Source: Candidatus Bathyarchaeota archaeon
GTDB taxonomy: Archaea > Thermoproteota > Bathyarchaeia > 40CM-2-53-6 > RBG-13-38-9
DNA length: 64,000 nucleotides
Assembly: GCA_963807605.1 (NCBI GenBank)
Contig: CAWECG010000004.1
Location: 599,090 to 663,089, forward strand
Direction of reading: 5' to 3'
Shown here: positions 1 through 64,000 of the stretch, piece by piece
Numbering within the stretch: the stretch's first letter is position 1
How the letters are laid out: the number at the start of each line of letters is the position of its first letter
Translations under genes and position numbers: made by a program
Notes under the pieces: model-generated
The model's database searches: none
What the model was told of the DNA's origin: nothing
Seen by the model: only the letters and a program-made list of their open reading frames with translations

Positions 1-1325
1 AAAAAAATTCACCAAGGTATGGCTTAGCGATGTCTAATACAAAGTCGTGGGGCAGATCGTCAGGGAGGCAAAAGCCCTTTCTGGGGTTTTCAATCATCCA
101 CATAACTGCGGTTATGACCCCCAATGCCACCTGGACCGTTGTTGCGTTCTCTCCCGGGGCAAGCTTCCTTGATTCTTCTATCGACAATATGCTGCCTGTC
201 CACCACGAGCCATACGGATGGCCCATCAATAGAGCACCCAAAATATCTGCACCAGAAATGATATCGCTATCATCCATTATCCGTGACTTTGATTGCATCT
301 CGTAATTCCTGCACCGGAGCTCATGCAACGATGCTATTGTTGCATCACATGGCATGTACGCGTAGTGTACAGTTGGCCTGTAAATCGCTTTACCATTTTT
401 CCAGACAGTCCATCGATCTGAGATTCCAAATGCCTCGCCGTGCCGTATTACCATCCCAACTATTTCATTGTGCGGAACATATGACCGTACCCAAGTGTTA
501 ATTCCCATCTGGGCGAGCATAATCTGATTCTTCGGCCCTGTTGGTGGCACATGAGCAAGTTCCGGAAGCTCTTTTTCATGTGTACCCCATCCCATCTCTG
601 CAGGAGCCGTGCCTTCTTCCCGTAACCCCTCAATACTCCATGTCCCGACAAACTCATCAACTTGTTTTGGCTTATTGGAAATCTGAGTGTCTCTCTCTGA
701 ACAATGAATGACTTTTACCCCTATCTCCATGGCAAGCTCAGGAAAATTCTGCTCCTTGATCAGTCGCTTGATCGTATCTGGTTCTTTTGCTATCTCATCC
801 GCAACCATTTTATTTGCTATGTCAATCAGGCCTTGCTTTGCGAAATGAGATATCAGACCCGGGTTGGCACCATGGTCAACTACAAATGTTGTGGCGTTTT
901 TCCAGTCTTTTGTTAGCTCCCGAAGGCTCATCTGTCGGTAATAGAGGGATTTCTCATAGGGGCTCGCACTGAATCTCTCACCATAGGAGTCCCAGTCTTC
1001 AACTGAGGAGTTTACATAGAGCACTTCATGCTCATGGCACCATTTGACGATGTCACAGCATTCTATATTCCACGCAAGATCGATAAGCAATCCTCCCGGC
1101 GAAAGGTACTCTGAAAGAATATGGTCAAGTTCTTCAGGAGTGATTTTTCGCTGGAAGAATTTTATGCCTTTCTCGGTCCATGGCTCAAGTTCTTTTGTTT
1201 TGTCTTCGAAATCTAGTATCGTGATATTCTCATAAGGTATTGTGATATGCTTGAGCAAGATCGGCAGCGTGCACTTTGCCACTGCACCATATCCAATAAT
1301 CAAAACCTTGTTTCTAAATTCCATT
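1..1325 (-). CDS. hss: homospermidine synthase, bacterial type (start in window, C-terminus beyond window start)
   Basis: Reverse-complement translation from the ATG at 1325 runs with no stop to the window edge: MEFRNKVLIIGYGAVAKCTLPILL...SERDTQ...TWSIEGL...YRPTVHYAYMPCD...LSIEESRKLAPGENATTVQVA. These motifs match bacterial Hss. The ORF is missing from the track because it has no stop inside the window. The small plus-strand ORFs in 30..1235 are antisense artefacts. Confidence 0.7.
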
Positions 1326-1472
1326 GCAAATTCTACGCCCGCGTATTACACCGTTGGTGTGGTGTAAGTTTAGAGTAGCTTAATAACCGATTAGCCATCC
1401 CCCTGGCTCCGGCAATTTTCACTTAAATTCTACGTCTCGGTGGCCGCATCACTTGAGCAATTAAAGGGGGAT

Positions 1473-2138
1473 TTAGTCTTTGAACTTCTTCTCTCCGGCC
1501 TTTATGGGTACTTCAAGCCAATTGTCCTTGGGAGGTAACGGGCAGCTGTAGTCCTCGCTGTATGCACAGTAAGGGTTGTAGGCCCTGTTGAAGTCTAGCA
1601 GAAAGAGTCCATCCGGTCTCTGCTCCACATCTAGATATCTGGCAGCGTCATAGGACTCTCCTCCTGATGTCGCGTCCCTGAATGGGATGAAGAGCGATTC
1701 TTTCTCGCCTTCATCTTGGGGTGTGAGAACGTCTTTGTATGCCTGAAGAGTCTGTGTCTTGCCTTCTATTGTAAATCTGAGGTAGCCCGCCTTGATGTAT
1801 TCTCGCTCTTGACCTGTGCTGGTGGCAATTCTGGAAGTGGCGGGATTGGGGTATCTGTTGAGTTTGCAGAGGAATCTGTAGGACGGATTCACGGGGAAAA
1901 AGTTCAGACCTTCGAACGTTGATCTCATATTTTCTGGGATGGGGGATTGTGGATGGTTTTTGAAGGCTTGATCCTTTTCCTGACGCATCTGAAGGATTGC
2001 TTCGACCTCACTTTTCGTCATCTTTCCAAGAGGTTCTGATGGTGCTTCACCCTCAAGTGGGGCCCCACACGAATCGCAATATTTCGCGTTAGCCTCCTGC
2101 GTTTCACCGCAGTTTGGACAGATTGGTTCCGAACCCAT
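1473..2138 (-). CDS. DUF1684-family protein with N-terminal zinc ribbon
   Basis: N-terminal CPNCG...CDSCG zinc ribbon. C-terminal YNPYCAYS...CPLPP...AGE block typical of DUF1684. Confidence 0.5.
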   Translation of the reverse strand: MGSEPICPNCGETQEANAKYCDSCGAPLEGEAPSEPLGKMTKSEVEAILQMRQEKDQAFKNHPQSPIPENMRSTFEGLNFFPVNPSYRFLCKLNRYPNPATSRIATSTGQEREYIKAGYLRFTIEGKTQTLQAYKDVLTPQDEGEKESLFIPFRDATSGGESYDAARYLDVEQRPDGLFLLDFNRAYNPYCAYSEDYSCPLPPKDNWLEVPIKAGEKKFKD

Positions 2139-2220
2139 TTTTCGTCGACAACTTACTCTCAGAATTCTCGTGGTTAAGCCTTGTCATTGTTCCTGAGGTT
2201 GTAACGCGCACGATGGGGTG

Positions 2221-2718
2221 TTACGGGTTGAGTGCGTAGAGGAGATAGTTCAGGCAACTCGCCAAACTTACCCAAGCCAAGTATGGAATCAGTAATGAGG
2301 CAGCTACTTTCGAGACTCTGAAGAAGAAGATTGTTGTAAAGACAATCATGAACCATAACACTACGATATCAATTAAGCCCAGAAGGGGGGACTTTAGCCC
2401 AAAAAACAAGTAGGACCAAAGGACATTCAATGCCAGCTGAACAAAGAACATAATGATGGGGTTCCTTACAGCATCGTTGCCACGCCCAGTATTCCAGATC
2501 ATGAAGAAAGAGATGCCCATCAATAGGTAGAGCGTCGTCCAAACTGGTGCAAAAACCCAGTTCGGAGGAGCGACATTTGGCTTGTGGAGATTAGCATACC
2601 ACGTTGATATTGCAGGAATCGTGAATATGGAGCCCACGAGTCCAGCTATTTGGCATAAGACGATGGCCATAACCAAACGAGTATAGGTCTTACCTTTGCC
2701 CTCTTCCATAGTATTCAC
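2221..2718 (-). CDS. tspO: TspO/MBR tryptophan-rich sensory protein
   Basis: Five-TM, Trp-rich profile (WYANL, NWVFAPVWTTLYLLMG, LALNVLWSYLFF) characteristic of TspO. Confidence 0.65.
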   Translation of the reverse strand: MNTMEEGKGKTYTRLVMAIVLCQIAGLVGSIFTIPAISTWYANLHKPNVAPPNWVFAPVWTTLYLLMGISFFMIWNTGRGNDAVRNPIIMFFVQLALNVLWSYLFFGLKSPLLGLIDIVVLWFMIVFTTIFFFRVSKVAASLLIPYLAWVSLASCLNYLLYALNP

Positions 2719-3133
2719 CGCATAATCGCGTTATTAGCAAAAGCTACAGTTGACTCATCATTAAAGACGGAACCTACATAAAACACTGATCGGACACGTG
2801 TACATGAGACAAACATCCGGAGAGATCTGCAGAGACGCTTAAACTGCAGGAATTTATCACTGAATACTAAAGAAGCCGATGCTCGTTAGTCAGCCTTCTA
2901 TGACCGACCTAAACACTAGAAACATGTTGCTTGACTTTTAGCGCGCGCTGTCTGCCTATCTAGAGATATCCTAAGGCCGCACCATGTCAAGGAATAGGAT
3001 CCTTAGAAGAACTGCTGTAACATAGAATCCCGTTTCTTAGCAGTTAGTCAATAAAAGAGGTTTCGCGTATTATCTTTTTTGAAGACGCCTTCAACGCGTT
3101 TGAAAACTATCTATTCTTAAGTAGCAGCCAATT

Positions 3134-4481
3134 CAAAAAAAGGTGAGCGGGAAATCCCCCACCCTTTAGGGGTGGGATGAAAGCGAACTGGTATCAGCAT
3201 TATAAGCGGAGTTTACAAAAAACTTAGTGAGTACAATGCAGTCTTCAGTACGCTATAGGCTTTACCCAACAAGGGAACAAGAGGAGGAGATGTCTGCAAT
3301 CCTTGAGCTTTGCCGGTGGCTCTACAACTACTTCTTGGGAATAGTTAGGTACAGTGTAAAGGTGCCAAACAGGAAACTTCTACAAGAGATGATCCCTGCC
3401 CTATGCAGATACAAGCCTGAGCTTGAGAAGCTACACTCAAAGACACGGCAATACGTCCTCTACCAACTGTACTCTAATCTCAGGGCACTCTCACAGATGA
3501 AGAAGAAAGGCAGGAAGGTTGGGAGGCTAAGATTCAAGGGACGTGGATGGTTCAAGGCCTTCATCTACAACCAATCTGGATTCTCAATCAAGCATGGTGC
3601 CAAGCAGATACGACAGATGGGATTACTCCACCTCAGCAAGATAGGAGAAATTCCAGTCAGACTGCATAGAGAGATTGATGGTGAGATCAAACAGGTTATC
3701 ATCAAACATTCTGCAAACAACAATTGGTATGCAATAACCTCCATTGAATATGACCATCCGATAAATACTGAGCCAGCGGACAGAAGCAAAACTGTTGGGG
3801 TAGATGTTGGCATAGTAAACTATGCCTACGATTCTAATGGAAGAGTGACCCCTCATCCGCATAACATCGACAAAAAACTGAAGAGACTCCAAAGAGAGCA
3901 AAGGCAGCTATCAAGAAAGAAGGGATCAAGAAACAGGATGAAGCAGAAGGTCAAGGTTGCATCAATCCATGAGGACATAACAAACTGCAGGAATGACTTC
4001 CTGCACAAACTCTCAAGGTACTACGTTGACAAACACGATGTAATCTGCATGGAAGATCTGAATATTCAGGATTTGATGCAGGGGATCCCTAATGCCAAGA
4101 ATATGGCTGATGCTTCATGGGGAAGATTTGGAATGATGGTGGGGTACAAGGCTGAAACCGCCTGTAAACATCGAATACAAGTACCGCCCCAGAACACCAG
4201 CCAGGATTGCAGTGGATGTGGCGCTAAGGTTCCTAAGACTCTTGCAGTGAGGATACACAAGTGTCCCCATTGTAGGCTAAAGATTGATAGGGACTTCAAT
4301 GCATCACTCAATATAAGGCGTTTAGGACTGGAAAGAATAGGGTGGGAACCATCCGAATACACGCCTGTGGAGATGAAGCCTCTACCAACCATTATTCGTG
4401 GGCATGCTTCGTCGCTGAAGCAGGAACTTCTCCATCCGCAAGGGGAGAAGCCCACACCCTTCAGGGGTGGGTAAGTTCACG
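3134..4481 (+). mobile_element. IS200/IS605-family tnpB-only element, family C
   Basis: Left end AAAAAAAGGTGAGCGGGAAATCC plus hairpin CCCACCCTTTAGGGGTGGG, upstream of tnpB. Right end hairpin CCCACACCCTTCAGGGGTGGG followed by GTAAGTTCACG directly after the stop. Both termini recur fused together at 12681..12730. Confidence 0.6.
3227..4474 (+). CDS. tnpB: TnpB-like RNA-guided endonuclease (OrfB), family C
   Basis: N-terminal RYRLYPTREQEE motif. RuvC-like core. C-terminal zinc finger CSGCG...CPHCR. Confidence 0.8.
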   Translation: MSTMQSSVRYRLYPTREQEEEMSAILELCRWLYNYFLGIVRYSVKVPNRKLLQEMIPALCRYKPELEKLHSKTRQYVLYQLYSNLRALSQMKKKGRKVGRLRFKGRGWFKAFIYNQSGFSIKHGAKQIRQMGLLHLSKIGEIPVRLHREIDGEIKQVIIKHSANNNWYAITSIEYDHPINTEPADRSKTVGVDVGIVNYAYDSNGRVTPHPHNIDKKLKRLQREQRQLSRKKGSRNRMKQKVKVASIHEDITNCRNDFLHKLSRYYVDKHDVICMEDLNIQDLMQGIPNAKNMADASWGRFGMMVGYKAETACKHRIQVPPQNTSQDCSGCGAKVPKTLAVRIHKCPHCRLKIDRDFNASLNIRRLGLERIGWEPSEYTPVEMKPLPTIIRGHASSLKQELLHPQGEKPTPFRGG

Positions 4482-4517
4482 AAAACATAAACAGTAGCAT
4501 GTCCGAGTCGCTGGAAT

Positions 4518-5081
4518 TTGTCCGAAGAACTGGTAAAGAAGGCTTTGAAGACTATCGGACTAACTGATAAGGAGTCAGAAGTTTACATAATTCTTGGAGG
4601 AAGCGGCGTTTTAAGAGGCATGGATATCTCGAAGCGCCTGAGTATGCACAAGGCACAGGTATACAGCATTCTGAAGAGTCTTCAAAGAAAGGGTGTAGTG
4701 GAGGCCACTCTCGAATCTCCTACGCGCTTCAGCGCTGTTTCACTTGAAGACCTGCTAGACTCCTTTATCCGAGCAAGAAGGGATGAAGCTAATTCTATAG
4801 AGAAAGAGAAAGACGTCCTACTAGCTAGTTGGGAACTTACTAAATCAGGCGATACCCTTGTAGCCCCAGAGAAATTCGTGGCGATTCAAGGACCAAAGAA
4901 GATCGAGCATAAGATCCTAGAGATGATCAACGAAACGAAAAAAGAGATTAGAGCGATCACTACAAGTCTTGACATAATTCGAGCCGATCAGACGCAGCTT
5001 ACAAGGGAAATAGTGAACAAACCAACAAGAACCGCGCTATCAAGATCAGAATTCTCACAAGCGTGTCAAAAGAGAACCTGA
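4518..5081 (+). CDS. TrmB-family winged-helix transcriptional regulator
   Basis: N-terminal LTDKESEVYIIL...SKRLSMHKAQVYSILKSLQRKGVV wHTH typical of the TrmB N-terminal domain. Confidence 0.55.
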   Translation: MSEELVKKALKTIGLTDKESEVYIILGGSGVLRGMDISKRLSMHKAQVYSILKSLQRKGVVEATLESPTRFSAVSLEDLLDSFIRARRDEANSIEKEKDVLLASWELTKSGDTLVAPEKFVAIQGPKKIEHKILEMINETKKEIRAITTSLDIIRADQTQLTREIVNKPTRTALSRSEFSQACQKRT

Positions 5082-5845
5082 ACATAATAAAGAACGCCGT
5101 CAAAGTCGGCTCGAACAGACGTCTGGACATGAAATGGCGCCACCTCGATCTCAAGTCAGGCTCAACCCCTCGAGTCATAATAAAGGATGGGAAAGAGACC
5201 TTCATACTGCAATCAGAAGATTATCCTATGCAAGTCCGAGAGGGAACTGGCCTATGGACCAACAGTGCGCTGATCACTGACGTGAACATGAGGCTCTTTA
5301 CAGAACTGTGGAATTCTGGAATAGATATAGGCGAAAAGATGCGCGAGATTGGAACCAGAAAGCCGCTGGGAAGGACTTTAACGATCGGGAATTGGCAAAG
5401 AGCATATGAAGAATTCGGTGACAGGATGGAGAAGGCTAAGAACGAGATAATCCAAATTGGGCCATCGATCGATATTCTCAAACACCAAGGCAAGTACACG
5501 ATACCAGAGGTCTTCAAGAGACGTGTCAAACTACGCGCGATGGTTCCACTCGATGCAGATACCCTAAGAAATGCTCAAGATCTCTCGAAGTACTGTGAAA
5601 TAAGAGATCCTAACGTTGGCTACTTAGGAATGGCACTCATCGACGGCGAACATCTCTTCCAATTCAACGTACAAGCACGCGATCCTCAAGTGATCAAACC
5701 CTCCTTCTACTTCAGAAACACATTCTACACAAACGAACCAAGCCATATCAGAAGAGCAAGCGAAATGCTGGAGGGGTTATGGCGCAGGTCCGCTAAGATA
5801 TCAGATATCGAAGATGGTCTGAGAGGAAAGAAGATGACCGGTTAG
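5063..5845 (+). CDS. hypothetical protein, possibly the effector-domain partner of the upstream TrmB-like regulator
   Basis: 260-aa ORF overlapping the upstream gene by 19 nt in a different frame. No recognisable motif. Confidence 0.35.
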   Translation: MSKENLNIIKNAVKVGSNRRLDMKWRHLDLKSGSTPRVIIKDGKETFILQSEDYPMQVREGTGLWTNSALITDVNMRLFTELWNSGIDIGEKMREIGTRKPLGRTLTIGNWQRAYEEFGDRMEKAKNEIIQIGPSIDILKHQGKYTIPEVFKRRVKLRAMVPLDADTLRNAQDLSKYCEIRDPNVGYLGMALIDGEHLFQFNVQARDPQVIKPSFYFRNTFYTNEPSHIRRASEMLEGLWRRSAKISDIEDGLRGKKMTG

Positions 5846-6175
5846 GTCGACACCTCTACAGGCTAGCTCCACTCATCCTTAGCGCGCGCGTAGAAAGAGC
5901 CAAGACATAAGCGAACTTCTCATTTTAGACTACATCCTTCACTTTGTCCCCCGGCCTTCCCTCTAACGGCTCCACTCTCATCCCTGACTCATATCATCAA
6001 TAGTTCACGTTTCGACCGGTATGAGGTTACAGGTCCTGCTGAAACGGATGCACATGGTTCAAAGCCTGTTCAACTTCACAAACTCGTCGTACAGCGTTTC
6101 TAGTCGGAAGTGTAAACCCATCGTCATTGAAGGTCTTCTTCGTATCAGGGTTTGATGACTGAATCGTTACATGTT

Positions 6176-7438
6176 CTAAGCCGCTTTCAAAGAGTAAGCA
6201 GCTATTGCCCCCATTGTCGGAAATAGTGCCATGCCTATGAAGCTAGGCGTTAGCTTATTGGTCATGTCAATAATGAGTCCTATGAACGGTGGAGCAGTGG
6301 CTACTGCCAGACTCAGACATGCTGTAAATATTCCATAACCAGTTCCTGCCGCAGATTGTCCCAGGATCCGAGGAGGCAGCATCATCGCAGTTGGGACAAT
6401 CATGAATACCGAAGCTCCCATGATTGCAACGGCCAATATCACTGCTTGATCAGGCAAATAAGGCATGATTCCTAAGATCACTACTACTGATAAGAAATTC
6501 GCGATCAGGATGATCCTACGGTGCCTGATCCAATGCAATATCCAACCATATATCGGCACACATAGGATGCCCGCCAACATAACCACGGTGGCAAGCAGAT
6601 TCGCGTAGATTGGGTCTGTTCCCCTAAACCTCTCGAAGAGCACTGGAAACCACGTTGTGAACGCGAAGACAGTGGCGAAAGAGAATCCGTAAATACACCC
6701 CGCCTTCCAAACTTCAAGATTCCTGACAGTCTGGCTGGCTTTTATTCTTTTTTCATATGTGAGTTTGACCGGGCCTTCCTTAATCAGAGACACGAAAACT
6801 ACCAGGCTTAATGTGGCCAAAGCAACGTCAAGGTATAATGGATAGCGCCATCCAAAATTAAACATCAAAACGCTTACCAGTGGAAAAGCTAGAAGGGTGG
6901 CAAATGGCAGATTTATCCCATAAACACCCATAGCTCTTCCAAGCTCCTTCAGTGAAAACCATTGAGTGACTATTGAGGGCAGTAGCGTTATCATGATCAT
7001 CCCTCCAACTCCGAAGATAAAACGCCCCACCAAGGCGATTTGATAAGAATCGCTGATGGCAACCACAAAACTGCCAAGTGTCATCATGCTTGTTGCCAGA
7101 GCTCCAACACGTCTGGCACCGTAATGGTCGATGAGCATCCCTGCAGGTATCGTTACAAGAACTCCTGGGACAAAAAGGATGGACATCAACAAACCAGCTT
7201 GCGCGTGACTGATGCCGAAATCCTTCATTATCGACGGAATCAAAGGGGGAATCGACTGGACGGTGAAAGCGACTGTGACAATGACGTAGAACACCGAGAA
7301 TAACATGACCCACCGATATCGCAGATCCATGAAACCAATTTCACCCTTTAAACCCAAGGCAACCGAATCGTGCCTTCTTCTCAACAGCTTCGAATACTTG
7401 TCATGGGTGGTCTCTTGGAGAAAAGGAGACCCCGTCAA
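6176..7438 (-). CDS. MFS transporter
   Basis: Twelve predicted TM helices. Conserved GxLxDxxGxRR-like loop (GMLIDHYGARRV). Confidence 0.7.
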   Translation of the reverse strand: MTGSPFLQETTHDKYSKLLRRRHDSVALGLKGEIGFMDLRYRWVMLFSVFYVIVTVAFTVQSIPPLIPSIMKDFGISHAQAGLLMSILFVPGVLVTIPAGMLIDHYGARRVGALATSMMTLGSFVVAISDSYQIALVGRFIFGVGGMIMITLLPSIVTQWFSLKELGRAMGVYGINLPFATLLAFPLVSVLMFNFGWRYPLYLDVALATLSLVVFVSLIKEGPVKLTYEKRIKASQTVRNLEVWKAGCIYGFSFATVFAFTTWFPVLFERFRGTDPIYANLLATVVMLAGILCVPIYGWILHWIRHRRIILIANFLSVVVILGIMPYLPDQAVILAVAIMGASVFMIVPTAMMLPPRILGQSAAGTGYGIFTACLSLAVATAPPFIGLIIDMTNKLTPSFIGMALFPTMGAIAAYSLKAA

Positions 7439-7475
7439 GAACTGGGGAGCTTGGATGTCTCATTAGGCTTTGGAA

Positions 7476-8162
7476 CTAGTAGCCTAGATTCTCTCCGACC
7501 AGCAGGACTGTAGTCTCTGTCTTCATAGGCTTCTTTTCTATTATGGTAATGATGTGGCAATGTCGGTCTGGAGGTTGGCACTCATTCAAGTCGCAACATC
7601 CTTTTTCCGTGCATGGTGTTTTGCCGCCTAGTCTTTTCACATTCATGGGAGCTGAAACTTCTCTAACACGCTTAATCCCGTCTTCAACAGTCTTGACTAT
7701 CTTGTTGATTCCTGCCACAACGATGACTCTTCTGGGGCCAAAAGCCATGGCGGCTACTCTATTTCCCAAGCCATCGATGTTGATCAGTTTTCCGTCCTCT
7801 GTTATTGCATTGCTGCTCGTTAAGAATACGTCAGCATCAAAATGTCTCTTCCTGATAGCTAGGTGTTCTTCCATCTTATACTTCTTAGCCCATATATCGT
7901 CAACCTGATCTCCACGGTTCCTCAAGGCATCGTCGAGACCGATTTGTCGTATCGTCATAGAACCAGCAATCCCAACTTTGGATCCCTTCGGTATTAGTTG
8001 TAGCAGCTCTTCAAGTGCTGCAGCCTTCGTAGGAACGTGGAAAGAGTCGAAGCCATTCTTCTTTAGAGCTTCTACCGTTCTCTTGGTTTTGTCCTCGATG
8101 AACCACTCTGTACTTTGTTTCAGTTCAACTTCCCAAGTGTTCGCTTTTGACATCCTGACCAC
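7476..8162 (-). CDS. LUD-domain (DUF162, lactate-utilization B/C-like) protein
   Basis: Length and motifs (GIAGSMT, cysteine cluster CTEKGCCDLNECQPPDRHC) resemble YkgG/LUD proteins. Assignment tentative. Confidence 0.45.
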   Translation of the reverse strand: MVRMSKANTWEVELKQSTEWFIEDKTKRTVEALKKNGFDSFHVPTKAAALEELLQLIPKGSKVGIAGSMTIRQIGLDDALRNRGDQVDDIWAKKYKMEEHLAIRKRHFDADVFLTSSNAITEDGKLINIDGLGNRVAAMAFGPRRVIVVAGINKIVKTVEDGIKRVREVSAPMNVKRLGGKTPCTEKGCCDLNECQPPDRHCHIITIIEKKPMKTETTVLLVGENLGY

Positions 8163-8242
8163 TTCAAGAGTTTGACTGAGTCCGCCGGTCCAGCCCCTTA
8201 AGTCTATCTATCTTAAATGGCAAGAACAACAATTTGAAAGAG

Positions 8243-8291
8243 CTTGACACTCACCCAGCCGAAGCTCGGGCTTTCTTGCTATTTTTCTGTA
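8243..8291 (-). mobile_element. miniature family-A IS derivative (right-end terminus fused to left-end start)
   Basis: CTTGACACTCACCC is the reverse complement of the family-A right-end terminus GGGTGAGTGTCAAG. It is followed by GAAGCTCGGGCTTTCTTGCTA...GTAAC, the reverse complement of the left-end start TAGCAAGAAAGCCC, with a GTAA (TTAC) flank. Confidence 0.45.
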
Positions 8292-8459
8292 ACAAAGGAG
8301 ACTATATCTACAAGATTGAAAGCCTGTGAACCAGACGCCCCTGACATAACTGATTTCCTCAAAAGTGTCCTCAGCCCACGGTTTAAGCTCTCAAACTGGC
8401 AAAGATCAGACTTGGAACTGAAGTTTATGAGCGAGGAACAACTATGAAAGAATTAAGGG

Positions 8460-8891
8460 ATGACATCCAAAATGACCCAAGAGAAACCTAACACAAACTC
8501 CCTGTTTGTTCACACGAGTATCCGAACCAGCAATATGGAGCGATCGATTGATTTCTACACTCGAATTATGGGGCTAAAACTTCTTAGTCGGCGTGAGATA
8601 GCCCAGAACAATGCCGAGATAGTATTTCTTCAAGATCCTGAAGGGAAGGGAGCTAGACTCGAATTGACAATCTTCAGGAATCAAAAGCGATTCGTCCAAG
8701 CTGAATATGAAGACCGATTATTCGATCATCTTGCCTTTGAAGTGAAGAATATGGATCAGATTATCTCTTTGCTCAGAAAGGAAAAAATCACAATTACAGA
8801 TGAACCTTTCAAACTGGGTCCTACTGGGCCTCTCATAGCGTTCGTTGAAGATCCGGATGGAATATTGATTGAACTAATTGAGAGAAAATGA
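8460..8891 (+). CDS. VOC/glyoxalase-family protein
   Basis: Two beta-alpha-beta-beta-beta halves with HTSIRTSNMERSIDFY and HLAFEV...DPDG motifs. Confidence 0.6.
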   Translation: MTSKMTQEKPNTNSLFVHTSIRTSNMERSIDFYTRIMGLKLLSRREIAQNNAEIVFLQDPEGKGARLELTIFRNQKRFVQAEYEDRLFDHLAFEVKNMDQIISLLRKEKITITDEPFKLGPTGPLIAFVEDPDGILIELIERK

Positions 8892-9010
8892 GAGAGTAAG
8901 CACCTATCTTCGCCCTGCGCATAGGTCATGGGGTTTCACTAATTTTTTAGCGAAGAGTTCATAGTAACGTGCGACTCTGACGGTTTCGCTGTGTTCACGT
9001 TAAAAGAGAG

Positions 9011-10153
9011 CTATTTCTTGCCCCTTCTGAAATACTCAACTGCCTTGATCAACATGGCGAAGGATTCTCGGGTCTTGCTGTAATCGCATAATGGTGTAAG
9101 ATTCCAAAGGATTATGTGCCGCAAGCCTCGGTGAGCATATTCTTCTATTCCATCAATTATCTCATCGACCGTTCCGTGCAGATATCTGTGCTCACATATC
9201 TCTTCAGGCACCTTGTCTAAGGCCGATGTGATTTCAGCTTGATTCACCCTTGTCGGTACGTACTGCCTGTAGGCATTGAAATCTCCAAAAGGATGCTTGT
9301 ACCCGAACTTTTCATAGGTCGTGGATGGGGTCAGGAGGGCGTATGCTTTAGCTGCAACTGAATTGAACATCCGGTGACAATCCTCATGCTCTTCAGATAT
9401 TATTAATGAGGTAAGAAGGGCGGGCGTCACGCCTCCCGGATCTCTTCCAGCCTTCTTTGCTGCATCTCTAACCTTATTCAGCTTCTCAGAGTAATCTCCA
9501 GCTTCCAGATGTTCCGGGAGCCAGCCGTCGCCTAGTCGTCCTGTTATTTCCAGGGTCTTCTCGGAATGTGCGCCTACCCATATTGGCGGGAATCTGCCCT
9601 CCTTTTCCGGCGGGAGGGCCATTACGGCGTCTCTGAGCTTCCAGATGTTGCCGTCGTAGTTTACATTCTTGCCTGACCAAAGAAGTCTAATCACTTCGAT
9701 GCTTTCCTTGAGTCTTCTTGCAGGCGATTCCCATGCCAATCCGTAAGGCACAATATTCTCTGCTTCCCCAGGCCCTATTCCCAGGATCGTTCGCCCCTTG
9801 GATATGTGGTCTAAGGTCAGGAAGGCTTGAGCTATCATTGCTGGGTGTCTTCTGAAAGAATCCGTGACTGCAGAACCGAGAATGACGCTGGAGGTATTTG
9901 CTGCAACGGATGCCATTAATGTGAGAGTCTCAAGAAAGATGTGAGGGTTCTTCTGAAACTTTGCAAGCTCTATGAGCTCTGGCTTCCAGAGACTGTCTGG
10001 AATCCATCCCATCAGATGGTCAGGCCACCAGATTGAATCATACACCTCTTCCATTTTCTTTACAGTCTTCACGACATTCTCAAATGGAGGAAAGATGGGC
10101 CCCTGTGTGCCGATGCGAAGTTCATAATCGGTCAAGTCAAGCCGCTTCTGCAA
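9011..10153 (-). CDS. LLM-class (luciferase-like) flavin/F420-dependent oxidoreductase
   Basis: GRTILGIGPGE...NIVPYGL and a TIM-barrel LLM pattern through the whole length. Confidence 0.65.
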   Translation of the reverse strand: MQKRLDLTDYELRIGTQGPIFPPFENVVKTVKKMEEVYDSIWWPDHLMGWIPDSLWKPELIELAKFQKNPHIFLETLTLMASVAANTSSVILGSAVTDSFRRHPAMIAQAFLTLDHISKGRTILGIGPGEAENIVPYGLAWESPARRLKESIEVIRLLWSGKNVNYDGNIWKLRDAVMALPPEKEGRFPPIWVGAHSEKTLEITGRLGDGWLPEHLEAGDYSEKLNKVRDAAKKAGRDPGGVTPALLTSLIISEEHEDCHRMFNSVAAKAYALLTPSTTYEKFGYKHPFGDFNAYRQYVPTRVNQAEITSALDKVPEEICEHRYLHGTVDEIIDGIEEYAHRGLRHIILWNLTPLCDYSKTRESFAMLIKAVEYFRRGKK

Positions 10154-10427
10154 ACAGGAAGCTCAGTCCAAGTATTTAACCACAAGATAGCTACTGGAAC
10201 GTAAGAGATCTTGTCGGTTCAACGAATCAAGAACCCGAGCACGTTAGAATGATCAACTGCCTAGGATTGCTTTGAGATCCTCATCCGGCGTCGTTATTGA
10301 CATAGGATTGAAGTTTTTCACCTAGTCACCTCGATTGTGACCTGGTAGGGCTAATTCCACGAGTTTTTCATGATGATCCCTTATGCTTTAGGGAAAGACT
10401 AAATTCTCTCTCTCACCACTGGTAACT

Positions 10428-12566
10428 TTGGATGTTCAAGTGCGCGTACGTGAAAGCGAAACTAATCACAAACCCTTATGTGACAAGCGTCATATTGCTG
10501 GAAAAATGATGAGGCGTTTGGCAACTGCAACCAAAGCAACCCACTTAAACCGCAAGGCAGCCTTCCTCCTAACAGGATTAACTCTGCTGCTTCTCTTGCC
10601 AGCTAGCGCGCGGGCTACGACAGTGGCTCAAAGCTCGACTTACTACGGAACTTCGACCCCAAACCCCCTCCAGCGGAATCTTGATGCGTATGGGAAAGGG
10701 CCGTTTTGTGCAGGCTGTCACTACATGCTATACCCTCTCCCTCCCGAGACGCTTAGGTTCACTGCCCCCCCATCAACGTACCCTGTTGGCCCCACACAGG
10801 CAGAACCTGGGATCAAACGTCTTACTGACAGCCCAGGAAGGAACGTCGGAGCCGTCTACAGTCCTAAAGAGAACAGAATTGTCTGGGATACGGACAGCCT
10901 CGGGAACTGGACCATCTGGATAATGAATGATGATGGAAGCAACAAGAAACAACTAACCTCTAACAGTGTGATTAGCGGTTGGCCTTCATGGAGTCCAGAC
11001 GGCCAAGAACTAACGTACTGGTCCTACGATCCAGCATTAAAGACCTGTGACATATGGAAGATGAAGAATGACGGAACCTTCAAAGTAAGACTAACAACTG
11101 ATGGAACCTTCAAGGGATCTCCAATGTGGAGTCCAAGAGGTGACCGAATAGGCTACACAGCAAACAAGACAGGAAACATGGAAGCATATATCATCAACAC
11201 CGATGGAACTGGAGAAAGACAGATCACCCACGGCCACCCATCCACACGTTCCGTAGAGACCCGCGTCACGTGGCACCCAGACGGGCGAAGACTATACTAT
11301 CAGGTGTTAACCTTCCCTCTACCTCCGAATACTGTTCCGACTATAACTGGAGACGTAGCGTTCGTTGAGATATTCGTAGTGAATGTGGACACAGGCTACG
11401 AGGCCAATTTGACTCCCAAACTACATGAGAATGTTCGAAGCGTCAGTTCTGATGGCAAGATGATGGCGTGCATCTCCCTACGTTCACCCAACTACGGTCT
11501 CTGGGTTATGAATGATGACGGAACAAACCAGAGACGACTAACGTGGAATAGTACAGGTGACAGAGATCCACACTTCAGCCCAGACGGGAAAAGGATTGCC
11601 TACTGGTCCATAACGTCTGGGAATCCCGATATATGGATGATTAATGCTGACGGAAGCAATAACACCAGGTTGACGAACAGTCCTTACATGGACTATTACC
11701 CAACTTGGAGTCCTGATGGAAAGAGAATAGCCTTCGAATCAGATAGAGCCGGCAGTTTCGACATCTGGGTTGTCTCCTTGGACCAACCCCTTATTGCAGA
11801 TGCGGAATTTGAAACTTGCGCGGTCCAGGGCGGCACAGGAAAAGTTCTACTGAAAATGAGACTCAAGGATTCTAATACTCCGGTTCAACTTGAGAAAGTC
11901 GGATTACACTTCGATTGGGATCCTGATGGCAAATACAATGAGATTTCAACTTCACTTCCGAAGATTCTTTCTAAAGTAGGCGATGTTTATCAGGCCACCC
12001 TAAATTTTACAGTTCCTCAAAATGCTGATTTGGGATACCATTTCTACGACGTCAAGGTTCAATACTCAAACGTGAAAGGTGGAGCCGCTGGCGCAGGCGG
12101 GGTGTATGAAGACTCAGCCGGAGATTTGAAGGTGGGGACCCCAGAACACGCACAATGTGACAGACTTTACGTGGAGCTTGGTGGAAAGCTGGAACAGCTC
12201 CATGGGCAAGCGATAAACCGCTCATTCGCGCTCGGCAGCGCTACCTCAGAAGTTACTTTGCCTCTGAAAGGGTACTTCGATTACCTCCGGAAAAAAGACG
12301 CAGAATCTTTCCTCAACGCAAACGATGAATTCAATGAAGGAAGATATCTGTATCTTGCTGGAGACTATGGTTCAGCTCTATCGCACTTCCAAAGAGTGAA
12401 GACTCTTGTCAGTCAGATATCATTAGAAACGATAGGCCAGAGTCCATCCAATTTGTCGGTTTTGGCGGCATTAATACCAGTCGCTTTAATCGTAACCCTC
12501 CTCGCCTTTCACATTACGAGAACTAGAAGGAACCAACAGGAGAAGCTCGGAACCTCTAAACGATGA
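10428..12566 (+). CDS. secreted PD40/TolB-like beta-propeller repeat protein with C-terminal TM anchor
   Basis: Signal peptide LLTGLTLLLLLPASARA (true start probably the M near 10506). Multiple W(S/T)PDG(K/R) PD40 repeats. C-terminal hydrophobic helix then RTRRNQQ. Confidence 0.65.
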   Translation: MDVQVRVRESETNHKPLCDKRHIAGKMMRRLATATKATHLNRKAAFLLTGLTLLLLLPASARATTVAQSSTYYGTSTPNPLQRNLDAYGKGPFCAGCHYMLYPLPPETLRFTAPPSTYPVGPTQAEPGIKRLTDSPGRNVGAVYSPKENRIVWDTDSLGNWTIWIMNDDGSNKKQLTSNSVISGWPSWSPDGQELTYWSYDPALKTCDIWKMKNDGTFKVRLTTDGTFKGSPMWSPRGDRIGYTANKTGNMEAYIINTDGTGERQITHGHPSTRSVETRVTWHPDGRRLYYQVLTFPLPPNTVPTITGDVAFVEIFVVNVDTGYEANLTPKLHENVRSVSSDGKMMACISLRSPNYGLWVMNDDGTNQRRLTWNSTGDRDPHFSPDGKRIAYWSITSGNPDIWMINADGSNNTRLTNSPYMDYYPTWSPDGKRIAFESDRAGSFDIWVVSLDQPLIADAEFETCAVQGGTGKVLLKMRLKDSNTPVQLEKVGLHFDWDPDGKYNEISTSLPKILSKVGDVYQATLNFTVPQNADLGYHFYDVKVQYSNVKGGAAGAGGVYEDSAGDLKVGTPEHAQCDRLYVELGGKLEQLHGQAINRSFALGSATSEVTLPLKGYFDYLRKKDAESFLNANDEFNEGRYLYLAGDYGSALSHFQRVKTLVSQISLETIGQSPSNLSVLAALIPVALIVTLLAFHITRTRRNQQEKLGTSKR

Positions 12567-12680
12567 TTCCTAGCTGACTTGCACAGCCGGACATACTAAT
12601 CAGAGTTTCAGCCGTTCTACCGCAAACTGGTGCGATAGGATATTTCTCTATTTTACGCGCTCGCAAGTCAAACCGCCTCC

Positions 12681-12730
12681 GTGAACTTACCCACCCCTCA
12701 AGGGTGTAGGATTTCCCGCTCACCTTTTTT
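12681..12730 (-). mobile_element. miniature family-C IS derivative (left-end start fused to right-end terminus)
   Basis: Reverse complement AAAAAAGGTGAGCGGGAAATCC|TACACCCTTGAGGGGTGGGTAAGTTCAC matches the first 22 nt of the left end at 3135-3156 joined to the right-end hairpin and terminus at 4451-4480. Confidence 0.5.
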
Positions 12731-12779
12731 AACACCTAAGATGGATTTCTGACAAGAAAAAGAAAAGGGGGTGACTGCT

Positions 12780-13049
12780 CTACCAGTAGCCAAGCATAGG
12801 TGGTCTGAAGTATGCTGGCCATGAGTACGCATAGAACCGCGGGTAGGCATAATAGGGTTGGAAATACTGAGGCATGAAGAATGGATAGCGCCCATTACTG
12901 TAAGCCGCCGCACCTAAGAGTCCACCTACAGCACCACCAGCTATGCCTCCTATCACTAGTCCTGCCGGTCCCCCTAGAATCAGGCCACCGAGGCCTCCCA
13001 GAAAAGCACCTCCGAGTGCCCCACCAACTACGTACGACATATAATTCAC
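12780..13049 (-). CDS. small glycine-zipper membrane protein with Tyr/Pro/Phe-rich tail
   Basis: GGALGGAFLGGLGGLILGG...GGIAGGAVGGLLGAAAY glycine-zipper segment, then YPFFMPQYFQPYYAYPRFYAYSWPAYFRPP. Confidence 0.45.
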   Translation of the reverse strand: MNYMSYVVGGALGGAFLGGLGGLILGGPAGLVIGGIAGGAVGGLLGAAAYSNGRYPFFMPQYFQPYYAYPRFYAYSWPAYFRPPMLGYW

Positions 13050-13229
13050 CTTAACAGAATTATGTTAGCGCTACAGTAAAAGATATCGCCTTCAAGACAT
13101 TGGAGCCCCAGATCATGTCCAGAGTATTGGAACACTGCACGAAGGTCTCGCGACATGTGGCAGTTTACGGGGGAATAATAAGCTAGACTGGGAATAGATC
13201 ATAAAAAACCGTGGCAAGCCCCTGAAAAC

Positions 13230-13703
13230 TTGCCCGATATTGAAGAGTCGAGGCATCAGATCCACATGGAGGTCAACATTCGTCAACCGAAAACAGCTGA
13301 GGACTTTAAGAATTACTACGATTTACGATGGAGGATTCTCAGAAAACCTTGGAACCAGCCCAAGGGAAGCCAGAGAGATGAGCATGAGGAAAGGGCAATC
13401 CACATTATGGCATGCATGGGCGAGGAGACAGTTGGGGTGGGAAGGGTTCATTTCAACTCTCTTGAGGAAGCCCAATTGAGGTACATGGCGGTTGAGACGA
13501 GTTATCAGGGCAAGGGCATCGGGAGCTTGATGCTTAGAGAGCTCGAAAAGAGAGCAAGGAAACAAGGAGCAAAATACATGGTGGTGAATGGGAGGGAGAA
13601 CGCGGTGAGATTCTACAAGAAGAATGGTTATACGTTAGTGGGTGATGCTCCGACCCTCTTTGGATGCATCAAACAGTCGAGGTTACGGAAGGATTTTGAA
13701 TGA
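13230..13703 (+). CDS. GNAT-family N-acetyltransferase
   Basis: Acetyl-CoA binding motif YQGKGIGSLML...KQGAKYMVVN. Confidence 0.65.
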   Translation: MPDIEESRHQIHMEVNIRQPKTAEDFKNYYDLRWRILRKPWNQPKGSQRDEHEERAIHIMACMGEETVGVGRVHFNSLEEAQLRYMAVETSYQGKGIGSLMLRELEKRARKQGAKYMVVNGRENAVRFYKKNGYTLVGDAPTLFGCIKQSRLRKDFE

Positions 13704-13918
13704 ACACGAGACAACTCACACGCACGTGTCCGTGAATTTTGGAAGGATCGAGTTGAGATTGTGGGTGATAGTGTGGGCATTCCTTGGTCAGACGTTGTTG
13801 GCTAGGATTCTCTCGTTGGAACCCAAATTATTTAGCTTTGAATGATCCAAGTATATCTAGAGCGCACACGCATAGTTACAATGAACATTTTGGTTAAAGA
13901 TTGAAGAGTGTTTGACTG

Positions 13919-14341
13919 ATGGCAGACATTTACCCCTGCATTAACTGCAGAAATCCTTTGACATTGGATGCCGACTTCTGCGATCAATGTGGTCATCCTT
14001 CTTCAGGAAGTCTTTGGGCGGCATTACGGAGACTTGAAGATCAGCTAAGAGATTTGGAAAAACAGCTAAAGTCAAAGAAGATGAAGGCCCCAGCCGTTCG
14101 CCCAAAGAAGATCCCGATGGATAAATTCGATGAACTTTACAAGAAGGGATTGAATGATAGGGAGATAGCCAGAGAACTCGACGTAGCCTTTTCAAGAATA
14201 TACAGAATGCGAAAGAAGTTGAATCTACAGGCTAACGCTCCGCGGGGTTTCCCGAAATACGTCTATGAGAGGAGAAAGAAACAACCCGGAGAGAAAGCAG
14301 ATTCAAAAACCATCGCAGAAGGTCAAACAAAACAGACCTAG
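13919..14341 (+). CDS. zinc-ribbon plus HTH small protein (putative regulator)
   Basis: CINCRN...CDQCGH ribbon, then GLNDREIARELDVAFSRIYRMRKK helix-turn-helix. Confidence 0.4.
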   Translation: MADIYPCINCRNPLTLDADFCDQCGHPSSGSLWAALRRLEDQLRDLEKQLKSKKMKAPAVRPKKIPMDKFDELYKKGLNDREIARELDVAFSRIYRMRKKLNLQANAPRGFPKYVYERRKKQPGEKADSKTIAEGQTKQT

Positions 14342-14621
14342 AAAATCGTCATATCTTAACTGATGGTTCGCGCCCAGAACACATTTGACTCTGCATCGCA
14401 AACGTAGTCCTGATGAAGACCCTCAATCGCGACCCAGACTAGTAGCCTCATCGATCATGGTCGGATACTAGAGTCTGTCTTTCAAGTTCTTCAATTTGCT
14501 AATTCAGAACTGCTGGGAAGCCATTGCCTTTCTACGCGGACGCAGTATAGGGAATCCTCACAAGCTGATCTTATCTCATCTGATATATTGGCAGACGGTA
14601 GGCCGACTGTTGATATCGAGT

Positions 14622-15737
14622 CTAACTTCTTTTAGATGCGGCTGAGACTACAGCCCGAGCGACATCTTCAGGCGTCATCCCCGGAGACTCTACTTCATTG
14701 TCCATGTAGAAACGGCAGATTCGATCAGCTAAGCTTTGCTTCACGACTTCTGCATCTCTTAGTGCGCTCTCCAGTAGCTTGAGGCGCTCTCGTGGAACGA
14801 AGGAGAAATCTCCCGTTATCATGATATCCACTATCCTATCGTCAAAGGTCTCGACCAGAACGCGCAGGAGTCCGCCTGTCGTTTTGTAGACGGACTCTCC
14901 CACGAAGGCTCTGCCTGATATCTTGAGGTTTCTCTTACTGATCAGGTCTCTGTGTTCATTCCCTATGGAGTGGAGCCAGTCCAAACTCATATACTTCTTC
15001 TCAAGCGATTCGATAATCTCCGATTCGGCCTGTGAGAGTTCACCTTCTACTAGCGCAGAGTTCAAGCTGGCCTCATAGTTTCGCCTTAACAGTTCTCTGA
15101 CGTGCTCTCGGCTCGGCGGATCTGGAAGCTCGTTTTCTATCGTAGTCAGTCTCTCTCTGAGGGTCTTCGCGACCTTGTCTCTGAACTTTTCGTTGGGCAC
15201 CTTCAATATCCGAGTCATTTCTTCGAAATTGAAGTCGAAAATGATATTCCCTGTAAGGATCGCAACTGAGCCGATCTCGGTGGCACCACTTCCGCTTAGC
15301 TTCCTTCCTTCAACTTCTATATCGTTGATGGACCTGTATTGTGCTGGGATATCGATGTCGTTGTAGGTCTTTGTCGGAGCGACTAGAAACTTCTTGAAGA
15401 GCTCCTGAATAGAGCCAGGGACTTCAGGGTCAGACTTCTTGGCTATGACTTGGTAGAAGAGTTGATCTCCGTCTAGGTAGACTGCCCCGCCCCCGAGAAT
15501 CCGCCTCACTACAGGCAAACCCTTCAGGCTACAATACTCAGTATCAACCTCCACCTCTATTTCCTGGCGGTAACCCACACAGACGAGTGGGTTGTTGGGG
15601 CTGCAGAGTATGATGGTGCTTGGTGACATATTCTTGTCCACCGCCAGTGCTACGGCGTGGTAGACGACTTGAGTCGTAAGAGGAGGCAGATCGGCAAGGT
15701 CAAGAAGACGCCACGCAGAACCCAAGGCGGATATCAA
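14622..15737 (-). CDS. lplA: lipoate-protein ligase A family
   Basis: RRILGGGAVYLD matches the LplA/LipB signature RRxxGGGAVYHD. Also KLSGSG and an overall BPL/LPL fold plus C-terminal domain. Confidence 0.6.
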   Translation of the reverse strand: MISALGSAWRLLDLADLPPLTTQVVYHAVALAVDKNMSPSTIILCSPNNPLVCVGYRQEIEVEVDTEYCSLKGLPVVRRILGGGAVYLDGDQLFYQVIAKKSDPEVPGSIQELFKKFLVAPTKTYNDIDIPAQYRSINDIEVEGRKLSGSGATEIGSVAILTGNIIFDFNFEEMTRILKVPNEKFRDKVAKTLRERLTTIENELPDPPSREHVRELLRRNYEASLNSALVEGELSQAESEIIESLEKKYMSLDWLHSIGNEHRDLISKRNLKISGRAFVGESVYKTTGGLLRVLVETFDDRIVDIMITGDFSFVPRERLKLLESALRDAEVVKQSLADRICRFYMDNEVESPGMTPEDVARAVVSAASKRS

Positions 15738-15804
15738 CTCTTACACGAAAGAGTATTCCAGGTTGTAAAACAGTTTAACTCAGATATACAGCAACGTCCG
15801 AATT

Positions 15805-16551
15805 TTACTTCATTCGCTCGAAGGACCTTGTTCCGATCGTGAACATCACTGCCGCGAACCCTGCAAGAATGGCAAGGTCTAGTGAGAGAGGAAACTGTGA
15901 AATCCCTATAGTTACTGTCCTGAGACTGTCAACACCGTACGTTACGGGATCGATGTATGTTATAGTTGAGAGCCAGAGAGGAAGACCTTTCAGGGGAAAG
16001 AGTGCGCCGCTGAAGAAGAAAAGCGGAAAGACGAGGAAACTCACAATCATGTTGAACCCTTCCGGGCTTTCCATAAGTGAACCTATTATCAGACCGGCAC
16101 TTACCAGACTAAGAGACAGTAGGAAGAGTATGAGAATGGCCAGCAGGAAGATTGAGGGTGTCAAGTAGACCCCGAGTGTGAAGCTTATCATAAGCATTAT
16201 GAAGGCTTGGATCATCGAGTCTGTACATCCACCAAGGACTTTCCCGACAAAAATCGTGGTCCTCGAGAGCGGGGCCACAAGAACCGCCTTGAGTATATCG
16301 ATCTTCCTGTCCCAGATGATATAGACCCCGTAGAAGACTGAGCTGAACAGAACGCTCATAGCCAGGATCCCCGGGTAGATGAAGACTTGATAGTTGACAG
16401 CTCCTATATTCACCGCTGAACCGAGCCCTCCACCGAAAACAAAGATCCAGAGTATGGGATTCACAATGGAGGTTACGACACGCGACTTCTCACGCGTGAA
16501 GACCTTGAACTCTCTAAACCAGAGAGCGTAGATCGCCTCGGCTTGACTCAT
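15805..16551 (-). CDS. ABC-2 type transporter permease
   Basis: Six TM helices. Overlaps the upstream ATPase gene by 4 nt (operon). Confidence 0.65.
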   Translation of the reverse strand: MSQAEAIYALWFREFKVFTREKSRVVTSIVNPILWIFVFGGGLGSAVNIGAVNYQVFIYPGILAMSVLFSSVFYGVYIIWDRKIDILKAVLVAPLSRTTIFVGKVLGGCTDSMIQAFIMLMISFTLGVYLTPSIFLLAILILFLLSLSLVSAGLIIGSLMESPEGFNMIVSFLVFPLFFFSGALFPLKGLPLWLSTITYIDPVTYGVDSLRTVTIGISQFPLSLDLAILAGFAAVMFTIGTRSFERMK

Positions 16552-17519
16552 CTCGTGGTTCTCCTTCGTATGATTCTTTGGGCGATTCCACCCTCACCCG
16601 TCTCCTCCCTAATCTCCTTGCCCGTGTACCTGATAAAAACGTCCTCCAAGCTTGCAGGTCTGACCTCGACACTCTCGACTTTTCCAGCCGTATTAAGTAT
16701 CTCTTGGAGATGTTCGTTCGAATTTCTAACCGTCAGGATGATGTAGTTGTCTTCCACCTCGATCTTACTGACGCTCTGCATCTTCCTGAACCGATCAGTA
16801 TCTGAAATTGATGTTTTCAAGCAAACGATGTCTCCTCCAACCGTCTCCTTAAGGTTTTGAGGGGTGTCCATGACGATTATCTTCCCCTGATCGATTATTG
16901 CGATTCTGTCGCAGAGTCTGTCAGCCTCTTCCATATAATGTGTCGAGAGGATTATGGTCATCTCGAGTTTCTTGGACAGGTTCTCTATGTATTCCCAGAT
17001 ATGTTCGCGAGTCTGAGGGTCTAGTCCTAGGGTAGGTTCATCCAAGAATAACACCTTGGGAAGGTGGAGGAGACCTCGAGCTATCTCGAGCCTTCTCCTC
17101 ATCCCCCCAGAGTAGGTCTTGACAAGGCTATGTTGTCGGTCTTTGAGGGCTACCAGCTCAAGGACGTCGTCTATCCTCTCATCTCGTATCTTCTTGGGAA
17201 TGCGATACCACATTGCATGGAACTGCAGATTCTCTCTTCCAGTAAGTATATCGTCGACGCTAGGTTCTTGAAATACTATGCCGATGGACTTCCGGACATC
17301 GCCAGGTTTCCTCAGTATGTCGTAGCCATTGACCGTGGCAGTACCCTCGGTCGGCCGCAGAATTGTGCAGAGCATTGAAATGCTCGTCGTCTTGCCGGCA
17401 CCGTTGGGCCCGAGTATGCCAAAGATCTCTCCCTGTTTGATCTTGATGTTAAGCCGATCCACGGCTGTGAGATCCTTAAACCTCTTAGTAAGGTCGAAGG
17501 TCTCTATAGCATTCTCCAA
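16548..17519 (-). CDS. ABC transporter ATP-binding protein
   Basis: Walker A GPNGAGKTT, signature YSGGMRRRLEIA, Walker B LFLDEPT. Confidence 0.8.
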   Translation of the reverse strand: MENAIETFDLTKRFKDLTAVDRLNIKIKQGEIFGILGPNGAGKTTSISMLCTILRPTEGTATVNGYDILRKPGDVRKSIGIVFQEPSVDDILTGRENLQFHAMWYRIPKKIRDERIDDVLELVALKDRQHSLVKTYSGGMRRRLEIARGLLHLPKVLFLDEPTLGLDPQTREHIWEYIENLSKKLEMTIILSTHYMEEADRLCDRIAIIDQGKIIVMDTPQNLKETVGGDIVCLKTSISDTDRFRKMQSVSKIEVEDNYIILTVRNSNEHLQEILNTAGKVESVEVRPASLEDVFIRYTGKEIREETGEGGIAQRIIRRRTTR

Positions 17520-17698
17520 TGTCCGGTGAACTCCTAGGTGGAGATAAGTCTAGAGTGGCGACCTATTTGTCTTGCTCCAGATCCGAATACATCTTGATTT
17601 TTTTCTTGCTATTCGGGAGTTACCGCACGTATTCTTGGAGTAGATATGGGAAGCGCAACCTGATGTCACGTCTCAAAGGTTCATTAGCCACTCCGTTT

Positions 17699-18961
17699 CT
17701 AAAAATGTGTATTTTTATGCACGACATTTTTATTCGGAGCGTTGGATGGCTCTGTCCCACCTGCTCCTCGGTCCTTGGCCGGGGTGTACAGGTATTCATT
17801 CTTCTTCGCCATCCAAGAGGCGTCCGCACTCACGGCAAACGGTTGGCCGCATAGGCGTAGTCCACGTTGAACTATCTCCAGTGAGGAGAGCTTGTTTCGT
17901 GCGTAGTCCACGCCGCAGGTGTCACACTTTGATATCTCCCAGGCTGGGTGCTTTAGTTTGTCACTGCAGACGGGACACTCTGAGGAGGTCCCTCTTGGGT
18001 TCACGTACAAGGTGCGATTAGGAGATTTGTACTCGACCATAGACTGGTAGAGGCGGTAGGGCCATCGGTTCAGGTGCATCCTGAACCTCTTTCCTTTGTT
18101 CTTTCCGCCTTTTCTAATGCCTTTGAGATTCTCGAAGATATGTGAGGTGCCCGGGTTTGCTTTCACGGTCTCTGTGCTGAGTTTGTGGAGGGTGTCGTTT
18201 ATGCGGTTTTTTTGTCTGCCCCGTGTCTCTCTCAGTTTCCTTTCACGTTTCTGCGGGTTCTTGACGTGCAGTTGGATTTGTCGTCGTCTTCTTGAGAAAT
18301 CGTTTTGGATTCTGGTTATTTGTGTGATTGGGGTAGTTTTCACGTCTTCGAGGCTTGGTGTGCTGTTGGCAATCACGGTGGTGGAGTCGATGGTGCTAAA
18401 GTTCAGGTCGCTGCCAACAAATCTGCCGCCTATGGGTTTATTGTCGTCTGTGATGGTGAATGTGAGGCAGATCTTTCTGTCGGTTATCAGCAGCTCGGAT
18501 GGTCTGCCTCTGTTGTATTCTTGGTAGTGTTTGTTGGCGGTGTTGAGTGGTAACCATACGTACTGGTTTGGTTGTAGCGTTACCCTGATCTTGTCGTCCA
18601 TGATTCTGAACAGTTCTGTGTCGATGCGCATCGCCAGCCTTTGGACGTCTGGGATTCGTAGTTCACCGTGATGATTCTTCCTGTACGAGCGAATTATTCC
18701 TGTCGCCGCTCTGCACACGGGGTTGATGTGGTGTCTTGCATAGTCGTATCTGGAGTTGAACCAGTCTCTTGTTTCTCTTCTCAGTATTATTGGGGAAGGT
18801 ATTCTGCGCTCCTTGTCTCTCACGATTATTCTGTAGGCGAGTTGGAGCGAGTAATTGATGGCATCTCGCATGTCCTGAAGGTACTTCACTGTTGCCTCCG
18901 ACGGTTCGTAGCCCCAAGCAATCGTCCTCTTCCCTCCCTTCGACCTCCACGGATGATTCAA
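17699..18961 (-). CDS. tnpB: TnpB-like protein of the IS607 element
   Basis: RuvC-like core. C-terminal zinc ribbon CPVCSDK...CDTCG. Sits immediately downstream of the serine recombinase. Confidence 0.7.
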   Translation of the reverse strand: MNHPWRSKGGKRTIAWGYEPSEATVKYLQDMRDAINYSLQLAYRIIVRDKERRIPSPIILRRETRDWFNSRYDYARHHINPVCRAATGIIRSYRKNHHGELRIPDVQRLAMRIDTELFRIMDDKIRVTLQPNQYVWLPLNTANKHYQEYNRGRPSELLITDRKICLTFTITDDNKPIGGRFVGSDLNFSTIDSTTVIANSTPSLEDVKTTPITQITRIQNDFSRRRRQIQLHVKNPQKRERKLRETRGRQKNRINDTLHKLSTETVKANPGTSHIFENLKGIRKGGKNKGKRFRMHLNRWPYRLYQSMVEYKSPNRTLYVNPRGTSSECPVCSDKLKHPAWEISKCDTCGVDYARNKLSSLEIVQRGLRLCGQPFAVSADASWMAKKNEYLYTPAKDRGAGGTEPSNAPNKNVVHKNTHF

Positions 18962-19569
18962 CGTGCCGTTACCTCCTTTACGGTGGCAAGTAGCTTCTTG
19001 GTCTTGTGGCTTCTGAGTCCATACAGCTTCGCTGAGAGAGAAGTGATTATGGTTATCAGATCCTGAACGAGCTCTTCCTGTGAAGAGATAAACTCTCTAT
19101 TGTTGACCGCCACGATCTCCGTTCCGAATTTCTCGCATAGCCATTGAATCAGGTCGAAGCCGAACCTTGCGAGCCTGTCCTCATATGTAACATAAAGCTT
19201 TGATACTTTCCTGTTCACGATGGCTTCTAGGAGCTTTCGAAGGTCTCTTCTCCGAAAGTTTAGCCCAGACCTGATGTCGCTGAAGACTTCTGCATCGGGC
19301 GAAGCGATCTCTTTTAGTACCCGGATCTGTCTCTCAAGGATTCCTTTCTGGTCATGGGAGGAGACTCGGGCGTAGATTGCTTCCCTTCTATCTTCGGGTA
19401 GACTGAGAACTCTTCTGATTTCGCTCTCGGGAATGCGTCTCATACCACTTGGAAGCCTGATACATTTTATCTTGCCCGCCCTATCCCAAACCTGAATTGT
19501 ATGCACGGTTACACCGAGAGCTGATGCAGCCTCTTTCGGACGGTAACTCTTCTCCACGCTGAAATACAC
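18958..19569 (-). CDS. tnpA: IS607-family serine recombinase/transposase with MerR-like HTH
   Basis: N-terminal MerR-type HTH (EAASALGVTVHTIQVWDRAGKI). Catalytic serine motif AIYARVSSHDQK. Confidence 0.8.
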   Translation of the reverse strand: MYFSVEKSYRPKEAASALGVTVHTIQVWDRAGKIKCIRLPSGMRRIPESEIRRVLSLPEDRREAIYARVSSHDQKGILERQIRVLKEIASPDAEVFSDIRSGLNFRRRDLRKLLEAIVNRKVSKLYVTYEDRLARFGFDLIQWLCEKFGTEIVAVNNREFISSQEELVQDLITIITSLSAKLYGLRSHKTKKLLATVKEVTAR

Positions 19570-19797
19570 CCAAATACATAATTATACATACTTGTTTATG
19601 ACTGTTACATTACCCTCTGGGTTAGAGAGGCGTTCAAGGTCGTGTAGACTTGTCGAAGGCGGAAAGCGTTGGGCTTAACATACTACTCATAACCTCCAGA
19701 CAAGATCTTGGACATCCAGAGTCCAAGAGAATACAAACTACTATCCATCAAGCAGATGATAGATATTGACTCGGCCTTAAGGCATTTAGGTAGGAAA

Positions 19798-21196
19798 TTG
19801 ACACTCCACTGTCTAAAGATAGGGGATTCTAGCTTCTATCATGTTCATCGGTTGATGGGTCATAGCGTTGTTGCGCTCCCACCTCATTCCATCCCACTTT
19901 AGAAGGTTAGGGCGTGTCATCACCCTGTTAATGACTCCCGCAGGGAGCTTAACACCCTGAGTGAGTCCTATATTTACAACACCAATAGCATCCCTATGAG
20001 CCTCCAATCCACAGTTAAGGCATTTGAAGAGTCTACCTTTTCTCTCAATACTTTCTGACCCACATCTCACGCATCTGCTTGAAGTCTTGTATTCACTGAC
20101 TTCTTTGACCCGTATCCCATACTCCTGCGCTGTATGTTCCAGTCTTTGAATAATATAGTTGAAACTCCAGAAGTTGTGGATCATTGAATTGCTCTTCTTG
20201 CCTTTGCTATTGTCATCTCTGATGCCTGTTAGGTCTCCTATCACAATCTTTGAAACACCGAGATCATATCAGATCTCTTACCATGACCCTTATCATGGTG
20301 TTGATGGCCTGCCTGAATCTCCGTTGCCTTATACTGTAGAGTTTGCTGAGTCGCTTCGAACTCTTCTTGCCGTTGACTGCTTCAAGCATGCTCTGGCAAT
20401 CCGCTATTCTCCTATTCCAGTACCACCAATCTGCTAGGAGGTTTCTTCCATTGTATGCTATTGGTTGCCTCCATCCTTCAAGCCAGATGGTGAACAGGTT
20501 GATTACGCCGGGGTCGATGTAGCATGTCTTGGAGCCTTTCGGCTTAAACAATGGCTTTACCTTTACAGCCTGAAAGACACGCCACTTCCCATCAACCTCA
20601 TCATAGATGACCTCGGCCTTTCCCTGCTTGCCACCCCATCTTGTCTTGCCTCGGATGGGTATCTTCAACTTCTTTGGTAGCTTCATCACTTCATCCTTCA
20701 GGCTGTAGATGTCGTTTCTCAGAACCATCATCAGCCTGTAGTTTCCATGTCGCTTCCAGTATCCAGGCATACACACCTTCTCCATGTTTGGCGGAAGTTT
20801 GCCTTCTCGCTCCAGCTGCTTTAATGCAAAGAAGCCCCTCCATGACTCGTTGCTCTTCCTGATGATCTGTTGAGATGTCGCCGAATCGATTAGTGGTGTG
20901 TACTTTCGATAGAGGTCTTTGCATCTCCAATCTAGGGGTTGATAGTTCATGTATGCCTGTCTTTTGCGGTAGGTTGCCTCATTCCAAAGTTTGGCACAGT
21001 TGGTAGCTTTATCCCTCAGCATCCTCTCTTGCTCCACCGTTGGATCAAGGATGAAGGTGTTAGTTCTCCGCATGAAACTACCAGCATTATCATTGAAACA
21101 CCAAGACATTTAAGCCCCAAACGTCTCACTCTTGTCGCAATTCATCCCACCCCTGAAGGAGTGGGCTTTCTTGCTAGTTCAATGTAAGATAGTCCG
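19798..21196 (-). mobile_element. family-A IS200/IS605 tnpB element, copy A1 (gene disrupted)
   Basis: Right-end terminus TTGACACTCC at 19798. Left end ...GGGCTTTCTTGCTAGTTCAAT ending at 21196 with GTAA (TTAC) flank. Confidence 0.7.
19813..21109 (-). pseudogene. tnpB: tnpB family A, frameshifted (pieces 20264..21109 and 19813..20244)
   Basis: The two ORF pieces align to the N-terminal and C-terminal halves of the intact 415-419-aa copies. Confidence 0.7.
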
Positions 21197-21215
21197 ACAT
21201 GTAGGCTGACTGGCT

Positions 21216-21494
21216 ATGTCGGAACCCGAGATAACCACTGTAAGCAAGAAAGGGCAGGTCGTAATACCGAGGGGGATAAGGGAGAAGATGAAGCTGGTGC
21301 CGAAGACAAGACTTCTTGTATACGATTACGATGACACCTTGATTCTCAAGAAACTCATCATTCCGGACGTCGAGATCGAGATGAAGGCCTTGTGGAAAGA
21401 GATCGATAAGAGAATAGACAAGAAGCACAGACCCACCCAGAGAGAGGTAGATGAGGAGATACACGCCTACAGGAAAGAGAAGAAAGCTGAGTGA
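21216..21494 (+). CDS. AbrB/SpoVT/MazE-family antitoxin
   Basis: Swapped-hairpin motif KKGQVVIPRGIREKM. Stop overlaps the downstream PIN gene start. Confidence 0.6.
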   Translation: MSEPEITTVSKKGQVVIPRGIREKMKLVPKTRLLVYDYDDTLILKKLIIPDVEIEMKALWKEIDKRIDKKHRPTQREVDEEIHAYRKEKKAE

Positions 21495-21931
21495 GCATGC
21501 TCAGAGCGGTGCTGGACACAAATGTCTTAGTGTCGAGTCTATTAGCCCTCGGAAAGCCGAGAGAGCTCCTGACGAGAATTCTTAGGAGAGAAATGGCTCT
21601 CGTGATCTCGAAAGAGATCCTGAACGAGTTCATGAGAGTTATGAGAAGAAAGAGATTCTCAGAGTATGCTACAGAAGAGCAGGTTAGGAGATTTGTTGAA
21701 AACGTCAAGAAATCCGCTGAGCTTGTGATGTTGAAAAACGATCTTAAAGTGATCGATGAAGATCCGAAAGACGATATCGTCATAAACACGGCATTAGATG
21801 GAAGTGCTGACCTCATAATCTCAGAAGATCATCATCTGCTCAGTCTCAGAGAATTCAAAGATATCAAGATCGTATCCGTAGACGAAGCTTTACGCATACT
21901 CAAGAAGGGCAGCCGAGCATGCAAGCCTTAG
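21491..21931 (+). CDS. PIN-domain toxin (type II TA)
   Basis: VLDTNVLVSSLL N-terminal PIN motif with downstream acidic residues (EDPKDD, SED). Confidence 0.6.
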   Translation: MSMLRAVLDTNVLVSSLLALGKPRELLTRILRREMALVISKEILNEFMRVMRRKRFSEYATEEQVRRFVENVKKSAELVMLKNDLKVIDEDPKDDIVINTALDGSADLIISEDHHLLSLREFKDIKIVSVDEALRILKKGSRACKP

Positions 21932-21953
21932 TTCCACATTTACATTGAACTAG

Positions 21954-23310
21954 CAAGAAAGCCCACTCCTTCAGGGGTGGGATGAATTGCGACCAGAGTG
22001 AGACGTTTGGGGCTTAAATGTCTGGTGTTTCAATGATAATGCTGGTAGTTTCATGCGGAGAACTAACACCTTCATCCTTGCCCCAACAATGGAGCAAGAA
22101 AGAACACAGGGATAGAGCTACCAACTGTGCTAAACTTTGGAACGAGGCAACCTACCGTAGAAGACAGGCATACATGAACTATCAACCGATAGATTGGGAG
22201 TGCAAAGACCTCTATGAAAAGTATACACCGCTAATCGATTCAGCGACATCTCAACAGATCATCAGAAAGAGCAACGAATCATGGAGGAGCTTCTTTGCCC
22301 TAAAGAAGATGGAGCGAGAAGGCAGACTGCCACTAAATATTGAGAAAGTATGTACGCCAGGGTTCTGGAAAAAAGATGGAAAATACAGGCTGATGATGGT
22401 TCTGAGAAACGACATCTACAGCCTGAAGAATGGAACGATGAAGATATCCATCCGAGGCAAACCCAGATGGGGTGGCAAGCAGGGAAAAGCCGAGGTCATC
22501 TATGATGAGGCTGATGGGAAGTGGCGTGTCTTTCAGGCAGTAAAGGTAAAGCCATTGTTTAAGCCGAAAGGCTCCAAGACATGCTACATCGACCCCGGCG
22601 TAATCAACCTGTTCACCATCTGGCTTGAAGGATGGAGGCAACCAATAGCATGCAATGGAAGAAATCTACTCTCTGATTGGCGGTACTGGAATGAAAGAAT
22701 AGCAAGTTGCCAGAGCACTCTTGAAACAATCAATGGTAAGAAAAACTCAAAGCAGCTAAGCAGATTCTACAGGATGAGACAACGGAGATTCCGACAGGCC
22801 ATCAACACTATGATAAGAAGCGTGGCCAGAGACCTCTATGATCTCGGTGTTTCAAAGATTATGATAGGAGATCTAACGGGCATAAGAGAGAACAATGGAG
22901 AGAATAGTCACAAGGTCAACTCAATGATTCATAACTTTTGGAGCTTCAACTACATTATTCAAAGACTAAAGTGTACAGCGCAGGAATATGGCATAAGAGT
23001 GAAAGAAGTCAGCGAATACAAAACTTCAAGCAGATGCATAAGATGCAGCTCAGAAAACATTGAGAGAAAAGGCAGACTCTTCAAGTGTCTAGAATGTGGA
23101 TTGGAGGCTCATAGGGATGCTATTGGTGTTGTAAATATAGGACTCACTCAGGGGGTTAAGCTCCCTGCGGGAGTGATTAACAGGGCGATGACACGCCCTA
23201 ACCTTCTAAAGTGGGATGGAATGAGGTGGGAGCGCAACAACGCTATGACCCATCAACCGATGAACATGATAGAAGCTAGAATCCCCTGTCTTTAGGCAGG
23301 GGAGTGTCAA
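21954..23310 (+). mobile_element. family-A tnpB element, copy A2
   Basis: TTAC at 21950-21953 followed by left end ATTGAACTAGCAAGAAAGCCCACTCC. Right end ...GGCAGGGGAGTGTCAA ends at 23310. Confidence 0.7.
22018..23295 (+). CDS. tnpB: TnpB family A; N-terminal ~35 residues in a shifted frame relative to other copies
   Basis: From RATNCAKLWNEATY onward it is collinear with the other copies. The canonical MRRTNTFIL start (atgcggagaac at 22053) is out of frame because of small indels. Confidence 0.7.
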   Translation: MSGVSMIMLVVSCGELTPSSLPQQWSKKEHRDRATNCAKLWNEATYRRRQAYMNYQPIDWECKDLYEKYTPLIDSATSQQIIRKSNESWRSFFALKKMEREGRLPLNIEKVCTPGFWKKDGKYRLMMVLRNDIYSLKNGTMKISIRGKPRWGGKQGKAEVIYDEADGKWRVFQAVKVKPLFKPKGSKTCYIDPGVINLFTIWLEGWRQPIACNGRNLLSDWRYWNERIASCQSTLETINGKKNSKQLSRFYRMRQRRFRQAINTMIRSVARDLYDLGVSKIMIGDLTGIRENNGENSHKVNSMIHNFWSFNYIIQRLKCTAQEYGIRVKEVSEYKTSSRCIRCSSENIERKGRLFKCLECGLEAHRDAIGVVNIGLTQGVKLPAGVINRAMTRPNLLKWDGMRWERNNAMTHQPMNMIEARIPCL

Positions 23311-23330
23311 AGGTTTTACTCTTCAAGGAT
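23150..23330 (+). ncRNA. predicted omegaRNA (right-end RNA) of copy A2, including ~16-20 nt guide after GAGTGTCAA
   Basis: By analogy with characterised TnpB systems, the omegaRNA derives from the 3' end of tnpB plus the right end. The conserved terminus here is ATAGAAGCTAGAATCCCCTGTCTTTAGGCAGGGGAGTGTCAA. Not independently verified. Confidence 0.3.
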
Positions 23331-23533
23331 CAGATGCAGATCCTGTTCGCGACGTCAGCCGATTCATGAAGAAACCTCATACCGAACGTATCACATCTAA
23401 TTCATCAAACTCCCAATATTCACCCCTGCGATCTCCAATGCGGCCTTAGCATCTTGTAGGTGTCATAGAAAGAGGAGCTTCTTTCCATACTCATTCATCG
23501 GTGGCTATTGGACTTTGATCACAAGTACTGTAG

Positions 23534-24490
23534 ATGGACACCTCCTGTAGACTACCTCACAGACCTCAAACCGACCAACTATTTTTCAATCAGGTCTACA
23601 GTACTGAGATCTTCGAACGTCCAATCGACCTATGGTGGAATTTAATAGGGGCATGGTTTCGATCTTTTGGAGGCTTTTGTCTTTCAAGCATGCACTTCAA
23701 GGGGATCTTGACTTCAATGGATGAATCATACGCACTTGAGGCTGAGTCGGTCTCGAAGTCCTTCGGCACCGTGAAGGCTGTTGACAGCGTAGATCTACAT
23801 ATCCGTAGAGGCGAAGTCTATGGGCTGCTTGGGCCGAATGGCTCTGGTAAATCCACCTTGATGAAGATGAGTCTAGGACTGTTGAAACCTGATGCCGGCT
23901 CAGTTAAGGTTTATGGAATCGATGTTCAGGAGGATCCTCTGCGGGCTAAACAAATCACTGGTTACGTGCCCGAATCTCCTCGCCTTTACGACTTCCTGAC
24001 AGCCCTTGAATATCTAGACTTTGTCGCAGACATTCGCCAGATGAACTCTCAAGTCAAAGTAGAGCGGGTGAACGAGTTTCTCAGGGCGTTCGAACTTGAA
24101 GGACGGGAGAATGAGATGCTCAGCGGTTACTCGCAGGGGATGAGGCAAAAGGTAGTGATAACCGCCGCGTTACTTCACAGACCCAAACTGTTGATCTTGG
24201 ATGAACCACTGAACGGACTGGACCCGAGATCTGCTCGAATAGTCAAGGATCTGATCTATAAACTTGCGAAGGAAGGAGTCACAGCAGTATTCAGCACCCA
24301 CATCTTAGAGATAGCTGAGGCCGTATGCGACCGCATAGCGATAATGTTCAGGGGAAAGGTGCTCGCTGAAGGCACGCCGACTGAGCTTCGCAAGCAGGCG
24401 GGTATGCCGGGCTCAACCTTGGAGGAACTCTTCCTGAAACTAACAGGGACAGGAGACGTAAGAGAGATAGTTGAGGCTTTGCTGAAGTGA
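23534..24490 (+). CDS. ABC transporter ATP-binding protein
   Basis: Walker A GPNGSGKST, signature YSQGMRQKV, Walker B LILDEP. True start probably an internal Met near 23717. Confidence 0.75.
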   Translation: MDTSCRLPHRPQTDQLFFNQVYSTEIFERPIDLWWNLIGAWFRSFGGFCLSSMHFKGILTSMDESYALEAESVSKSFGTVKAVDSVDLHIRRGEVYGLLGPNGSGKSTLMKMSLGLLKPDAGSVKVYGIDVQEDPLRAKQITGYVPESPRLYDFLTALEYLDFVADIRQMNSQVKVERVNEFLRAFELEGRENEMLSGYSQGMRQKVVITAALLHRPKLLILDEPLNGLDPRSARIVKDLIYKLAKEGVTAVFSTHILEIAEAVCDRIAIMFRGKVLAEGTPTELRKQAGMPGSTLEELFLKLTGTGDVREIVEALLK

Positions 24491-26118
24491 ACCTCAAGAC
24501 AGTCCACAGTCTGGCACTGGTGTTAATTGTTTCTCAGTTGCGGGCGACTCGCCGAACGAGTAACAGATTAGGCGCTCTCAGAAGGCCATCCGCAGTACTC
24601 CTCATAGATGGCCTAGCCTTCCTAGGCGCTTATATGCTGACTCAAAGGCTCACTCCGATAGTCACTAACGGTTCGCACTTGGCTGTCCAGGTCAACGTCG
24701 ACCTACCCATGTTCCTGATTTTTGTGGTGATGCTGTCGGGATTGTTGTGGGAGATCAGCTACTCATTCGCTTTTACATCGACCGACATGGTCAACTATCT
24801 GCCCATCTCTGCAGCAGAGTACGTCTTAGCATCTTCAGTCTCTACTGTCTTCTCATACTCTATCTTTCTGGCTGGCGGTTTGGGAGTCGCGCTCTCTCTT
24901 GCGCAGCAGTTCGGTCTCCTCCGCTTATGGTTTGTGACAGCTGCAATGAGCTTAGTCGCGGTATTCATAGGCGCCTTTGGCGTTGAGATGATGAGGTCGT
25001 TTACGAATAGGGCCTCTTCTTTATTCTACAGACGCAGCGGGAGACCAGTTTTGATATTGAGAACAATAGTTCTCATAGCGGCTATAGTATCCTTTCAGCT
25101 GGCCTTCAATCCGAGATTCGTAATCATTATTCTCGGAGGCGTGACAGCGGGGGCGCAGGCAGCCTGGTATTTCCCCCTGGTGTGGCCGTCACTGACCGTA
25201 GTTCAACTTCTCGGAGCAAAATGGGTCTCCTCTTCTCTTTACGCTGTACTCAGTTTGGCCCTCACATCCAGCTTCTACTTGGCCGCCACCAAGCTGCGAC
25301 AGATTTACTGGATGACAACCCCAGTATCGGTCAGACTCCCTGCAGGCGCATATACTTCCAAAACTGGACTTCTGAGGAGACTCGGTTTGGATGATGCTGA
25401 GAGTGCGATTGTCAGGAAGGATTTCAGATCACTCACCCGTCGCAGAGAGATGGCCAGATTCCTAGCCCTTCCAGTTCTAATAGTCATCTCAATGCTGATT
25501 CCCTCATTAATGTCAACCGAAGAGCAGCCACCCCTATTCTCAAACGTCATCTCCTGGGCCTTCCCGCTAATGCTCGGCATCATATCTTTCGCCCTGCTTA
25601 ATTCGATGATAAGCATTGGACAAGAGGGACATTCGATCTGGAGCCTCTACGCGGCCCCGATATCCCCTAGAGAGTTAGTCCGGGCCAAAGTAGGCGCAAA
25701 TTTAATCCTGACCTTACCTGTAGCCGGAGCGTTCTGGCTTGGCGTAACCCTACTTGGACATCAAAGCCTCAAAACATCCACAGCTTTCCTTCTAATCCTG
25801 ATCGCAACCAGCCTCGTTGAATCCCTTGTGGGCGTCATGGTTGGTTTGAGGTTTCCAGACTTCAATGAGACCATAAGAAGCCGCTTCATCCGGATCCCTG
25901 GTATGCTACTTGGCATGTTGATTGGCGCAATCGCTGAAGGCATCCTACTCGTACCCTATGGGTTCTACCTCTTTCTCGAAGTAACATCAATGAACAGAGA
26001 TGCTTACTTCATTCTCGCCTCTCTAGTCACCGTCGGCCTCGCGACACTGACCTCAAATATTGCCTATCGATATTGCCTGTCCAGAGCCAAAAGACTCCTT
26101 CAAGAAATACCCGTTTAA
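24487..26118 (+). CDS. ABC transporter permease, large polytopic
   Basis: More than 10 hydrophobic helices. 4-nt overlap with the upstream ATPase gene. Confidence 0.5.
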   Translation: MNLKTVHSLALVLIVSQLRATRRTSNRLGALRRPSAVLLIDGLAFLGAYMLTQRLTPIVTNGSHLAVQVNVDLPMFLIFVVMLSGLLWEISYSFAFTSTDMVNYLPISAAEYVLASSVSTVFSYSIFLAGGLGVALSLAQQFGLLRLWFVTAAMSLVAVFIGAFGVEMMRSFTNRASSLFYRRSGRPVLILRTIVLIAAIVSFQLAFNPRFVIIILGGVTAGAQAAWYFPLVWPSLTVVQLLGAKWVSSSLYAVLSLALTSSFYLAATKLRQIYWMTTPVSVRLPAGAYTSKTGLLRRLGLDDAESAIVRKDFRSLTRRREMARFLALPVLIVISMLIPSLMSTEEQPPLFSNVISWAFPLMLGIISFALLNSMISIGQEGHSIWSLYAAPISPRELVRAKVGANLILTLPVAGAFWLGVTLLGHQSLKTSTAFLLILIATSLVESLVGVMVGLRFPDFNETIRSRFIRIPGMLLGMLIGAIAEGILLVPYGFYLFLEVTSMNRDAYFILASLVTVGLATLTSNIAYRYCLSRAKRLLQEIPV

Positions 26119-26302
26119 TTGCAGAGTTATCCGAATAGTCATCGGGCTTGTTGACATGAAAAGGAAGATAGATACAATTGAGAGGAGAATACGGTGAGAT
26201 CGTCAAAGAACAGCCTGTATATTGCGAAGGCTTCAGCCTTTTTCGGCGCCTTCAAAAAGGAATGGAAGATAACTGGTTCAATGAGTCAACCCTTAACTGG
26301 AC

Positions 26303-26722
26303 TTGATGCGAATGGCAATTGAGCCAAGCGCGATCCGTAACAAAATTGATAGCGACAGGTTTGCAAAATTCTTGGGGATTCAGCTGCTTGAGTTGAAGGA
26401 GGGGTATAGCAAGCTCTCTATGACTCTCACGGACAAGATGCTCAATTTTCATAATGTGGGGCACGGTGGTGCGATATTCGCCCTTGCGGACGCGGCATTC
26501 GCGGCTGCAGCCAACTCGCACGGCCAAAAGGCACTAGCTCTCTGCATGAACATCAACTACTGCTCGCCGGCGAAAGAGGGGATGAAGCTTATAGCAGAGG
26601 GCTTCGAGGAGAACCTCGGCAGAAGGACAGGCCTCTATCGAATGATTGTGAGAAGCGACGAGGGGCAACTAATTGCGACATCTTATGGCACTGTCTACCG
26701 TAAGCCAGAAGAATCTATCTAG
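26303..26722 (+). CDS. PaaI/hotdog-fold thioesterase
   Basis: HNVGHGGAIFALADAAFAAAAN hotdog thioesterase signature. Confidence 0.65.
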   Translation: MMRMAIEPSAIRNKIDSDRFAKFLGIQLLELKEGYSKLSMTLTDKMLNFHNVGHGGAIFALADAAFAAAANSHGQKALALCMNINYCSPAKEGMKLIAEGFEENLGRRTGLYRMIVRSDEGQLIATSYGTVYRKPEESI

Positions 26723-26778
26723 GCAACTCAAGAAGGCAACAGCGCTGGTGAAGAGATCTTTGGCACAATCGCTTAGGT

Positions 26779-27993
26779 CTACTTACCCGGGAGACTCTCA
26801 CGGGATTTGCTAATGAATGCGACAAGAGCTATAATGCCTGCGGTGGCCGTTACAACGCTGAACTGAAAAGCCGCAGCCGGACTGATATTGCTCCATAGTG
26901 CCCCGAATGATGCATTCGCGACGAAGGCCCCTATGCCGATAATGGTATAGTAGATGGCGTAGGCGGTCCCCTTCAGGTCCGGCTTTGTGAAGTCGGGGAT
27001 TATGGCACGCTGAACAGTGTCTGAGATCGCGAGGTAGCTCCCGAAGAGGAAGGCTATTACAAATCCATATAGAGGATTTCCCATAACGAAGAAGCCTAGT
27101 GCCGACGTGAAAAGGAAGACCACGTACCCGAGGCCGAGCACGGGGATCTTTCCTACCCTGTCAGCCAATATTCCTGCCGGTACCCCAAGGATAACGGTGG
27201 CAACATTGAGGACGGCATAGACGAGCGGGATATAGTTCATCTCAATCCCTAAAGATCCGGCCTTCAAAAGAATGAATGAGAAGTCGTATGCACCTACAGA
27301 GAATACTCCTAGAGTCAGAAGCAACAAGACAAATCGCCGGTCCAGTACTTCTCTTGCATTCTTGAAGATGCTTCTCTGTCTTACCGGCCCACGATAATCA
27401 CGCACGAAGAAGACGAGTATCAACAGAGCTATTGCGGCAGGGATGAAAGAGAGCCAGAAGACTCCGCGTATGCCGATGAATGGGATAACGGCGAATGCTA
27501 CGATCGGGCCGAGGACGGCACCTACTTGGTCAAGTGACGCTTGGAGACCGAATGCTCTTCCAGATTTTGACTTGGCCACTGAGTCGCTTATCAGGGCGTC
27601 CCTGGGCGAAGTTCTGATGCCCTTTCCAGCTCTGTCTGATACTCTTACCAGCAAGGCTTGGCTCCAGGAGCTGGTTACTGCAAAGATGGGTTTGCTGATT
27701 GAGGACAATCCGTATCCGAGGAGAACAAGAGGCTTCCGTCTAGCGATCTTGTCTGTCAGCAGGCCTGAGAAGACTCTGAACAAGTAGTTAGCGGCTTCAG
27801 CAACACCCTCGATGAGTCCTAGGACTGCGGCTGAACCACCTAGGTCTTTTACGATGAAGAAAGGTAGAACGCCCAGAATCATCTCCGTTGACACGTCTGT
27901 GGAAAGGCTGACATATCCGAGTCTAACCACGTTCCGAAAGCCAAGCTCGCCCTCATGCTCGTCACTTGACTTGGACATGCTCACATCATCCAA
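26779..27993 (-). CDS. MFS transporter
   Basis: Twelve TM helices. DRxGRR-like loops (LTDKIARRKP, LADRVGK). Confidence 0.7.
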   Translation of the reverse strand: MDDVSMSKSSDEHEGELGFRNVVRLGYVSLSTDVSTEMILGVLPFFIVKDLGGSAAVLGLIEGVAEAANYLFRVFSGLLTDKIARRKPLVLLGYGLSSISKPIFAVTSSWSQALLVRVSDRAGKGIRTSPRDALISDSVAKSKSGRAFGLQASLDQVGAVLGPIVAFAVIPFIGIRGVFWLSFIPAAIALLILVFFVRDYRGPVRQRSIFKNAREVLDRRFVLLLLTLGVFSVGAYDFSFILLKAGSLGIEMNYIPLVYAVLNVATVILGVPAGILADRVGKIPVLGLGYVVFLFTSALGFFVMGNPLYGFVIAFLFGSYLAISDTVQRAIIPDFTKPDLKGTAYAIYYTIIGIGAFVANASFGALWSNISPAAAFQFSVVTATAGIIALVAFISKSRESLPGK

Positions 27994-28176
27994 TCATGTT
28001 CAGGCATTATTCCCTAATTAGACTTCATCAGATTATCGAAATGTGATTTGGTGTTTCTGAGTCTTAAGAGCTGGACCTGCGATTGCTTGTTCTGATTGGC
28101 GGAGTAAGCTATAACAGTTCGCTCTCGAATTAGTCTTAAGTCTCACGCTGTGAAGATACATAATACGGGTTAGATA

Positions 28177-29055
28177 TTGTCCCTTTCAAAAAGGTCGTAT
28201 CTGTTTGCAATATTGGTGATATTTGCTTCATCTTACTCTCAGTACTGGGTCAGGGGTCTGGGTGCGATCTCGAGCTTCTTCGTTGTTTACGGGATCCCAC
28301 TGATTATCACCGGCATTATCTTTGGTTCTGAAATTAATCAAAGAGCCTTCAAGAACACGTACAGGGCTTTGAAGTTTGGACTGGCCTCCTTTGGAGGCTT
28401 TACAATTCTGGGCACTCTTGCATCCGTTGCTATCTTCTATATGTTATTGATTCTTGATCCTTCATCTGTGAATCTCTTGAATCGACCTAACCCGGTGCTT
28501 AATATACCGCCTGGGCTTGCCTGGGTAATGATAGGGGTCTCATTCATTATTGTTGGACCGGCTGAGGAGTATATCTTCAGGGGTTTCGTTTACGGCGGCA
28601 TGCTCAACCTTTTCAAGGAACGGCATTGGCTAAGCCTCGCCTTTGCATCATCAATAATATTTGCAATTGTGCATCTGTATTATGCATTAGTGTATAGTAT
28701 TGCTTCGCTAGTCCAATTTGCTGACCTTGTAACCTTCGGCATGGCGATGGCGATCACATACTACCTCTCAGACGGAAATCTTGTCGTCCCCGCACTGATC
28801 CACGGAGCATACGACGCCACAGGATTCCTCGGTGTAGCAGTATCATCAGACCTAGGACTCTTCTTCAGAGGAATGTTGGTTTTGACTGGAATAATCGTCG
28901 GCTTGGGCCTCTTCTTCCAGAATATCCTCAGAAGGAGAGAACAAACCCGAGACATTTCAACCTATACAGGCATGATCTCATCACACTACCAAGTCAGCTA
29001 CCCACGTCTAAAGGCGTGGGCTTGGAATGGTGATACCAACGCAAGAGTTGACTAG
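28177..29055 (+). CDS. CPBP (CAAX protease/Abi) family intramembrane metalloprotease; 3' end runs into the IS left end
   Basis: EEYIFRGF (motif 1), FAIVHLYY (motif 2), IHGAYD (motif 3). The last ~20 codons overlap the IS hairpin CCCACGTCTAAAGGCGTGGG. Confidence 0.65.
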   Translation: MSLSKRSYLFAILVIFASSYSQYWVRGLGAISSFFVVYGIPLIITGIIFGSEINQRAFKNTYRALKFGLASFGGFTILGTLASVAIFYMLLILDPSSVNLLNRPNPVLNIPPGLAWVMIGVSFIIVGPAEEYIFRGFVYGGMLNLFKERHWLSLAFASSIIFAIVHLYYALVYSIASLVQFADLVTFGMAMAITYYLSDGNLVVPALIHGAYDATGFLGVAVSSDLGLFFRGMLVLTGIIVGLGLFFQNILRRREQTRDISTYTGMISSHYQVSYPRLKAWAWNGDTNARVD

Positions 29056-29270
29056 CCTAAGTCCAACTGGGACTACGCCTTCGGAGCTAAAAGCACGTAC
29101 AGACGCCGCCCTAATCTGTACCTCTGCGGCAGAACCACTGAATGCCACAACCAGTAGCAATACTGGTTTAAGCTCTGTTGGCTTTGGCGAAGGGAAACTC
29201 GACTCTTGGCGGAGAGGGGCCGCAATCGGTAACATCCCCGTCACCTCCTCTGACGGAACACTTCTAATGC
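29015..29270 (+). ncRNA. predicted IsrB omegaRNA region (upstream of and overlapping the isrB 5' end)
   Basis: IscB/IsrB omegaRNAs are encoded directly upstream of the ORF starting at the left end. This ~250-nt segment has no convincing ORF; the leading 80 codons of the tracked 417-aa ORF are not IscB-like. Confidence 0.3.
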
Positions 29271-39115: not shown

Positions 39116-39802
39116 CTAGTAGGGAGATTGCCACATCAAACTTCGATGAGGCACGTATTCGCCTTCCCTACGCCATTGGAAGATCTGTTTTGCCTGTGCT
39201 AGATCATGAGTCTTCACTCCATCGAACAAGCTTCTGTAGTATTCGTGGAGATATTCCACCTTCTCGAAATGAATCCTCAGCGGCGACGCGACCGCGGTCA
39301 AGGACGATGTTCTTGACACCAGATCCTGTTGCAGTCAACCTTTCTAGGAGGGTCACGTGTGGAGGAAAAATGGGTGACGAATACCTTACCAAGAGAGGCA
39401 ATCAGCTCCGCCAGACCATTATAGACCTCTCCTGCTGGCTTCAGCCAGAGCGAGAATGCACGGTGGGCTGCCCTCAGAGTCTCTTGCCAAACGCACGTTG
39501 GGTTCTCTCGTACTCTTCTGTCAACCCTATATCCCAAACATGCTGCAACCTAAATCCGTATACCACTTCTTTCGTGCAGAACCACTCAATGAAATTGCCC
39601 GGTTCATCACCTCGCCCTCCTTGACGCAGAATTCATCTGTTCTTTGGAGGGTCGGAAACGGTAGTATGTAGATGCATGCTCCAATCACCTGACCAGTCGG
39701 GTGCAGAGGCTTTTCCTGGAATCCTACGATTCGCATCTCGTGGTCGAGGGTCACTATGGAGCCTCTTCTTGCTTGGTCTGAATCTTCGGCATCAAAGAAC
39801 AT
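39116..39802 (-). pseudogene. sugar-phosphate nucleotidyltransferase fragment, 5'-truncated by the TnpB insertion and frameshifted
   Basis: VGFQEKPLHPTGQVIGACIYIL matches the NDP-sugar pyrophosphorylase EKP...GiY motif. The N-terminal G-rich loop is absent because the family-A right end abuts at 39809. Three consecutive frames are needed to follow the gene. Confidence 0.4.
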
Positions 39803-39808
39803 TATGTC

Positions 39809-41180
39809 TTGACACTCCCCTGCCTAAAGATAGGGGATTCTAGCTTCTATCATGTTCATTGGTTGGTGGGTCACTGCCCTTCTAGGCTGCCACCTCATTC
39901 CATCCCATTTTAGAAGGTTAGGGTGCGTCATCACCCTGATAGCTGTTCCTTCACGTTGAAGGTTTGCCATTTTCAAGACTCCAATAGCATCCCTGTGAAC
40001 TTCCATCCCACACTCCAAGCATTTGAAGAGTCTGCCTTTTCTCTCAATGTTTTCTGAGCTGCATCTTATGCATCTGCTTGAAGTCTTGTATTCGCTGACT
40101 TCTTTTACTCTTATGCCGTATTCTTGTGCCGTACACTTTAGTCTTTGAATGATGTATTTGAAGCTCCAGAAGTTATGGATCATAGCGTTGCTCTTCTTTC
40201 CTTTATCGTTGCCGTCTCTGATGCCTGTTAGGTCTCCTATCACAATCTTTGAAACACCGAGATCATAGAGGTCTCTTACCATGACTCTTATCATGGTGTT
40301 GATGGCCTGCCGGAATCTCCGTTGCCTTATCCTGTACAGTCTATTGAGTTGCTTTGAACTTTTCTTGCCGTTGATTGTTTCAAGTATGCTCTGGCAGTCT
40401 GCTATTCTATCGACCCAGTACCACCAATCAGAGAGTAGATTTCTCCCACTGTATGCTATTGGTTGTTTCCATCCTTCAAGCCAGATGGTGAACAGGTTGA
40501 TTACACCGGGGTCGATGTAGCATGTCTTGGAGCCTTTCGGCTTGAATAATGGCCTAACCTTTACGGCCTGAAAGACACACCACTTTCCAGCCAAATCATC
40601 ATAGATGACCTCGGCTTTCCCCTGTCTTCCGCTCCATTTTGGCTTGCCTCGGATGGGCATCTTCAACTTCTTTGGTAGTCTCATCACTCCATCCTTTACA
40701 CTATAGCAGTCGTTCCTCAGAACCATCATCAGCCTGTATTTCCCATCTCTCTTCCAGTATCCTGGCATACACACCTTCTCCATGTTTGGCGGAAGTTTGC
40801 CTTCTCGCTCCAGCTGCTTTAATGCGAAGAAGCTTCTCCATGACTCGTTGCCCTTCCTGATGATCTGTTGAGATGTCGCCGAATCGATTAGTGGCGTATA
40901 CTTTCGATAGAGGTCTTTGCACTCCCAATTTAGGGGTTGATAGTTCATGTATGCCTGTCTTTTGCGGTATGTCGTCTCATTCCAAAGTTTGGCACAGTTG
41001 GTAGCTTTATCCCTCAGTATCCTCTCTTGCTCCACCATTGGATCAAGGATGAAGGTGTTGGTTCTACGCATGAAACTACCAGTATTATTATTGAAATACC
41101 AGACATTTAAGCCCCAAACGTCTCACTCTGGTCGCAATTCACCCCACCCCTGAAGGAGTGGGCTTTCTTGCTAGTTCAAT
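39809..41180 (-). mobile_element. family-A tnpB element, copy A3
   Basis: Right-end terminus TTGACACTCCCCTGCC at 39809. Left end ...GCTAGTTCAAT ends at 41180 with GTAA flank (TTAC on the gene strand). Confidence 0.75.
39824..41071 (-). CDS. tnpB: TnpB-like RNA-guided endonuclease, family A (intact)
   Basis: MRRTNTFILDP..., RuvC-like DxxxE...D residues, zinc finger CIRCSS...CLECG. Confidence 0.85.
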   Translation of the reverse strand: MRRTNTFILDPMVEQERILRDKATNCAKLWNETTYRKRQAYMNYQPLNWECKDLYRKYTPLIDSATSQQIIRKGNESWRSFFALKQLEREGKLPPNMEKVCMPGYWKRDGKYRLMMVLRNDCYSVKDGVMRLPKKLKMPIRGKPKWSGRQGKAEVIYDDLAGKWCVFQAVKVRPLFKPKGSKTCYIDPGVINLFTIWLEGWKQPIAYSGRNLLSDWWYWVDRIADCQSILETINGKKSSKQLNRLYRIRQRRFRQAINTMIRVMVRDLYDLGVSKIVIGDLTGIRDGNDKGKKSNAMIHNFWSFKYIIQRLKCTAQEYGIRVKEVSEYKTSSRCIRCSSENIERKGRLFKCLECGMEVHRDAIGVLKMANLQREGTAIRVMTHPNLLKWDGMRWQPRRAVTHQPMNMIEARIPYL

Positions 41181-41279
41181 GTAAGCTTGGTTTTGGCTGC
41201 GGTGTATTCTTCAAGTTTCTTCTCAGCGTCAGACTGGCGTCTGATGAGTGCGATTAAGAAGCTTGTGTCTAGACACACC
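41174..41279 (-). pseudogene. vapC: vapC (PIN toxin) N-terminal fragment truncated by IS insertion
   Basis: Reverse-complement ORF MVCLDTSFLIALIRRQSDAEKKLEEYTAAKTKLTLN*. It has the canonical PIN N-terminus (LDTSFLIAL) and its stop codon lies inside the family-A left end. Confidence 0.5.
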
Positions 41280-41290
41280 ATCTTGAGCAC

Positions 41291-41530
41291 TCAGAGTCTT
41301 GGTGTAGGGACTTGTAGTTCTTGTCTTTCTTTGAGTATCTGCTCGAGTGTATCGACGAGCTCATCGTCAGGCTTGAGGCCTCTGATGTAGTTGAGAAGGG
41401 TTCCCTCAACTTTCTTCTTTGATATCTTTAGGATTATGTCTGTGAAGGATTCCTTTTCGCCCTTCAGTCTCGCCAGGGCTTGGTATGCTTCTTCTGAGAT
41501 CGTTATCGTCTTGTGTGCCATAGGGGTCAC
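41291..41530 (-). CDS. VapB-type antitoxin, orphaned by loss of its toxin
   Basis: MAHKTITISEEAYQALARLKG... helical antitoxin-like protein directly upstream of the truncated PIN gene. Confidence 0.5.
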   Translation of the reverse strand: MTPMAHKTITISEEAYQALARLKGEKESFTDIILKISKKKVEGTLLNYIRGLKPDDELVDTLEQILKERQELQVPTPRL

Positions 41531-41547
41531 GTTGCCTACTGATCTTC

Positions 41548-41569
41548 TAAATACACATATGTGTATTTA
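41548..41569. promoter_or_regulatory. perfect 22-bp palindrome TAAATACACATATGTGTATTTA, putative operator
   Basis: Located 18 bp upstream of the antitoxin start codon, on the template side. Fits TA autoregulation. Confidence 0.45.
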
Positions 41570-41875
41570 ATATTAGTTGGATCAAACAATATTCCAACCT
41601 GAGTATCAAATCCAAGCTCAGGTTCCGCTTTCTTTCTTCACATTTCTGAATTACCCTGTTAGCGCGCGCTATGAATGTCATATAGATTGCTTTATGTGAT
41701 TTACTGGTTCTAGGTTCAATAGTACTGCTCGTAAATTACGTAAGATAAGGTATGCTGGGAAATCATGGAGAGTAGAGAAAAAAGTGGATGTGTTAGGCTT
41801 CGTCTTTTTCTAATGACTACTACTGTAGATAAGGCTGCGACTAGTAGAGCGCGCTTTGTGGTACTGCCTACAGAG

Positions 41876-43261
41876 TTAGGGCGTTTTTGAAAGAGACCAT
41901 AAATGGAGAAAAGCACTCCGCGTGTACAGCAAATGAAAGAGGTGAGCGAGCACAGGTGTAAGAGGGGTATAGTAGAACTCCCATCCAGTGAAGCGATTAG
42001 CAGAAGTCAAGAAGAAGATAAGGGTCCAGATGACCTGGAGGAACGTCAGCGACACCAGGAAATACCGTTGGCGTCCTCCGTTAAGATGAAGAAAAACTAT
42101 TGAGGTCAGGATTACGGATGAAGTGCTCATGAGAATGCCGTATTGAGGGAGTCTAACGGTTTGCAGAGCGAAGTAAAGAAGTGGGACTGAGGTCAATAGA
42201 GTTCCTATCGCAATCAGATCGGTTACTCGGCGTTTGATGACTGATATGCAAATCTTGTACAGGGCAAGCGGATAGACGAGAATCTCGAATGGTGTGCTGT
42301 ACATCGCTTGGATGTAGACCATGTACCACCACGGGCTTTGAACAGCCTGCGATGGGTCCGCATAGAAGTCAGGTTTCGAAGAGAGTGGATTTGAGCCGAC
42401 GTGCGGCCAAGGCAACCCCGATAATTGTTTTCTGGGGATTAAGAATGGATTTCCAGGAATCTTGACTGGTTGACCAACTGTAAGATGGATTCTGTTGTAT
42501 ATCCAAACCTGTGAGAGATGGACAAGTGGGCTTGACCACAGATAAGGCTGAACCGCGAAAACCACGAACGCAACGATCCAGAGGAAAACCGCCATTGACT
42601 TCCATTCCGATTGAAGTCTCCTCTTATAAAGCAGGATTCCTAGCAGCACGAAGATGCCGATGAACGCATAGTACTTACTTGCGATTGATAACGCAAACAG
42701 GACTGCACTTAGGTAGAAATGTATCGTCTTCCCTCCTTTGACATATCGAAGGAAGAAGACCACCGAACACATATAGAAGAAAGCCATTCCAGGGTCCAAC
42801 AGACCATACGATGATTCTGCAATTGAGATCGGGTCGAAGGCCAGTACAACGCATGGAATGATCGCGCCCATATGCGTACAGCCCAGATCTCTCGCTAGAA
42901 AGTAGACGACTAGAACTGTCAGCGTGCCCATGATCACGGAGACGAGACGAATTGCGCCAATACTCCCAGGTAACCACGGGAACAGGAACACAATTTTTCC
43001 GTTAGCGCCAAAAAGCACGGTGCTGCCGGCAAAGAGGAGTTTCATTACCATGGGGTGCCCAATGTTTGCCGTCCAAATTCCACTCAAGTATGATTGAGCC
43101 GCTGGCGCATACGTAAATGCCTCGTCATAGTCAAGTGCCGCAGACGTAGCGAGTAGAAAACGCAGCAAGAACGCCATGAAAATAATAATAACGAGTTGGA
43201 TCAGCTTGTTGTACTGTTCGTTATCTAATTGTGTGCCGACACTCCGAAATGTTTTGACCAA
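41876..43261 (-). CDS. GT-C fold glycosyltransferase, PMT/ArnT-like (paralog 3, divergent)
   Basis: N-terminal loop ALDYDEAFTYAPAA (DE motif). About 12 TM helices. Confidence 0.55.
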   Translation of the reverse strand: MVKTFRSVGTQLDNEQYNKLIQLVIIIFMAFLLRFLLATSAALDYDEAFTYAPAAQSYLSGIWTANIGHPMVMKLLFAGSTVLFGANGKIVFLFPWLPGSIGAIRLVSVIMGTLTVLVVYFLARDLGCTHMGAIIPCVVLAFDPISIAESSYGLLDPGMAFFYMCSVVFFLRYVKGGKTIHFYLSAVLFALSIASKYYAFIGIFVLLGILLYKRRLQSEWKSMAVFLWIVAFVVFAVQPYLWSSPLVHLSQVWIYNRIHLTVGQPVKIPGNPFLIPRKQLSGLPWPHVGSNPLSSKPDFYADPSQAVQSPWWYMVYIQAMYSTPFEILVYPLALYKICISVIKRRVTDLIAIGTLLTSVPLLYFALQTVRLPQYGILMSTSSVILTSIVFLHLNGGRQRYFLVSLTFLQVIWTLIFFLTSANRFTGWEFYYTPLTPVLAHLFHLLYTRSAFLHLWSLSKTP

Positions 43262-43780
43262 ACTGAAGCCGGCTATTATTATTGGTGGTGAGGCAGCGTT
43301 ATTTAGACTTATTATTCATAGTGATATTGTGATATCGACATTCCCAACATTGAGTGTAGCATTTGATAGAGAAATGCATTCAAGAAACCATCAATATTGA
43401 GTGTATTCAATCGAGTTCTTGAAACTCTGCCATCTATCATTCGTGGCTAGAGGAAACTAGAGTCGATGTTGAAATGGAGTGACAAGCAGCTCAACAAGAA
43501 ACAGCACGAAGCACTTGAAGCAATCTCGCTCTTTCACGTAGAGGCACCACAAGGTGCGCGCTTGAAGCCACTATGTCTGCAATATTAGAACTTCAACGTA
43601 TTTACGTCCTTCAATCATGAGGTTTGCGTGTTCAACTTCGTGTCCCGACTGTTAACAGCTGGAAGAATGTCCCACGAACGTAACAGAACCCTTTTCAGAA
43701 CACCGATTTTTCCACATATTAAAGTAAGGAAGAAAGTCTTAAGTAAGACCCTAAAATTTTGTATTAATGCGGTGGGTGTA

Positions 43781-44041
43781 ATGACCAAAGTAGTGAGTGT
43801 TACTCAAAAGGGCCAGGCAACCATTCCTAAAGCCCTGAGAGACAAGTTCAGAGTTAAAGGAAAAGTTCTCGTGGTTGAGACGTCGGAAGGCATACTCTTT
43901 AAACCCCTGCCACGTCCTGAAGACGACTTCGGCTCATTAAAGCAGCACTTCAAAGGAGAGACGGCGCGAAAGGTTCTGGACGAAGCCAGGAGTAGAGACG
44001 AGCTGCGGGAGAAGAGGCTGCTGGAGAAAATCAGAGATTGA
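43781..44041 (+). CDS. vapB: AbrB/SpoVT-family VapB-like antitoxin
   Basis: From the internal Met: MTKVVSVTQKGQATIPKALRDKF. Stop overlaps the PIN gene start. Confidence 0.6.
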   Translation: MTKVVSVTQKGQATIPKALRDKFRVKGKVLVVETSEGILFKPLPRPEDDFGSLKQHFKGETARKVLDEARSRDELREKRLLEKIRD

Positions 44042-44433
44042 ACATTGTCTTCGACACTGAAGCTCTCTTAGCCTTCTATCTGGGTGAACCCAGAGGCAGA
44101 GAAGTTGAGAAATACCTTGCAAAGGTGATGGAGGGAGAACTGAAGGGTTACCTGAACATACTCACCCTGTCTGAGCTCTACTATATCCTGTATAGGAACA
44201 GCCCTGCATTAGCTGAGGAGAAGGAGCAGAACCTCCGCAGCTATGGTTTGGATATAGTTCCAATCGATGACGATGGCCTCTGGAAAGAAGCTGCAAAGAT
44301 GAAGGGAAAGCATGCTCTCTCACTAGCAGATGCCTTCGCAGCGGCAACTGCAAAGATAAAGAAGGCAAGCCTCCTAACAGGCAGGGATAAAGAGTTTCAT
44401 AGTCTGGACATCCCCATAGAACGAATAGACTAA
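44038..44433 (+). CDS. vapC: PIN-domain VapC-like toxin
   Basis: MNIVFDTEALLAFYL..., LSLADAFAAATA, TGRDKEF. Confidence 0.65.
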   Translation: MNIVFDTEALLAFYLGEPRGREVEKYLAKVMEGELKGYLNILTLSELYYILYRNSPALAEEKEQNLRSYGLDIVPIDDDGLWKEAAKMKGKHALSLADAFAAATAKIKKASLLTGRDKEFHSLDIPIERID

Positions 44434-44662
44434 CGGACGAAGAGATTTCAACAGACACAGATCATTTATCGAAGAAGATCCCCCAGAGATAGGATTAGCC
44501 AATGTCCAACAAGGTTCTGAAACCCTACATTCAATAATGATGCTTAGAAAATTCGCGGCCCTCAGACTCTGACAATTCTCGTCAACAACCCTAGGCGCTG
44601 CGAAGATAAGGATTCTTTTGCGTGCGCTGGTCTAAACACGATCTGTGCTAGTTGTTACTTAG

Positions 44663-46035
44663 TTGACACTCACCCGCCTAAAGGCGGGGTGATTCTAGCT
44701 TCTATACTGTTCACCGGTCTAGTGTTCACTGGCCTGTTAGCCTGCCACTTCATGCCATCCCACTTTAGAAGGTCAGGGTGCGTCATCACCCTTACAGCTG
44801 TTCCTTCACGTTGAAGGTTTGCCATGTTCAAGACTCCAATAGCATCCCTGTGAACTTCCATCCCACACTCCAAGCATTTGAAGAGTCTGCCTTTCCTCTC
44901 AATGTTTTCTGAGCTGCATCTTATGCATCTGCTTGAAGTCTTGTATTCGCTGACTTCTTTCACTCTTATGCCGTATTCTTGTGCCGTACACTTTAGTCTT
45001 TGAATGATGTATTTGAAGCTCCAGAAGTTATGGATCATAGCGTTGCTCTTCTTTCCTTTATCGTTGCCGTCTCTGATGCCTGTTAGGTCTCCTATCACAA
45101 TCTTTGAAACACCGAGATCATATAGATCTCTTACCATGACTCTTATCATGGTGTTGATGGCCTGCCGGAATCTCCGTTGCCTTATCCTGTACAGTCTACT
45201 GAGGTGCTTCGAACTTTTCTTGCCGTTGATTGTTTCAAGTATGCTCTGGCAATTTGCTATTCTATCAACCCAGTACCACCAATCTGCTAGGAGGTTTCTC
45301 CCGCTGAATGCTATTGGTTGCCTCCATCCTTCAAGCCAGATAGTGAACAGGTTGATAATGCCGATGTCGATGTAGCAGGTCTTGGAGCCTTGCGGCTTGA
45401 AGATTGGCTTTATTTTAACAGCCTGAAAGACACGCCACTTCTTATCTATGTTATCATAGATGACTTCGGCTTTCCCCTGTCTTCCGCTCCATTTTGGCTT
45501 GCCTCGGATGGGTATTTTCATCTTCTTTGGTAGCTTCATCACTCCATCCTTCAGGCTGTAGATGTCGTTTCTCAGAACCATCATCAGCCTGTACTTTCCA
45601 TCTCGCTTCCAGTATCCAGGCATACACACCTTCTCAATATTTAGTGGCAGTCTGCCTTCTCGCTCCAGCTGCTTTAATGCGAAGAAGCTCCTCCATGACT
45701 CGTTGTTCTTCCTGATGATCTGTTGAGATGTCGCCGAATCGATTAGTGGTGTATACCTTTGATAGAGGTCTTTGCACTCCCAGTCCAGGGGTTGATAGTT
45801 CATGTATGCCTGTCTTTTGTGGTAGGTTGCCTCATTCCAAAGTTTAGCACAGTTGGTAGCTCTTTCTCGCAGTATCCTCTCTTGCCCCACTGTTGGAGCA
45901 AGGATGAAGGTGTTAGTTCTCCGCATGAAACTACCAGTATTATTATTGAAAAACCAGACATTTAAGCCCCAAACGTCTCACTCTGGTCGCAATTCATCCC
46001 ACCCCTGAAGGGGTGGGCTTTCTTGCTAGTTCAAT
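44663..46035 (-). mobile_element. family-A tnpB element, copy A4
   Basis: Right-end terminus TTGACACTCACCCGCC at 44663. Left end ends TTCAAT at 46035 followed by GTAA. Confidence 0.75.
44670..45926 (-). CDS. tnpB: TnpB-like RNA-guided endonuclease, family A (intact)
   Basis: 418 aa, collinear with copies A3 and A5. Confidence 0.85.
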   Translation of the reverse strand: MRRTNTFILAPTVGQERILRERATNCAKLWNEATYHKRQAYMNYQPLDWECKDLYQRYTPLIDSATSQQIIRKNNESWRSFFALKQLEREGRLPLNIEKVCMPGYWKRDGKYRLMMVLRNDIYSLKDGVMKLPKKMKIPIRGKPKWSGRQGKAEVIYDNIDKKWRVFQAVKIKPIFKPQGSKTCYIDIGIINLFTIWLEGWRQPIAFSGRNLLADWWYWVDRIANCQSILETINGKKSSKHLSRLYRIRQRRFRQAINTMIRVMVRDLYDLGVSKIVIGDLTGIRDGNDKGKKSNAMIHNFWSFKYIIQRLKCTAQEYGIRVKEVSEYKTSSRCIRCSSENIERKGRLFKCLECGMEVHRDAIGVLNMANLQREGTAVRVMTHPDLLKWDGMKWQANRPVNTRPVNSIEARITPPLGG

Positions 46036-46124
46036 GTAATCGATACCAAGTTGATGGAGAACTTTCAAGAACCGCTCAGCGCTGATCTTGAGCCTAACCA
46101 GTTCAGGCAAACGTGTGGACAATC

Positions 46125-46415
46125 TTAGGACTGCCTGGCTAGTTTACCGAGTTCCAGAACTCTCTCCAACGAAGTATGAAAGCTCGGTCCTGATCTCTGA
46201 GCCGCTAAACTCTCATCCTTAAGTTTCTTGACCTTCTTCTCATCCAACGTATTAAGCCACACAAAGAAGTTGACTTTTCTCCGAACCTCAACGCTATGCA
46301 CAGGCCCAAGATATTGTTTGTGAACATTTCTTGTCTTCGGATCGTATGAGCAAAGATAATAGTACTGAGCTCCACCAGAACCTCGCCTTTCCACTCTAAC
46401 GAAGACCAACATCAA
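46125..46415 (-). CDS. hypothetical protein
   Basis: 96-aa ORF. No recognisable motif. Confidence 0.3.
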   Translation of the reverse strand: MMLVFVRVERRGSGGAQYYYLCSYDPKTRNVHKQYLGPVHSVEVRRKVNFFVWLNTLDEKKVKKLKDESLAAQRSGPSFHTSLERVLELGKLARQS

Positions 46416-46647
46416 TCCTCTTTAGACTGTTTCTGTTTTGATACGTGCGTACGTGTTGTCTATGTACAATTAATGTGCATATAATCTCGATTATTGAGAT
46501 CATAATTTCCGAAGAATGCGGTACTTCTATTGTACATCAGTGGCATCTGTACCCATCAAATACTATATAAGTACAATATAGCATAGGTACTGTACGCTTG
46601 CTCGTGCAGTATATTGAAAGCCAACTAGACATCCCAGAGGGGAACTG

Positions 46648-47376
46648 ATGGATCTCTTATTTCATATGCTGCTTCCTGCGATGTTGGCGATGATCGCTGG
46701 AATAGATAAGCGAAAAGCCCTCGCGATCATGCCTTTCGCGATACTCCCTGATCTTGATGCATTGCTCTTCGCTCACCACTTGATCTTCCATTCCCTGATT
46801 GTGATATCTCTCGCCGCCTTTGCTGGGCTGCTCTGCTGCCGTTTGGTGACGCCCGGCCATTTCGGAACAGGGGTCCTAGCGTCGCTGTATGTGTACAGTC
46901 ATATCGTGCTTGACCTGTTTTCGAATGGCGACGTTGGATTATTCTGGCCTTTGAACAATATCGGCTATTCGATGTCTATCAACCTCACTGTCACTCATCA
47001 GAGTCTCTGGCCAACATTCGGCCTTGAGATGGTTCTGGGTCAGCACCTCCTCCCGAACTCAAGCGCAATTGTTGATGCGACCGCAATAGGTGGTGGAGGG
47101 GTTGCTCTATTACTCCTTCTCTTGCTGACCATGACTTGGGGGTGGAGCAGCCTCGAACAGCGTTTCGAGCTTCTCAAAGCGATACCCACCTTACAGAGAT
47201 CAATTGTCACGCTACGCCACACTTTTGATCTCTCAGGCTACAGAGGTTTGAGATTGTTGGGTACTAACCAATCTTTCGGAATGCAGAAGTTAGCGCCTGT
47301 GAAACAAAGGGATAACACCCTTTTTTTGAATAATTCAACAGGCGGCAATAGGGAGCCTGAGGCTAGTCTAGGCTAG
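46648..47376 (+). CDS. membrane-bound metal-dependent hydrolase (YdjM/DUF457-like)
   Basis: N-terminal HMLLPAMLA...LPDLDALLFAHHLIFHS His-rich membrane helices. Confidence 0.5.
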   Translation: MDLLFHMLLPAMLAMIAGIDKRKALAIMPFAILPDLDALLFAHHLIFHSLIVISLAAFAGLLCCRLVTPGHFGTGVLASLYVYSHIVLDLFSNGDVGLFWPLNNIGYSMSINLTVTHQSLWPTFGLEMVLGQHLLPNSSAIVDATAIGGGGVALLLLLLLTMTWGWSSLEQRFELLKAIPTLQRSIVTLRHTFDLSGYRGLRLLGTNQSFGMQKLAPVKQRDNTLFLNNSTGGNREPEASLG

Positions 47377-47433
47377 CCTTGAGGGGGGCTAGCCAGGCCA
47401 ATAGGTTACTTGCGGGATGCATTGGCAAGATTT

Positions 47434-47622
47434 CTATTTGGTTGATCTGAGTTCATCCAATCTTCTTCTTACTGCATCTGCTATGAAGTCGCCTCGTGAA
47501 CGGTAGCCATGCGTTCTGGACTCCAATAGTTTGTCTATTTTGTCTGCCAACTCTTTTGGGAGGTTGACATAAGTCCAGCCTTCACGTTTCGTGTCTATCT
47601 TCCTGGACACCCGTGTCACCAT
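47434..47622 (-). CDS. ribbon-helix-helix (CopG/Arc-like) DNA-binding protein
   Basis: WTYVNLPKELADKIDKL...GDFIADAVRRRLDEL RHH pattern. The start is taken at an internal Met. Confidence 0.45.
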   Translation of the reverse strand: MVTRVSRKIDTKREGWTYVNLPKELADKIDKLLESRTHGYRSRGDFIADAVRRRLDELRSTK

Positions 47623-47673
47623 GCTTACTAAACCCCTACTACACGAACTGTATATAAAACCACTACCGCTACA

Positions 47674-47874
47674 GTGAATCGCCAGAAAACCCTTGAAGAG
47701 ATTTGCATGGTGGATGATATTCAAGAGAGATTAATCAGAGCTGCAATACCGAAGGCCCTCGTTGAAAGGGTTGAACGAGAAGCTTTGGACCAAGGGTCCT
47801 ATCCGAGCCTTTCAACTTTCATCGCGGATGCTGTCCGAAGAAGGCTTGAACAGCTAGAAACGAAGACCGCCTGA
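47674..47874 (+). CDS. ribbon-helix-helix DNA-binding protein (paralog of the divergent neighbour)
   Basis: IRAAIPKALVERVEREALDQGSYPSLSTFIADAVRRRLEQLE. Shares the FIADAVRRRL helix with 47434..47622. Confidence 0.5.
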   Translation: MNRQKTLEEICMVDDIQERLIRAAIPKALVERVEREALDQGSYPSLSTFIADAVRRRLEQLETKTA

Positions 47875-48245
47875 AATCCAAGACTTTACAAGCGAGTTCT
47901 TTCAGCCAGTTCATTCCACATATTTAACTAACTGGTTTTTGTCGGTCTCCTGGTGTCACCAGACTCCATGAACCTTTCACATGGGCGCGACCACTTACCC
48001 CAGAAGGCAACTGAGAACACTTCAACATATGGACGAGCTGGCGTTTCCTAGCAGGTCTGAAGACTCTACCCTACGCCTGATCCTTTCCTCAAAACTTTTT
48101 TTCTATTACAGGCTTTTGTAGCGTGAATAAGAAACGAGCTGGCTCATCTCATCCGGTCAAGTGTTTCCTTTGCTGCCTCAAGAAATTCGTTGGCTTTTCT
48201 GAGGGCATAGTCAGCTTCCTTTGCACTGCTCTTTGTTTCAAGGCC

Positions 48246-49621
48246 TTGACACTCCCATGCCTAAAGACAGGGGATTCTAACTTCTATCATGTTCATCGGT
48301 TGATGGGTCATAGCGTTGTTGCGCTCCCACCTCATTCCATCCCACTTTAGAAGGTTAGGGCGTGTCATCGCCCTGTTAATGACTCCCGCAGGAAGCTTAA
48401 CCCCCTGAGTGAGTCCTATATTTACAACACCAATAGCATCCCTATAAGCCTCCAATCCACATTCTAGACACTTGAAGAGTCTGCCTTTCCTCTCAATGTT
48501 CTCTGAGCCGCATCTTACGCATTTGCTCGATGTTTTGTATTCGCTAACTTCTCTCACTCTTATGCCGTACTCTTGCGCTGTATACTTTAGTCTTTGAATA
48601 ATGTAGTTGAAGCTCCAGAAGTTGTGGATTATAGCGTTGCTCTTCTTTCCATTATCATTGTTCTCTCTTATGCCTGTCAGATCTCCTATCATAATCTTTG
48701 AAACACCGAGATCATAGAGGTCTCTTGCCATGCTTCTTATCATGGTGTTGATTGCTTGTCGGAATCTCCGTTGCCTTATCCTGTAGAGTTTGTTGAGTCG
48801 CTTCGAACTCTTCTTGTCGTTTATTGTTTCAAGTTTGCTCTGGCATTCTGCTATTCTATCGACCCAGTACCACCAATCTGCTAGGAGGTTTCTTCCACTG
48901 TATGCTATTGGTTGCCTCCACCCTTCAAGCCAGATGGTGAACAGGTTAATTACACCAGGGTCGATGTAGCATGTCTTGGAGCCTTGCGGCTTGAATAATG
49001 GCTTTGTTTTAATTGCCTGAAAGACACGCCACTTCCCATCAACCTCATCATAGATGACCTCGCCCCTACCCTGCTTACCATTCCATCTAGGTTTACCTTT
49101 GAAGGGTATCCTCAGTCCTTTAGGTAGTTTCATCACTCCATCCTTTACACTGTAGCAGTCTTTTCTCAGAACCATCATCAATTTGTATTTTCCATTTCTC
49201 TTCCAGTATCCCGGCATGCATACCTTCTCAATATTTGGTGGCAGTCTGCCTTCTCGCTCTAGCTGCTTTAATGCGAAGAAGCCCCTCCATGACTCGTTGC
49301 ATTTCCTGAGTATTTGTTGTGTTGTCGCTGAATCGATTAGTGGTGTGTACTTTTGATAGAGGTCTTTGCACTCCCAATCTAGGGGTTGATAGTTTACGTA
49401 TGCCTGTCTTTTGCGGTAGGTTGCCTCATTCCAAAGTTTGGCACAGTTAGTAGCTCTATCCCTCAGTATCCTCTCTTGCTCCACTGTTGGAGCAAGGATG
49501 AAGGTGTTAGTTCTCCGCATGAAACTACCAGTATTATTATTGAAAAACCAGACATTTAAGCCCCAAACGTCTCACTCTGGTCGCAATTCATCCCACCCCT
49601 GAAGGAGTGGGCTTTCTTGCT
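48246..49621 (-). mobile_element. family-A tnpB element, copy A5
   Basis: Right-end terminus TTGACACTCCCATGCC at 48246. Left end ends TTCAAT at 49621 followed by GTAA. Confidence 0.75.
48261..49520 (-). CDS. tnpB: TnpB-like RNA-guided endonuclease, family A (intact)
   Basis: 419 aa, collinear with the other copies, zinc finger CVRCGS...CLECG. Confidence 0.85.
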   Translation of the reverse strand: MRRTNTFILAPTVEQERILRDRATNCAKLWNEATYRKRQAYVNYQPLDWECKDLYQKYTPLIDSATTQQILRKCNESWRGFFALKQLEREGRLPPNIEKVCMPGYWKRNGKYKLMMVLRKDCYSVKDGVMKLPKGLRIPFKGKPRWNGKQGRGEVIYDEVDGKWRVFQAIKTKPLFKPQGSKTCYIDPGVINLFTIWLEGWRQPIAYSGRNLLADWWYWVDRIAECQSKLETINDKKSSKRLNKLYRIRQRRFRQAINTMIRSMARDLYDLGVSKIMIGDLTGIRENNDNGKKSNAIIHNFWSFNYIIQRLKYTAQEYGIRVREVSEYKTSSKCVRCGSENIERKGRLFKCLECGLEAYRDAIGVVNIGLTQGVKLPAGVINRAMTRPNLLKWDGMRWERNNAMTHQPMNMIEVRIPCL

Positions 49622-49643
49622 AGTTCAATGTAAGAGAGGATTA

Positions 49644-49787
49644 TTACCGCATCAAGAAGCTCTTCTTGAGAGCTTTTTCAGCTTCTTCTAGTTTTGTCGA
49701 TGCGACCTCAAGTGATCTGGCGGTCTTCGCAGCATCTGGTCTTCCCCGCCTTAGCAGCCTCTTCTGAAAGCACTCTGTGAGATTCAT
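49644..49787 (-). CDS. 47-aa alpha-helical ORF with start overlapping the MNT stop (ATGA); possible HEPN-like remnant
   Basis: MNLTECFQKRLLRRGRPDAAKTARSLEVASTKLEEAEKALKKSFLMR**. Ends 2 codons before the TTAC flank of the family-A left end. Confidence 0.3.
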   Translation of the reverse strand: MNLTECFQKRLLRRGRPDAAKTARSLEVASTKLEEAEKALKKSFLMR

Positions 49788-50386
49788 CTTTTGATCATCG
49801 GTAGGTTGCCTTGAATGACTATTCCGTCAGTGATTATGCTTTCATAGAAGGCTTCATCCTGTTTGGCCTTCTCTTCCCACTCCGGGGAAGTGTAAACCAG
49901 AAGGTTGATGTTTCGATTAAGTCTCTTTTCAAAGGCAGCCATCTCAACCTTTTCAGCTCTTCCTATTACTAGGAGATCGATATCGCTGCCCTTGTCATCT
50001 TCTCCTCTTGCGCAACTTCCATATATTATGATCGAGCACTCCTCGTAATTCTGTTTGAGATACTGGGTTAAGGGTTTCACGTCACGAAGGAAGTGTGCTA
50101 TCTTAAAGTGTCTGAACATAGGGTCCTCCATATCTGCCTTGAAGAATACTAGGTTGGCCTTCTTGGTTCTCACTAGAAAACCGTCGATTGTAAGTGAATC
50201 TAGGAAGGTCTTGGCAGTGCTGGCGCTTACTCCTGCGTGGGAGGCGACTTCTCGGAGATAGAACTCTCTGTAGGGCTCGTTGAGAAAGACCTTCAATATT
50301 CTCAGACCTGGATATTCGAATAGATTTTCCATAGAACAATCGTTCAATATAAAGAACAATTGTTCTTTATAAAAATTCGCCCTCAT
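49784..50386 (-). CDS. minimal nucleotidyltransferase (MNT) with N-terminal winged helix
   Basis: GSCARGEDDKGSDIDLLVI matches the Pol-beta NTase GS...DxD signature. Confidence 0.65.
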   Translation of the reverse strand: MRANFYKEQLFFILNDCSMENLFEYPGLRILKVFLNEPYREFYLREVASHAGVSASTAKTFLDSLTIDGFLVRTKKANLVFFKADMEDPMFRHFKIAHFLRDVKPLTQYLKQNYEECSIIIYGSCARGEDDKGSDIDLLVIGRAEKVEMAAFEKRLNRNINLLVYTSPEWEEKAKQDEAFYESIITDGIVIQGNLPMIKR

Positions 50387-50505
50387 ATAAGACGGCGCAG
50401 GGACTTGACTGCGGGTAGCGCGTGCAAACCTTCATCGGCGTCTTCCTTGGGCCTAATTGCTGTTCTGACCGCAATGCCATTTGTCTTTTGGACTGCGCGG
50501 TTGTG

Positions 50506-50896
50506 ACATCCTCCCATGGTTAAAGCCGTGGGCTTCCCGCTTCAACATCTTTGCTTACCATTCCCCTTAGGGATGGCAGAGGCTCAGACTCTACGGGGGT
50601 ATTCACCCACCGTCCATGGGCATAGTCGCGTTTGAAGCCTGACAGACCAATCTTCTTGATTAGTTTAGCCGAGTTCTCGTCTCTTGGAAGAGACTCACCG
50701 CAATTCGGGCACATATGATCTCTCTCGCTCAGGTCTTTCGGCACCCATGATAGGCAGTTGTGACAGAATTGTGTAGTACCCCATGGATCGATTGGTATGA
50801 ACCACTTACCGAGTAGGTTGGCTTTGAAACGGGTTTTCCGTATGAATGTTCCTGGTGAGGCATCTTGAATGCTCTTGGCTAGGCAGTGGTTCTTCC
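50506..50896 (-). pseudogene. tnpB: solo 3' fragment of family-B tnpB plus right end (omegaRNA-module without nuclease)
   Basis: Right end TGTGACATCCTCCCATGGTTAAAGCCGTGGGCTTCCCGC plus the last ~75 codons (…CPNCGESLPRDENSAKLIKKIGLSGFK…). Homology to the intact copy stops near 50896. Confidence 0.6.
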
Positions 50897-51345
50897 CAGC
50901 GTTCTTTCAGCCCGATCAATAATAAGACGCAGAGGCTCAGGCTTCTCATTGTCTTGGAAGACCTCTGGATGATGCCTATCTAATTCTTCCAAGAGCCTCT
51001 TTGCGTAATCAAAACAAAAATCTCTAGAAGACTCTGGAAGAGCTCCTCTTCTCGTCGCCATTTAAACAGGATAGCGGTATACTCATCCTGCGAGATAGGC
51101 TGGTTTGCTCGGCGGGCCTTACGTCTCTGAGCTTCTTCCTTTTTTATCTTGGATCTGAAGAGTGCCATTAGGGCGCTGCTCTTGCCCACTCCTTGATTGC
51201 CGACCAGACCGATAAGGCCGCCCTCCGTCACTTCCAATCTATCTGTAACTTTGAGCTGCTTCCGGCCATACGTACCAGTTGTCGACCCAAGTTGAATAGC
51301 GACTTTCCGAGGCCAGTTGACTTGCCCATGCGTAGACCTCTTCGA
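50880..51345 (-). pseudogene. P-loop NTPase fragment with frameshift
   Basis: Two adjacent frames carry Walker-A-like GxxxxGKS (MGKSTGLGKS and GNQGVGKSSAL). No intact ORF. Confidence 0.3.
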
Positions 51346-51558
51346 TCGGCACAGACTTTACAAATTTATTATTTCCAGGCAAGGTATAGGACAGAATTAC
51401 ATGTCGAATAGTGGTTAATGAATTATATACATCCTCGAGCCAAAGGAATCAATGCAAGAATTAGCGCGTGCTGATACTAGATTCTTACGCGTGCATGTTG
51501 ACCCTAACAGGTTAAACCTGATGCCGTCCAATATAGCCCGATCATTGGAGTAACCTGG

Positions 51559-53082
51559 TTGGTCGATTTGGAGCCTAGTGCTGATGTTCTGAAGACGACC
51601 AGGGGCTCTGTGAGCCTCATGGCTCAGAGTGCTCTTAACTCTGCTTTGGGCTTGGTCTTCTTCATTCTGCTGGCCAGATTAATTACAAAGCCCGAGATGG
51701 GCATATACACGGCTCTAATATCCACCTACGGAGTCTTAAGTGTGGTCGGGGTCTTCGGGCTGAGCGGAGCCGCGGCGCGATTTATACCTGAACTAATTGC
51801 TGAAGGATCGTCTGAGAAAGCTTCCTCCGCGGCTATAACGATCATCAAGATATCAGTAATCTCATCAATAATAGCTTCAGCCGCTTATTTTGGCCTCGCC
51901 CCTTACTTCTCTTCTATCTTTGCTAAATCAGTAATCTATACAGATCTGTTTAGACTAGCATCGATCGTGATTTTGACGCAGGCGCTCTCAACCGTTGTTG
52001 ACGGCTTGATGCAAGGCGTACAGGAGTTCGGCGTGCTGGCTGTTATCCGAGTTGTGGGACAGATAGCAAGAATCTTTGTAACAGTTCTCTTATTGTTGAT
52101 CGGCTACGGGCTTGTGGCTGTGTTGATCGGCTGGGCAGCATCCGGCATATCTATCTCGGTTCTCCCGATTCCCTTTCTTAGGAGGCGTCTTGGGCTAAAG
52201 CGGGATCCCTACCCAGAGAGGGTGATTCTCGATTTTTCGATTCCACTTCTCGGCGCAAATCTGCTACTCTTCATCTCGTCTTACGCCGACGTCTTTGTGA
52301 CTATGATCTCCTCCGTACCTGCCAAAGTTGGAGCTTACAATGTGTCTATTACGGCCTCGTCGATGCTTCTCAATGTGGTAATCGCATCTATGACGGCGAC
52401 ATTGCTTCCCGCCTTGTCCAGAGCATATGGCAAAGGCGGACAAAGAGCGGTGGAGGAGTCGCTGAGAAGAGCAAGCAGGTATGTGGCTTTGATCTATATT
52501 CCTGTTGGATTGGGGTTTGCAGCCTTGTCCCAGCCGATTATCTGGTTGATGGCGGGTAGAAGTTATCAAGAGGCCGTCTTTCCCTTGGCGATGATCTCCA
52601 TCTCCTCAATAGCGTCAGGTCTGGTTGTGCCAATTACTCTTGGACTTCAAGCCTTAGGAAAGACCGCGACCGTCCTCAGAATCACAGTAGTCGCATTGAT
52701 TGTTGAAATTCTGGTTGGCTTGGTGACCGTACCTGTTATTGGGATTCTAGGCGCATCTATCGCCAGATCTGTCCTTTTTGTCTCCACCTTGATCTACGGA
52801 GTTTTCGCAGCTAGGACATTCATGCGCATAAGCTTCGATCGGGAGGCTGTTTGGAAGAGTGGGTTGGCAGGAGGCGTTATGGCTATCGCTGTTGCTGAAC
52901 TGCAGGCTTTCCATACTTCAGTAGTGCTTCTGCCTGTATACGTGGCTGCTGGTGTCTTTACATATCTTTTAGCGCTGAAGGTGTTGAGAGGGTTGAGCGG
53001 TGCAGACATCCTAGTCATCGAGGGAACCTTACCTGAAAGCCTAAGATGGACGATGAAGCCAATCCAAAGATTATTCGATTGA
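51559..53082 (+). CDS. MOP-superfamily oligosaccharide flippase (Wzx-like polysaccharide biosynthesis protein)
   Basis: About 14 TM helices. Typical flippase length and topology. Confidence 0.6.
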   Translation: MVDLEPSADVLKTTRGSVSLMAQSALNSALGLVFFILLARLITKPEMGIYTALISTYGVLSVVGVFGLSGAAARFIPELIAEGSSEKASSAAITIIKISVISSIIASAAYFGLAPYFSSIFAKSVIYTDLFRLASIVILTQALSTVVDGLMQGVQEFGVLAVIRVVGQIARIFVTVLLLLIGYGLVAVLIGWAASGISISVLPIPFLRRRLGLKRDPYPERVILDFSIPLLGANLLLFISSYADVFVTMISSVPAKVGAYNVSITASSMLLNVVIASMTATLLPALSRAYGKGGQRAVEESLRRASRYVALIYIPVGLGFAALSQPIIWLMAGRSYQEAVFPLAMISISSIASGLVVPITLGLQALGKTATVLRITVVALIVEILVGLVTVPVIGILGASIARSVLFVSTLIYGVFAARTFMRISFDREAVWKSGLAGGVMAIAVAELQAFHTSVVLLPVYVAAGVFTYLLALKVLRGLSGADILVIEGTLPESLRWTMKPIQRLFD

Positions 53083-53987
53083 CAATCAAGAGATCATTTT
53101 CAAAAATGCGCCATCTCTTCAAAGTACTATTACTGGGGCTTCTTGCATTATCAGGGGCCCTCTTGGTCTATTCTTTCTCGGATTTATCGAAACATCAACC
53201 TCTCCAAACTCCGTTTTCAACAACTGCTAATCTCACTTCCCTGCAAACCGAGGCTTACTCAACTTCAACCTTTACTTATTTCACAAATTCTAATCCTGTT
53301 CCAGTTTATACGTACAGAGTGGTCAACGTCTATCCTCATGACCCAAACGCCTTCACAGAAGGCTTGGTTTACGAGAACGGCTTTATGTATGAAGGAACTG
53401 GGCTTAATGGACGCTCCTCTCTGCGCAGAGTGGAATTGGAGACAGGAAAGATTCTGCAGATTCGTACGTTGCCAGACCAATTTTTCGGCGAGGGCGTAAC
53501 CATTTATGGAAACAAGATCATCCAGTTGACATGGAAATCCCATGTCGGCTTTGTCTACGATAAAGATAGCTTTGAGTTGCTACAGAATTTCAACTATCCA
53601 TTTGAGGGCTGGGGCATTACACATGATGAAAGGCGTTTGATCGTAAGCGACGGTACATCGACACTTCATTTCCTGGATCCTCTAAGCTTTGAGGAGATAG
53701 GTCAGGTTAAAGTATCTGACAATGCTGGGCCTGTGACCAACCTCAACGAACTGGAATACATCAAAGGGGAGATATACGCCAATGTCTGGCAAACCAACTT
53801 GATCGCTAGAATTAATCCTCAGACAGGTCAAGTGACTGGATGGATAAATCTTCAAGGACTTTTAGGAGCGTCCAGTCAACCTGTCGCTGAACTCAACGGT
53901 ATCGCTTATGACGCTGAGGGTGATCGGTTGTTTGTAACCGGAAAGTTGTGGCCTAGCATATACGAGATCAAACTGGTCAACAATTAG
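53046..53987 (+). CDS. glutaminyl-peptide cyclotransferase (plant/bacterial beta-propeller type)
   Basis: YPHDPNAFTEGLVYENGFMYEGTG, SSLRRVELETGKI, FGEGVTIYGNKIIQLTWK, ITHDERRLIVSDGT, GEIYANVWQT. Signal/TM segment at the N-terminus (start likely an internal Met near 53108). Confidence 0.65.
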   Translation: MDDEANPKIIRLTIKRSFSKMRHLFKVLLLGLLALSGALLVYSFSDLSKHQPLQTPFSTTANLTSLQTEAYSTSTFTYFTNSNPVPVYTYRVVNVYPHDPNAFTEGLVYENGFMYEGTGLNGRSSLRRVELETGKILQIRTLPDQFFGEGVTIYGNKIIQLTWKSHVGFVYDKDSFELLQNFNYPFEGWGITHDERRLIVSDGTSTLHFLDPLSFEEIGQVKVSDNAGPVTNLNELEYIKGEIYANVWQTNLIARINPQTGQVTGWINLQGLLGASSQPVAELNGIAYDAEGDRLFVTGKLWPSIYEIKLVNN

Positions 53988-54150
53988 ACTGAAGCAGCAT
54001 CGTAGGCTTATGTGTGCTACTTAAGTCGTCAATTGTGGGATTGGGCGGGATCCGTCTAGCCACGCGCGCTTTAAGCTCTTGTGACGTTGTTTTCGGTGTC
54101 CTTGGCAATAGAGGTATTGAATCGGTTAGGAGACTCATCGATCAGGTACA

Positions 54151-54711
54151 TTAAGCCCGTCTTTGTTTTGCTTTTCTTTGAAGAGCCTTTAGCAAGGGAA
54201 GAACGTCGGCCCTTTCAGCAATAGCATATAGGTAATGACTGTCCAATTTCAACTTGCTATTCTCAAGTACGCTGAGGACGTCGACTTCATCTTGACTTCT
54301 TCTGTCTCTTCTTGCGAGCTTGTTGATTATGAAGTCTTCAGGTCCGATTATCCAGAACTTGGATTCTGCTATGTTGACTTTTTGTCTTCTTCGAAGGCAC
54401 TCTGCATCCAAGGTTATCCCGTCGGGTTTGATCCAGACCTTTACCTCCGTTGCAGTCTTTATGTTTGTTAGAATGAAGCAGGGTGTTCCCTCCGTGAAGG
54501 AGGATACTTGAAAACCAGCGTTTTCGAGTTCTTTCTTGAGTTGCATCGGATCCTGTGATTTCATAGCTATAGCTATGTCGATGTCGACGGTTGCTCTGAT
54601 TAGGCCATATGCGGGTAGCGCATATCCGCCAATCAGCATATAGTCTACGTGTGACCTGTCAAGTGCTTGTGCTAGGTTCTGCAGAGTTTCTGATATTGAG
54701 GGCAATCTCAT
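54151..54711 (-). CDS. small Pol-beta-superfamily nucleotidyltransferase
   Basis: IGGYALPAYGLIRATVDIDIAI: GG...DxD NTase signature. Overlaps the upstream wHTH gene. Confidence 0.5.
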   Translation of the reverse strand: MRLPSISETLQNLAQALDRSHVDYMLIGGYALPAYGLIRATVDIDIAIAMKSQDPMQLKKELENAGFQVSSFTEGTPCFILTNIKTATEVKVWIKPDGITLDAECLRRRQKVNIAESKFWIIGPEDFIINKLARRDRRSQDEVDVLSVLENSKLKLDSHYLYAIAERADVLPLLKALQRKAKQRRA

Positions 54712-55063
54712 TCATCTCGATAAACCTCTCGTAAGGGTCGATGCCGGAGTCGATAATCTTGTTCCTTAATCTTAGTTGTTCTAGCGCAGTACGTATGTCG
54801 TTGTCGTTCATCTTGATCATCATGTCGTTGATCGCATGCAAGTTTTCAAGCATCATGACTCCTAGAGGGGAGAGCGTAGCGATCTTCTTTGGTCTGCCTC
54901 GGCCATTTGGACATTGTGTCAACTCCAATGATCCGGCTCTCTCCAGTTCTTTTATTAGGCGCATTTTGCTTGTGTGGCTGCCGCCTAGGATGCTAAGAAT
55001 CTCGCGTACGCCAAGTTGCTTCTTGGAGCAGAGTTCTAGCAGTTGCATCTCCGAACTGAACAT
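54659..55063 (-). CDS. winged-helix DNA-binding protein (partner of the downstream NTase)
   Basis: GVREILSILGGSHTSKMRLIKELERAGSLE wHTH. Confidence 0.5.
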   Translation of the reverse strand: MFSSEMQLLELCSKKQLGVREILSILGGSHTSKMRLIKELERAGSLELTQCPNGRGRPKKIATLSPLGVMMLENLHAINDMMIKMNDNDIRTALEQLRLRNKIIDSGIDPYERFIEMNEIALNIRNSAEPSTST

Positions 55064-55106
55064 CTATGGCGCGCGCCCACTTTTTGTTCCTAAAACGGGA
55101 ACAAAA

Positions 55107-56440
55107 CATGTGACATCCTCCCACGGCTAAAGTCGTGGGCTTCCCGCTTCAACATCTTTGCTTACCATTCCCCTTAGGGATGGCAGAGGCTTAGACTCTA
55201 CGGGCGTGTTCACCCACCGTCCGTGGGCATAGTCGGGTTTGAAGCCTGACAGACCAATCTTCTTGATTAGTTTAGCTGAATTCTCGTCTCTTGGAAGAGA
55301 CTCACCGCAATTCGGGCATATATGATCTCTCTCGCTCAGGTCTTTCGGCACCCATGATAGGCAGTTGTGGCAGAATTGTGTGGTACCCCATGGGTCGACC
55401 GGCATGAACCATTTGCCGAGCAGGTTGGCTTTGAAACTGGTTTTCCGTATGAATGTTCCTGGTGAGGCGTCTTGAATGCTTTTGGCTAGGCGGTGGTTTC
55501 TCATCATGTTGATTACAGACAGTTTCTCCAAGAATAGGACATCGCTGGTTTTGTACAGTGTTGCTAGTGTCTTGTTTTGCTGGTCGTCTCTCTGACATGC
55601 TACATGATGGTGTTGCCTTGCAAGTCTCAAAGCCAATTTTCTCCTATTTCCTGAGCCCTTCTTTGCTCTTGACATTACTCGCTGCAGCCTCTTGATCTTC
55701 TCCTCAGACTTTCTCAGAAACTTCGGTGGCTCCATCGTGATTCCATCTGAGAGTGTCAGGAACTTAATCAGCCCTATGTCTCCACCTTTGATCCGCTCAT
55801 CTGGAATCTTCTCGATGGGGGTCTTCTTTTTATCTGGAATTTTGCAGGCGAATATCACATACCATTGTCCAGCATTGTACTTTACAGTCAAAGTTTTGAC
55901 TTGACCTTCCACCGGTCTATGCATGAAGAGTCGGACATTCCCTATCCCCGAAAGGTACAGCTTATTGTTGCACAACTTGAAGCCTGATTGTGGATAGGTG
56001 AAGGAGAGATACTTCTTTGAATGTTTATTTTTGGGGAATCTTGCTCTACCCTCAAAGTAGTTCTTGAATGATTCTCGCAAGCCTTGTAGCAACGCTCTGG
56101 ACGACTTGGCTATGTATTCCATGAAGATTCTCGTCTTCTCGTCTAAACTCTAGCGCCTTCAGCCTCAAGTCGGTTCTGCTCAAGCTGACATGCTCCTGTT
56201 TCCAAGTACCAATCTTCAGATCCCTAAGTTTATTGTATAGCTCACACAATGCGGATAGGTGGCTTTTCATCAGCCTTCCCTGCCCCGCCCTGGGGTAGAT
56301 ACGGTACTTGTAGGCTAGAAGCATCTCAGCACCTAACAAATATATGTCGGCCCAGAAACTTAAGCATCTAGCACCTCACTCTGGAACGCAATTCATACCA
56401 CGGTTAAAGCCGTGGGTTTTCTTGCGAATCTTCTATAAGG
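55107..56440 (-). mobile_element. family-B tnpB element, copy B2 (gene frameshifted)
   Basis: Right end TGTGACATCCTCCCACGGCTAAAGTCGTGGGC at 55107. Left-end hairpin CCACGGTTAAAGCCGTGGG at ~56400. Confidence 0.6.
55127..56339 (-). pseudogene. tnpB: tnpB family B, frameshifted (pieces 56052..56339 and 55127..56122)
   Basis: The two overlapping ORFs align to the N- and C-terminal parts of the copy at 36045..37241. Confidence 0.7.
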
Positions 56441-56467
56441 CGCGGATGAGGGATAAGTGAGAACGTT

Positions 56468-57040
56468 ATGGATTTCTTTGAGACTATTCGGAAGAGAAAG
56501 TCCGTAAGATCTTATTTGCAGACACCAATCTCGAAGCATATGCTTGTCAAGATCTTGGATGCGGCGAGGGTAGCTCCTTCGGCGAGTAACAAGCAGCCCT
56601 GGCACTTTATCATCGTAGAGGAGAAGGCTAAACGTGTTCAAATTGCCCAGGGTTGTGGTTACGGGAAGTTTCTGGCTGAATCGCCTGTAATTATTGTGGG
56701 TTGCGGAGATAAGAGAGCCTCACCAGACTGGTATGTTGTGGACACAACAATAGCTCTGGAGCATATTGTCTTGGCAGCTGCAGCTTTAGACCTTGGAACA
56801 TGTTGGATCGGAAGCTTTGATGAAGAAGAAGTTCGGGAGATGTTGAGGATTCCTGAAAGGTTTGAGGTTATTGCTTTGATAGCACTGGGATATCCGCGCA
56901 AGACATTCGATCTGCTTGCTAAGATTGTCCATCTTCTGAGACCCAGGAGGAAACTTGAAGACATCATCTCCCTGGAAATCTATGGCGAACAAATGAGGCG
57001 GCACACAGTCTCAGTTTCGGATGCACCCACACAAGTGTAG
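56468..57040 (+). CDS. nitroreductase-family protein
   Basis: RKSVRSY...APSASNKQPWHFIIV FMN-binding nitroreductase signature. Confidence 0.75.
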   Translation: MDFFETIRKRKSVRSYLQTPISKHMLVKILDAARVAPSASNKQPWHFIIVEEKAKRVQIAQGCGYGKFLAESPVIIVGCGDKRASPDWYVVDTTIALEHIVLAAAALDLGTCWIGSFDEEEVREMLRIPERFEVIALIALGYPRKTFDLLAKIVHLLRPRRKLEDIISLEIYGEQMRRHTVSVSDAPTQV

Positions 57041-57342
57041 TTTCGTGCAAGCGCACGCTAAATGTAAGATTGGCGATTCAAAGATCCTGTAGAAGAATAC
57101 GCAATTTGCCGAAACGATTCACAGCTAAAGAGTCTGCGTCAAGGATACGCCTGCAAAGTCAGTTATTGTGACGCCTTGCCTAGCACTAGCAGGACTAATC
57201 GCAACCATATCAAGTGTTGCAGTTGTTACTTGCGCAGCATACTCCTATAGCCTGCGCTTGCCTGACATGCTGAGTAAAATGTTTCTTTGGTGATGGCGCT
57301 CAGGGCATACGAATTGATTGTGCTCAACTGTGGCGTACTAAT

Positions 57343-58086
57343 CTACGAATGATCCCATTTTACTGTGAAGCTTGTGCCACCAGTAAGTCCTGATGGCTGG
57401 GCCTTGATAGTTCCGGTGGATGTTGTCATGGTTAGTGCATCATATTTCCATGCAGCATCGTTTATGTTGCCGGTGTGTCCGTTCAGAGTTGCTTGAGCGT
57501 TTTTGAAAGTAACAGTTCCAAAGTCTGCTAGTGGTAGAACTCCACCTGAGGAGGGTGCCTCTGCGATCCATTCAGCAGACGTTCTCTTAGCATTTGGCAG
57601 TGTCTGAGTTGTCGAGAAAGTTGTTTTGGCTGTGACATCGTTGATTGTCAACACGAAGCTACTCGGAGCCGAATATTTGACTTCCGCAGTGATTGAATCT
57701 CCTGGATGAATTGTCATCTTTATTGTTGCAGAAGATTTAGGATACATTTCATACCAGGCATAGTATGTTGGTGTGCCTGAAGGGGAGTCAGAATCTGTTC
57801 CTATCTGCTCAACAGTATTGGAGGAGTAGCCGTCTATCCCGATCCAAAAAGATGAATATCCGTTTGGCTTGGCTGAGACTGACGGGACTGTCCAGGTGCC
57901 TTTCACATCTGTTACTGCTCCAGTCTGAGGTTTGCTAAGACTTGTTTCAACTGCATAACCTGACCAGTTCAGGCTTGTTCCGTCTTTTATGTGAATCCTT
58001 GGAGCATGGTCTAAAAGCGGTCCTGAAGACGCTAAAGATGGAGTAAGCAAAATGGCCAGTATCAATAAGGCATAAACAGACTTCAT
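57343..58086 (-). CDS. secreted G1-family (eqolisin-like) glutamic peptidase
   Basis: Start at the internal Met gives signal peptide MKSVYALLILAILLTPSLA. NWSGYAV (catalytic Gln region), WIGIDG, and AEWIAEAP (catalytic Glu region) match G1 peptidases. Confidence 0.55.
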   Translation of the reverse strand: MKSVYALLILAILLTPSLASSGPLLDHAPRIHIKDGTSLNWSGYAVETSLSKPQTGAVTDVKGTWTVPSVSAKPNGYSSFWIGIDGYSSNTVEQIGTDSDSPSGTPTYYAWYEMYPKSSATIKMTIHPGDSITAEVKYSAPSSFVLTINDVTAKTTFSTTQTLPNAKRTSAEWIAEAPSSGGVLPLADFGTVTFKNAQATLNGHTGNINDAAWKYDALTMTTSTGTIKAQPSGLTGGTSFTVKWDHS

Positions 58087-58134
58087 AACTAGGAATTCCG
58101 CCACTGAACACTTAAAATTATCGCAGACGCGCTT

Positions 58135-58623
58135 TCTAGGCGCGAGCTTCGGGATATCTATCAGCCACAAAACCATCCACAAGATCCTTGTCAAAGCGGG
58201 GTTGAACAACTCCACCTCCAAACCCAGAAGAGTCTGGGGCAGGACCTGGTTCGAGCGGCCGTACAGCAACAACCTATGGCAAACCGACTTTAAGCTCACA
58301 TGGGCTGATGAGTGGGGGGGTCAGTTATCTGGACGATCTAGCCGTTTCGTTACAGGCTCAAGAATCCATCATGATCCAACAGCTAAACACGCCATCAAAC
58401 TCTTGAAGAAATCCATGAAACAGTGCGGGAAGCCAAAGATCTGACCGATCGAGGAATACAATTCTATCCAGGAAGAGGGGAAGGGCCCTCAACATTCACA
58501 GAGTTCTGCATGGGAAACGGTATACAACACATCGTTGCGAGCGTAAGAAGACCATCAATAATAGGTAAGATAGAAGTCCACAAAGCTTACAAATACGAAG
58601 CCTCGATGTTCCCAAACCAATAA
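58135..58623 (+). pseudogene. DDE (rve integrase-core) transposase remnant, IS481-like, frameshifted
   Basis: ISHKTIHKILVKAGL (HTH), NNLWQTDFKL (N-terminal DDE D region), GIQHIVASVRRPSIIGKIE (C-terminal rve). Spread over three frames. Confidence 0.5.
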
Positions 58624-58759
58624 TTCGTGAACTACTGGTACTACTAGCGACCACACCAAGGAGTAAGCTATCTATACCCCGCAGACGTATAATTCAGAGA
58701 CCTAAGGAAAGGGACAAATGAGAGTAGCTAAGACAGTGGCATGATAAGGAGAGTTAGAC

Positions 58760-59425
58760 TTGAGTAGGATGACATGGTTGAGGATGGTATGCGCCTTTGT
58801 CATAGTCCTGCTTATTTTCTTCTCAATCATAGCGTCGGCGACAGCCCAAGGCAAGCCAATTAACGTGGGTTTGGCTGCTGGCCTACCTCTGCCGATTGGG
58901 CAAACCTCCACCGTCACCGTCTCGGTTCAGGACATCTCGAACAGCTCGGTACAGATTATGTTCGTTGGACTTCGTTTTGACTGGAATAAACCAGGCGATT
59001 TCTACGTCGGCGATAGTAGTGACAAAGGGGCAATGTTGGCTGCTACTGAACAAGTGACATACAAAATACGGGTGGCGGTTCCTGACAATGCTTCGGCTGG
59101 AACTTACAAGCTTACTACATATGTCAGGTATCGTCTATCAGTAAGAGGGAATTGGACAAGTGCGATTGGAGCGAATTGGGTGTCAGATGTTCCGCTTGAC
59201 TATCCTAAGACTCAAAGCCAACAAACCAGCATTCAAAGCCAAGCTCAAAGTCAGAGCACTTCGGAGCAAGGAGGAACACAGCAAACATATAACCTGTCAA
59301 CTTACGGGATCGCAGCTATCGTAGCACTGGTCATAATCGTCGGAATCGCTCTATCTATTGGTCGTGTCAGGCGTCTTGAAGGAAAGCGGAAACGGGTTCC
59401 AAGCTCGGATTTGAGAAACTCCTAA
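58760..59425 (+). CDS. surface-anchored protein with N-terminal signal/TM, beta-rich domain, Gln/Ser-rich linker and C-terminal TM anchor
   Basis: The VGLRFDWNKPGDFY...VAVPDNASAGTYKLTTYVRY domain resembles VGLHFDWDPDGKYN...FTVPQNADLGYHFYDVKVQY near the C-terminus of 10428..12566. Confidence 0.5.
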   Translation: MSRMTWLRMVCAFVIVLLIFFSIIASATAQGKPINVGLAAGLPLPIGQTSTVTVSVQDISNSSVQIMFVGLRFDWNKPGDFYVGDSSDKGAMLAATEQVTYKIRVAVPDNASAGTYKLTTYVRYRLSVRGNWTSAIGANWVSDVPLDYPKTQSQQTSIQSQAQSQSTSEQGGTQQTYNLSTYGIAAIVALVIIVGIALSIGRVRRLEGKRKRVPSSDLRNS

Positions 59426-59686
59426 TGTTGGTGGACATAGGAAATCGGTCCAGGTAGTGCGGTGGAATCTCACCCCCTGCTTAGATCATCTCGTCTTGGA
59501 TAAGGAGCGACGTGACAACATGAAGCTGGGCGGAAATGTCTTTGAGAATGTGGGAGACCCAGGAACTGAATCGACCTACGTCTGAATCTCCTGACCAAGG
59601 AATAGTTCACGAAACGTTGGGTTCGTAGGTGGACTGCACGTGGACACTAGAGTGGTATTGGCTGACCAGGCGAGGTCGTAACGCCA

Positions 59687-60451
59687 GTGTGGGGTCGATC
59701 GGAGACTGAACGGTACGATAGACTTCACGAACTTTGGCAGATAGACCGCTACCGAGATTTCAGTCCGTTCTATTCGGCTCGTAAACGGATTATTGAAAGG
59801 CTTATAGCCGAGAATACGACGCGTGGGATTTTCGTTCTGGATGTCGGCTGTGGGACAGGGAATATCGTGCGCTTCTTGGGTTCGCGAGCTGACTTCTACT
59901 TGGGAATCGATGTGTCAAGGCGCGCGTTGAAGGAGGCATCAAAGAAATTCAGGGGCGCCTCTTTTTTGCTCGCGGCGGCGAATGCCCTACCAATCAAAGA
60001 GGAGAGATTTGACTTGGCAGTTTGCACCGAGGTTCTCGAGCATTTGGAAGCTGATGCTCAGGCGGTGAACGAGATATTGAGGGTTCTCAGAAAAGATGGT
60101 TTGGCGCTTCTAACGGTTCCTCAGAACCCGAAGTATTGGACAGATGAGGATGCATTCGATCATCATCTGCGCAGATATGAAGCATCTGATTTTGCACGCA
60201 TGCTTCAGAGTCAGGATTTGAAGATTGAGAAGTTTTTAAGTTGGGGATTTCCGCTCGCCTACCTGTTCCGTAAGTACGTATCAACGAGGCTATTCAATGC
60301 TGGACTCCATGAGTCCTTGTCGATGAGGAAAGAATGGGCTGTGAGGGTAATGACTAAGGTTCTGGCCCAGATGTTTCGTTTCGACAATCTCTTCAACGAC
60401 CTCAGCTTGGGTTTAGGGATTGTCGCTGTTGCAAGAAAAGTTGCCTCCTGA
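59687..60451 (+). CDS. class I SAM-dependent methyltransferase
   Basis: VLDVGCGTGN (motif I), acidic LGIDVS, methyltransferase type-11-like. Confidence 0.65.
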   Translation: MWGRSETERYDRLHELWQIDRYRDFSPFYSARKRIIERLIAENTTRGIFVLDVGCGTGNIVRFLGSRADFYLGIDVSRRALKEASKKFRGASFLLAAANALPIKEERFDLAVCTEVLEHLEADAQAVNEILRVLRKDGLALLTVPQNPKYWTDEDAFDHHLRRYEASDFARMLQSQDLKIEKFLSWGFPLAYLFRKYVSTRLFNAGLHESLSMRKEWAVRVMTKVLAQMFRFDNLFNDLSLGLGIVAVARKVAS

Positions 60452-60520
60452 CGAATCGTCTGGTAGCAAATGCACTTGTGACAGTAGGTCAAACGTTTTC
60501 AGCGCTTCTTAGTGTCGGAA

Positions 60521-61906
60521 TTATCCGAAGGGCCTAACAGGAAAGAACCAGAGGAAAAATGCTAGGCCAGCCAGGACATAGACTGCAAGAAGAGCTTTTC
60601 CCCAACGTAGCATTTTGAAGGTAAATCCCAGGCCTAGAGCAATGAATGGCAGCGTGTATATCATGTAGTAGTTGAAGCCGATCTTGTGGGAGATCATGTC
60701 GAGAATAGCCCATGGAAGGTAGTTCGATGCGATCCCGACTGCTATGAAGAAAGCAGTTTCCACCTCTTTCCTGCGTGTGAATGCAAACGCCACTGCAGCT
60801 GCGACGAGCCATATTCCGTACCACAATGGAAGACTCGCCTGAGGACGATACCAGATTGGTATATATTGGGTGCGGATACCGCCTGATGTGGTAATGTAAC
60901 TCGTGCTAAAGTATGTTGGCGAGTTGAATGGGTCAACAGGAAGAATCCACAGTAGTGGATGGAAGAACGGTTCATCTGATGCGTTGAGGCCTAATGTAAC
61001 CTGAACATTTTCAATGTAAAGTAGATGTTGAATTGGGTTGGTTATCAGCTCTTGGCTTGTACTCTGACTTGTGCTAAAGATGGTTGTGAGAGCAGTCCCA
61101 TTGGGACTGACATTGATTGTGGGATAAACGTAGTTTGTGATAGATGTTGTCGCAACGGGTCTATATGCGGCGTCATAGATCCAGAAGAGGCTAGCGAAAA
61201 CTAGCAATGCGATCAAGGTGTAACGTAGACCAATCTTCAGGGCTGGTTTCAAAGAATGCCTATTGACGAACAGGTGGTAGAGGGCCAACGTAGCAAACGT
61301 GAACATGGCCATTTCTCTTGACAGAAACGCTAAACCCAAGCTTGCGGCAGACCAGCCGTAGTGTCTTCGGAAGTAGAGTTCAATGGCTAGAAACCCGAAT
61401 AGGAAGCTAGGCATGTCGATTAGCAGCAAGCCTCCATGAATAAAGAAGACGGGGTCGAGGGCAAGGAGCATCGTCGCACCTAGTGCCCACGGGTTACCGA
61501 GGAAGCGTCTCGCTATGAGGTAGAAGAGATACAGCACCGCTAATTGCATAATTACTTGGGGGAAACGCCACCCAAACCAATTATTCCCAAAAGCTGCAAT
61601 GCCCAGTGCGCCGATAATCTTGGGTAATGGTGGGTGTGCTGGATTTACGTCAATTCCCTGCAAGGTCTTCAGACTAGCCGGCACATAGTAAGTTTCATCG
61701 AAAACAAGGCTGCCGTTGGAGGGAAAAGCGATTTGAAGCATGTGAGCTGCAAAGTACAATAGCAAAAAGTCTCTGATGTTGAACTTGCTGAGGAGGTTGA
61801 TGCTGTAAGTCCAGATGCGTGGGAGGTTCAAGTCGGTTCCTACCCTCATACCTTTGACACTTCGGCTAGAATCTTGGGATGAGGTAGTGCGGGTGCGAAT
61901 GGCCAC
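60521..61906 (-). CDS. GT-C fold glycosyltransferase, GT39/PMT-like (paralog 2)
   Basis: LVFDETYYVPAS, HPPLPK. Aligns along its whole length with 32958..34301. Confidence 0.6.
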   Translation of the reverse strand: MAIRTRTTSSQDSSRSVKGMRVGTDLNLPRIWTYSINLLSKFNIRDFLLLYFAAHMLQIAFPSNGSLVFDETYYVPASLKTLQGIDVNPAHPPLPKIIGALGIAAFGNNWFGWRFPQVIMQLAVLYLFYLIARRFLGNPWALGATMLLALDPVFFIHGGLLLIDMPSFLFGFLAIELYFRRHYGWSAASLGLAFLSREMAMFTFATLALYHLFVNRHSLKPALKIGLRYTLIALLVFASLFWIYDAAYRPVATTSITNYVYPTINVSPNGTALTTIFSTSQSTSQELITNPIQHLLYIENVQVTLGLNASDEPFFHPLLWILPVDPFNSPTYFSTSYITTSGGIRTQYIPIWYRPQASLPLWYGIWLVAAAVAFAFTRRKEVETAFFIAVGIASNYLPWAILDMISHKIGFNYYMIYTLPFIALGLGFTFKMLRWGKALLAVYVLAGLAFFLWFFPVRPFG

Positions 61907-62705
61907 ACGAAGCAGTCGAATAATTGCGTAAGATACTTTGATTCAATGAGCTCAAGCTTCCGGATTTCCAGTTCACAGAGTTGGATGAAGTTCCTAATAT
62001 GCTAAGCGTCCTACCAGTTTTCAGAATTCATCTTCCTCTGACAGATACGGGGTCGTGTTCGTTGTTTTGCCCGCGTTCGTCTACCCAGTCAGGCCTATCT
62101 TGATCAAGAATGTTCCGGTACGCTTGACGTTGGGCCGATATTACAAGTTGATGGCGGTCTCGGCAAAGGGTTGTTAACGGTCAATGTGTCCGGCGGTCGC
62201 CCAAAATAGCTCGGGTCGATTTGGTGGTGTATCAACCGCTGCCAGGAACAAGATTCATATGACGACCCTCGAAACCCCACAGCGGGAGTCGGCCCTCTCG
62301 GAACAGGTGTGAACCCTAGACACTGTGACCGCAAGGGAGTGGCGGCGTCTAGTTGGACATTACGACAGGGACAGCGCTCCCACCAAGGGCCTCAGGCACA
62401 AACACTAACGGGTTTTTGGCCAGCAAGGAATGACAGACTAGTGGTGAAGAAGCCAGTAGACAAGACGGTATGACGGAGGTTGAGGGTTCAAAATGGTCAC
62501 GCTGACTATGAGCCCCTTCGGGTCGTCCCTGATTGACAGGTGGAGGGCGCTTCGTTGGTATGTCTTCCACGGAAGATGCTGACTGCGTTATGTCTAGCTG
62601 CATATTCAGGCTTGGAAATACTGTGAAATCCGCCGAACATCCGCCTCCGTGTAGACGAATGAAAGATGGGGATCAGAGGCGCGTCGGTAGAGAATCAGGG
62701 TGGTG

Positions 62706-64000
62706 TTAGGGCCCTCCGGGTCCTGGGGGTCCTGGCGGTCCTGGGGGTCCTGCGGGTTGCTGTACGGTGTTCCAAGCGTTGTCGTAGTCGTTTATCGCGT
62801 CGGCAGAGTGTTGTGGTGGATTGTTTGCAGCGTCCTGGTCGCCCTTGCTAAGTTGGTTCTGTGCCTGAGTTATCTTGTTCGGATTTTCTTTTGCAGTGAT
62901 GGCGTCGTTGATCGCGGTTAAAGCTAACTGTCGGTCAGCGCCGACTAGTTGGTTGATGAGGCTTTGCAATGTGCTCTTGTCAACTTGGCTCTTTGGATCC
63001 TTGATCATATCAGTCAAGGTTCTGACGACATCTGCCTCATCTTTGAAGACCTTGTCGCCTTGCTTCGCGCTCAAGTGGGAGGAATCAACCCAATCGGCTG
63101 GGCTGAGCGAGTCTTGCATGGAGGAGATAGCCTTGTCTAGTCTATCTTGGTCGGGCTTGAAGGTTGCCGTCGAGCGCAGTGAAACTAGGGTTTGGAGCAC
63201 GCTATTCTTGACATCCTTCGGCATCGCTCCTGTAGAAGTTTGAGTCTGAGTCACGGTTGTGGTTTCTGTAAGAGTATTGGTGACCGTAGCGGATTCGGTG
63301 GCGGTCTGAGTAGTCGTAGCCAATTTTGTGACAGGGCTCGTCACAGTAGCTGACTCAGTAGCAGTATTCGTCACCGTAACGTAGACGCTTGCAGTATTAG
63401 CTAGAGTAGAAGACGCTGTAGCCGTGTTAGTAACAGTAGCGGATTCGGTTGCAGTGTTAGTGATAGTAGCAGACTCTGTGGCGGTCTGAGTAGTCGTAGC
63501 CAATTCAGTAGCAGTATTAATCACAGTAGCCGACTCGAAAGCGGTGTTAGCGACTGTTGTAGACTGAGTAGCAGTATTCGTCACAGTAGCTGACTCAGTA
63601 TCCGTATTCGTAATCGTGGCAGACTGAGTATCAGTGTTAGTAATCGTAGCAGACTGAGTATCCGTATTCGTAATCGTAGCAGACTGAGTATCCGTATTCG
63701 TAATCGTAGCAGACTGAGTATCCGTATTCGTAATCGTAGCAGACTGAGTATCCGTATTCGTAATCGTAGCAGACTGAGTATCCGTATTCGTAATCGTAGC
63801 AGACTGAGTATCCGTATTCGTAATCGTAGCAGACTGAGTATCCGTATTCGTAATCGTAGCAGACTGAGTATCCGTATTCGTAATCGTAGCAGACTGAGTA
63901 TCCGTATTCGTAATCGTAGCAGACTGAGTATCCGTATTCGTAATCGTAGCAGACTGAGTATCCGTATTCGTAATCGTAGCAGACTGAGTATCCGTATTCG
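62706..64000 (-). CDS. Thr/Ser-rich 10-aa-repeat protein with helical C-terminal domain and collagen-like tail (N-terminus beyond window end)
   Basis: Reverse strand encodes (TQSATITNTD)n / (TATESATVTN)n repeats, then a helical region (…DKAISSMQDSL…LALTAINDAITAKENPNK…), ending ...QQPAGPPGPPGPPGPGGP*. The reading frame is open to the window edge. Confidence 0.6.
   Translation of the reverse strand, partial: NTDTQSATITNTDTQSATITNTDTQSATITNTDTQSATITNTDTQSATITNTDTQSATITNTDTQSATITNTDTQSATITNTDTQSATITNTDTQSATITNTDTQSATITNTDTQSATITNTDTQSATITNTDTESATVTNTATQSTTVANTAFESATVINTATELATTTQTATESATITNTATESATVTNTATASSTLANTASVYVTVTNTATESATVTSPVTKLATTTQTATESATVTNTLTETTTVTQTQTSTGAMPKDVKNSVLQTLVSLRSTATFKPDQDRLDKAISSMQDSLSPADWVDSSHLSAKQGDKVFKDEADVVRTLTDMIKDPKSQVDKSTLQSLINQLVGADRQLALTAINDAITAKENPNKITQAQNQLSKGDQDAANNPPQHSADAINDYDNAWNTVQQPAGPPGPPGPPGPGGP
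63601..64000 (-). repeat. 30-bp tandem repeat (TCCGTATTCGTAATCGTAGCAGACTGAGTA)n, at least 11 perfect copies, continuing beyond the window
   Basis: Direct reading of 63661-64000 shows identical 30-mers. Units at 63601 and 63631 carry 1 and 3 mismatches. More degenerate 30-nt units extend back to ~63250. In-frame coding for 10-aa repeats. Confidence 0.9.

What the first reader, a model, noticed from the sequence alone, without database searches (positions are those of the whole stretch)
19798..49621. Five-copy family-A TnpB swarm; the TTAC before every left end predicts the TAM/target
Copies A1-A5 share a left end, ATTGAACTAGCAAGAAAGCCCAC(T/C)CC with a CCCAC...GTGGG hairpin. They share a right end ending ...TAGAAT(C/T)CCC...GGCAGGGGAGTGTCAA. 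The unrelated flanks are all preceded by TTAC (cacatTTAC, ctatcTTAC, caagcTTAC, atcgaTTAC, ctctcTTAC). This is the IS608 behaviour of inserting 3' of TTAC. In characterised TnpB systems the TAM equals the transposon target motif. The 16-20 nt after GAGTGTCAA in each copy would be the omegaRNA guide. Near-identical copies suggest recent activity although no tnpA is present.
Basis: partly seen in the sequence, partly recalled or inferred. Interest (0 to 1): 0.55.

Follow-up and report, generated by a model that had tools for sequence, protein, structure and literature searches.

The report
TnpB-only IS608-like transposons in Bathyarchaeia
Five diverged copies of a small archaeal jumping gene that carries only an RNA-guided nuclease (TnpB) all sit right after the four bases TTAC, exactly as the well-studied bacterial element IS608 does, so this is a clear but ordinary new example of a known kind of element.

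Summary
Five elements of 1367-1386 nt share a left end, a right end ending GAGTGTCAA, and a TTAC immediately 5' of the left end.

TTAC also precedes 37 of 38 distinct related left ends in Bathyarchaeia MAGs and metagenomes. The one exception reads CTAC.

The ends reproduce IS608 tetranucleotide for tetranucleotide: TTAC / 18 nt ending AAAG / hairpin / AT on the left, and GAAT / hairpin / AGTG-TCAA on the right. A second co-resident family has TTAT with AAAA, and TCAC with GAAG, which is the matched change expected from guide-cleavage site pairing.

The protein is a genuine TnpB with the relocated RuvC-II glutamate (G279, E327) also seen in Fanzors. The last 165-177 nt form a covarying omegaRNA-like structure, and miniature derivatives retain it.

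Two claims fail. The copies are not near-identical: they are 85-91% identical, with dS 0.26-0.56 and dN/dS about 0.2. A1 and A2 carry frameshifts, so only A3-A5 are intact.

No Y1 tnpA lies in the window. A related autonomous tnpA-tnpB element with the same right-end architecture exists elsewhere.

TAM = TTAC and the flank-derived guides are well-founded inferences, not tested. Verdict: a new member of a known kind.

The parts
19798..21183 (-). Copy A1, 1386 nt. The tnpB is split by a +1 frameshift near codon 281. ORF pieces are 20264-21109 and 19813-20244. TTAC flank at 21184-21187 on the element strand.
21944..23310 (+). Copy A2, 1367 nt. TTAC at 21940-21943. The longest ORF, 22018-23295, starts at an upstream out-of-frame ATG because a 2-nt deletion near codon 19 shifts the family reading frame. 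It also has an 18-nt in-frame deletion. Probably defective.
39809..41180 (-). Copy A3, 1372 nt. Intact tnpB 39824-41071 (415 aa).
44663..46035 (-). Copy A4, 1373 nt. Intact tnpB 44670-45926 (418 aa). Its RuvC-I motif is DIG. Both end hairpins carry compensatory changes.
48246..49629 (-). Copy A5, 1384 nt. Intact tnpB 48261-49520 (419 aa), with D187, G279, E327, D361 and C334/C337/C351/C354.
49520..49629 (-). Left end of A5, representative of all copies. It reads TTAC | ATTGAACTAGCAAG-AAAG | CCCACTCC TTCA GGGGTGGG | AT..., followed by a conserved TTAAAT about 36 nt before the ATG. The 110 nt are 95-99% identical between copies.
48246..48422 (-). omegaRNA-like module plus right end of A5. The equivalent stretches are A1 19798-19973, A2 23134-23310, A3 39809-39973 and A4 44663-44828. 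There are seven covarying helices. The last is the right-end hairpin, preceded by GAAT and followed by AGTG-TCAA. The tnpB stop codon TAG lies in the loop of that hairpin.
48226..48245 (-). Predicted 20-nt guide of A5, GGCCTTGAAACAAAGAGCAG. The others are A1 19778-19797 TTTCCTACCTAAATGCCTTA, A2 23311-23330 AGGTTTTACTCTTCAAGGAT, A3 39789-39808 GACATAATGTTCTTTGATGC and A4 44643-44662 CTAAGTAACAACTAGCACAG.
   Evidence: inferred by analogy with ISDra2 (PMC8612924)
8244..8288 (-). 45-nt left-end/right-end fusion remnant. It reads TTAC | AGAAAAATAGCAAGAAAG CCCGAGC TTCG GCTGGGTG AGTGTCAA |. This is a sixth TTAC-flanked footprint of the family.

Best explanation
These are five old copies of a non-autonomous (tnpB-only, IS1341-style) IS200/IS605-family element in a Bathyarchaeia genome, plus one 45-nt remnant.

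Mobilisation (inferred). A Y1 HUH transposase supplied in trans would move the top strand by single-strand 'peel and paste'. It would recognise the subterminal hairpins. The tetranucleotide AAAG, just 5' of the left hairpin, pairs with TTAC and positions cleavage and insertion 3' of TTAC. GAAT, 5' of the right hairpin, pairs with TCAA and sets the right cut. Excision would leave TTAC joined to the right flank.

The protein (shown). Each intact copy (A3, A4, A5) encodes a TnpB with a relocated RuvC-II glutamate: D187, G279 at the canonical position, E327 and D361.

The RNA (structure shown, expression inferred). The last ~165-177 nt of the element fold into an omegaRNA scaffold whose 3' extension into the flank is the guide.

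Function (inferred). The TnpB-omegaRNA complex would cut the empty donor joint, TTAC plus ~16-20 nt of right flank, so that homologous repair restores the element. The predicted TAM is therefore 5'-TTAC.

Shown here: copies, boundaries, the TTAC rule, end architecture, protein family and catalytic residues, RNA covariation, and selection on the protein. Inferred: the trans TnpA, the TAM, guide use and homing.
For: Copies, boundaries and TTAC:
- Five copies with sharp boundaries and TTAC at every left end.
- TTAC precedes 7/7 left ends in MAG JAPKYM01 and 33/33 metagenome left ends, while the next three bases vary: ATT, TTT, AAA, ACT.
- Overall, 37 of 38 distinct genuine left ends have TTAC 18 or 19 nt from the hairpin foot. 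These include relatives at 50-53% protein identity (L012, L051).

End architecture:
- The IS608 values CL TTAC, GL AAAG, CR TCAA and GR GAAT, and the AT 3' of the left hairpin that forms base triplets, are taken from PMC3201880 and PMC5934647. The same bases sit at the same places here.
- Co-resident family B (36029-37352 and 55111-56434) has TTAT with AAAA on the left, and TCAC with GAAG on the right. These are matched changes in guide and cleavage site.
- Both end hairpins covary. The right-end helix has 5 of 8 pairs with changes on both sides.

The protein:
- Pfam and NCBIfam matches lie above the curated cut-offs.
- The AlphaFold model has pLDDT 80.9. Its best PDB matches are Cas12f, ISDra2 TnpB and Fanzor2, with E 1e-18 to 1e-15.
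- D187, G279, E327, D361 and the C4 zinc finger are invariant in 116 homologs. E327 aligns with the catalytic E467 of ApmFz2 (PMC11832414, PMC10691335).
- dN/dS is 0.17-0.28.

The omegaRNA module:
- 36 pairs, 94.3% of cells paired, 15 pairs with changes on both sides. No shuffle of 500 reached this, and slid controls gave 38-52%.
- Miniature derivatives of 389, 391 and 548 nt keep the left end plus this module, and all are TTAC-flanked.

A candidate partner:
- A related autonomous element, L061, encodes a Y1 TnpA plus a relocated-glutamate TnpB. Its right end reads GAAT | hairpin | AGTG-TCAA.

Functional model:
- The rule that the TAM equals the transposon target, and the homing model, come from PMC8612924. 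A TnpB with a TTAC TAM has been characterised (PMC12781874).
Against: - No empty site was found, so retention of TTAC at the donor joint is inferred, not seen.
- No Y1 tnpA is in the window, and the rest of the genome is not available.
- The copies are old (dS 0.26-0.56) and two of five are frameshifted, so current mobility is unproven.
- One relative (L001) has CTAC instead of TTAC.
- No expression or cleavage data exist. No relocated-glutamate TnpB on a Y1-type element appears to have been tested for its TAM in the papers read.
- Rfam has no model that matches the proposed omegaRNA.
Confidence: 0.8

Rival explanations
1. TTAC is the conserved first tetranucleotide of the element itself, not a target or flank motif. 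It would then leave with the element, would not mark the donor joint, and need not be the TAM.
For: From occupied sites alone, an invariant flank tetranucleotide cannot be told apart from a terminal one. No empty site was recovered.
Against: - The three bases after TTAC vary (ATT, TTT, AAA, ACT, AGA, CAT) and the spacing to the hairpin is 18 or 19 nt, while TTAC stays fixed.
- The architecture is identical to IS608, where cleavage 3' of TTAC and retention of TTAC in the donor were shown biochemically (PMC3201880).
- Family B changes TTAC to TTAT together with AAAG to AAAA.
Confidence: 0.07
2. The copies are immobilised or domesticated TnpB paralogs kept for a host function such as RNA-guided regulation or defence. 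They would no longer be transposons, and the conserved ends would serve only as promoter and RNA scaffold.
For: - Deep divergence between copies with dN/dS of about 0.2, and no cis transposase.
- Archaeal tnpB genes are reported to be numerous but to show little recent mobility (PMC10691335).
Against: - The catalytic triad and zinc finger are intact.
- Both transposase-recognition ends, with their guide and cleavage tetranucleotides, are better conserved than synonymous sites.
- There are about 37 different insertion sites across related genomes.
- Miniature derivatives with both ends exist.
- There is no conserved neighbouring gene.
Confidence: 0.1
3. The elements are moved by the IS607-type serine recombinase encoded next to A1 (18958-19569), not by a Y1 transposase.
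For: A serine recombinase plus TnpB pair lies 229 bp from the right end of A1. Relocated-glutamate TnpBs related to Fanzors are described as IS607-associated (PMC10711439).
Against: - The family A ends have the Y1-type hallmarks: subterminal hairpins, asymmetric ends, TTAC and TCAA with IS608 guide tetranucleotides, and no duplication.
- The neighbouring TnpB is a different, weakly scoring family.
- A related element pairs this right-end type with a Y1 TnpA.
Confidence: 0.03

Closest known systems
IS608 of Helicobacter pylori (IS200/IS605 family)
   Same: - Insertion 3' of TTAC, and a right end terminating in TCAA.
- Guide tetranucleotides AAAG and GAAT immediately 5' of the left and right subterminal hairpins.
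- AT 3' of the left hairpin.
- No inverted repeats and no target duplication.
   Different: - There is no tnpA in the element.
- TTAC lies 18 nt, not 19 nt, from the hairpin foot, and the right cut is 8 nt rather than 10 nt from the foot.
- The host is an archaeon.
- The TnpB has the relocated RuvC-II glutamate.
ISDra2 TnpB with its right-end (omega) RNA
   Same: - The RNA scaffold overlaps the 3' end of tnpB and the right end.
- The guide is read from the flank.
- The predicted TAM equals the transposon target.
- The same homing logic applies (PMC8612924).
- The fold is similar.
   Different: - Predicted TAM is TTAC rather than TTGAT.
- Sequence similarity is very low (E 6.5e-4).
- ISDra2 has the canonical glutamate position, and this family does not.
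- Activity has not been tested here.
RuvC-II-rearranged (alternative-glutamate) TnpBs, including the RIIr clades, and Fanzor2
   Same: - Glycine at the canonical glutamate position.
- An invariant glutamate six residues before the first CxxC, aligned with E467 of ApmFz2.
- ApmFz2 is the best sequence match among solved structures (PMC10691335, PMC11832414, PMC10711439).
   Different: - It sits on a Y1-type (IS608-like) element in Bathyarchaeia, not on IS607 in cyanobacteria or giant viruses.
- The RuvC-I motif is D[L/M/I]G in 108 of 116 family members. DPG occurs only in a small sub-branch that includes A1, A2, A3 and A5.
IS1341-type tnpB-only elements and palindrome-associated miniature derivatives of IS200/IS605
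   Same: - tnpB is the only gene between IS200/IS605 ends, so the element depends on a trans transposase.
- Short derivatives keep only the ends.
   Different: The miniature derivatives here keep the whole ~165-nt omegaRNA module, and one remnant is a 45-nt single-hairpin fusion of the two ends.

Membership tests
IS200/IS605 (IS608-like) transposon | Asymmetric ends with subterminal imperfect palindromes, no terminal inverted repeats and no target-site duplication | tested here: met
   Left hairpin CCCACyCC TTCA GGGGTGGG and right hairpin CCCCTGTC TTTA GGCAGGGG. Both covary in relatives. The flanks are unrelated and not duplicated.
IS200/IS605 (IS608-like) transposon | Insertion 3' of a fixed short motif, which also serves as the left cleavage site | tested here: met
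   TTAC at 5/5 window copies and at 37/38 distinct left ends overall. Chance is about 1e-13 for the window alone.
IS200/IS605 (IS608-like) transposon | Guide tetranucleotides 5' of each hairpin that specify the cleavage sites | tested here: met
   AAAG/TTAC and GAAT/TCAA are identical to IS608. Family B shows the matched variants AAAA/TTAT and GAAG/TCAC.
IS200/IS605 (IS608-like) transposon | Y1 HUH transposase TnpA encoded in the element | tested here: not met
   No Y1_Tnp match in the elements or in any tested ORF of the window, and no tblastn hit with a Y1 seed. The elements are therefore non-autonomous. A related autonomous element exists at L061.
IS200/IS605 (IS608-like) transposon | Precise excision that leaves the target motif joined to the right flank | tested here: inconclusive
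   No empty site was found among the loci held.
TnpB RNA-guided nuclease | Family profile match over the full length | tested here: met
   NF040570 guided_TnpB scores 141.9 bits (cut-off 100) over residues 6-368. PF01385 and PF07282 match above their cut-offs.
TnpB RNA-guided nuclease | RuvC D-E-D triad and C4 zinc finger | tested here: met
   D187, E327 (alternative position, with G279 at the canonical one), D361, and C334/C337/C351/C354 are invariant in 116 homologs.
TnpB RNA-guided nuclease | TnpB/Cas12f fold | tested here: met
   Model pLDDT 80.9. Foldseek top matches are AsCas12f, ISDra2 TnpB and ApmFz2, with E 3e-18 to 3e-15 and TM 0.5-0.6.
TnpB RNA-guided nuclease | Structured omegaRNA overlapping the 3' end of the gene and ending at the right-end boundary | tested here: met
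   36 pairs, 94.3% paired, 15 pairs with compensatory changes, 0 of 500 shuffles reached this. Miniature derivatives retain the module. Expression was not tested.
TnpB RNA-guided nuclease | RNA-guided, TAM-dependent DNA cleavage | not testable with these tools
   Requires a biochemical or in-cell assay.
pro-Fanzor (Yoon et al. 2023) | Alternative glutamate six residues before the zinc finger | tested here: met
   The regex of PMC10711439 matches 118 of 120 homologs.
pro-Fanzor (Yoon et al. 2023) | DPG motif in RuvC-I as a family trait | tested here: not met
   DPG occurs in 8 of 116 aligned members. The rest have D[L/M/I/V]G, and A4 has DIG.
pro-Fanzor (Yoon et al. 2023) | Association with an IS607 serine recombinase, and cyanobacterial hosts | tested here: not met
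   The ends are Y1-type, the hosts are Bathyarchaeia and other archaeal MAGs, and the related autonomous element carries a Y1 TnpA.

The most novel reading that the evidence does not exclude
The relocated-glutamate (Fanzor-type) RuvC site rides here on an IS608-like single-strand Y1 transposon in TACK archaea. In this sub-branch even the DPG plus alternative-glutamate 'Fanzor fingerprint' is present. That fingerprint would then not be confined to cyanobacterial IS607 pro-Fanzors. The family has also stayed under purifying selection through deep divergence without a cis transposase, which could mean that TnpB-omegaRNA has a maintenance or host role that does not depend on ongoing transposition.
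Probability: 0.15. Interest if true: 0.5.

Novelty: new member of a known kind. Interest (0 to 1): 0.3.

Why it matters
It gives a clean, well-bounded archaeal example in which the transposon target (TTAC), the end architecture and the guide RNA module can all be read from sequence.

That makes a relocated-glutamate TnpB from Bathyarchaeia directly testable, with a predicted TAM, scaffold and guides.

The two co-resident families form a natural experiment. Their matched guide and cleavage-site changes support the IS608 base-pairing rule far outside Helicobacter.

It does not change the current picture of IS200/IS605 or TnpB biology.

Tried and rejected
- Exact-sequence contig look-ups for window proteins and for the closest homolog found nothing. 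The source genome is apparently not in that collection under these gene calls.
- P0114 proved to be one conserved locus seen in many samples, so it gave no information on mobility.
- Joined-flank 'empty site' queries against all held loci and the window gave no spanning match.
- The loci share nothing with the window outside the elements.
- None of the five insertions interrupts a recognisable gene, so no protein-level empty-site test was possible.
- A viral-contig scan for the left end found nothing.
- Rfam at gathering thresholds has no match to the omegaRNA region. It reports only a HEARO RNA elsewhere.
- Cluster look-up gave no organism names.
- The idea that family A is a 'pro-Fanzor' was rejected. 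DPG is a sub-branch trait and the transposon type is wrong.
- Three regex right-end hits and three regex left-end hits were discarded as chance, because the profile searches did not support them.

Full report
**Observation**

The 23-nt left-end motif occurs exactly five times, against none in 100 shuffles. The right-end motif occurs five times with 0-2 mismatches. The pairs define five elements:

- A1 19798-21183(-)
- A2 21944-23310(+)
- A3 39809-41180(-)
- A4 44663-46035(-)
- A5 48246-49629(-)

In a five-way alignment, similarity begins exactly after TTAC and ends exactly at GAGTGTCAA. The flanks are unrelated and carry no duplication. TTAC occurs at 0.0027 per position in the window, so five of five is not chance. 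Its A3 guide lacks the first G, and its end coordinate is 8 nt short.

**What the copies are**

All carry a TnpB gene. Pfam OrfB_IS605 and Cas12f1-like_TNB match. NCBIfam guided_TnpB scores 141.9 bits against a cut-off of 100 over nearly the full length. An AlphaFold model built from a 46-sequence alignment has pLDDT 80.9. It matches AsCas12f, ISDra2 TnpB and mimivirus Fanzor2 with E from 3e-18 to 3e-15.

The copies are not near-identical. They are 85-91% identical overall, with ORFs at 84-92% and the 110-nt left end at 95-99%. dS is 0.26-0.56 and dN/dS is 0.17-0.28.

A1 has a +1 insertion that splits the ORF at about codon 281. A2 has a 2-nt deletion at about codon 19, so its long ORF starts from an out-of-frame upstream ATG. 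A2 also has an 18-nt in-frame deletion. A3, A4 and A5 are intact.

This is an old family kept under purifying selection, with two recent casualties. It is not a recent burst. That fits the published observation that archaea hold many tnpB genes but few recently mobile ones (PMC10691335).

**Host**

The closest TnpB relatives, at 70-88% identity, lie in Bathyarchaeia/Bathyarchaeota MAGs. A housekeeping-type oxidoreductase in the window has its named relatives in Candidatus Bathyarchaeota. The bacterial promoter scan was therefore not used.

**The TTAC rule beyond the window**

- In MAG JAPKYM01, seven further left ends are all preceded by TTAC.
- An exact scan of metagenome contigs used 20 nt of the left end, chosen to exclude both TTAC and the first three element bases. 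It returned 33 loci, all with TTAC at the same distance. The three intervening bases vary: ATT 26, TTT 4, AAA 2, ACT 1.
- Diverged relatives with different left-end sequences (L002, L003, L004, L012, L051) also have TTAC 18 or 19 nt from the hairpin foot. L001 has CTAC.
- After removing repeated sites and three chance regex hits, 37 of 38 distinct left ends follow the rule.

**End architecture**

Published IS608 values are CL TTAC, GL AAAG, CR TCAA and GR GAAT. TTAC lies 19 nt 5' of the left hairpin and TCAA lies 3' of the right hairpin. An A and a T just 3' of the left hairpin complete base triplets (PMC3201880; PMC5934647).

Family A reads:

- Left end: TTAC | 14 nt + AAAG | CCCACyCC TTCA GGGGTGGG | AT...
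- Right end: ...GAAT | CCCCTGTC TTTA GGCAGGGG | AGTG TCAA |

Every specificity element of IS608 is present at the equivalent place.

Profile searches with the family A ends found a second family in the window, B1 at 36029-37352(-) and B2 at 55111-56434(-). Its boundaries read TTAT | ...GAGAAAA | hairpin on the left and GAAG | hairpin | AGGATG TCAC | on the right. On both ends the fourth guide base and the fourth cleavage-site base change together: G/C becomes A/T on the left, and T/A becomes G/C on the right. That is what base-pair recognition predicts. With only two B copies this is supportive, not conclusive.

**Catalytic site**

In the alignment with ApmFz2 (PDB 9b0l), which is the best sequence match among solved structures at E 2.4e-12, three correspondences hold:

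- D187 aligns with D324.
- E327 aligns with the catalytic E467.
- D361 aligns with D501.

The canonical RuvC-II glutamate position is G279. Across 116 homologs, D187, G279, E327, D361 and the four zinc-finger cysteines are invariant.

This is the known relocated-glutamate arrangement, described as the RIIr clades in PMC10691335 and as Ealt in PMC10711439.

A1, A2, A3 and A5 also have DPG in RuvC-I, so they match the published 'Fanzor fingerprint' regex. Only 8 of 116 aligned family members have DPG, and A4 has DIG. The transposon is Y1-type and the hosts are archaeal. The family is therefore not a pro-Fanzor as defined in that paper.

**omegaRNA**

Twenty-four distinct right-end regions were aligned, taken from the window and from relatives down to 50% protein identity. 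RNAalifold and a manually refined structure give seven helices in the last ~165-177 nt.

For the 36 pairs, 94.3% of cells are paired and 15 pairs show changes on both sides. No shuffle of 500 reached this, and slid controls gave 38-52%.

The last helix is the right-end hairpin, and the tnpB stop codon lies in its loop.

Independent support comes from deletion derivatives. Two 389- and 391-nt elements in L050 and a 548-nt element in L028 have lost the ORF but keep the left end and this module. All are flanked by TTAC.

The guide is therefore expected to be the flank immediately 3' of TCAA. The five flanks are unique in the window. In the occupied site they are preceded by TCAA, not TTAC, so self-targeting is avoided.

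**Transposase**

No Y1 transposase is encoded in the elements or in the window.

A degraded Y1 fragment lies in L050. Its full-length relatives (P0121, P0122, PF01797) sit directly upstream of a relocated-glutamate TnpB. In L061 that element ends GAAT | CCAACGATT TCA AATCGTTGG | AGTG TCAA |, the same right-end grammar as family A. A suitable class of trans-acting TnpA therefore exists. Its presence in this genome is not shown.

**Mechanism and limits**

The best-supported account is trans-mobilised single-strand transposition into TTAC, combined with TnpB-omegaRNA homing on the TTAC-flank donor joint. The predicted TAM is 5'-TTAC (PMC8612924). A TTAC-TAM TnpB has already been characterised (PMC12781874).

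Not shown here:

- An empty site.
- The transposase.
- RNA expression.
- Cleavage.

Rival readings are weaker, for the reasons given under the rival explanations. They are that TTAC is part of the element, that these are domesticated paralogs, and that the neighbouring serine recombinase moves them.

**Verdict**

A well-supported, ordinary finding: a new archaeal member of the IS608-like, tnpB-only class. It has a known variant of the TnpB active site. The 'recent activity' claim is wrong, and the assay suggestions need correcting.

Noticed in passing
window 36029-37352(-) and 55111-56434(-): A second IS605-type TnpB family (B1 intact, tnpB 36045-37241; B2 frameshifted), 93% identical to each other. 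Boundaries are TTAT | ...AAAA | hairpin and GAAG | hairpin | AGGATG TCAC |. The guide and cleavage tetranucleotides covary with those of family A.
   Followed up: partly
window 8244-8288(-): A 45-nt single-hairpin fusion of a family A-like left end and right end, flanked by TTAC, in an intergenic gap. It is either a deletion remnant or a minimal element.
   Followed up: partly
window 17699-19569(-): An IS607-type pair: a serine recombinase (MerR-HTH plus Resolvase, 18958-19569) overlapping a divergent TnpB (17699-18961). It lies 229 bp from the right end of A1.
   Followed up: partly
window 28993-30280(+): An IscB-like gene (RRXRR domain, 29027-30280) whose 5' end overlaps a HEARO RNA match (28993-29203, 90.2 bits, gathering score 83).
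   Followed up: partly
window 3227-4474(+): A further TnpB with a canonical glutamate, flanked by CCCACCC...GGGGTGGG hairpins on both sides. It is single-copy, so its boundaries were not determined. The 64-kb window holds eight TnpB genes and one IscB in all.
   Followed up: partly
L050 1034-1422 and 2694-3084; L028 810-1357: Miniature non-coding derivatives of 389, 391 and 548 nt. They keep the left end and the complete omegaRNA/right-end module, and each is flanked by TTAC.
   Followed up: yes
L033 4682-7004; L026, L036, L039: In L033, one copy carries a nested DDE-type IS inside tnpB. In L026, L036 and L039, a left end is truncated in its hairpin and abuts an inverted second left end.
   Followed up: no
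L033 and L042: These two copies share the same right flank (ACGAGCTCATCA...) but have different left flanks. This could be recombination between copies or a chimeric metagenome assembly.
   Followed up: no
window, all IS605-type elements: Seven of the eight family A, family B and miniature elements lie on the minus strand. An orientation bias is expected for elements that insert into the lagging-strand template. The two-sided binomial p is about 0.07.
   Followed up: no
window, left ends, e.g. 49536-49560(-): A conserved GCTTAAATG (TATA-like) about 36 nt upstream of the tnpB ATG, in all copies and in family B. It may be an archaeal promoter, and may partly explain why the left end is more conserved than the ORF.
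   Followed up: no
window 38373-38771, 43628-44433, 49784-50386, 54151-54711: Toxin-antitoxin-type genes (PIN, MazE-like, and nucleotidyltransferases) are interspersed with the elements. This suggests a mobile-element-rich region.
   Followed up: no

Follow-up and report, generated by a model that had tools for sequence, protein, structure and literature searches.

Two IS608-like insertion sequences around a toxin-antitoxin operon of a Bathyarchaeota genome: probable independent insertions, one of them into the operon leader

Introduction

Composite transposons of the Tn5/Tn10 type consist of two related, inverted IS copies that flank a short cargo. Insertion sequences with DDE transposases have equivalent inverted repeats at both ends, and the outer ends of a pair can therefore be used together. 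The ends of elements of the IS200/IS605 family, in contrast, are non-equivalent and strand-specific: TnpA cleaves the top strand only, and it needs a left and a right end on the same strand (PMC3201880, PMC5027513). In IS608 from Helicobacter pylori, TTAC is located 19 nt from the left hairpin, the sequences GL and CR are AAAG and TCAA, respectively, and the right end is cleaved after TCAA (PMC3201880). Homing and retention by TnpB and its reRNA have been described for ISDra2, in which the TAM is the same as the transposon target (PMC8612924). For one clade of archaeal TnpBs that are not mobile, a partnership with MazE/RHH proteins has also been proposed (PMC10691335).

The DNA analysed here, hereafter called the window, is a stretch of 64,000 nucleotides from a Candidatus Bathyarchaeota archaeon (assembly GCA_963807605.1, contig CAWECG010000004.1, positions 599,090 to 663,089). 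The original prediction for this window, made from the letters alone, described an antitoxin gene and a PIN toxin gene between two inward-facing tnpB-carrying elements, and offered two explanations: a composite-transposon-like unit mobilising the toxin-antitoxin (TA) module, or two independent TTAC-directed insertions on either side of a TA locus.

Materials and methods

The TA leader was compared with the leaders of five distinct, IS-free homologous TA loci located in unrelated genomic contexts. All 20-mers of the window on both strands (127,960) were scored against the in-register 20-mers of the homologs. For the chance test, five elements were assigned randomly to positions among the 326 TTAC sites that the IS-free window contains.

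Results

The toxin-antitoxin pair and the two facing elements

The DNA between the two elements, hereafter called A1 and A2, holds the antitoxin/PIN pair and nothing else, as had been predicted. The antitoxin gene (21216-21494, plus strand) encodes 92 amino acids with an AbrB/MazE/SpoVT-type DNA-binding domain (PF04014, 2.1e-07; TIGR01439, 2.4e-10), and the toxin gene (21497-21931, plus strand) encodes a PIN-domain protein (PF13470, 1.9e-16; TIGR00305, 1.7e-18) of 144 amino acids if translation starts at the ATG, or of 146 amino acids if it starts at an alternative GTG at 21491. Both ORFs are intact, and they are separated by 2 nt or, with the GTG start, overlap by 4 nt. In an alignment with 20 homologs the toxin keeps the invariant acidic D/E residues, and the antitoxin aligns over its full length with antitoxins of 89 amino acids encoded beside PIN homologs of about 70 % identity. 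The pair resembles type II VapBC-like TA systems (AbrB/MazE/SpoVT plus PIN, TIGR00305 type) in these conserved acidic residues and in having a small DNA-binding antitoxin gene directly upstream of the PIN toxin gene, and differs from them in that an IS of 1.39 kb lies between the operon and its promoter and a second IS replaces the 3′ flank. The AbrB/MazE-PIN pairing, together with a conserved promoter and leader, recurs in many Bathyarchaeia contigs, the same pair being found in loci L003-L015 and L100-L107.

The leader in the window also contains an 8-bp perfect inverted repeat (21193-21200 and 21216-21223, TCCGACAT ... ATGTCGGA), which overlaps the antitoxin ATG, so that a stem would pair the start codon. 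This repeat is missing from the homologous TA leaders.

A1 (19798-21183, minus strand) is a decayed, IS608-like copy with tnpB as its only gene, and A2 (21944-23310, plus strand) is a copy with intact ends. The prediction that these are two divergent tnpB elements with their left ends facing each other was confirmed, the left ends forming an inverted repeat of 84 nt (21104-21187 and 21940-22023) with 99 % complementarity, which extends at 87-94 % complementarity through the whole of A1 and A2. The presence of TTAC at both inward ends was confirmed as well, at other positions than those predicted. The target and cleavage tetranucleotide of A1 is at 21184-21187 (minus strand, GTAA on the plus strand), 28 nt from the antitoxin ATG, and that of A2 is at 21940-21943 (plus strand), 8 nt past the PIN stop codon. 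Positions 21197-21200, given earlier for GTAA, read ACAT, and positions 21950-21953, given for TTAC, read CTAG, the earlier coordinates being shifted by 10-13 nt. The segment, originally measured as 757 bp, is 760 bp long with both tetranucleotides included and 752 bp between them.

The insertion sequence family

The window contains five copies of this family (family A), the others being A3 (39809-41180), A4 (44663-46035) and A5 (48246-49629), all on the minus strand and with intact tnpB genes of 415, 418 and 419 codons' worth of amino acids, respectively. In all five, TTAC is directly followed by the conserved left end (ATTGAACTAGCAAG...) and the last letters of the right end are ...GTGTCAA; the flanks are otherwise unrelated and without target duplication. 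The two ends of the elements are non-identical, lack terminal inverted repeats and each have a hairpin in subterminal position. In single-stranded form, the left end would form an 8-bp hairpin beginning 18 nt past TTAC, with AAAG just 5′ of its foot, and the right end an 8-bp hairpin followed by ..GTGTCAA, in which TCAA ends 8 nt from the hairpin foot. The 3′ end of tnpB overlaps the right end of the element.

The TnpB proteins have OrfB_IS605 and Cas12f1-like TNB domains (PF01385 and PF07282 were matched in A1 and A2), and the TnpB of A5 scored 141.9 bits against NF040570, guided_TnpB, for which the cutoff is 100. No Y1 transposase TnpA was found among the scanned ORFs of the window (at least 130 amino acids), which covers 64 kb of a contig of at least 732 kb, or inside the family A elements. 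Because the scanned ORFs include no such gene, mobility would depend on a TnpA encoded elsewhere, presumably supplied in trans from another part of the genome.

Family A was assigned to the IS608-like group because its end features match the IS608 end code; on these features it is an archaeal, tnpB-only member of the IS200/IS605 family. As in the H. pylori element, insertion is 3′ of TTAC without target duplication, the last four letters of the right end are TCAA, the ends are asymmetric with subterminal imperfect hairpins, and the AAAG at the left foot is identical to the GL guide. The differences are that the left hairpin foot is 18 nt from TTAC instead of 19 nt, that TCAA is 8 nt from the right foot instead of 10 nt, and that the host is an archaeon (Bathyarchaeia-like), with no Y1 tnpA found in the elements or the scanned window ORFs.

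IS200/IS605 elements are usually oriented according to the lagging-strand template. In family A, A2 is the sole copy on the plus strand, the other four being on the minus strand, and A2 may be in the disfavoured orientation. The left-end pattern of the family was not found in viral contigs. A remnant of 135 nt, 84 % identical to the family A right end and guide-RNA region, is present in L003 / L004 (2140-2274, minus strand), 3.4 kb from the TA homolog, which shows that family A or a relative of it is present in other Bathyarchaeia-type genomes.

Decay and mosaicism of the copies

Identities among the five copies are 85-91 %, and the copies are mosaic, the identity per 100-nt block ranging between 68 and 99 % from one copy to another. 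The value for A1 and A2, 88.7 %, does not set them apart from the other copies as a closer pair; their identity is 99 % at alignment columns 600-700 and 77 % at columns 800-900, and A3 and A4 are 97-99 % identical at columns 800-1200. One variant of the right end is common to A1, A2 and A5, and another, with a 12-nt deletion, to A3 and A4. The copies are thus recombinant mosaics, formed by recombination or gene conversion, and identities of 85-91 % between mosaic copies indicate old recombining elements, as opposed to a recent burst.

The tnpB of A1 has a private 1-nt insertion (+1 frameshift) that divides it into two ORFs (20264-21109 and 19813-20244). In A2, a 2-nt deletion 19 codons into tnpB terminates the canonical N-terminus (MRRTNTFILAPTMEQERTQG*), and there is an additional in-frame deletion of 18 nt; the annotated ORF of 425 amino acids (22018-23295) starts in another frame. 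The right-end hairpin of A1 is broken (CCCCTATC...GACAGTGG), and the stem no longer folds. The right hairpins of A4 (CACCCCGCC...GGCGGGTG, 44663-44700, minus strand) and A2 (CCCCTGTC...GGCAGGGG, 23270-23310, plus strand) differ by compensatory changes that keep the stem. As judged from these lesions, A1 and A2 are both decaying copies and not a freshly made matched pair.

Reconstruction of the split leader

Homologs of the toxin with about 70 % identity, each with a cognate antitoxin of 89 amino acids encoded upstream, are found in at least five contexts on Bathyarchaeia-type contigs. The original prediction had proposed looking for the TA cassette elsewhere, with or without flanking tnpB copies, and in at least five genomic contexts the homologous pairs occur without flanking family A copies. 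In the five IS-free loci used for comparison the leader has three parts in this order: a BRE/TATA-like box, GTAGGAAA and GTA(A/G)GA, the last 31-32 nt before the antitoxin ATG.

Both halves of this leader are present in the window, one on each side of A1. The displaced 5′ half (19770-19797, plus strand), which aligns in register with the five IS-free loci, includes a BRE/TATA-like box (AAGGCATTTAGG) upstream of GTAGGAAA and lies directly against the right end of A1. The sequence ...GCATTTAGGTAGGAAA stops exactly at that end, the longer sequence read up to it being ...AAGGCATTTAGGTAGGAAA; by the archaeal promoter consensus, AAGGCATTTAGG is a putative BRE/TATA box. The 3′ half (21184-21215, plus strand; GTAAGATAG...) begins 32 nt before the antitoxin ATG, flush with the left end of A1, and has GTAAGA at the native spacing. 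When position 19797 is joined to 21184, the family leader is rebuilt and the Mafft alignment runs across the junction. Both A1 junctions match the native TA leader in spacing and in orientation to the ATG. The 20-mer at 19778-19797 was the unique best of the 127,960 scored, with 16 of 20 positions identical to L100 and 15 of 20 to L102. The intact leader motif GTAGGAAAGTAAGA was not found in the window, as expected with A1 splitting it.

Because the leader halves flank A1 and rejoin into the family leader, the TA operon and its promoter were in place before A1, and A1 is a simple insertion into a pre-existing TA leader, not an arm of a co-arriving unit. Since both junctions fit the native leader, the TA segment is not inverted relative to its promoter. 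The empty-site junctions predicted for the A1 and A2 insertions read ...CATTTAGGTAGGAAA|GTAAGATAGTCC... and ...TTCCACATTTAC|AGGTTTTACTCTTC.... The independence of A2 is argued from its complete canonical ends and from the transposition mechanism, the DNA downstream of the toxin gene not being conserved among the homologs; the empty-site junction expected for A2 downstream of the toxin gene is ...CCACATTTAC|AGGTTTTACTC....

The TA unit is only partly within the bracket, the 5′ half of its promoter and leader (approximately 19770-19797) being outside A1, which rules out a cargo located wholly between the IS copies. The outer ends cannot be a joint transposase substrate either, as both are right ends, one on each strand, and the hairpin of the A1 end is disrupted.

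Related loci and chance proximity

An exact-sequence search with the toxin (three start variants) and the antitoxin matched no contig. A scan of genome contigs with the toxin found only relatives of 33-37 % identity, and a scan of metagenome contigs with the toxin alignment found relatives of up to 53 % identity among the matches listed, too distant for the leaders to be compared. Among relatives of the toxin and of the adjacent ABC permease, those that bear a name were labelled Bathyarchaeia, the group to which the host would therefore probably belong. For the flanking ABC permease, the closest relatives have about 60 % identity and also keep the ATPase-permease pair; synteny via the permease showed a different upstream context in the relatives, with no TA pair. 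When 107 metagenome loci were scanned for tnpB, only sporadic fragments were found. An Rfam search of 17000-24000 gave no match.

The contig L108 (Logan ERR10755942) corresponds to positions 23282-27744 of the window with 1 mismatch in 4463 nt and is an independent assembly from the same organism. It breaks 29 nt inside the right end of A2 and provides no empty-site variant, and it is consistent with A2 being present in the ERR10755942 read set as well.

In L100 (2778-3011) and L101 (1979-2212), the 3′-terminal remnant of an IS607-type tnpB is found 58 nt past the stop codon of the homologous PIN gene. Its nucleotide identity to the window element at 17.7 kb is 72 %, and on the contig that bears it there are additional genes for MazE and PIN proteins as well as an IS-type HTH gene. 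As far as these contigs and the window indicate, TA modules and IS copies are recurrently co-located, without a fixed architecture.

In the chance test, some pair of elements was found within 760 bp in 24 % of the random placements (P=0.24), and a pair within 760 bp with the left ends facing in 5.8 %. Chance can account for the proximity of A1 and A2, but not for the repeats and the TTAC rule, which exceed it by far.

Other mobile and toxin-antitoxin genes in the window

The window is very rich in mobile DNA: its 64 kb contain eight tnpB genes, five of them in family A, and at least three families are represented. Directly to the left of the displaced promoter are the genes of an IS607-type element unrelated to family A (17699-19569, minus strand), encoding a serine recombinase (18958-19569, minus strand; NF033518, 190 bits; PF00239) and a TnpB (17699-18961, minus strand; PF07282 / PF01385). 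Further tnpB genes that do not belong to family A are located at 3227-4474 (plus strand) and 36045-37241 (minus strand). An ORF of 417 amino acids with an RRXRR domain (29027-30280, plus strand; PF14239, 2e-41) scored 126 bits against the RNA-guided endonuclease IscB model NF040563, below the cutoff of 175, and may encode an IscB-like OMEGA nuclease or a truncated one.

A second AbrB/MazE-PIN pair (43628-44433, plus strand) stops 230 nt short of the right end of A4, and a TATA-like/AAGTAAG motif is present at 43716-43750, upstream of its AbrB domain. A solitary PIN gene (38373-38771, minus strand) is located about 1 kb from A3, and nucleotidyltransferase genes (49784-50386 and 54151-54711) are found near A5.

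Discussion

The arrangement is very probably the result of two separate TTAC-directed insertions of family A elements into a pre-existing chromosomal TA operon, and not a composite transposon. A type II TA operon (AbrB/MazE plus PIN), of a family common in Bathyarchaeia, was already at the site. A1 would have landed on the conserved minus-strand TTAC 32 nt upstream of the antitoxin ATG, pushing the TA promoter 1.39 kb from its genes, and A2 on the plus-strand TTAC located 8 nt beyond the end of the toxin gene, with the inward-facing orientation reflecting only which strand carries each TTAC. The suggestion of two independent insertions on either side of a TA locus thus holds as to independence, and fails for A1 as to position, since A1 is inside the locus, between the promoter and the antitoxin start codon, and not beside it. 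We infer both the order and the timing of the two insertions. The TA pair may still be expressed, for example from transcripts that start at the displaced promoter and cross A1; five or more consecutive T were found nowhere on the plus strand across A1, an absence that is not statistically meaningful.

The 760-bp TA segment has six TTAC/GTAA sites, three in the antitoxin gene, one in the toxin gene and two in non-coding DNA, and both of the non-coding sites are the ones occupied by A1 and A2. At each of the other four, an insertion would interrupt one of the two genes. From established TA biology, insertions that disrupt an antitoxin gene are expected to be lethal, which would apply to this locus too. 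Because only two of the sites are non-coding, and with selection acting in addition, the tight bracket would be the expected outcome. Several observations count against independent insertions: inward-facing left ends within 760 bp have a chance probability of only 0.058; the comparison with related genomes that had been proposed as a check found no IS-free allele of the exact locus, and the only other assembly of the organism, L108, is consistent with the presence of A2; beyond the toxin gene the homologs share too little sequence for a junction test of A2; and the window ORFs of at least 130 amino acids include no Y1 TnpA.

If A1 and A2 moved the TA cassette as one unit, as in Tn5/Tn10, two related inverted IS copies around a compact cargo of 752 bp, left ends with 99 % identity over 84 nt and a selfish addiction-type module as cargo would all be accounted for. 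We nevertheless consider this very improbable, and the composite-transposon-like unit of the original prediction is not sustained. The outer flank of A1 is the cargo's own promoter, that of the TA family, and the TA locus therefore predates A1 at this site; the cargo extends beyond one IS, which is a further difference from Tn5/Tn10-type composites. The one-strand mechanism of IS200/IS605 elements also argues against such a unit, each strand here carrying one complete element and the outer ends being two right ends on opposite strands. Furthermore, the right-end hairpin of A1 is destroyed, the copies are 11 % diverged with both tnpB genes frameshifted, no Y1 TnpA is encoded by the window ORFs of at least 130 amino acids, and the TA homologs examined (relatives of about 70 % identity) have no flanking family A copies. 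No second A1-TA-A2 block was found in the 64-kb window. Homologous recombination between the inverted copies could only invert the TA segment, not excise it.

That recombination did play a part, so that only one of the elements was inserted at the locus and either A2 or the orientation of the TA segment arose by homologous recombination or inversion between family A copies, is an unlikely explanation. The mosaic structure of the five copies points to recombination or gene conversion between them, A2 is the only one on the plus strand, and the lack of conservation downstream of the toxin gene in the homologs leaves no junction test for A2. The signature of A2 is nevertheless that of a simple insertion, with a full left end after TTAC, a full right end in TCAA and an intact hairpin, and the A1 junctions fit the native leader, therefore the TA segment is not inverted relative to its promoter. 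Even less credence, a minimal probability, is given to the AbrB/MazE protein being the antitoxin or regulator partner of a neighbouring TnpB. The AbrB/MazE gene is indeed only 28 nt from the TTAC site and 32 nt from the left end of A1, the tnpB of A2 is co-directional and downstream of the TA pair, and the published association is archaeal (PMC10691335). Against this, the AbrB/MazE gene is tightly coupled to the PIN gene in a pair conserved in many genomes without tnpB, A1 is divergently oriented, and the tnpB genes lie within bounded, multi-copy mobile elements and are both frameshifted. In the published MazE/RHH-TnpB pairs, tnpB directly follows the MazE/RHH gene and has a rearranged catalytic site (PMC10691335), whereas here it is the PIN gene that follows AbrB/MazE.

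With two independent insertions as the preferred reading, the locus reveals no new way of moving TA genes. The arrangement of TA and IS is ordinary, and both the IS elements and the TA pair belong to well-known kinds. The value of the locus is as a worked example of how the conserved leader of homologous cassettes can be used to rebuild a pre-insertion junction when no empty-site genome exists, and such leader reconstruction separates a composite from independent insertions.

A further, joint reading, to which we give a low probability, is that the minus-strand TTAC in the TA leader is a recurrent landing site and that insertion there rewires both partners. If this were true, the displaced TA promoter would fire antisense through all of A1, damping the TnpB and guide RNA of A1, and the TA pair would still be expressed, on a leader of 1.4 kb, with transcription running in the sense direction into A2. 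The similarity to ISDra2 is that the predicted TAM, TTAC, is the family A target, with a predicted guide of about 16 nt flanking each right end. The predicted guides are TTTCCTACCTAAATGC for A1, which is the TA promoter, and AGGTTTTACTCTTCAA for A2, and together with TTAC they would specify the empty donor joints. The difference from ISDra2 is that the tnpB genes of A1 and A2 are frameshifted, and activity would depend on TnpB made in trans by A3-A5. If the rewiring were real, the guide RNA of A1 would carry the TA promoter and, with TnpB in trans, could target uninterrupted paralogous TA leaders.

For the family itself, the comparison indicates that an archaeal IS608-type family shares the TTAC/TCAA/AAAG end code with the H. 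pylori element. A3-A5 would provide three apparently intact TnpB proteins with TTAC as the predicted TAM, which may be of interest in the mining of compact RNA-guided nucleases.

Follow-up and report, generated by a model that had tools for sequence, protein, structure and literature searches.

The locus analysed here, from an uncultured archaeon, raises the question of whether a threonine-rich repeat protein and a membrane glycosyltransferase encoded beside it form an O-glycosylation pair, as an earlier note on this DNA had proposed. The machinery of archaeal protein O-glycosylation is unknown (PMC8241124), and PMT-domain proteins have been noted in archaea without an assigned function (PMC4973528). 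A GT-C glycosyltransferase with Thr-rich neighbours would be a candidate for such an enzyme. The window, that is, the whole 64,000-nt stretch analysed, contains the features listed in Table 1.

Table 1. Positions of the repeat gene, the GT-C copies and associated features in the window
Feature	Position	Strand	Details
GT4–methyltransferase–GT-C copy 2 operon, intact	32958..35954	-	conserved form of the unit
GT-C copy 2	32958..34301	-	PMT_2, 3e-14
Methyltransferase	34298..34786	-	in copy 2 operon; full-length paralogue of the remnant
GT4	34791..35954	-	in copy 2 operon
GT-C copy 3, distant paralogue	41876..43261	-	PMT 3.5e-14, PMT_2; 22% identical to copy 1
Wzx/MurJ-type flippase	51559..53082	+	Polysacc_synt_3 E=1e-29, MurJ E=6e-11
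221-aa surface protein	58760..59425	+	signal-peptide-like N-terminus, NPCBM_assoc, S/T/Q-rich linker, C-terminal TM anchor
Class I SAM methyltransferase, 254 aa	59687..60451	+	Methyltransf_11 E=2e-21; convergent with GT-C copy 1
PMT-like GT-C, copy 1	60521..61849 (ORF 60521..61906)	-	alternative starts at 61906 (GTG) or about 61831 (TTG)
Methyltransferase remnant, last 51 codons	61849..62001	-	gene intact upstream of GT-C in relatives
Unique non-coding spacer, ~700 bp	62004..62705	.	between repeat gene and GT-C; no long ORF, stops in all six frames
C-terminal tail GPPGPPGPPGPGGP	62709..62750	-	stop codon 62706-62708
Six-helix C-terminal domain, ~160 aa	62757..63239	-	large family without a Pfam or NCBIfam model
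Diverged decapeptide units, ~13	63249..63640	-	consensus N-T-A-T-E-S-A-T-V-T, (T-x)5 pattern
Perfect array	63641..64000	-	12 identical 30-nt units encoding NTDTQSATIT; 0 mismatches among units 0-11

The visible part of the repeat protein is its C-terminal 430 residues; the N-terminus lies outside the window, the frame being open up to the edge at 64000 with both the array and the ORF running on past it. Where at least 11 repeats identical at the DNA level had been noted earlier, 12 were visible (TRF score 803, period 30, 95% matches), and together with the older units they bring the array to 25 or more Thr-rich decapeptides with Thr or Ser at every second residue. The DNA of the diverged units has degenerated to 4 to 16 mismatches per 30 nt, yet the encoded peptides still follow N-T-[A/D]-T-[E/Q]-S-A-T-[V/I]-T. 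One unit type, now present in at least 12 identical copies beside the diverged ones, has been amplified recently; very recent expansion or contraction had been proposed. This amplification probably occurred by replication slippage or unequal recombination, so the copy number likely varies between cells. Codon differences between adjacent diverged units were 52 synonymous and 49 nonsynonymous, which indicates that the repeat codons are under purifying selection and hence, on this codon evidence, that the protein is translated. The repeats contain 40% Thr, 9% Asn, one Pro and no Cys, and the near absence of proline and the strict alternation are as compatible with a folded β-structure as with an extended stalk. 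There was no N-x-S/T sequon in the 430 visible residues; any glycan on this part of the protein would therefore have to be O-linked.

The array is followed by a C-terminal domain that the earlier note had described as helical, and AF2 with an alignment did predict six helices there (pLDDT 93.7). The domain had no sequence match in Pfam, NCBIfam or the PDB, and it belongs to a family of 1,399 representative clusters (phmmer, E<=1e-3) that spans bacteria and archaea. The family HMM matched the window domain over positions 2-159 (E=9.6e-64), and all invariant residues of the family are kept in it (L36, W52, D54, G63, F67, D104, A108, I151, Y154, A157 and W158 in the numbering of alignment A1). 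Across the 1,399 clusters, the module is nearly always at the extreme C-terminus of multidomain proteins, a position that the window protein shares. The upstream domains in the homologues are of extracellular type, namely, Beta_helix, PKD, HYR, DUF11 or CHRD instead of the Thr array, which preceded the module in none of the 150 best homologues. A T9SS sorting domain follows the module in some members, clear N-terminal signal peptides were present in 4 of the 10 members read, and 49 of the 92 members starting with Met have a hydrophobic N-terminus. By homology to these proteins, the repeat protein is most likely an exported, modular protein of the cell surface.

The gene order argues that the physical adjacency of the repeat gene and GT-C copy 1 in this genome is a recent rearrangement and not an operon. 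The GT-C ORF begins about 800 bp past the stop codon of the repeat gene. The claim that a PMT-type GT-C is the next gene on the same strand thus held for the strand, the motifs and the PMT_2 match, but the enzyme is not directly downstream. The intervening spacer had no Rfam match. Compared with the rest of the window and with the six loci L001-L006, it showed no repeat other than 39 nt shared with L004 where it borders the methyltransferase remnant. L004 is the closest relative, with a GT-C that is 86% identical. It is collinear with the window across the region of the 254-aa methyltransferase (85% nucleotide identity), and collinearity stops at 62003, next to the remnant. In a tblastn search with the 175-aa ORF of L004, residues 125-175 aligned to 62001..61849 with 59% identity. 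In L004 the C-domain gene is on the other flank of the GT-C and is truncated at its 5′ end, having some 35 T-rich residues and lacking an obvious start; the two C-domains share 71% protein identity and 81% DNA identity. Around ten more distant homologues of the GT-C, roughly 150 kb of sequence contained no C-domain protein. Because its GT4 and most of its methyltransferase have been lost, GT-C copy 1 may be a decaying duplicate.

GT-C copy 1, which is 100% identical to the database protein P0001, contains the motifs FDETYYVPAS and HPPLPK and at least five strongly hydrophobic helices. Among 27 homologues, no variation was seen in the DE motif (D51/E52) or at R95 and D132. The protein matched Pfam PMT_2 (PF13231; E=1e-11, 45.7 bits, gathering cutoff 26.1), as did all 27 family members, 5 of which also matched PMT (PF02366), although PMT_2 also covers ArnT-like proteins and a match to it alone is not discriminating. 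Profile alignment by hhalign was more specific: the family profile (A2) aligned with P0085, a protein of PMT+PMT_4TMC+PMT_2 architecture, at a probability of 99.4 (E=4.3e-21, 351 aligned columns), whereas E. coli ArnT (L007:4909-6558) gave a probability of 46 over 113 N-terminal columns only, in a comparison with one sequence of each type that is not a phylogeny. Grouping with ArnT, which had been named as the outcome that would speak against the proposed pair, was thus not what these two alignments gave. An identity as GT83/ArnT (the lipid A Ara4N transferase) was rejected for lack of full-length similarity to this one ArnT. The sole PDB sequence match was to 9i5k, a Dol-P-Man protein mannosyltransferase, at a marginal E of 0.012, and no ArnT chains were found at E<=1. 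By these profile comparisons, copy 1 is a true PMT-like GT-C that is closer to PMT than to ArnT. Many homologues are labelled "ArnT-like" by JGI annotators.

Compared to the GT39 PMTs (yeast Pmt1/2 and actinobacterial Pmt such as M. tuberculosis Rv1002c), which modify exported proteins in their Ser/Thr-rich parts while these are being translocated, the window GT-C shares the multi-pass GT-C architecture, the DE motif in the first outer loop (FDETYY versus FDEVHF in PMT) followed by HPPL(x)K, the matches to PMT_2/PMT and the full-length profile similarity to proteins of PMT architecture. It differs in being archaeal and about 440-460 aa long, and in having neither the C-terminal PMT_4TMC domain (PF16192) nor the MIR domain of the eukaryotic enzymes, neither of which was matched in the three window paralogues or in 84 close homologues. 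It also scored 32.8 bits against the cutoff of 800 for the NCBIfam equivalog of protein O-mannosyltransferase (NF058602), and its operon partners are a GT4 and a methyltransferase, not a Ppm1/Dpm1 synthase.

The two further paralogues, the GT4, the two methyltransferases and the flippase that had been listed around the pair were all confirmed by family matches. Copy 3 has a weak Agl23-like match, and copies 1 and 2 do not match the Agl23 model. The window contained neither a donor-synthase gene (GT2/Dpm1-like) nor STT3/AglB. The genes conserved beside the GT-C are the GT4 and a small methyltransferase (~160 aa), arranged as a GT4–MT–GT-C operon; this three-gene order was found in window copy 2 and at loci L006, L008, L012, L014 and L015. 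Thr-rich surface-protein ORFs lay within 1 kb of the GT-C or its operon in 7 of 11 instances, compared to 3.1 expected under random placement within the locus (P about 0.0015), in a post-hoc test whose thresholds were picked after the data were seen and which covers only 11 instances. These ORFs are unrelated, with signal-peptide-like N-termini and, in many cases, C-terminal TM anchors; one is pilin-like and another is at least 3,261 aa long. The 221-aa surface protein of the window is itself a conserved neighbour, with a homologue beside the GT-C in L004 and in L003 (49% identity in L003). Most of the Thr-rich neighbours elsewhere also carry N-x-T sequons, and therefore adjacency does not discriminate O- from N-glycosylation. 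In L002, the GT-C homologue adjoins two multi-pass membrane ORFs, one of them GtrA-like, which were identified by reading the sequences, and in L012 a gene of the Glycos_transf_4 family (polyprenyl-phosphate sugar-phosphate transferases) lies 5 kb from the GT-C.

Taken at the level of sequence, O-glycosylation of the repeat protein by a GT-C of this kind is plausible and supported in part. The PMT-like enzyme, the absence of sequons and the recurrence of Thr-rich neighbours speak for the pair; what did not stand is its status as a conserved pair or operon, given the spacer, the remnant and the gene order in L004. The full explanation that we put forward, tentatively and with its chances somewhat short of even, is that the repeat protein is an exported surface protein whose Thr array is O-glycosylated by the PMT-like GT-C family, and that it lies beside a decayed duplicate of the conserved archaeal GT4–methyltransferase–PMT-like GT-C operon. 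Export by Sec would come first. The array would then be glycosylated at the outer face of the membrane, with a dolichyl-phosphate-sugar as the donor, and the enzyme responsible need not be the adjacent copy. The outcome would be a stiff, glycan-bearing stalk by which the helical module is presented or anchored, much like the serine-rich-repeat adhesins and the Thr-rich stalks of haloarchaeal S-layers. A wider and more doubtful possibility is that the GT4–MT–PMT-like GT-C operon provides the protein O-glycosylation machinery so far missing in these archaea, with the Thr-rich stalks of a whole range of unrelated surface proteins as its targets. If so, the Thr-decapeptide protein, the protein of at least 3,261 aa, the pilin-like protein and the TM-anchored proteins would all be its substrates, and the repeat protein would be an archaeal counterpart of the bacterial serine-rich-repeat glycoprotein fibres.

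The conserved partners can also be read another way. The GT4–MT–GT-C units and the Wzx-like flippase may assemble or complete a glycan on a lipid carrier, which could be an N-glycan, a polysaccharide of the cell surface or the head group of a glycolipid, with the GT-C transferring sugar from dolichyl-phosphate-sugar to the glycan or lipid at the outer face like H. volcanii AglS or mycobacterial PimE, and with surface-protein genes nearby merely because cell-envelope genes cluster. We consider this rather unlikely. It would explain why the GT-C is regularly accompanied by a GT4 and a methyltransferase rather than by a substrate protein or a Dpm1-type GT2, and it is in line with the flippase in the window, the Agl23 resemblance of copy 3, the "ArnT-like" annotations and the genes adjoining the GT-C in L002 and near it in L012. 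The archaeal PMT-like GT-C proteins AglS and Agl23 of H. volcanii and Agl1 of S. acidocaldarius act in N-glycosylation and depend on dolichyl-phosphate-sugars, and AglS extends an N-glycan (PMC4973528). The gene context of haloarchaeal N-glycan assembly by AglP/AglR/AglS, with a methyltransferase and a flippase, likewise resembles GT4–MT–GT-C plus Wzx. The window differs from these systems in that copies 1 and 2 lack the Agl23 match and AglB is absent. Against the lipid-linked reading, the full-length profile similarity is to proteins of PMT architecture and not to ArnT, and the visible repeat protein lacks sequons. Thr-rich neighbours would be expected to be enriched beside an enzyme that acts on proteins, though their enrichment is compatible with an N-glycan role.

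The repeats themselves allow a reading in which glycosylation plays no part and the GT-C is unrelated: the Thr decapeptides would fold as a β-solenoid of two sheets in which each coil takes up two decapeptides, the Val/Ile, Asn and Ala residues point inward and both faces carry flat TxTxTxT ladders. Such a surface fibre or adhesin would resemble curli or antifreeze proteins and would bind ice, water, mineral or polymer. A single-sequence AF2 model of the repeats is a β-solenoid that superposes on CsgA and MpAFP, but it was made without an alignment, and for perfect repeats AF2 is documented to yield confident yet unrealistic β-solenoids (PMC11795689). The TxTxTxT alternation and short regular period are shared with the Thr-ladder β-solenoids (insect and bacterial antifreeze and ice-nucleation proteins) and curli CsgA, to which the window repeats have no sequence homology. 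The young units place Asp and Gln where the core or turns would be, the recurrence of Thr-rich genes beside the GT-C family is left unexplained, and alternating hydroxy residues are also typical of heavily O-glycosylated serine-rich-repeat adhesins. A glycosylation-independent solenoid is unlikely on this evidence. Far less probable still, the perfect block may have been created in assembly, or the gene may be a pseudogene, in either case without biological function. The 12 identical units (360 bp) are longer than short reads and the window ends inside them, mobile elements are plentiful in the region (some 9 TnpB genes and one IscB), and the L004 copy is truncated. Nevertheless, all 430 codons are open, change in the older units is strongly biased toward synonymous differences, the C-domain retains every invariant residue and resembles the L004 copy at the identities given above, and the 732-kb source contig suggests a good assembly. 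The copy number of the array could be wrong, not its existence.

Among known systems, the serine-rich-repeat adhesins of Gram-positive bacteria (GspB, Fap1 and the SRRPs) offer a pattern for the O-glycosylated stalk proposed here, with alternating hydroxy residues in SASESASTSASV compared to TATESATVTN in the window. Their arrays are hypervariable in copy number and form heavily O-glycosylated surface fibres, and the Pgf operon of Streptococcus mutans includes membrane GT-C-like proteins. The window protein differs in having Thr instead of Ser, in being archaeal and in carrying a helical module instead of an LPXTG anchor. An SRRP-type system was rejected: the alternation is present, but there were no GtfA/B or accessory Sec genes (SecA2/Y2) in the window, and the likeness is a functional analogy. 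Glycosylation of a Thr-rich repeat by an operon is described for Cnm/Pgf in S. mutans (PMC5856776). The NCBIfam pentapeptide-repeat model penta_Alr5209 reached 24.9 bits on the window protein against a cutoff of 125.

Finally, the repeat protein ends in a Gly/Pro-rich tail that had been called collagen-like. This description was dropped, since tens of uninterrupted Gly-X-Y triplets would be expected of a collagen-like domain and the tail, at the extreme C-terminus, has fewer than five and is missing from most homologues; among the 19 aligned, a comparable tail was seen only in P0102. It reads GPP GPP GPP GPG GP, or 4.7 triplets (4.4 copies of a 9-nt unit by TRF), and the AF2 pLDDT was low over it.

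The most fitting description of the GT-C glycosyltransferases in the window is a separate short PMT-like family, rather than GT39. Copy 1, which adjoins the Thr-rich repeat gene and has the same sequence (100% identity) as database protein P0001 from a 732,006-bp NCBI/ENA contig, and copy 2 match Pfam PMT_2, and copy 3 matches PMT, in agreement with the earlier note, which had taken copies 2 and 3 for paralogs of copy 1. All 27 aligned homologues share residues D51-E52 (of FDETYY), R95, and D132. Only one PDB family, a protein mannosyltransferase that uses Dol-P-Man, was matched by the GT-C profile, and the match was marginal (E=0.012). In a profile-sequence comparison, not a phylogeny, with one PMT-type and one ArnT sequence, the profile aligned end to end over 351 columns with a complete PMT+PMT_4TMC protein (probability 99.4, E=4e-21), compared to 113 N-terminal columns of Escherichia coli ArnT (probability 46); within these limits, the grouping with ArnT that would have refuted the earlier note was not seen. 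However, PMT_4TMC and MIR domains are absent from the GT-C proteins, and against the NCBIfam PMT equivalog, for which 800 bits are required, they score 33 bits. Distant homologues, 31 to 37% identical, were found in Nitrososphaeria MAGs in a genome-contig scan. TBP and archaeal pilin genes were seen beside GT-C homologues, and the window itself has a TrmB regulator. Together with an "archaeon" MAG annotation, these findings were taken as evidence that the organism is archaeal.

The conserved partners of the GT-C are a glycosyltransferase of family 4 (GT4) and a small methyltransferase (MT) of ∼160 amino acids. The order GT4–MT–GT-C was found at copy 2 and at loci L006, L008, L012, L014, and L015 from other genomes, with identities of 57 to 69% for GT4 and 53 to 66% for MT. 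Copy 1, a duplicate with 63% identity to copy 2, no longer has a GT4 beside it, and only a fragment of its MT is left.

Copy 1 and the repeat gene, which the earlier note had read as a candidate O-glycosylation pair, are not paired as genes of one operon would be. An operon was rejected because the repeat gene stop and the copy 1 start are ∼800 bp apart, an MT remnant is present in this region, and the gene order differs in the closest relative, L004. The spacer between them contained no repeats and no Rfam family, and a promoter and terminator scan with a σ70 model, which is unsuited to archaea, was at background. The L004 GT-C is 86% identical to copy 1, and collinearity with L004 (85% nucleotide identity) extends from 58736 to 62003 and ends there. 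L004 does encode an orthologue of the C-terminal domain of the repeat protein (71% amino acid and 81% nucleotide identity), but on the opposite side of the GT-C, past a 254-aa methyltransferase and a 221-aa surface protein, in a gene that appears 5′-truncated. Linkage beyond this closest relative was likewise rejected, since a family HMM found no C-domain protein near ten more distant GT-C homologues in ∼150 kb.

The repeat gene is open for 430 codons from the window edge to its stop, and the N terminus and full length of the array (TRF score, 803) lie outside the window. The array has at least 25 units, those in the window being 12 that are identical at the DNA level, in line with the very recent change proposed earlier, followed by ∼13 with 4 to 16 mismatches per unit. 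The diverged units keep the peptide N-T-[A/D]-T-[E/Q]-S-A-T-[V/I]-T, in which Thr or Ser occupies every other position. Among the codon changes between adjacent units, 52 are synonymous and 49 nonsynonymous. Silent change at this level is far above the random-drift expectation, so the repeat frame is translated and under purifying selection. The repeat region is 40% Thr and 9% Asn with one Pro and no Cys, and despite the Asn content there is no N-x-S/T sequon in the 430 visible residues. The C-proximal end of the array, with its diverged units, is therefore old, and at the other end one unit type has been amplified very recently. The identical units point to copy number variation of what would be a surface structure.

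The protein ends in a ∼160-aa C-domain that has no Pfam or NCBIfam match. In a word-indexed protein search, it found no match as a sequence and just six proteins as a profile query. When 1.84 billion representatives were instead searched exhaustively with HMMER, at least 1,399 clusters (50% identity) passed E≤1e-3, and 525 of them passed E≤1e-10. The six-helix module defines a large family without a Pfam or NCBIfam model or an assigned function, common to bacteria and archaea and found in multidomain, apparently extracellular proteins. In most of the best 150 of the 1,399 matches, it is the extreme C terminus; in a minority, it is followed by either a ∼60-aa β-domain or a domain for T9SS sorting. 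The regions upstream are variable and of extracellular type (right-handed β-helix, PKD, HYR, DUF11, CHRD, and InlB B-repeat). Clear N-terminal signal peptides were present in 4 of 10 members examined in full, and 49 of the 92 members starting with M had a hydrophobic N terminus. A metagenome scan added one relative, 35% identical. AF2 predicted six helices with a pLDDT of 93.7, and the fold search returned generic helical bundles only (UPF0147, pectin-methylesterase inhibitor, and designed bundles), so that no function can be assigned from them. The end of the protein, GPPGPPGPPGPGGP, had been called a collagen-like tail; this was rejected because its 4.7 triplets are too short and the tail is not conserved, a comparable Gly/Pro-rich tail being present in only 1 of 19 aligned homologues (P0102). 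Pentapeptide-repeat matches were likewise not taken as membership, as they fell well short of the cutoffs.

In many genomes, unrelated Thr-rich proteins directly adjoin the GT-C or its operon. All GT-C loci analyzed were scanned for ORFs with a Thr content of 25% or more over 80 residues, and one lay within 1 kb of the GT-C or operon in 7 of 11 instances, the three copies in the window included, compared to 3.1 of 11 expected for random placement within the same loci (Poisson-binomial P of ∼0.0015). This enrichment favors a protein-directed GT-C but is suggestive only, because the thresholds were set post hoc, the sample of 11 is small, and cell-envelope genes cluster anyway. One such ORF, at least 3,261 codons long, starts 216 nt downstream of the GT-C of a GT4–MT–GT-C operon on the same strand, with a signal-peptide-like start and CarboxypepD_reg/fn3-like C-terminal domains; public annotation has ∼20 short antisense genes in its place. 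L003 encodes four signal-peptide proteins, three of them with a Thr-rich stalk followed by a C-terminal transmembrane (TM) anchor, the nearest being 317 nt from the GT-C. In L012, a protein absent from public gene calls combines an archaeal type IV pilin-like N terminus, RKAVSSYVATLFLIAITILMA, with a long Thr/Ser-rich C-terminal region. Further Thr-rich neighbors were found in L011, L014, and L015. The 221-aa surface protein is a conserved neighbor of the GT-C in three genomes (the window, L004, and L003, the last at 49% identity) and is an alternative candidate substrate. Genes for a peptidase A4 and a glutaminyl cyclase are close to the surface protein and glycosylation genes.

Features of the window and of related loci (window coordinates unless a locus is named)
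Feature	Location	Strand	Description
GT-C copy 1	60521..61906		Adjoins repeat gene
GT-C copy 2	32958..34301		Operon GT4–MT–GT-C, 32958..35954
GT-C copy 3	41876..43261
MT remnant	61849..62001	-	Last 51 codons; gene intact in L004, overlapping GT-C start
Spacer	62004..62705	.	∼700 bp, unique, noncoding; no ORF, stops in all frames
Repeat gene stop	62706-62708	-
C-domain	62757..63239	-	Six-helix module
Identical repeat units	63641..64000	-	12 units of 30 nt, zero mismatch; unit CGAATACGGATACTCAGTCTGCTACGATTA, encoding NTDTQSATIT
221-aa surface protein	58760..59425; L004 3047..3841; L003 11377..11982	+ (window)	Signal-peptide-like N terminus, NPCBM_assoc, S/T/Q-rich linker, C-terminal TM anchor
Peptidase A4 (scytalidoglutamic-type)	57343..58299	-	E=9e-39; hydrophobic signal-like stretch by eye
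Glutaminyl cyclase	53046..53987	+	E=2e-96
Thr-rich ORF	L008 11608..21390; L009 4099..13881; L010 9222..11396	+ (L008)	At least 3,261 codons, 36% Thr, uninterrupted
Pilin-like Thr/Ser-rich protein	L012 11606..12673	-	133 nt from GT-C, convergent
TnpB genes, ∼9	3227..4474, 17699..18961, 20264..21109, 22018..23295, 36045..37241, 39824..41071, 44670..45926, 48261..49520, 55127..56122		IS200/605 OrfB, Cas12f-like TNB
Serine recombinase	18958..19569		IS607-type, with one TnpB gene
IscB-like RNA-guided nuclease	28993..30280	+	NCBIfam guided_IscB E=1.6e-36; RRXRR

That archaeal surface proteins carry O-glycans has been clear since the early S-layer glycoprotein studies, yet no archaeal O-glycosyltransferase has been identified (PMC8241124), and no later paper identifying one was found in the library searched. 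Archaeal PMT-domain proteins were noted previously with no function given (PMC4973528). Taken together, these observations may be read as follows: the repeat protein, judging from its homology to C-domain family members, would be exported by Sec; the GT-C family, with a dolichyl-phosphate sugar as donor, would add O-glycans to its Thr array at the outer membrane face, yielding a stiff glycosylated stalk; and array length would change by slippage. We consider this combination plausible, although short of probable, and the O-glycosylation assignment a reasonable, testable candidate that falls short of a discovery. The enrichment of Thr-rich neighbors leans toward a protein substrate. An AglS-like action on a glycan or lipid, which we find somewhat unlikely, would fit the GT4, MT, and flippase context and has archaeal precedents (PMC4973528).

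It is also conceivable, but unlikely, that the repeats form a Thr-ladder β-solenoid that works without glycosylation. That the repeat feature is an artefact or a pseudogene is very improbable given the synonymous bias and the open frame. 

If Thr-array O-glycosylation by the GT-C family is true, archaea would have PMT-type O-glycosylation by a short PMT-like GT-C whose gene forms an operon with those of a GT4 and a methyltransferase. The candidate family is compact: its members are PMT-like GT-C proteins of ∼450 aa, most often part of an operon of three genes, and natural candidate substrates are encoded alongside. The very simple repeat makes peptide-based testing feasible.

The window contains no tRNA or rRNA genes and is rich in mobile elements (∼9 TnpB genes and an IscB), consistent with recent rearrangement around the GT-C. 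Nine or so TnpB genes per 64 kb is an unusually high density; one is accompanied by an IS607-type serine recombinase, and one is truncated. The 5′ end of the IscB gene in this apparently archaeal genome matches the HEARO/omega-RNA family (Rfam RF02033) at 90 bits.
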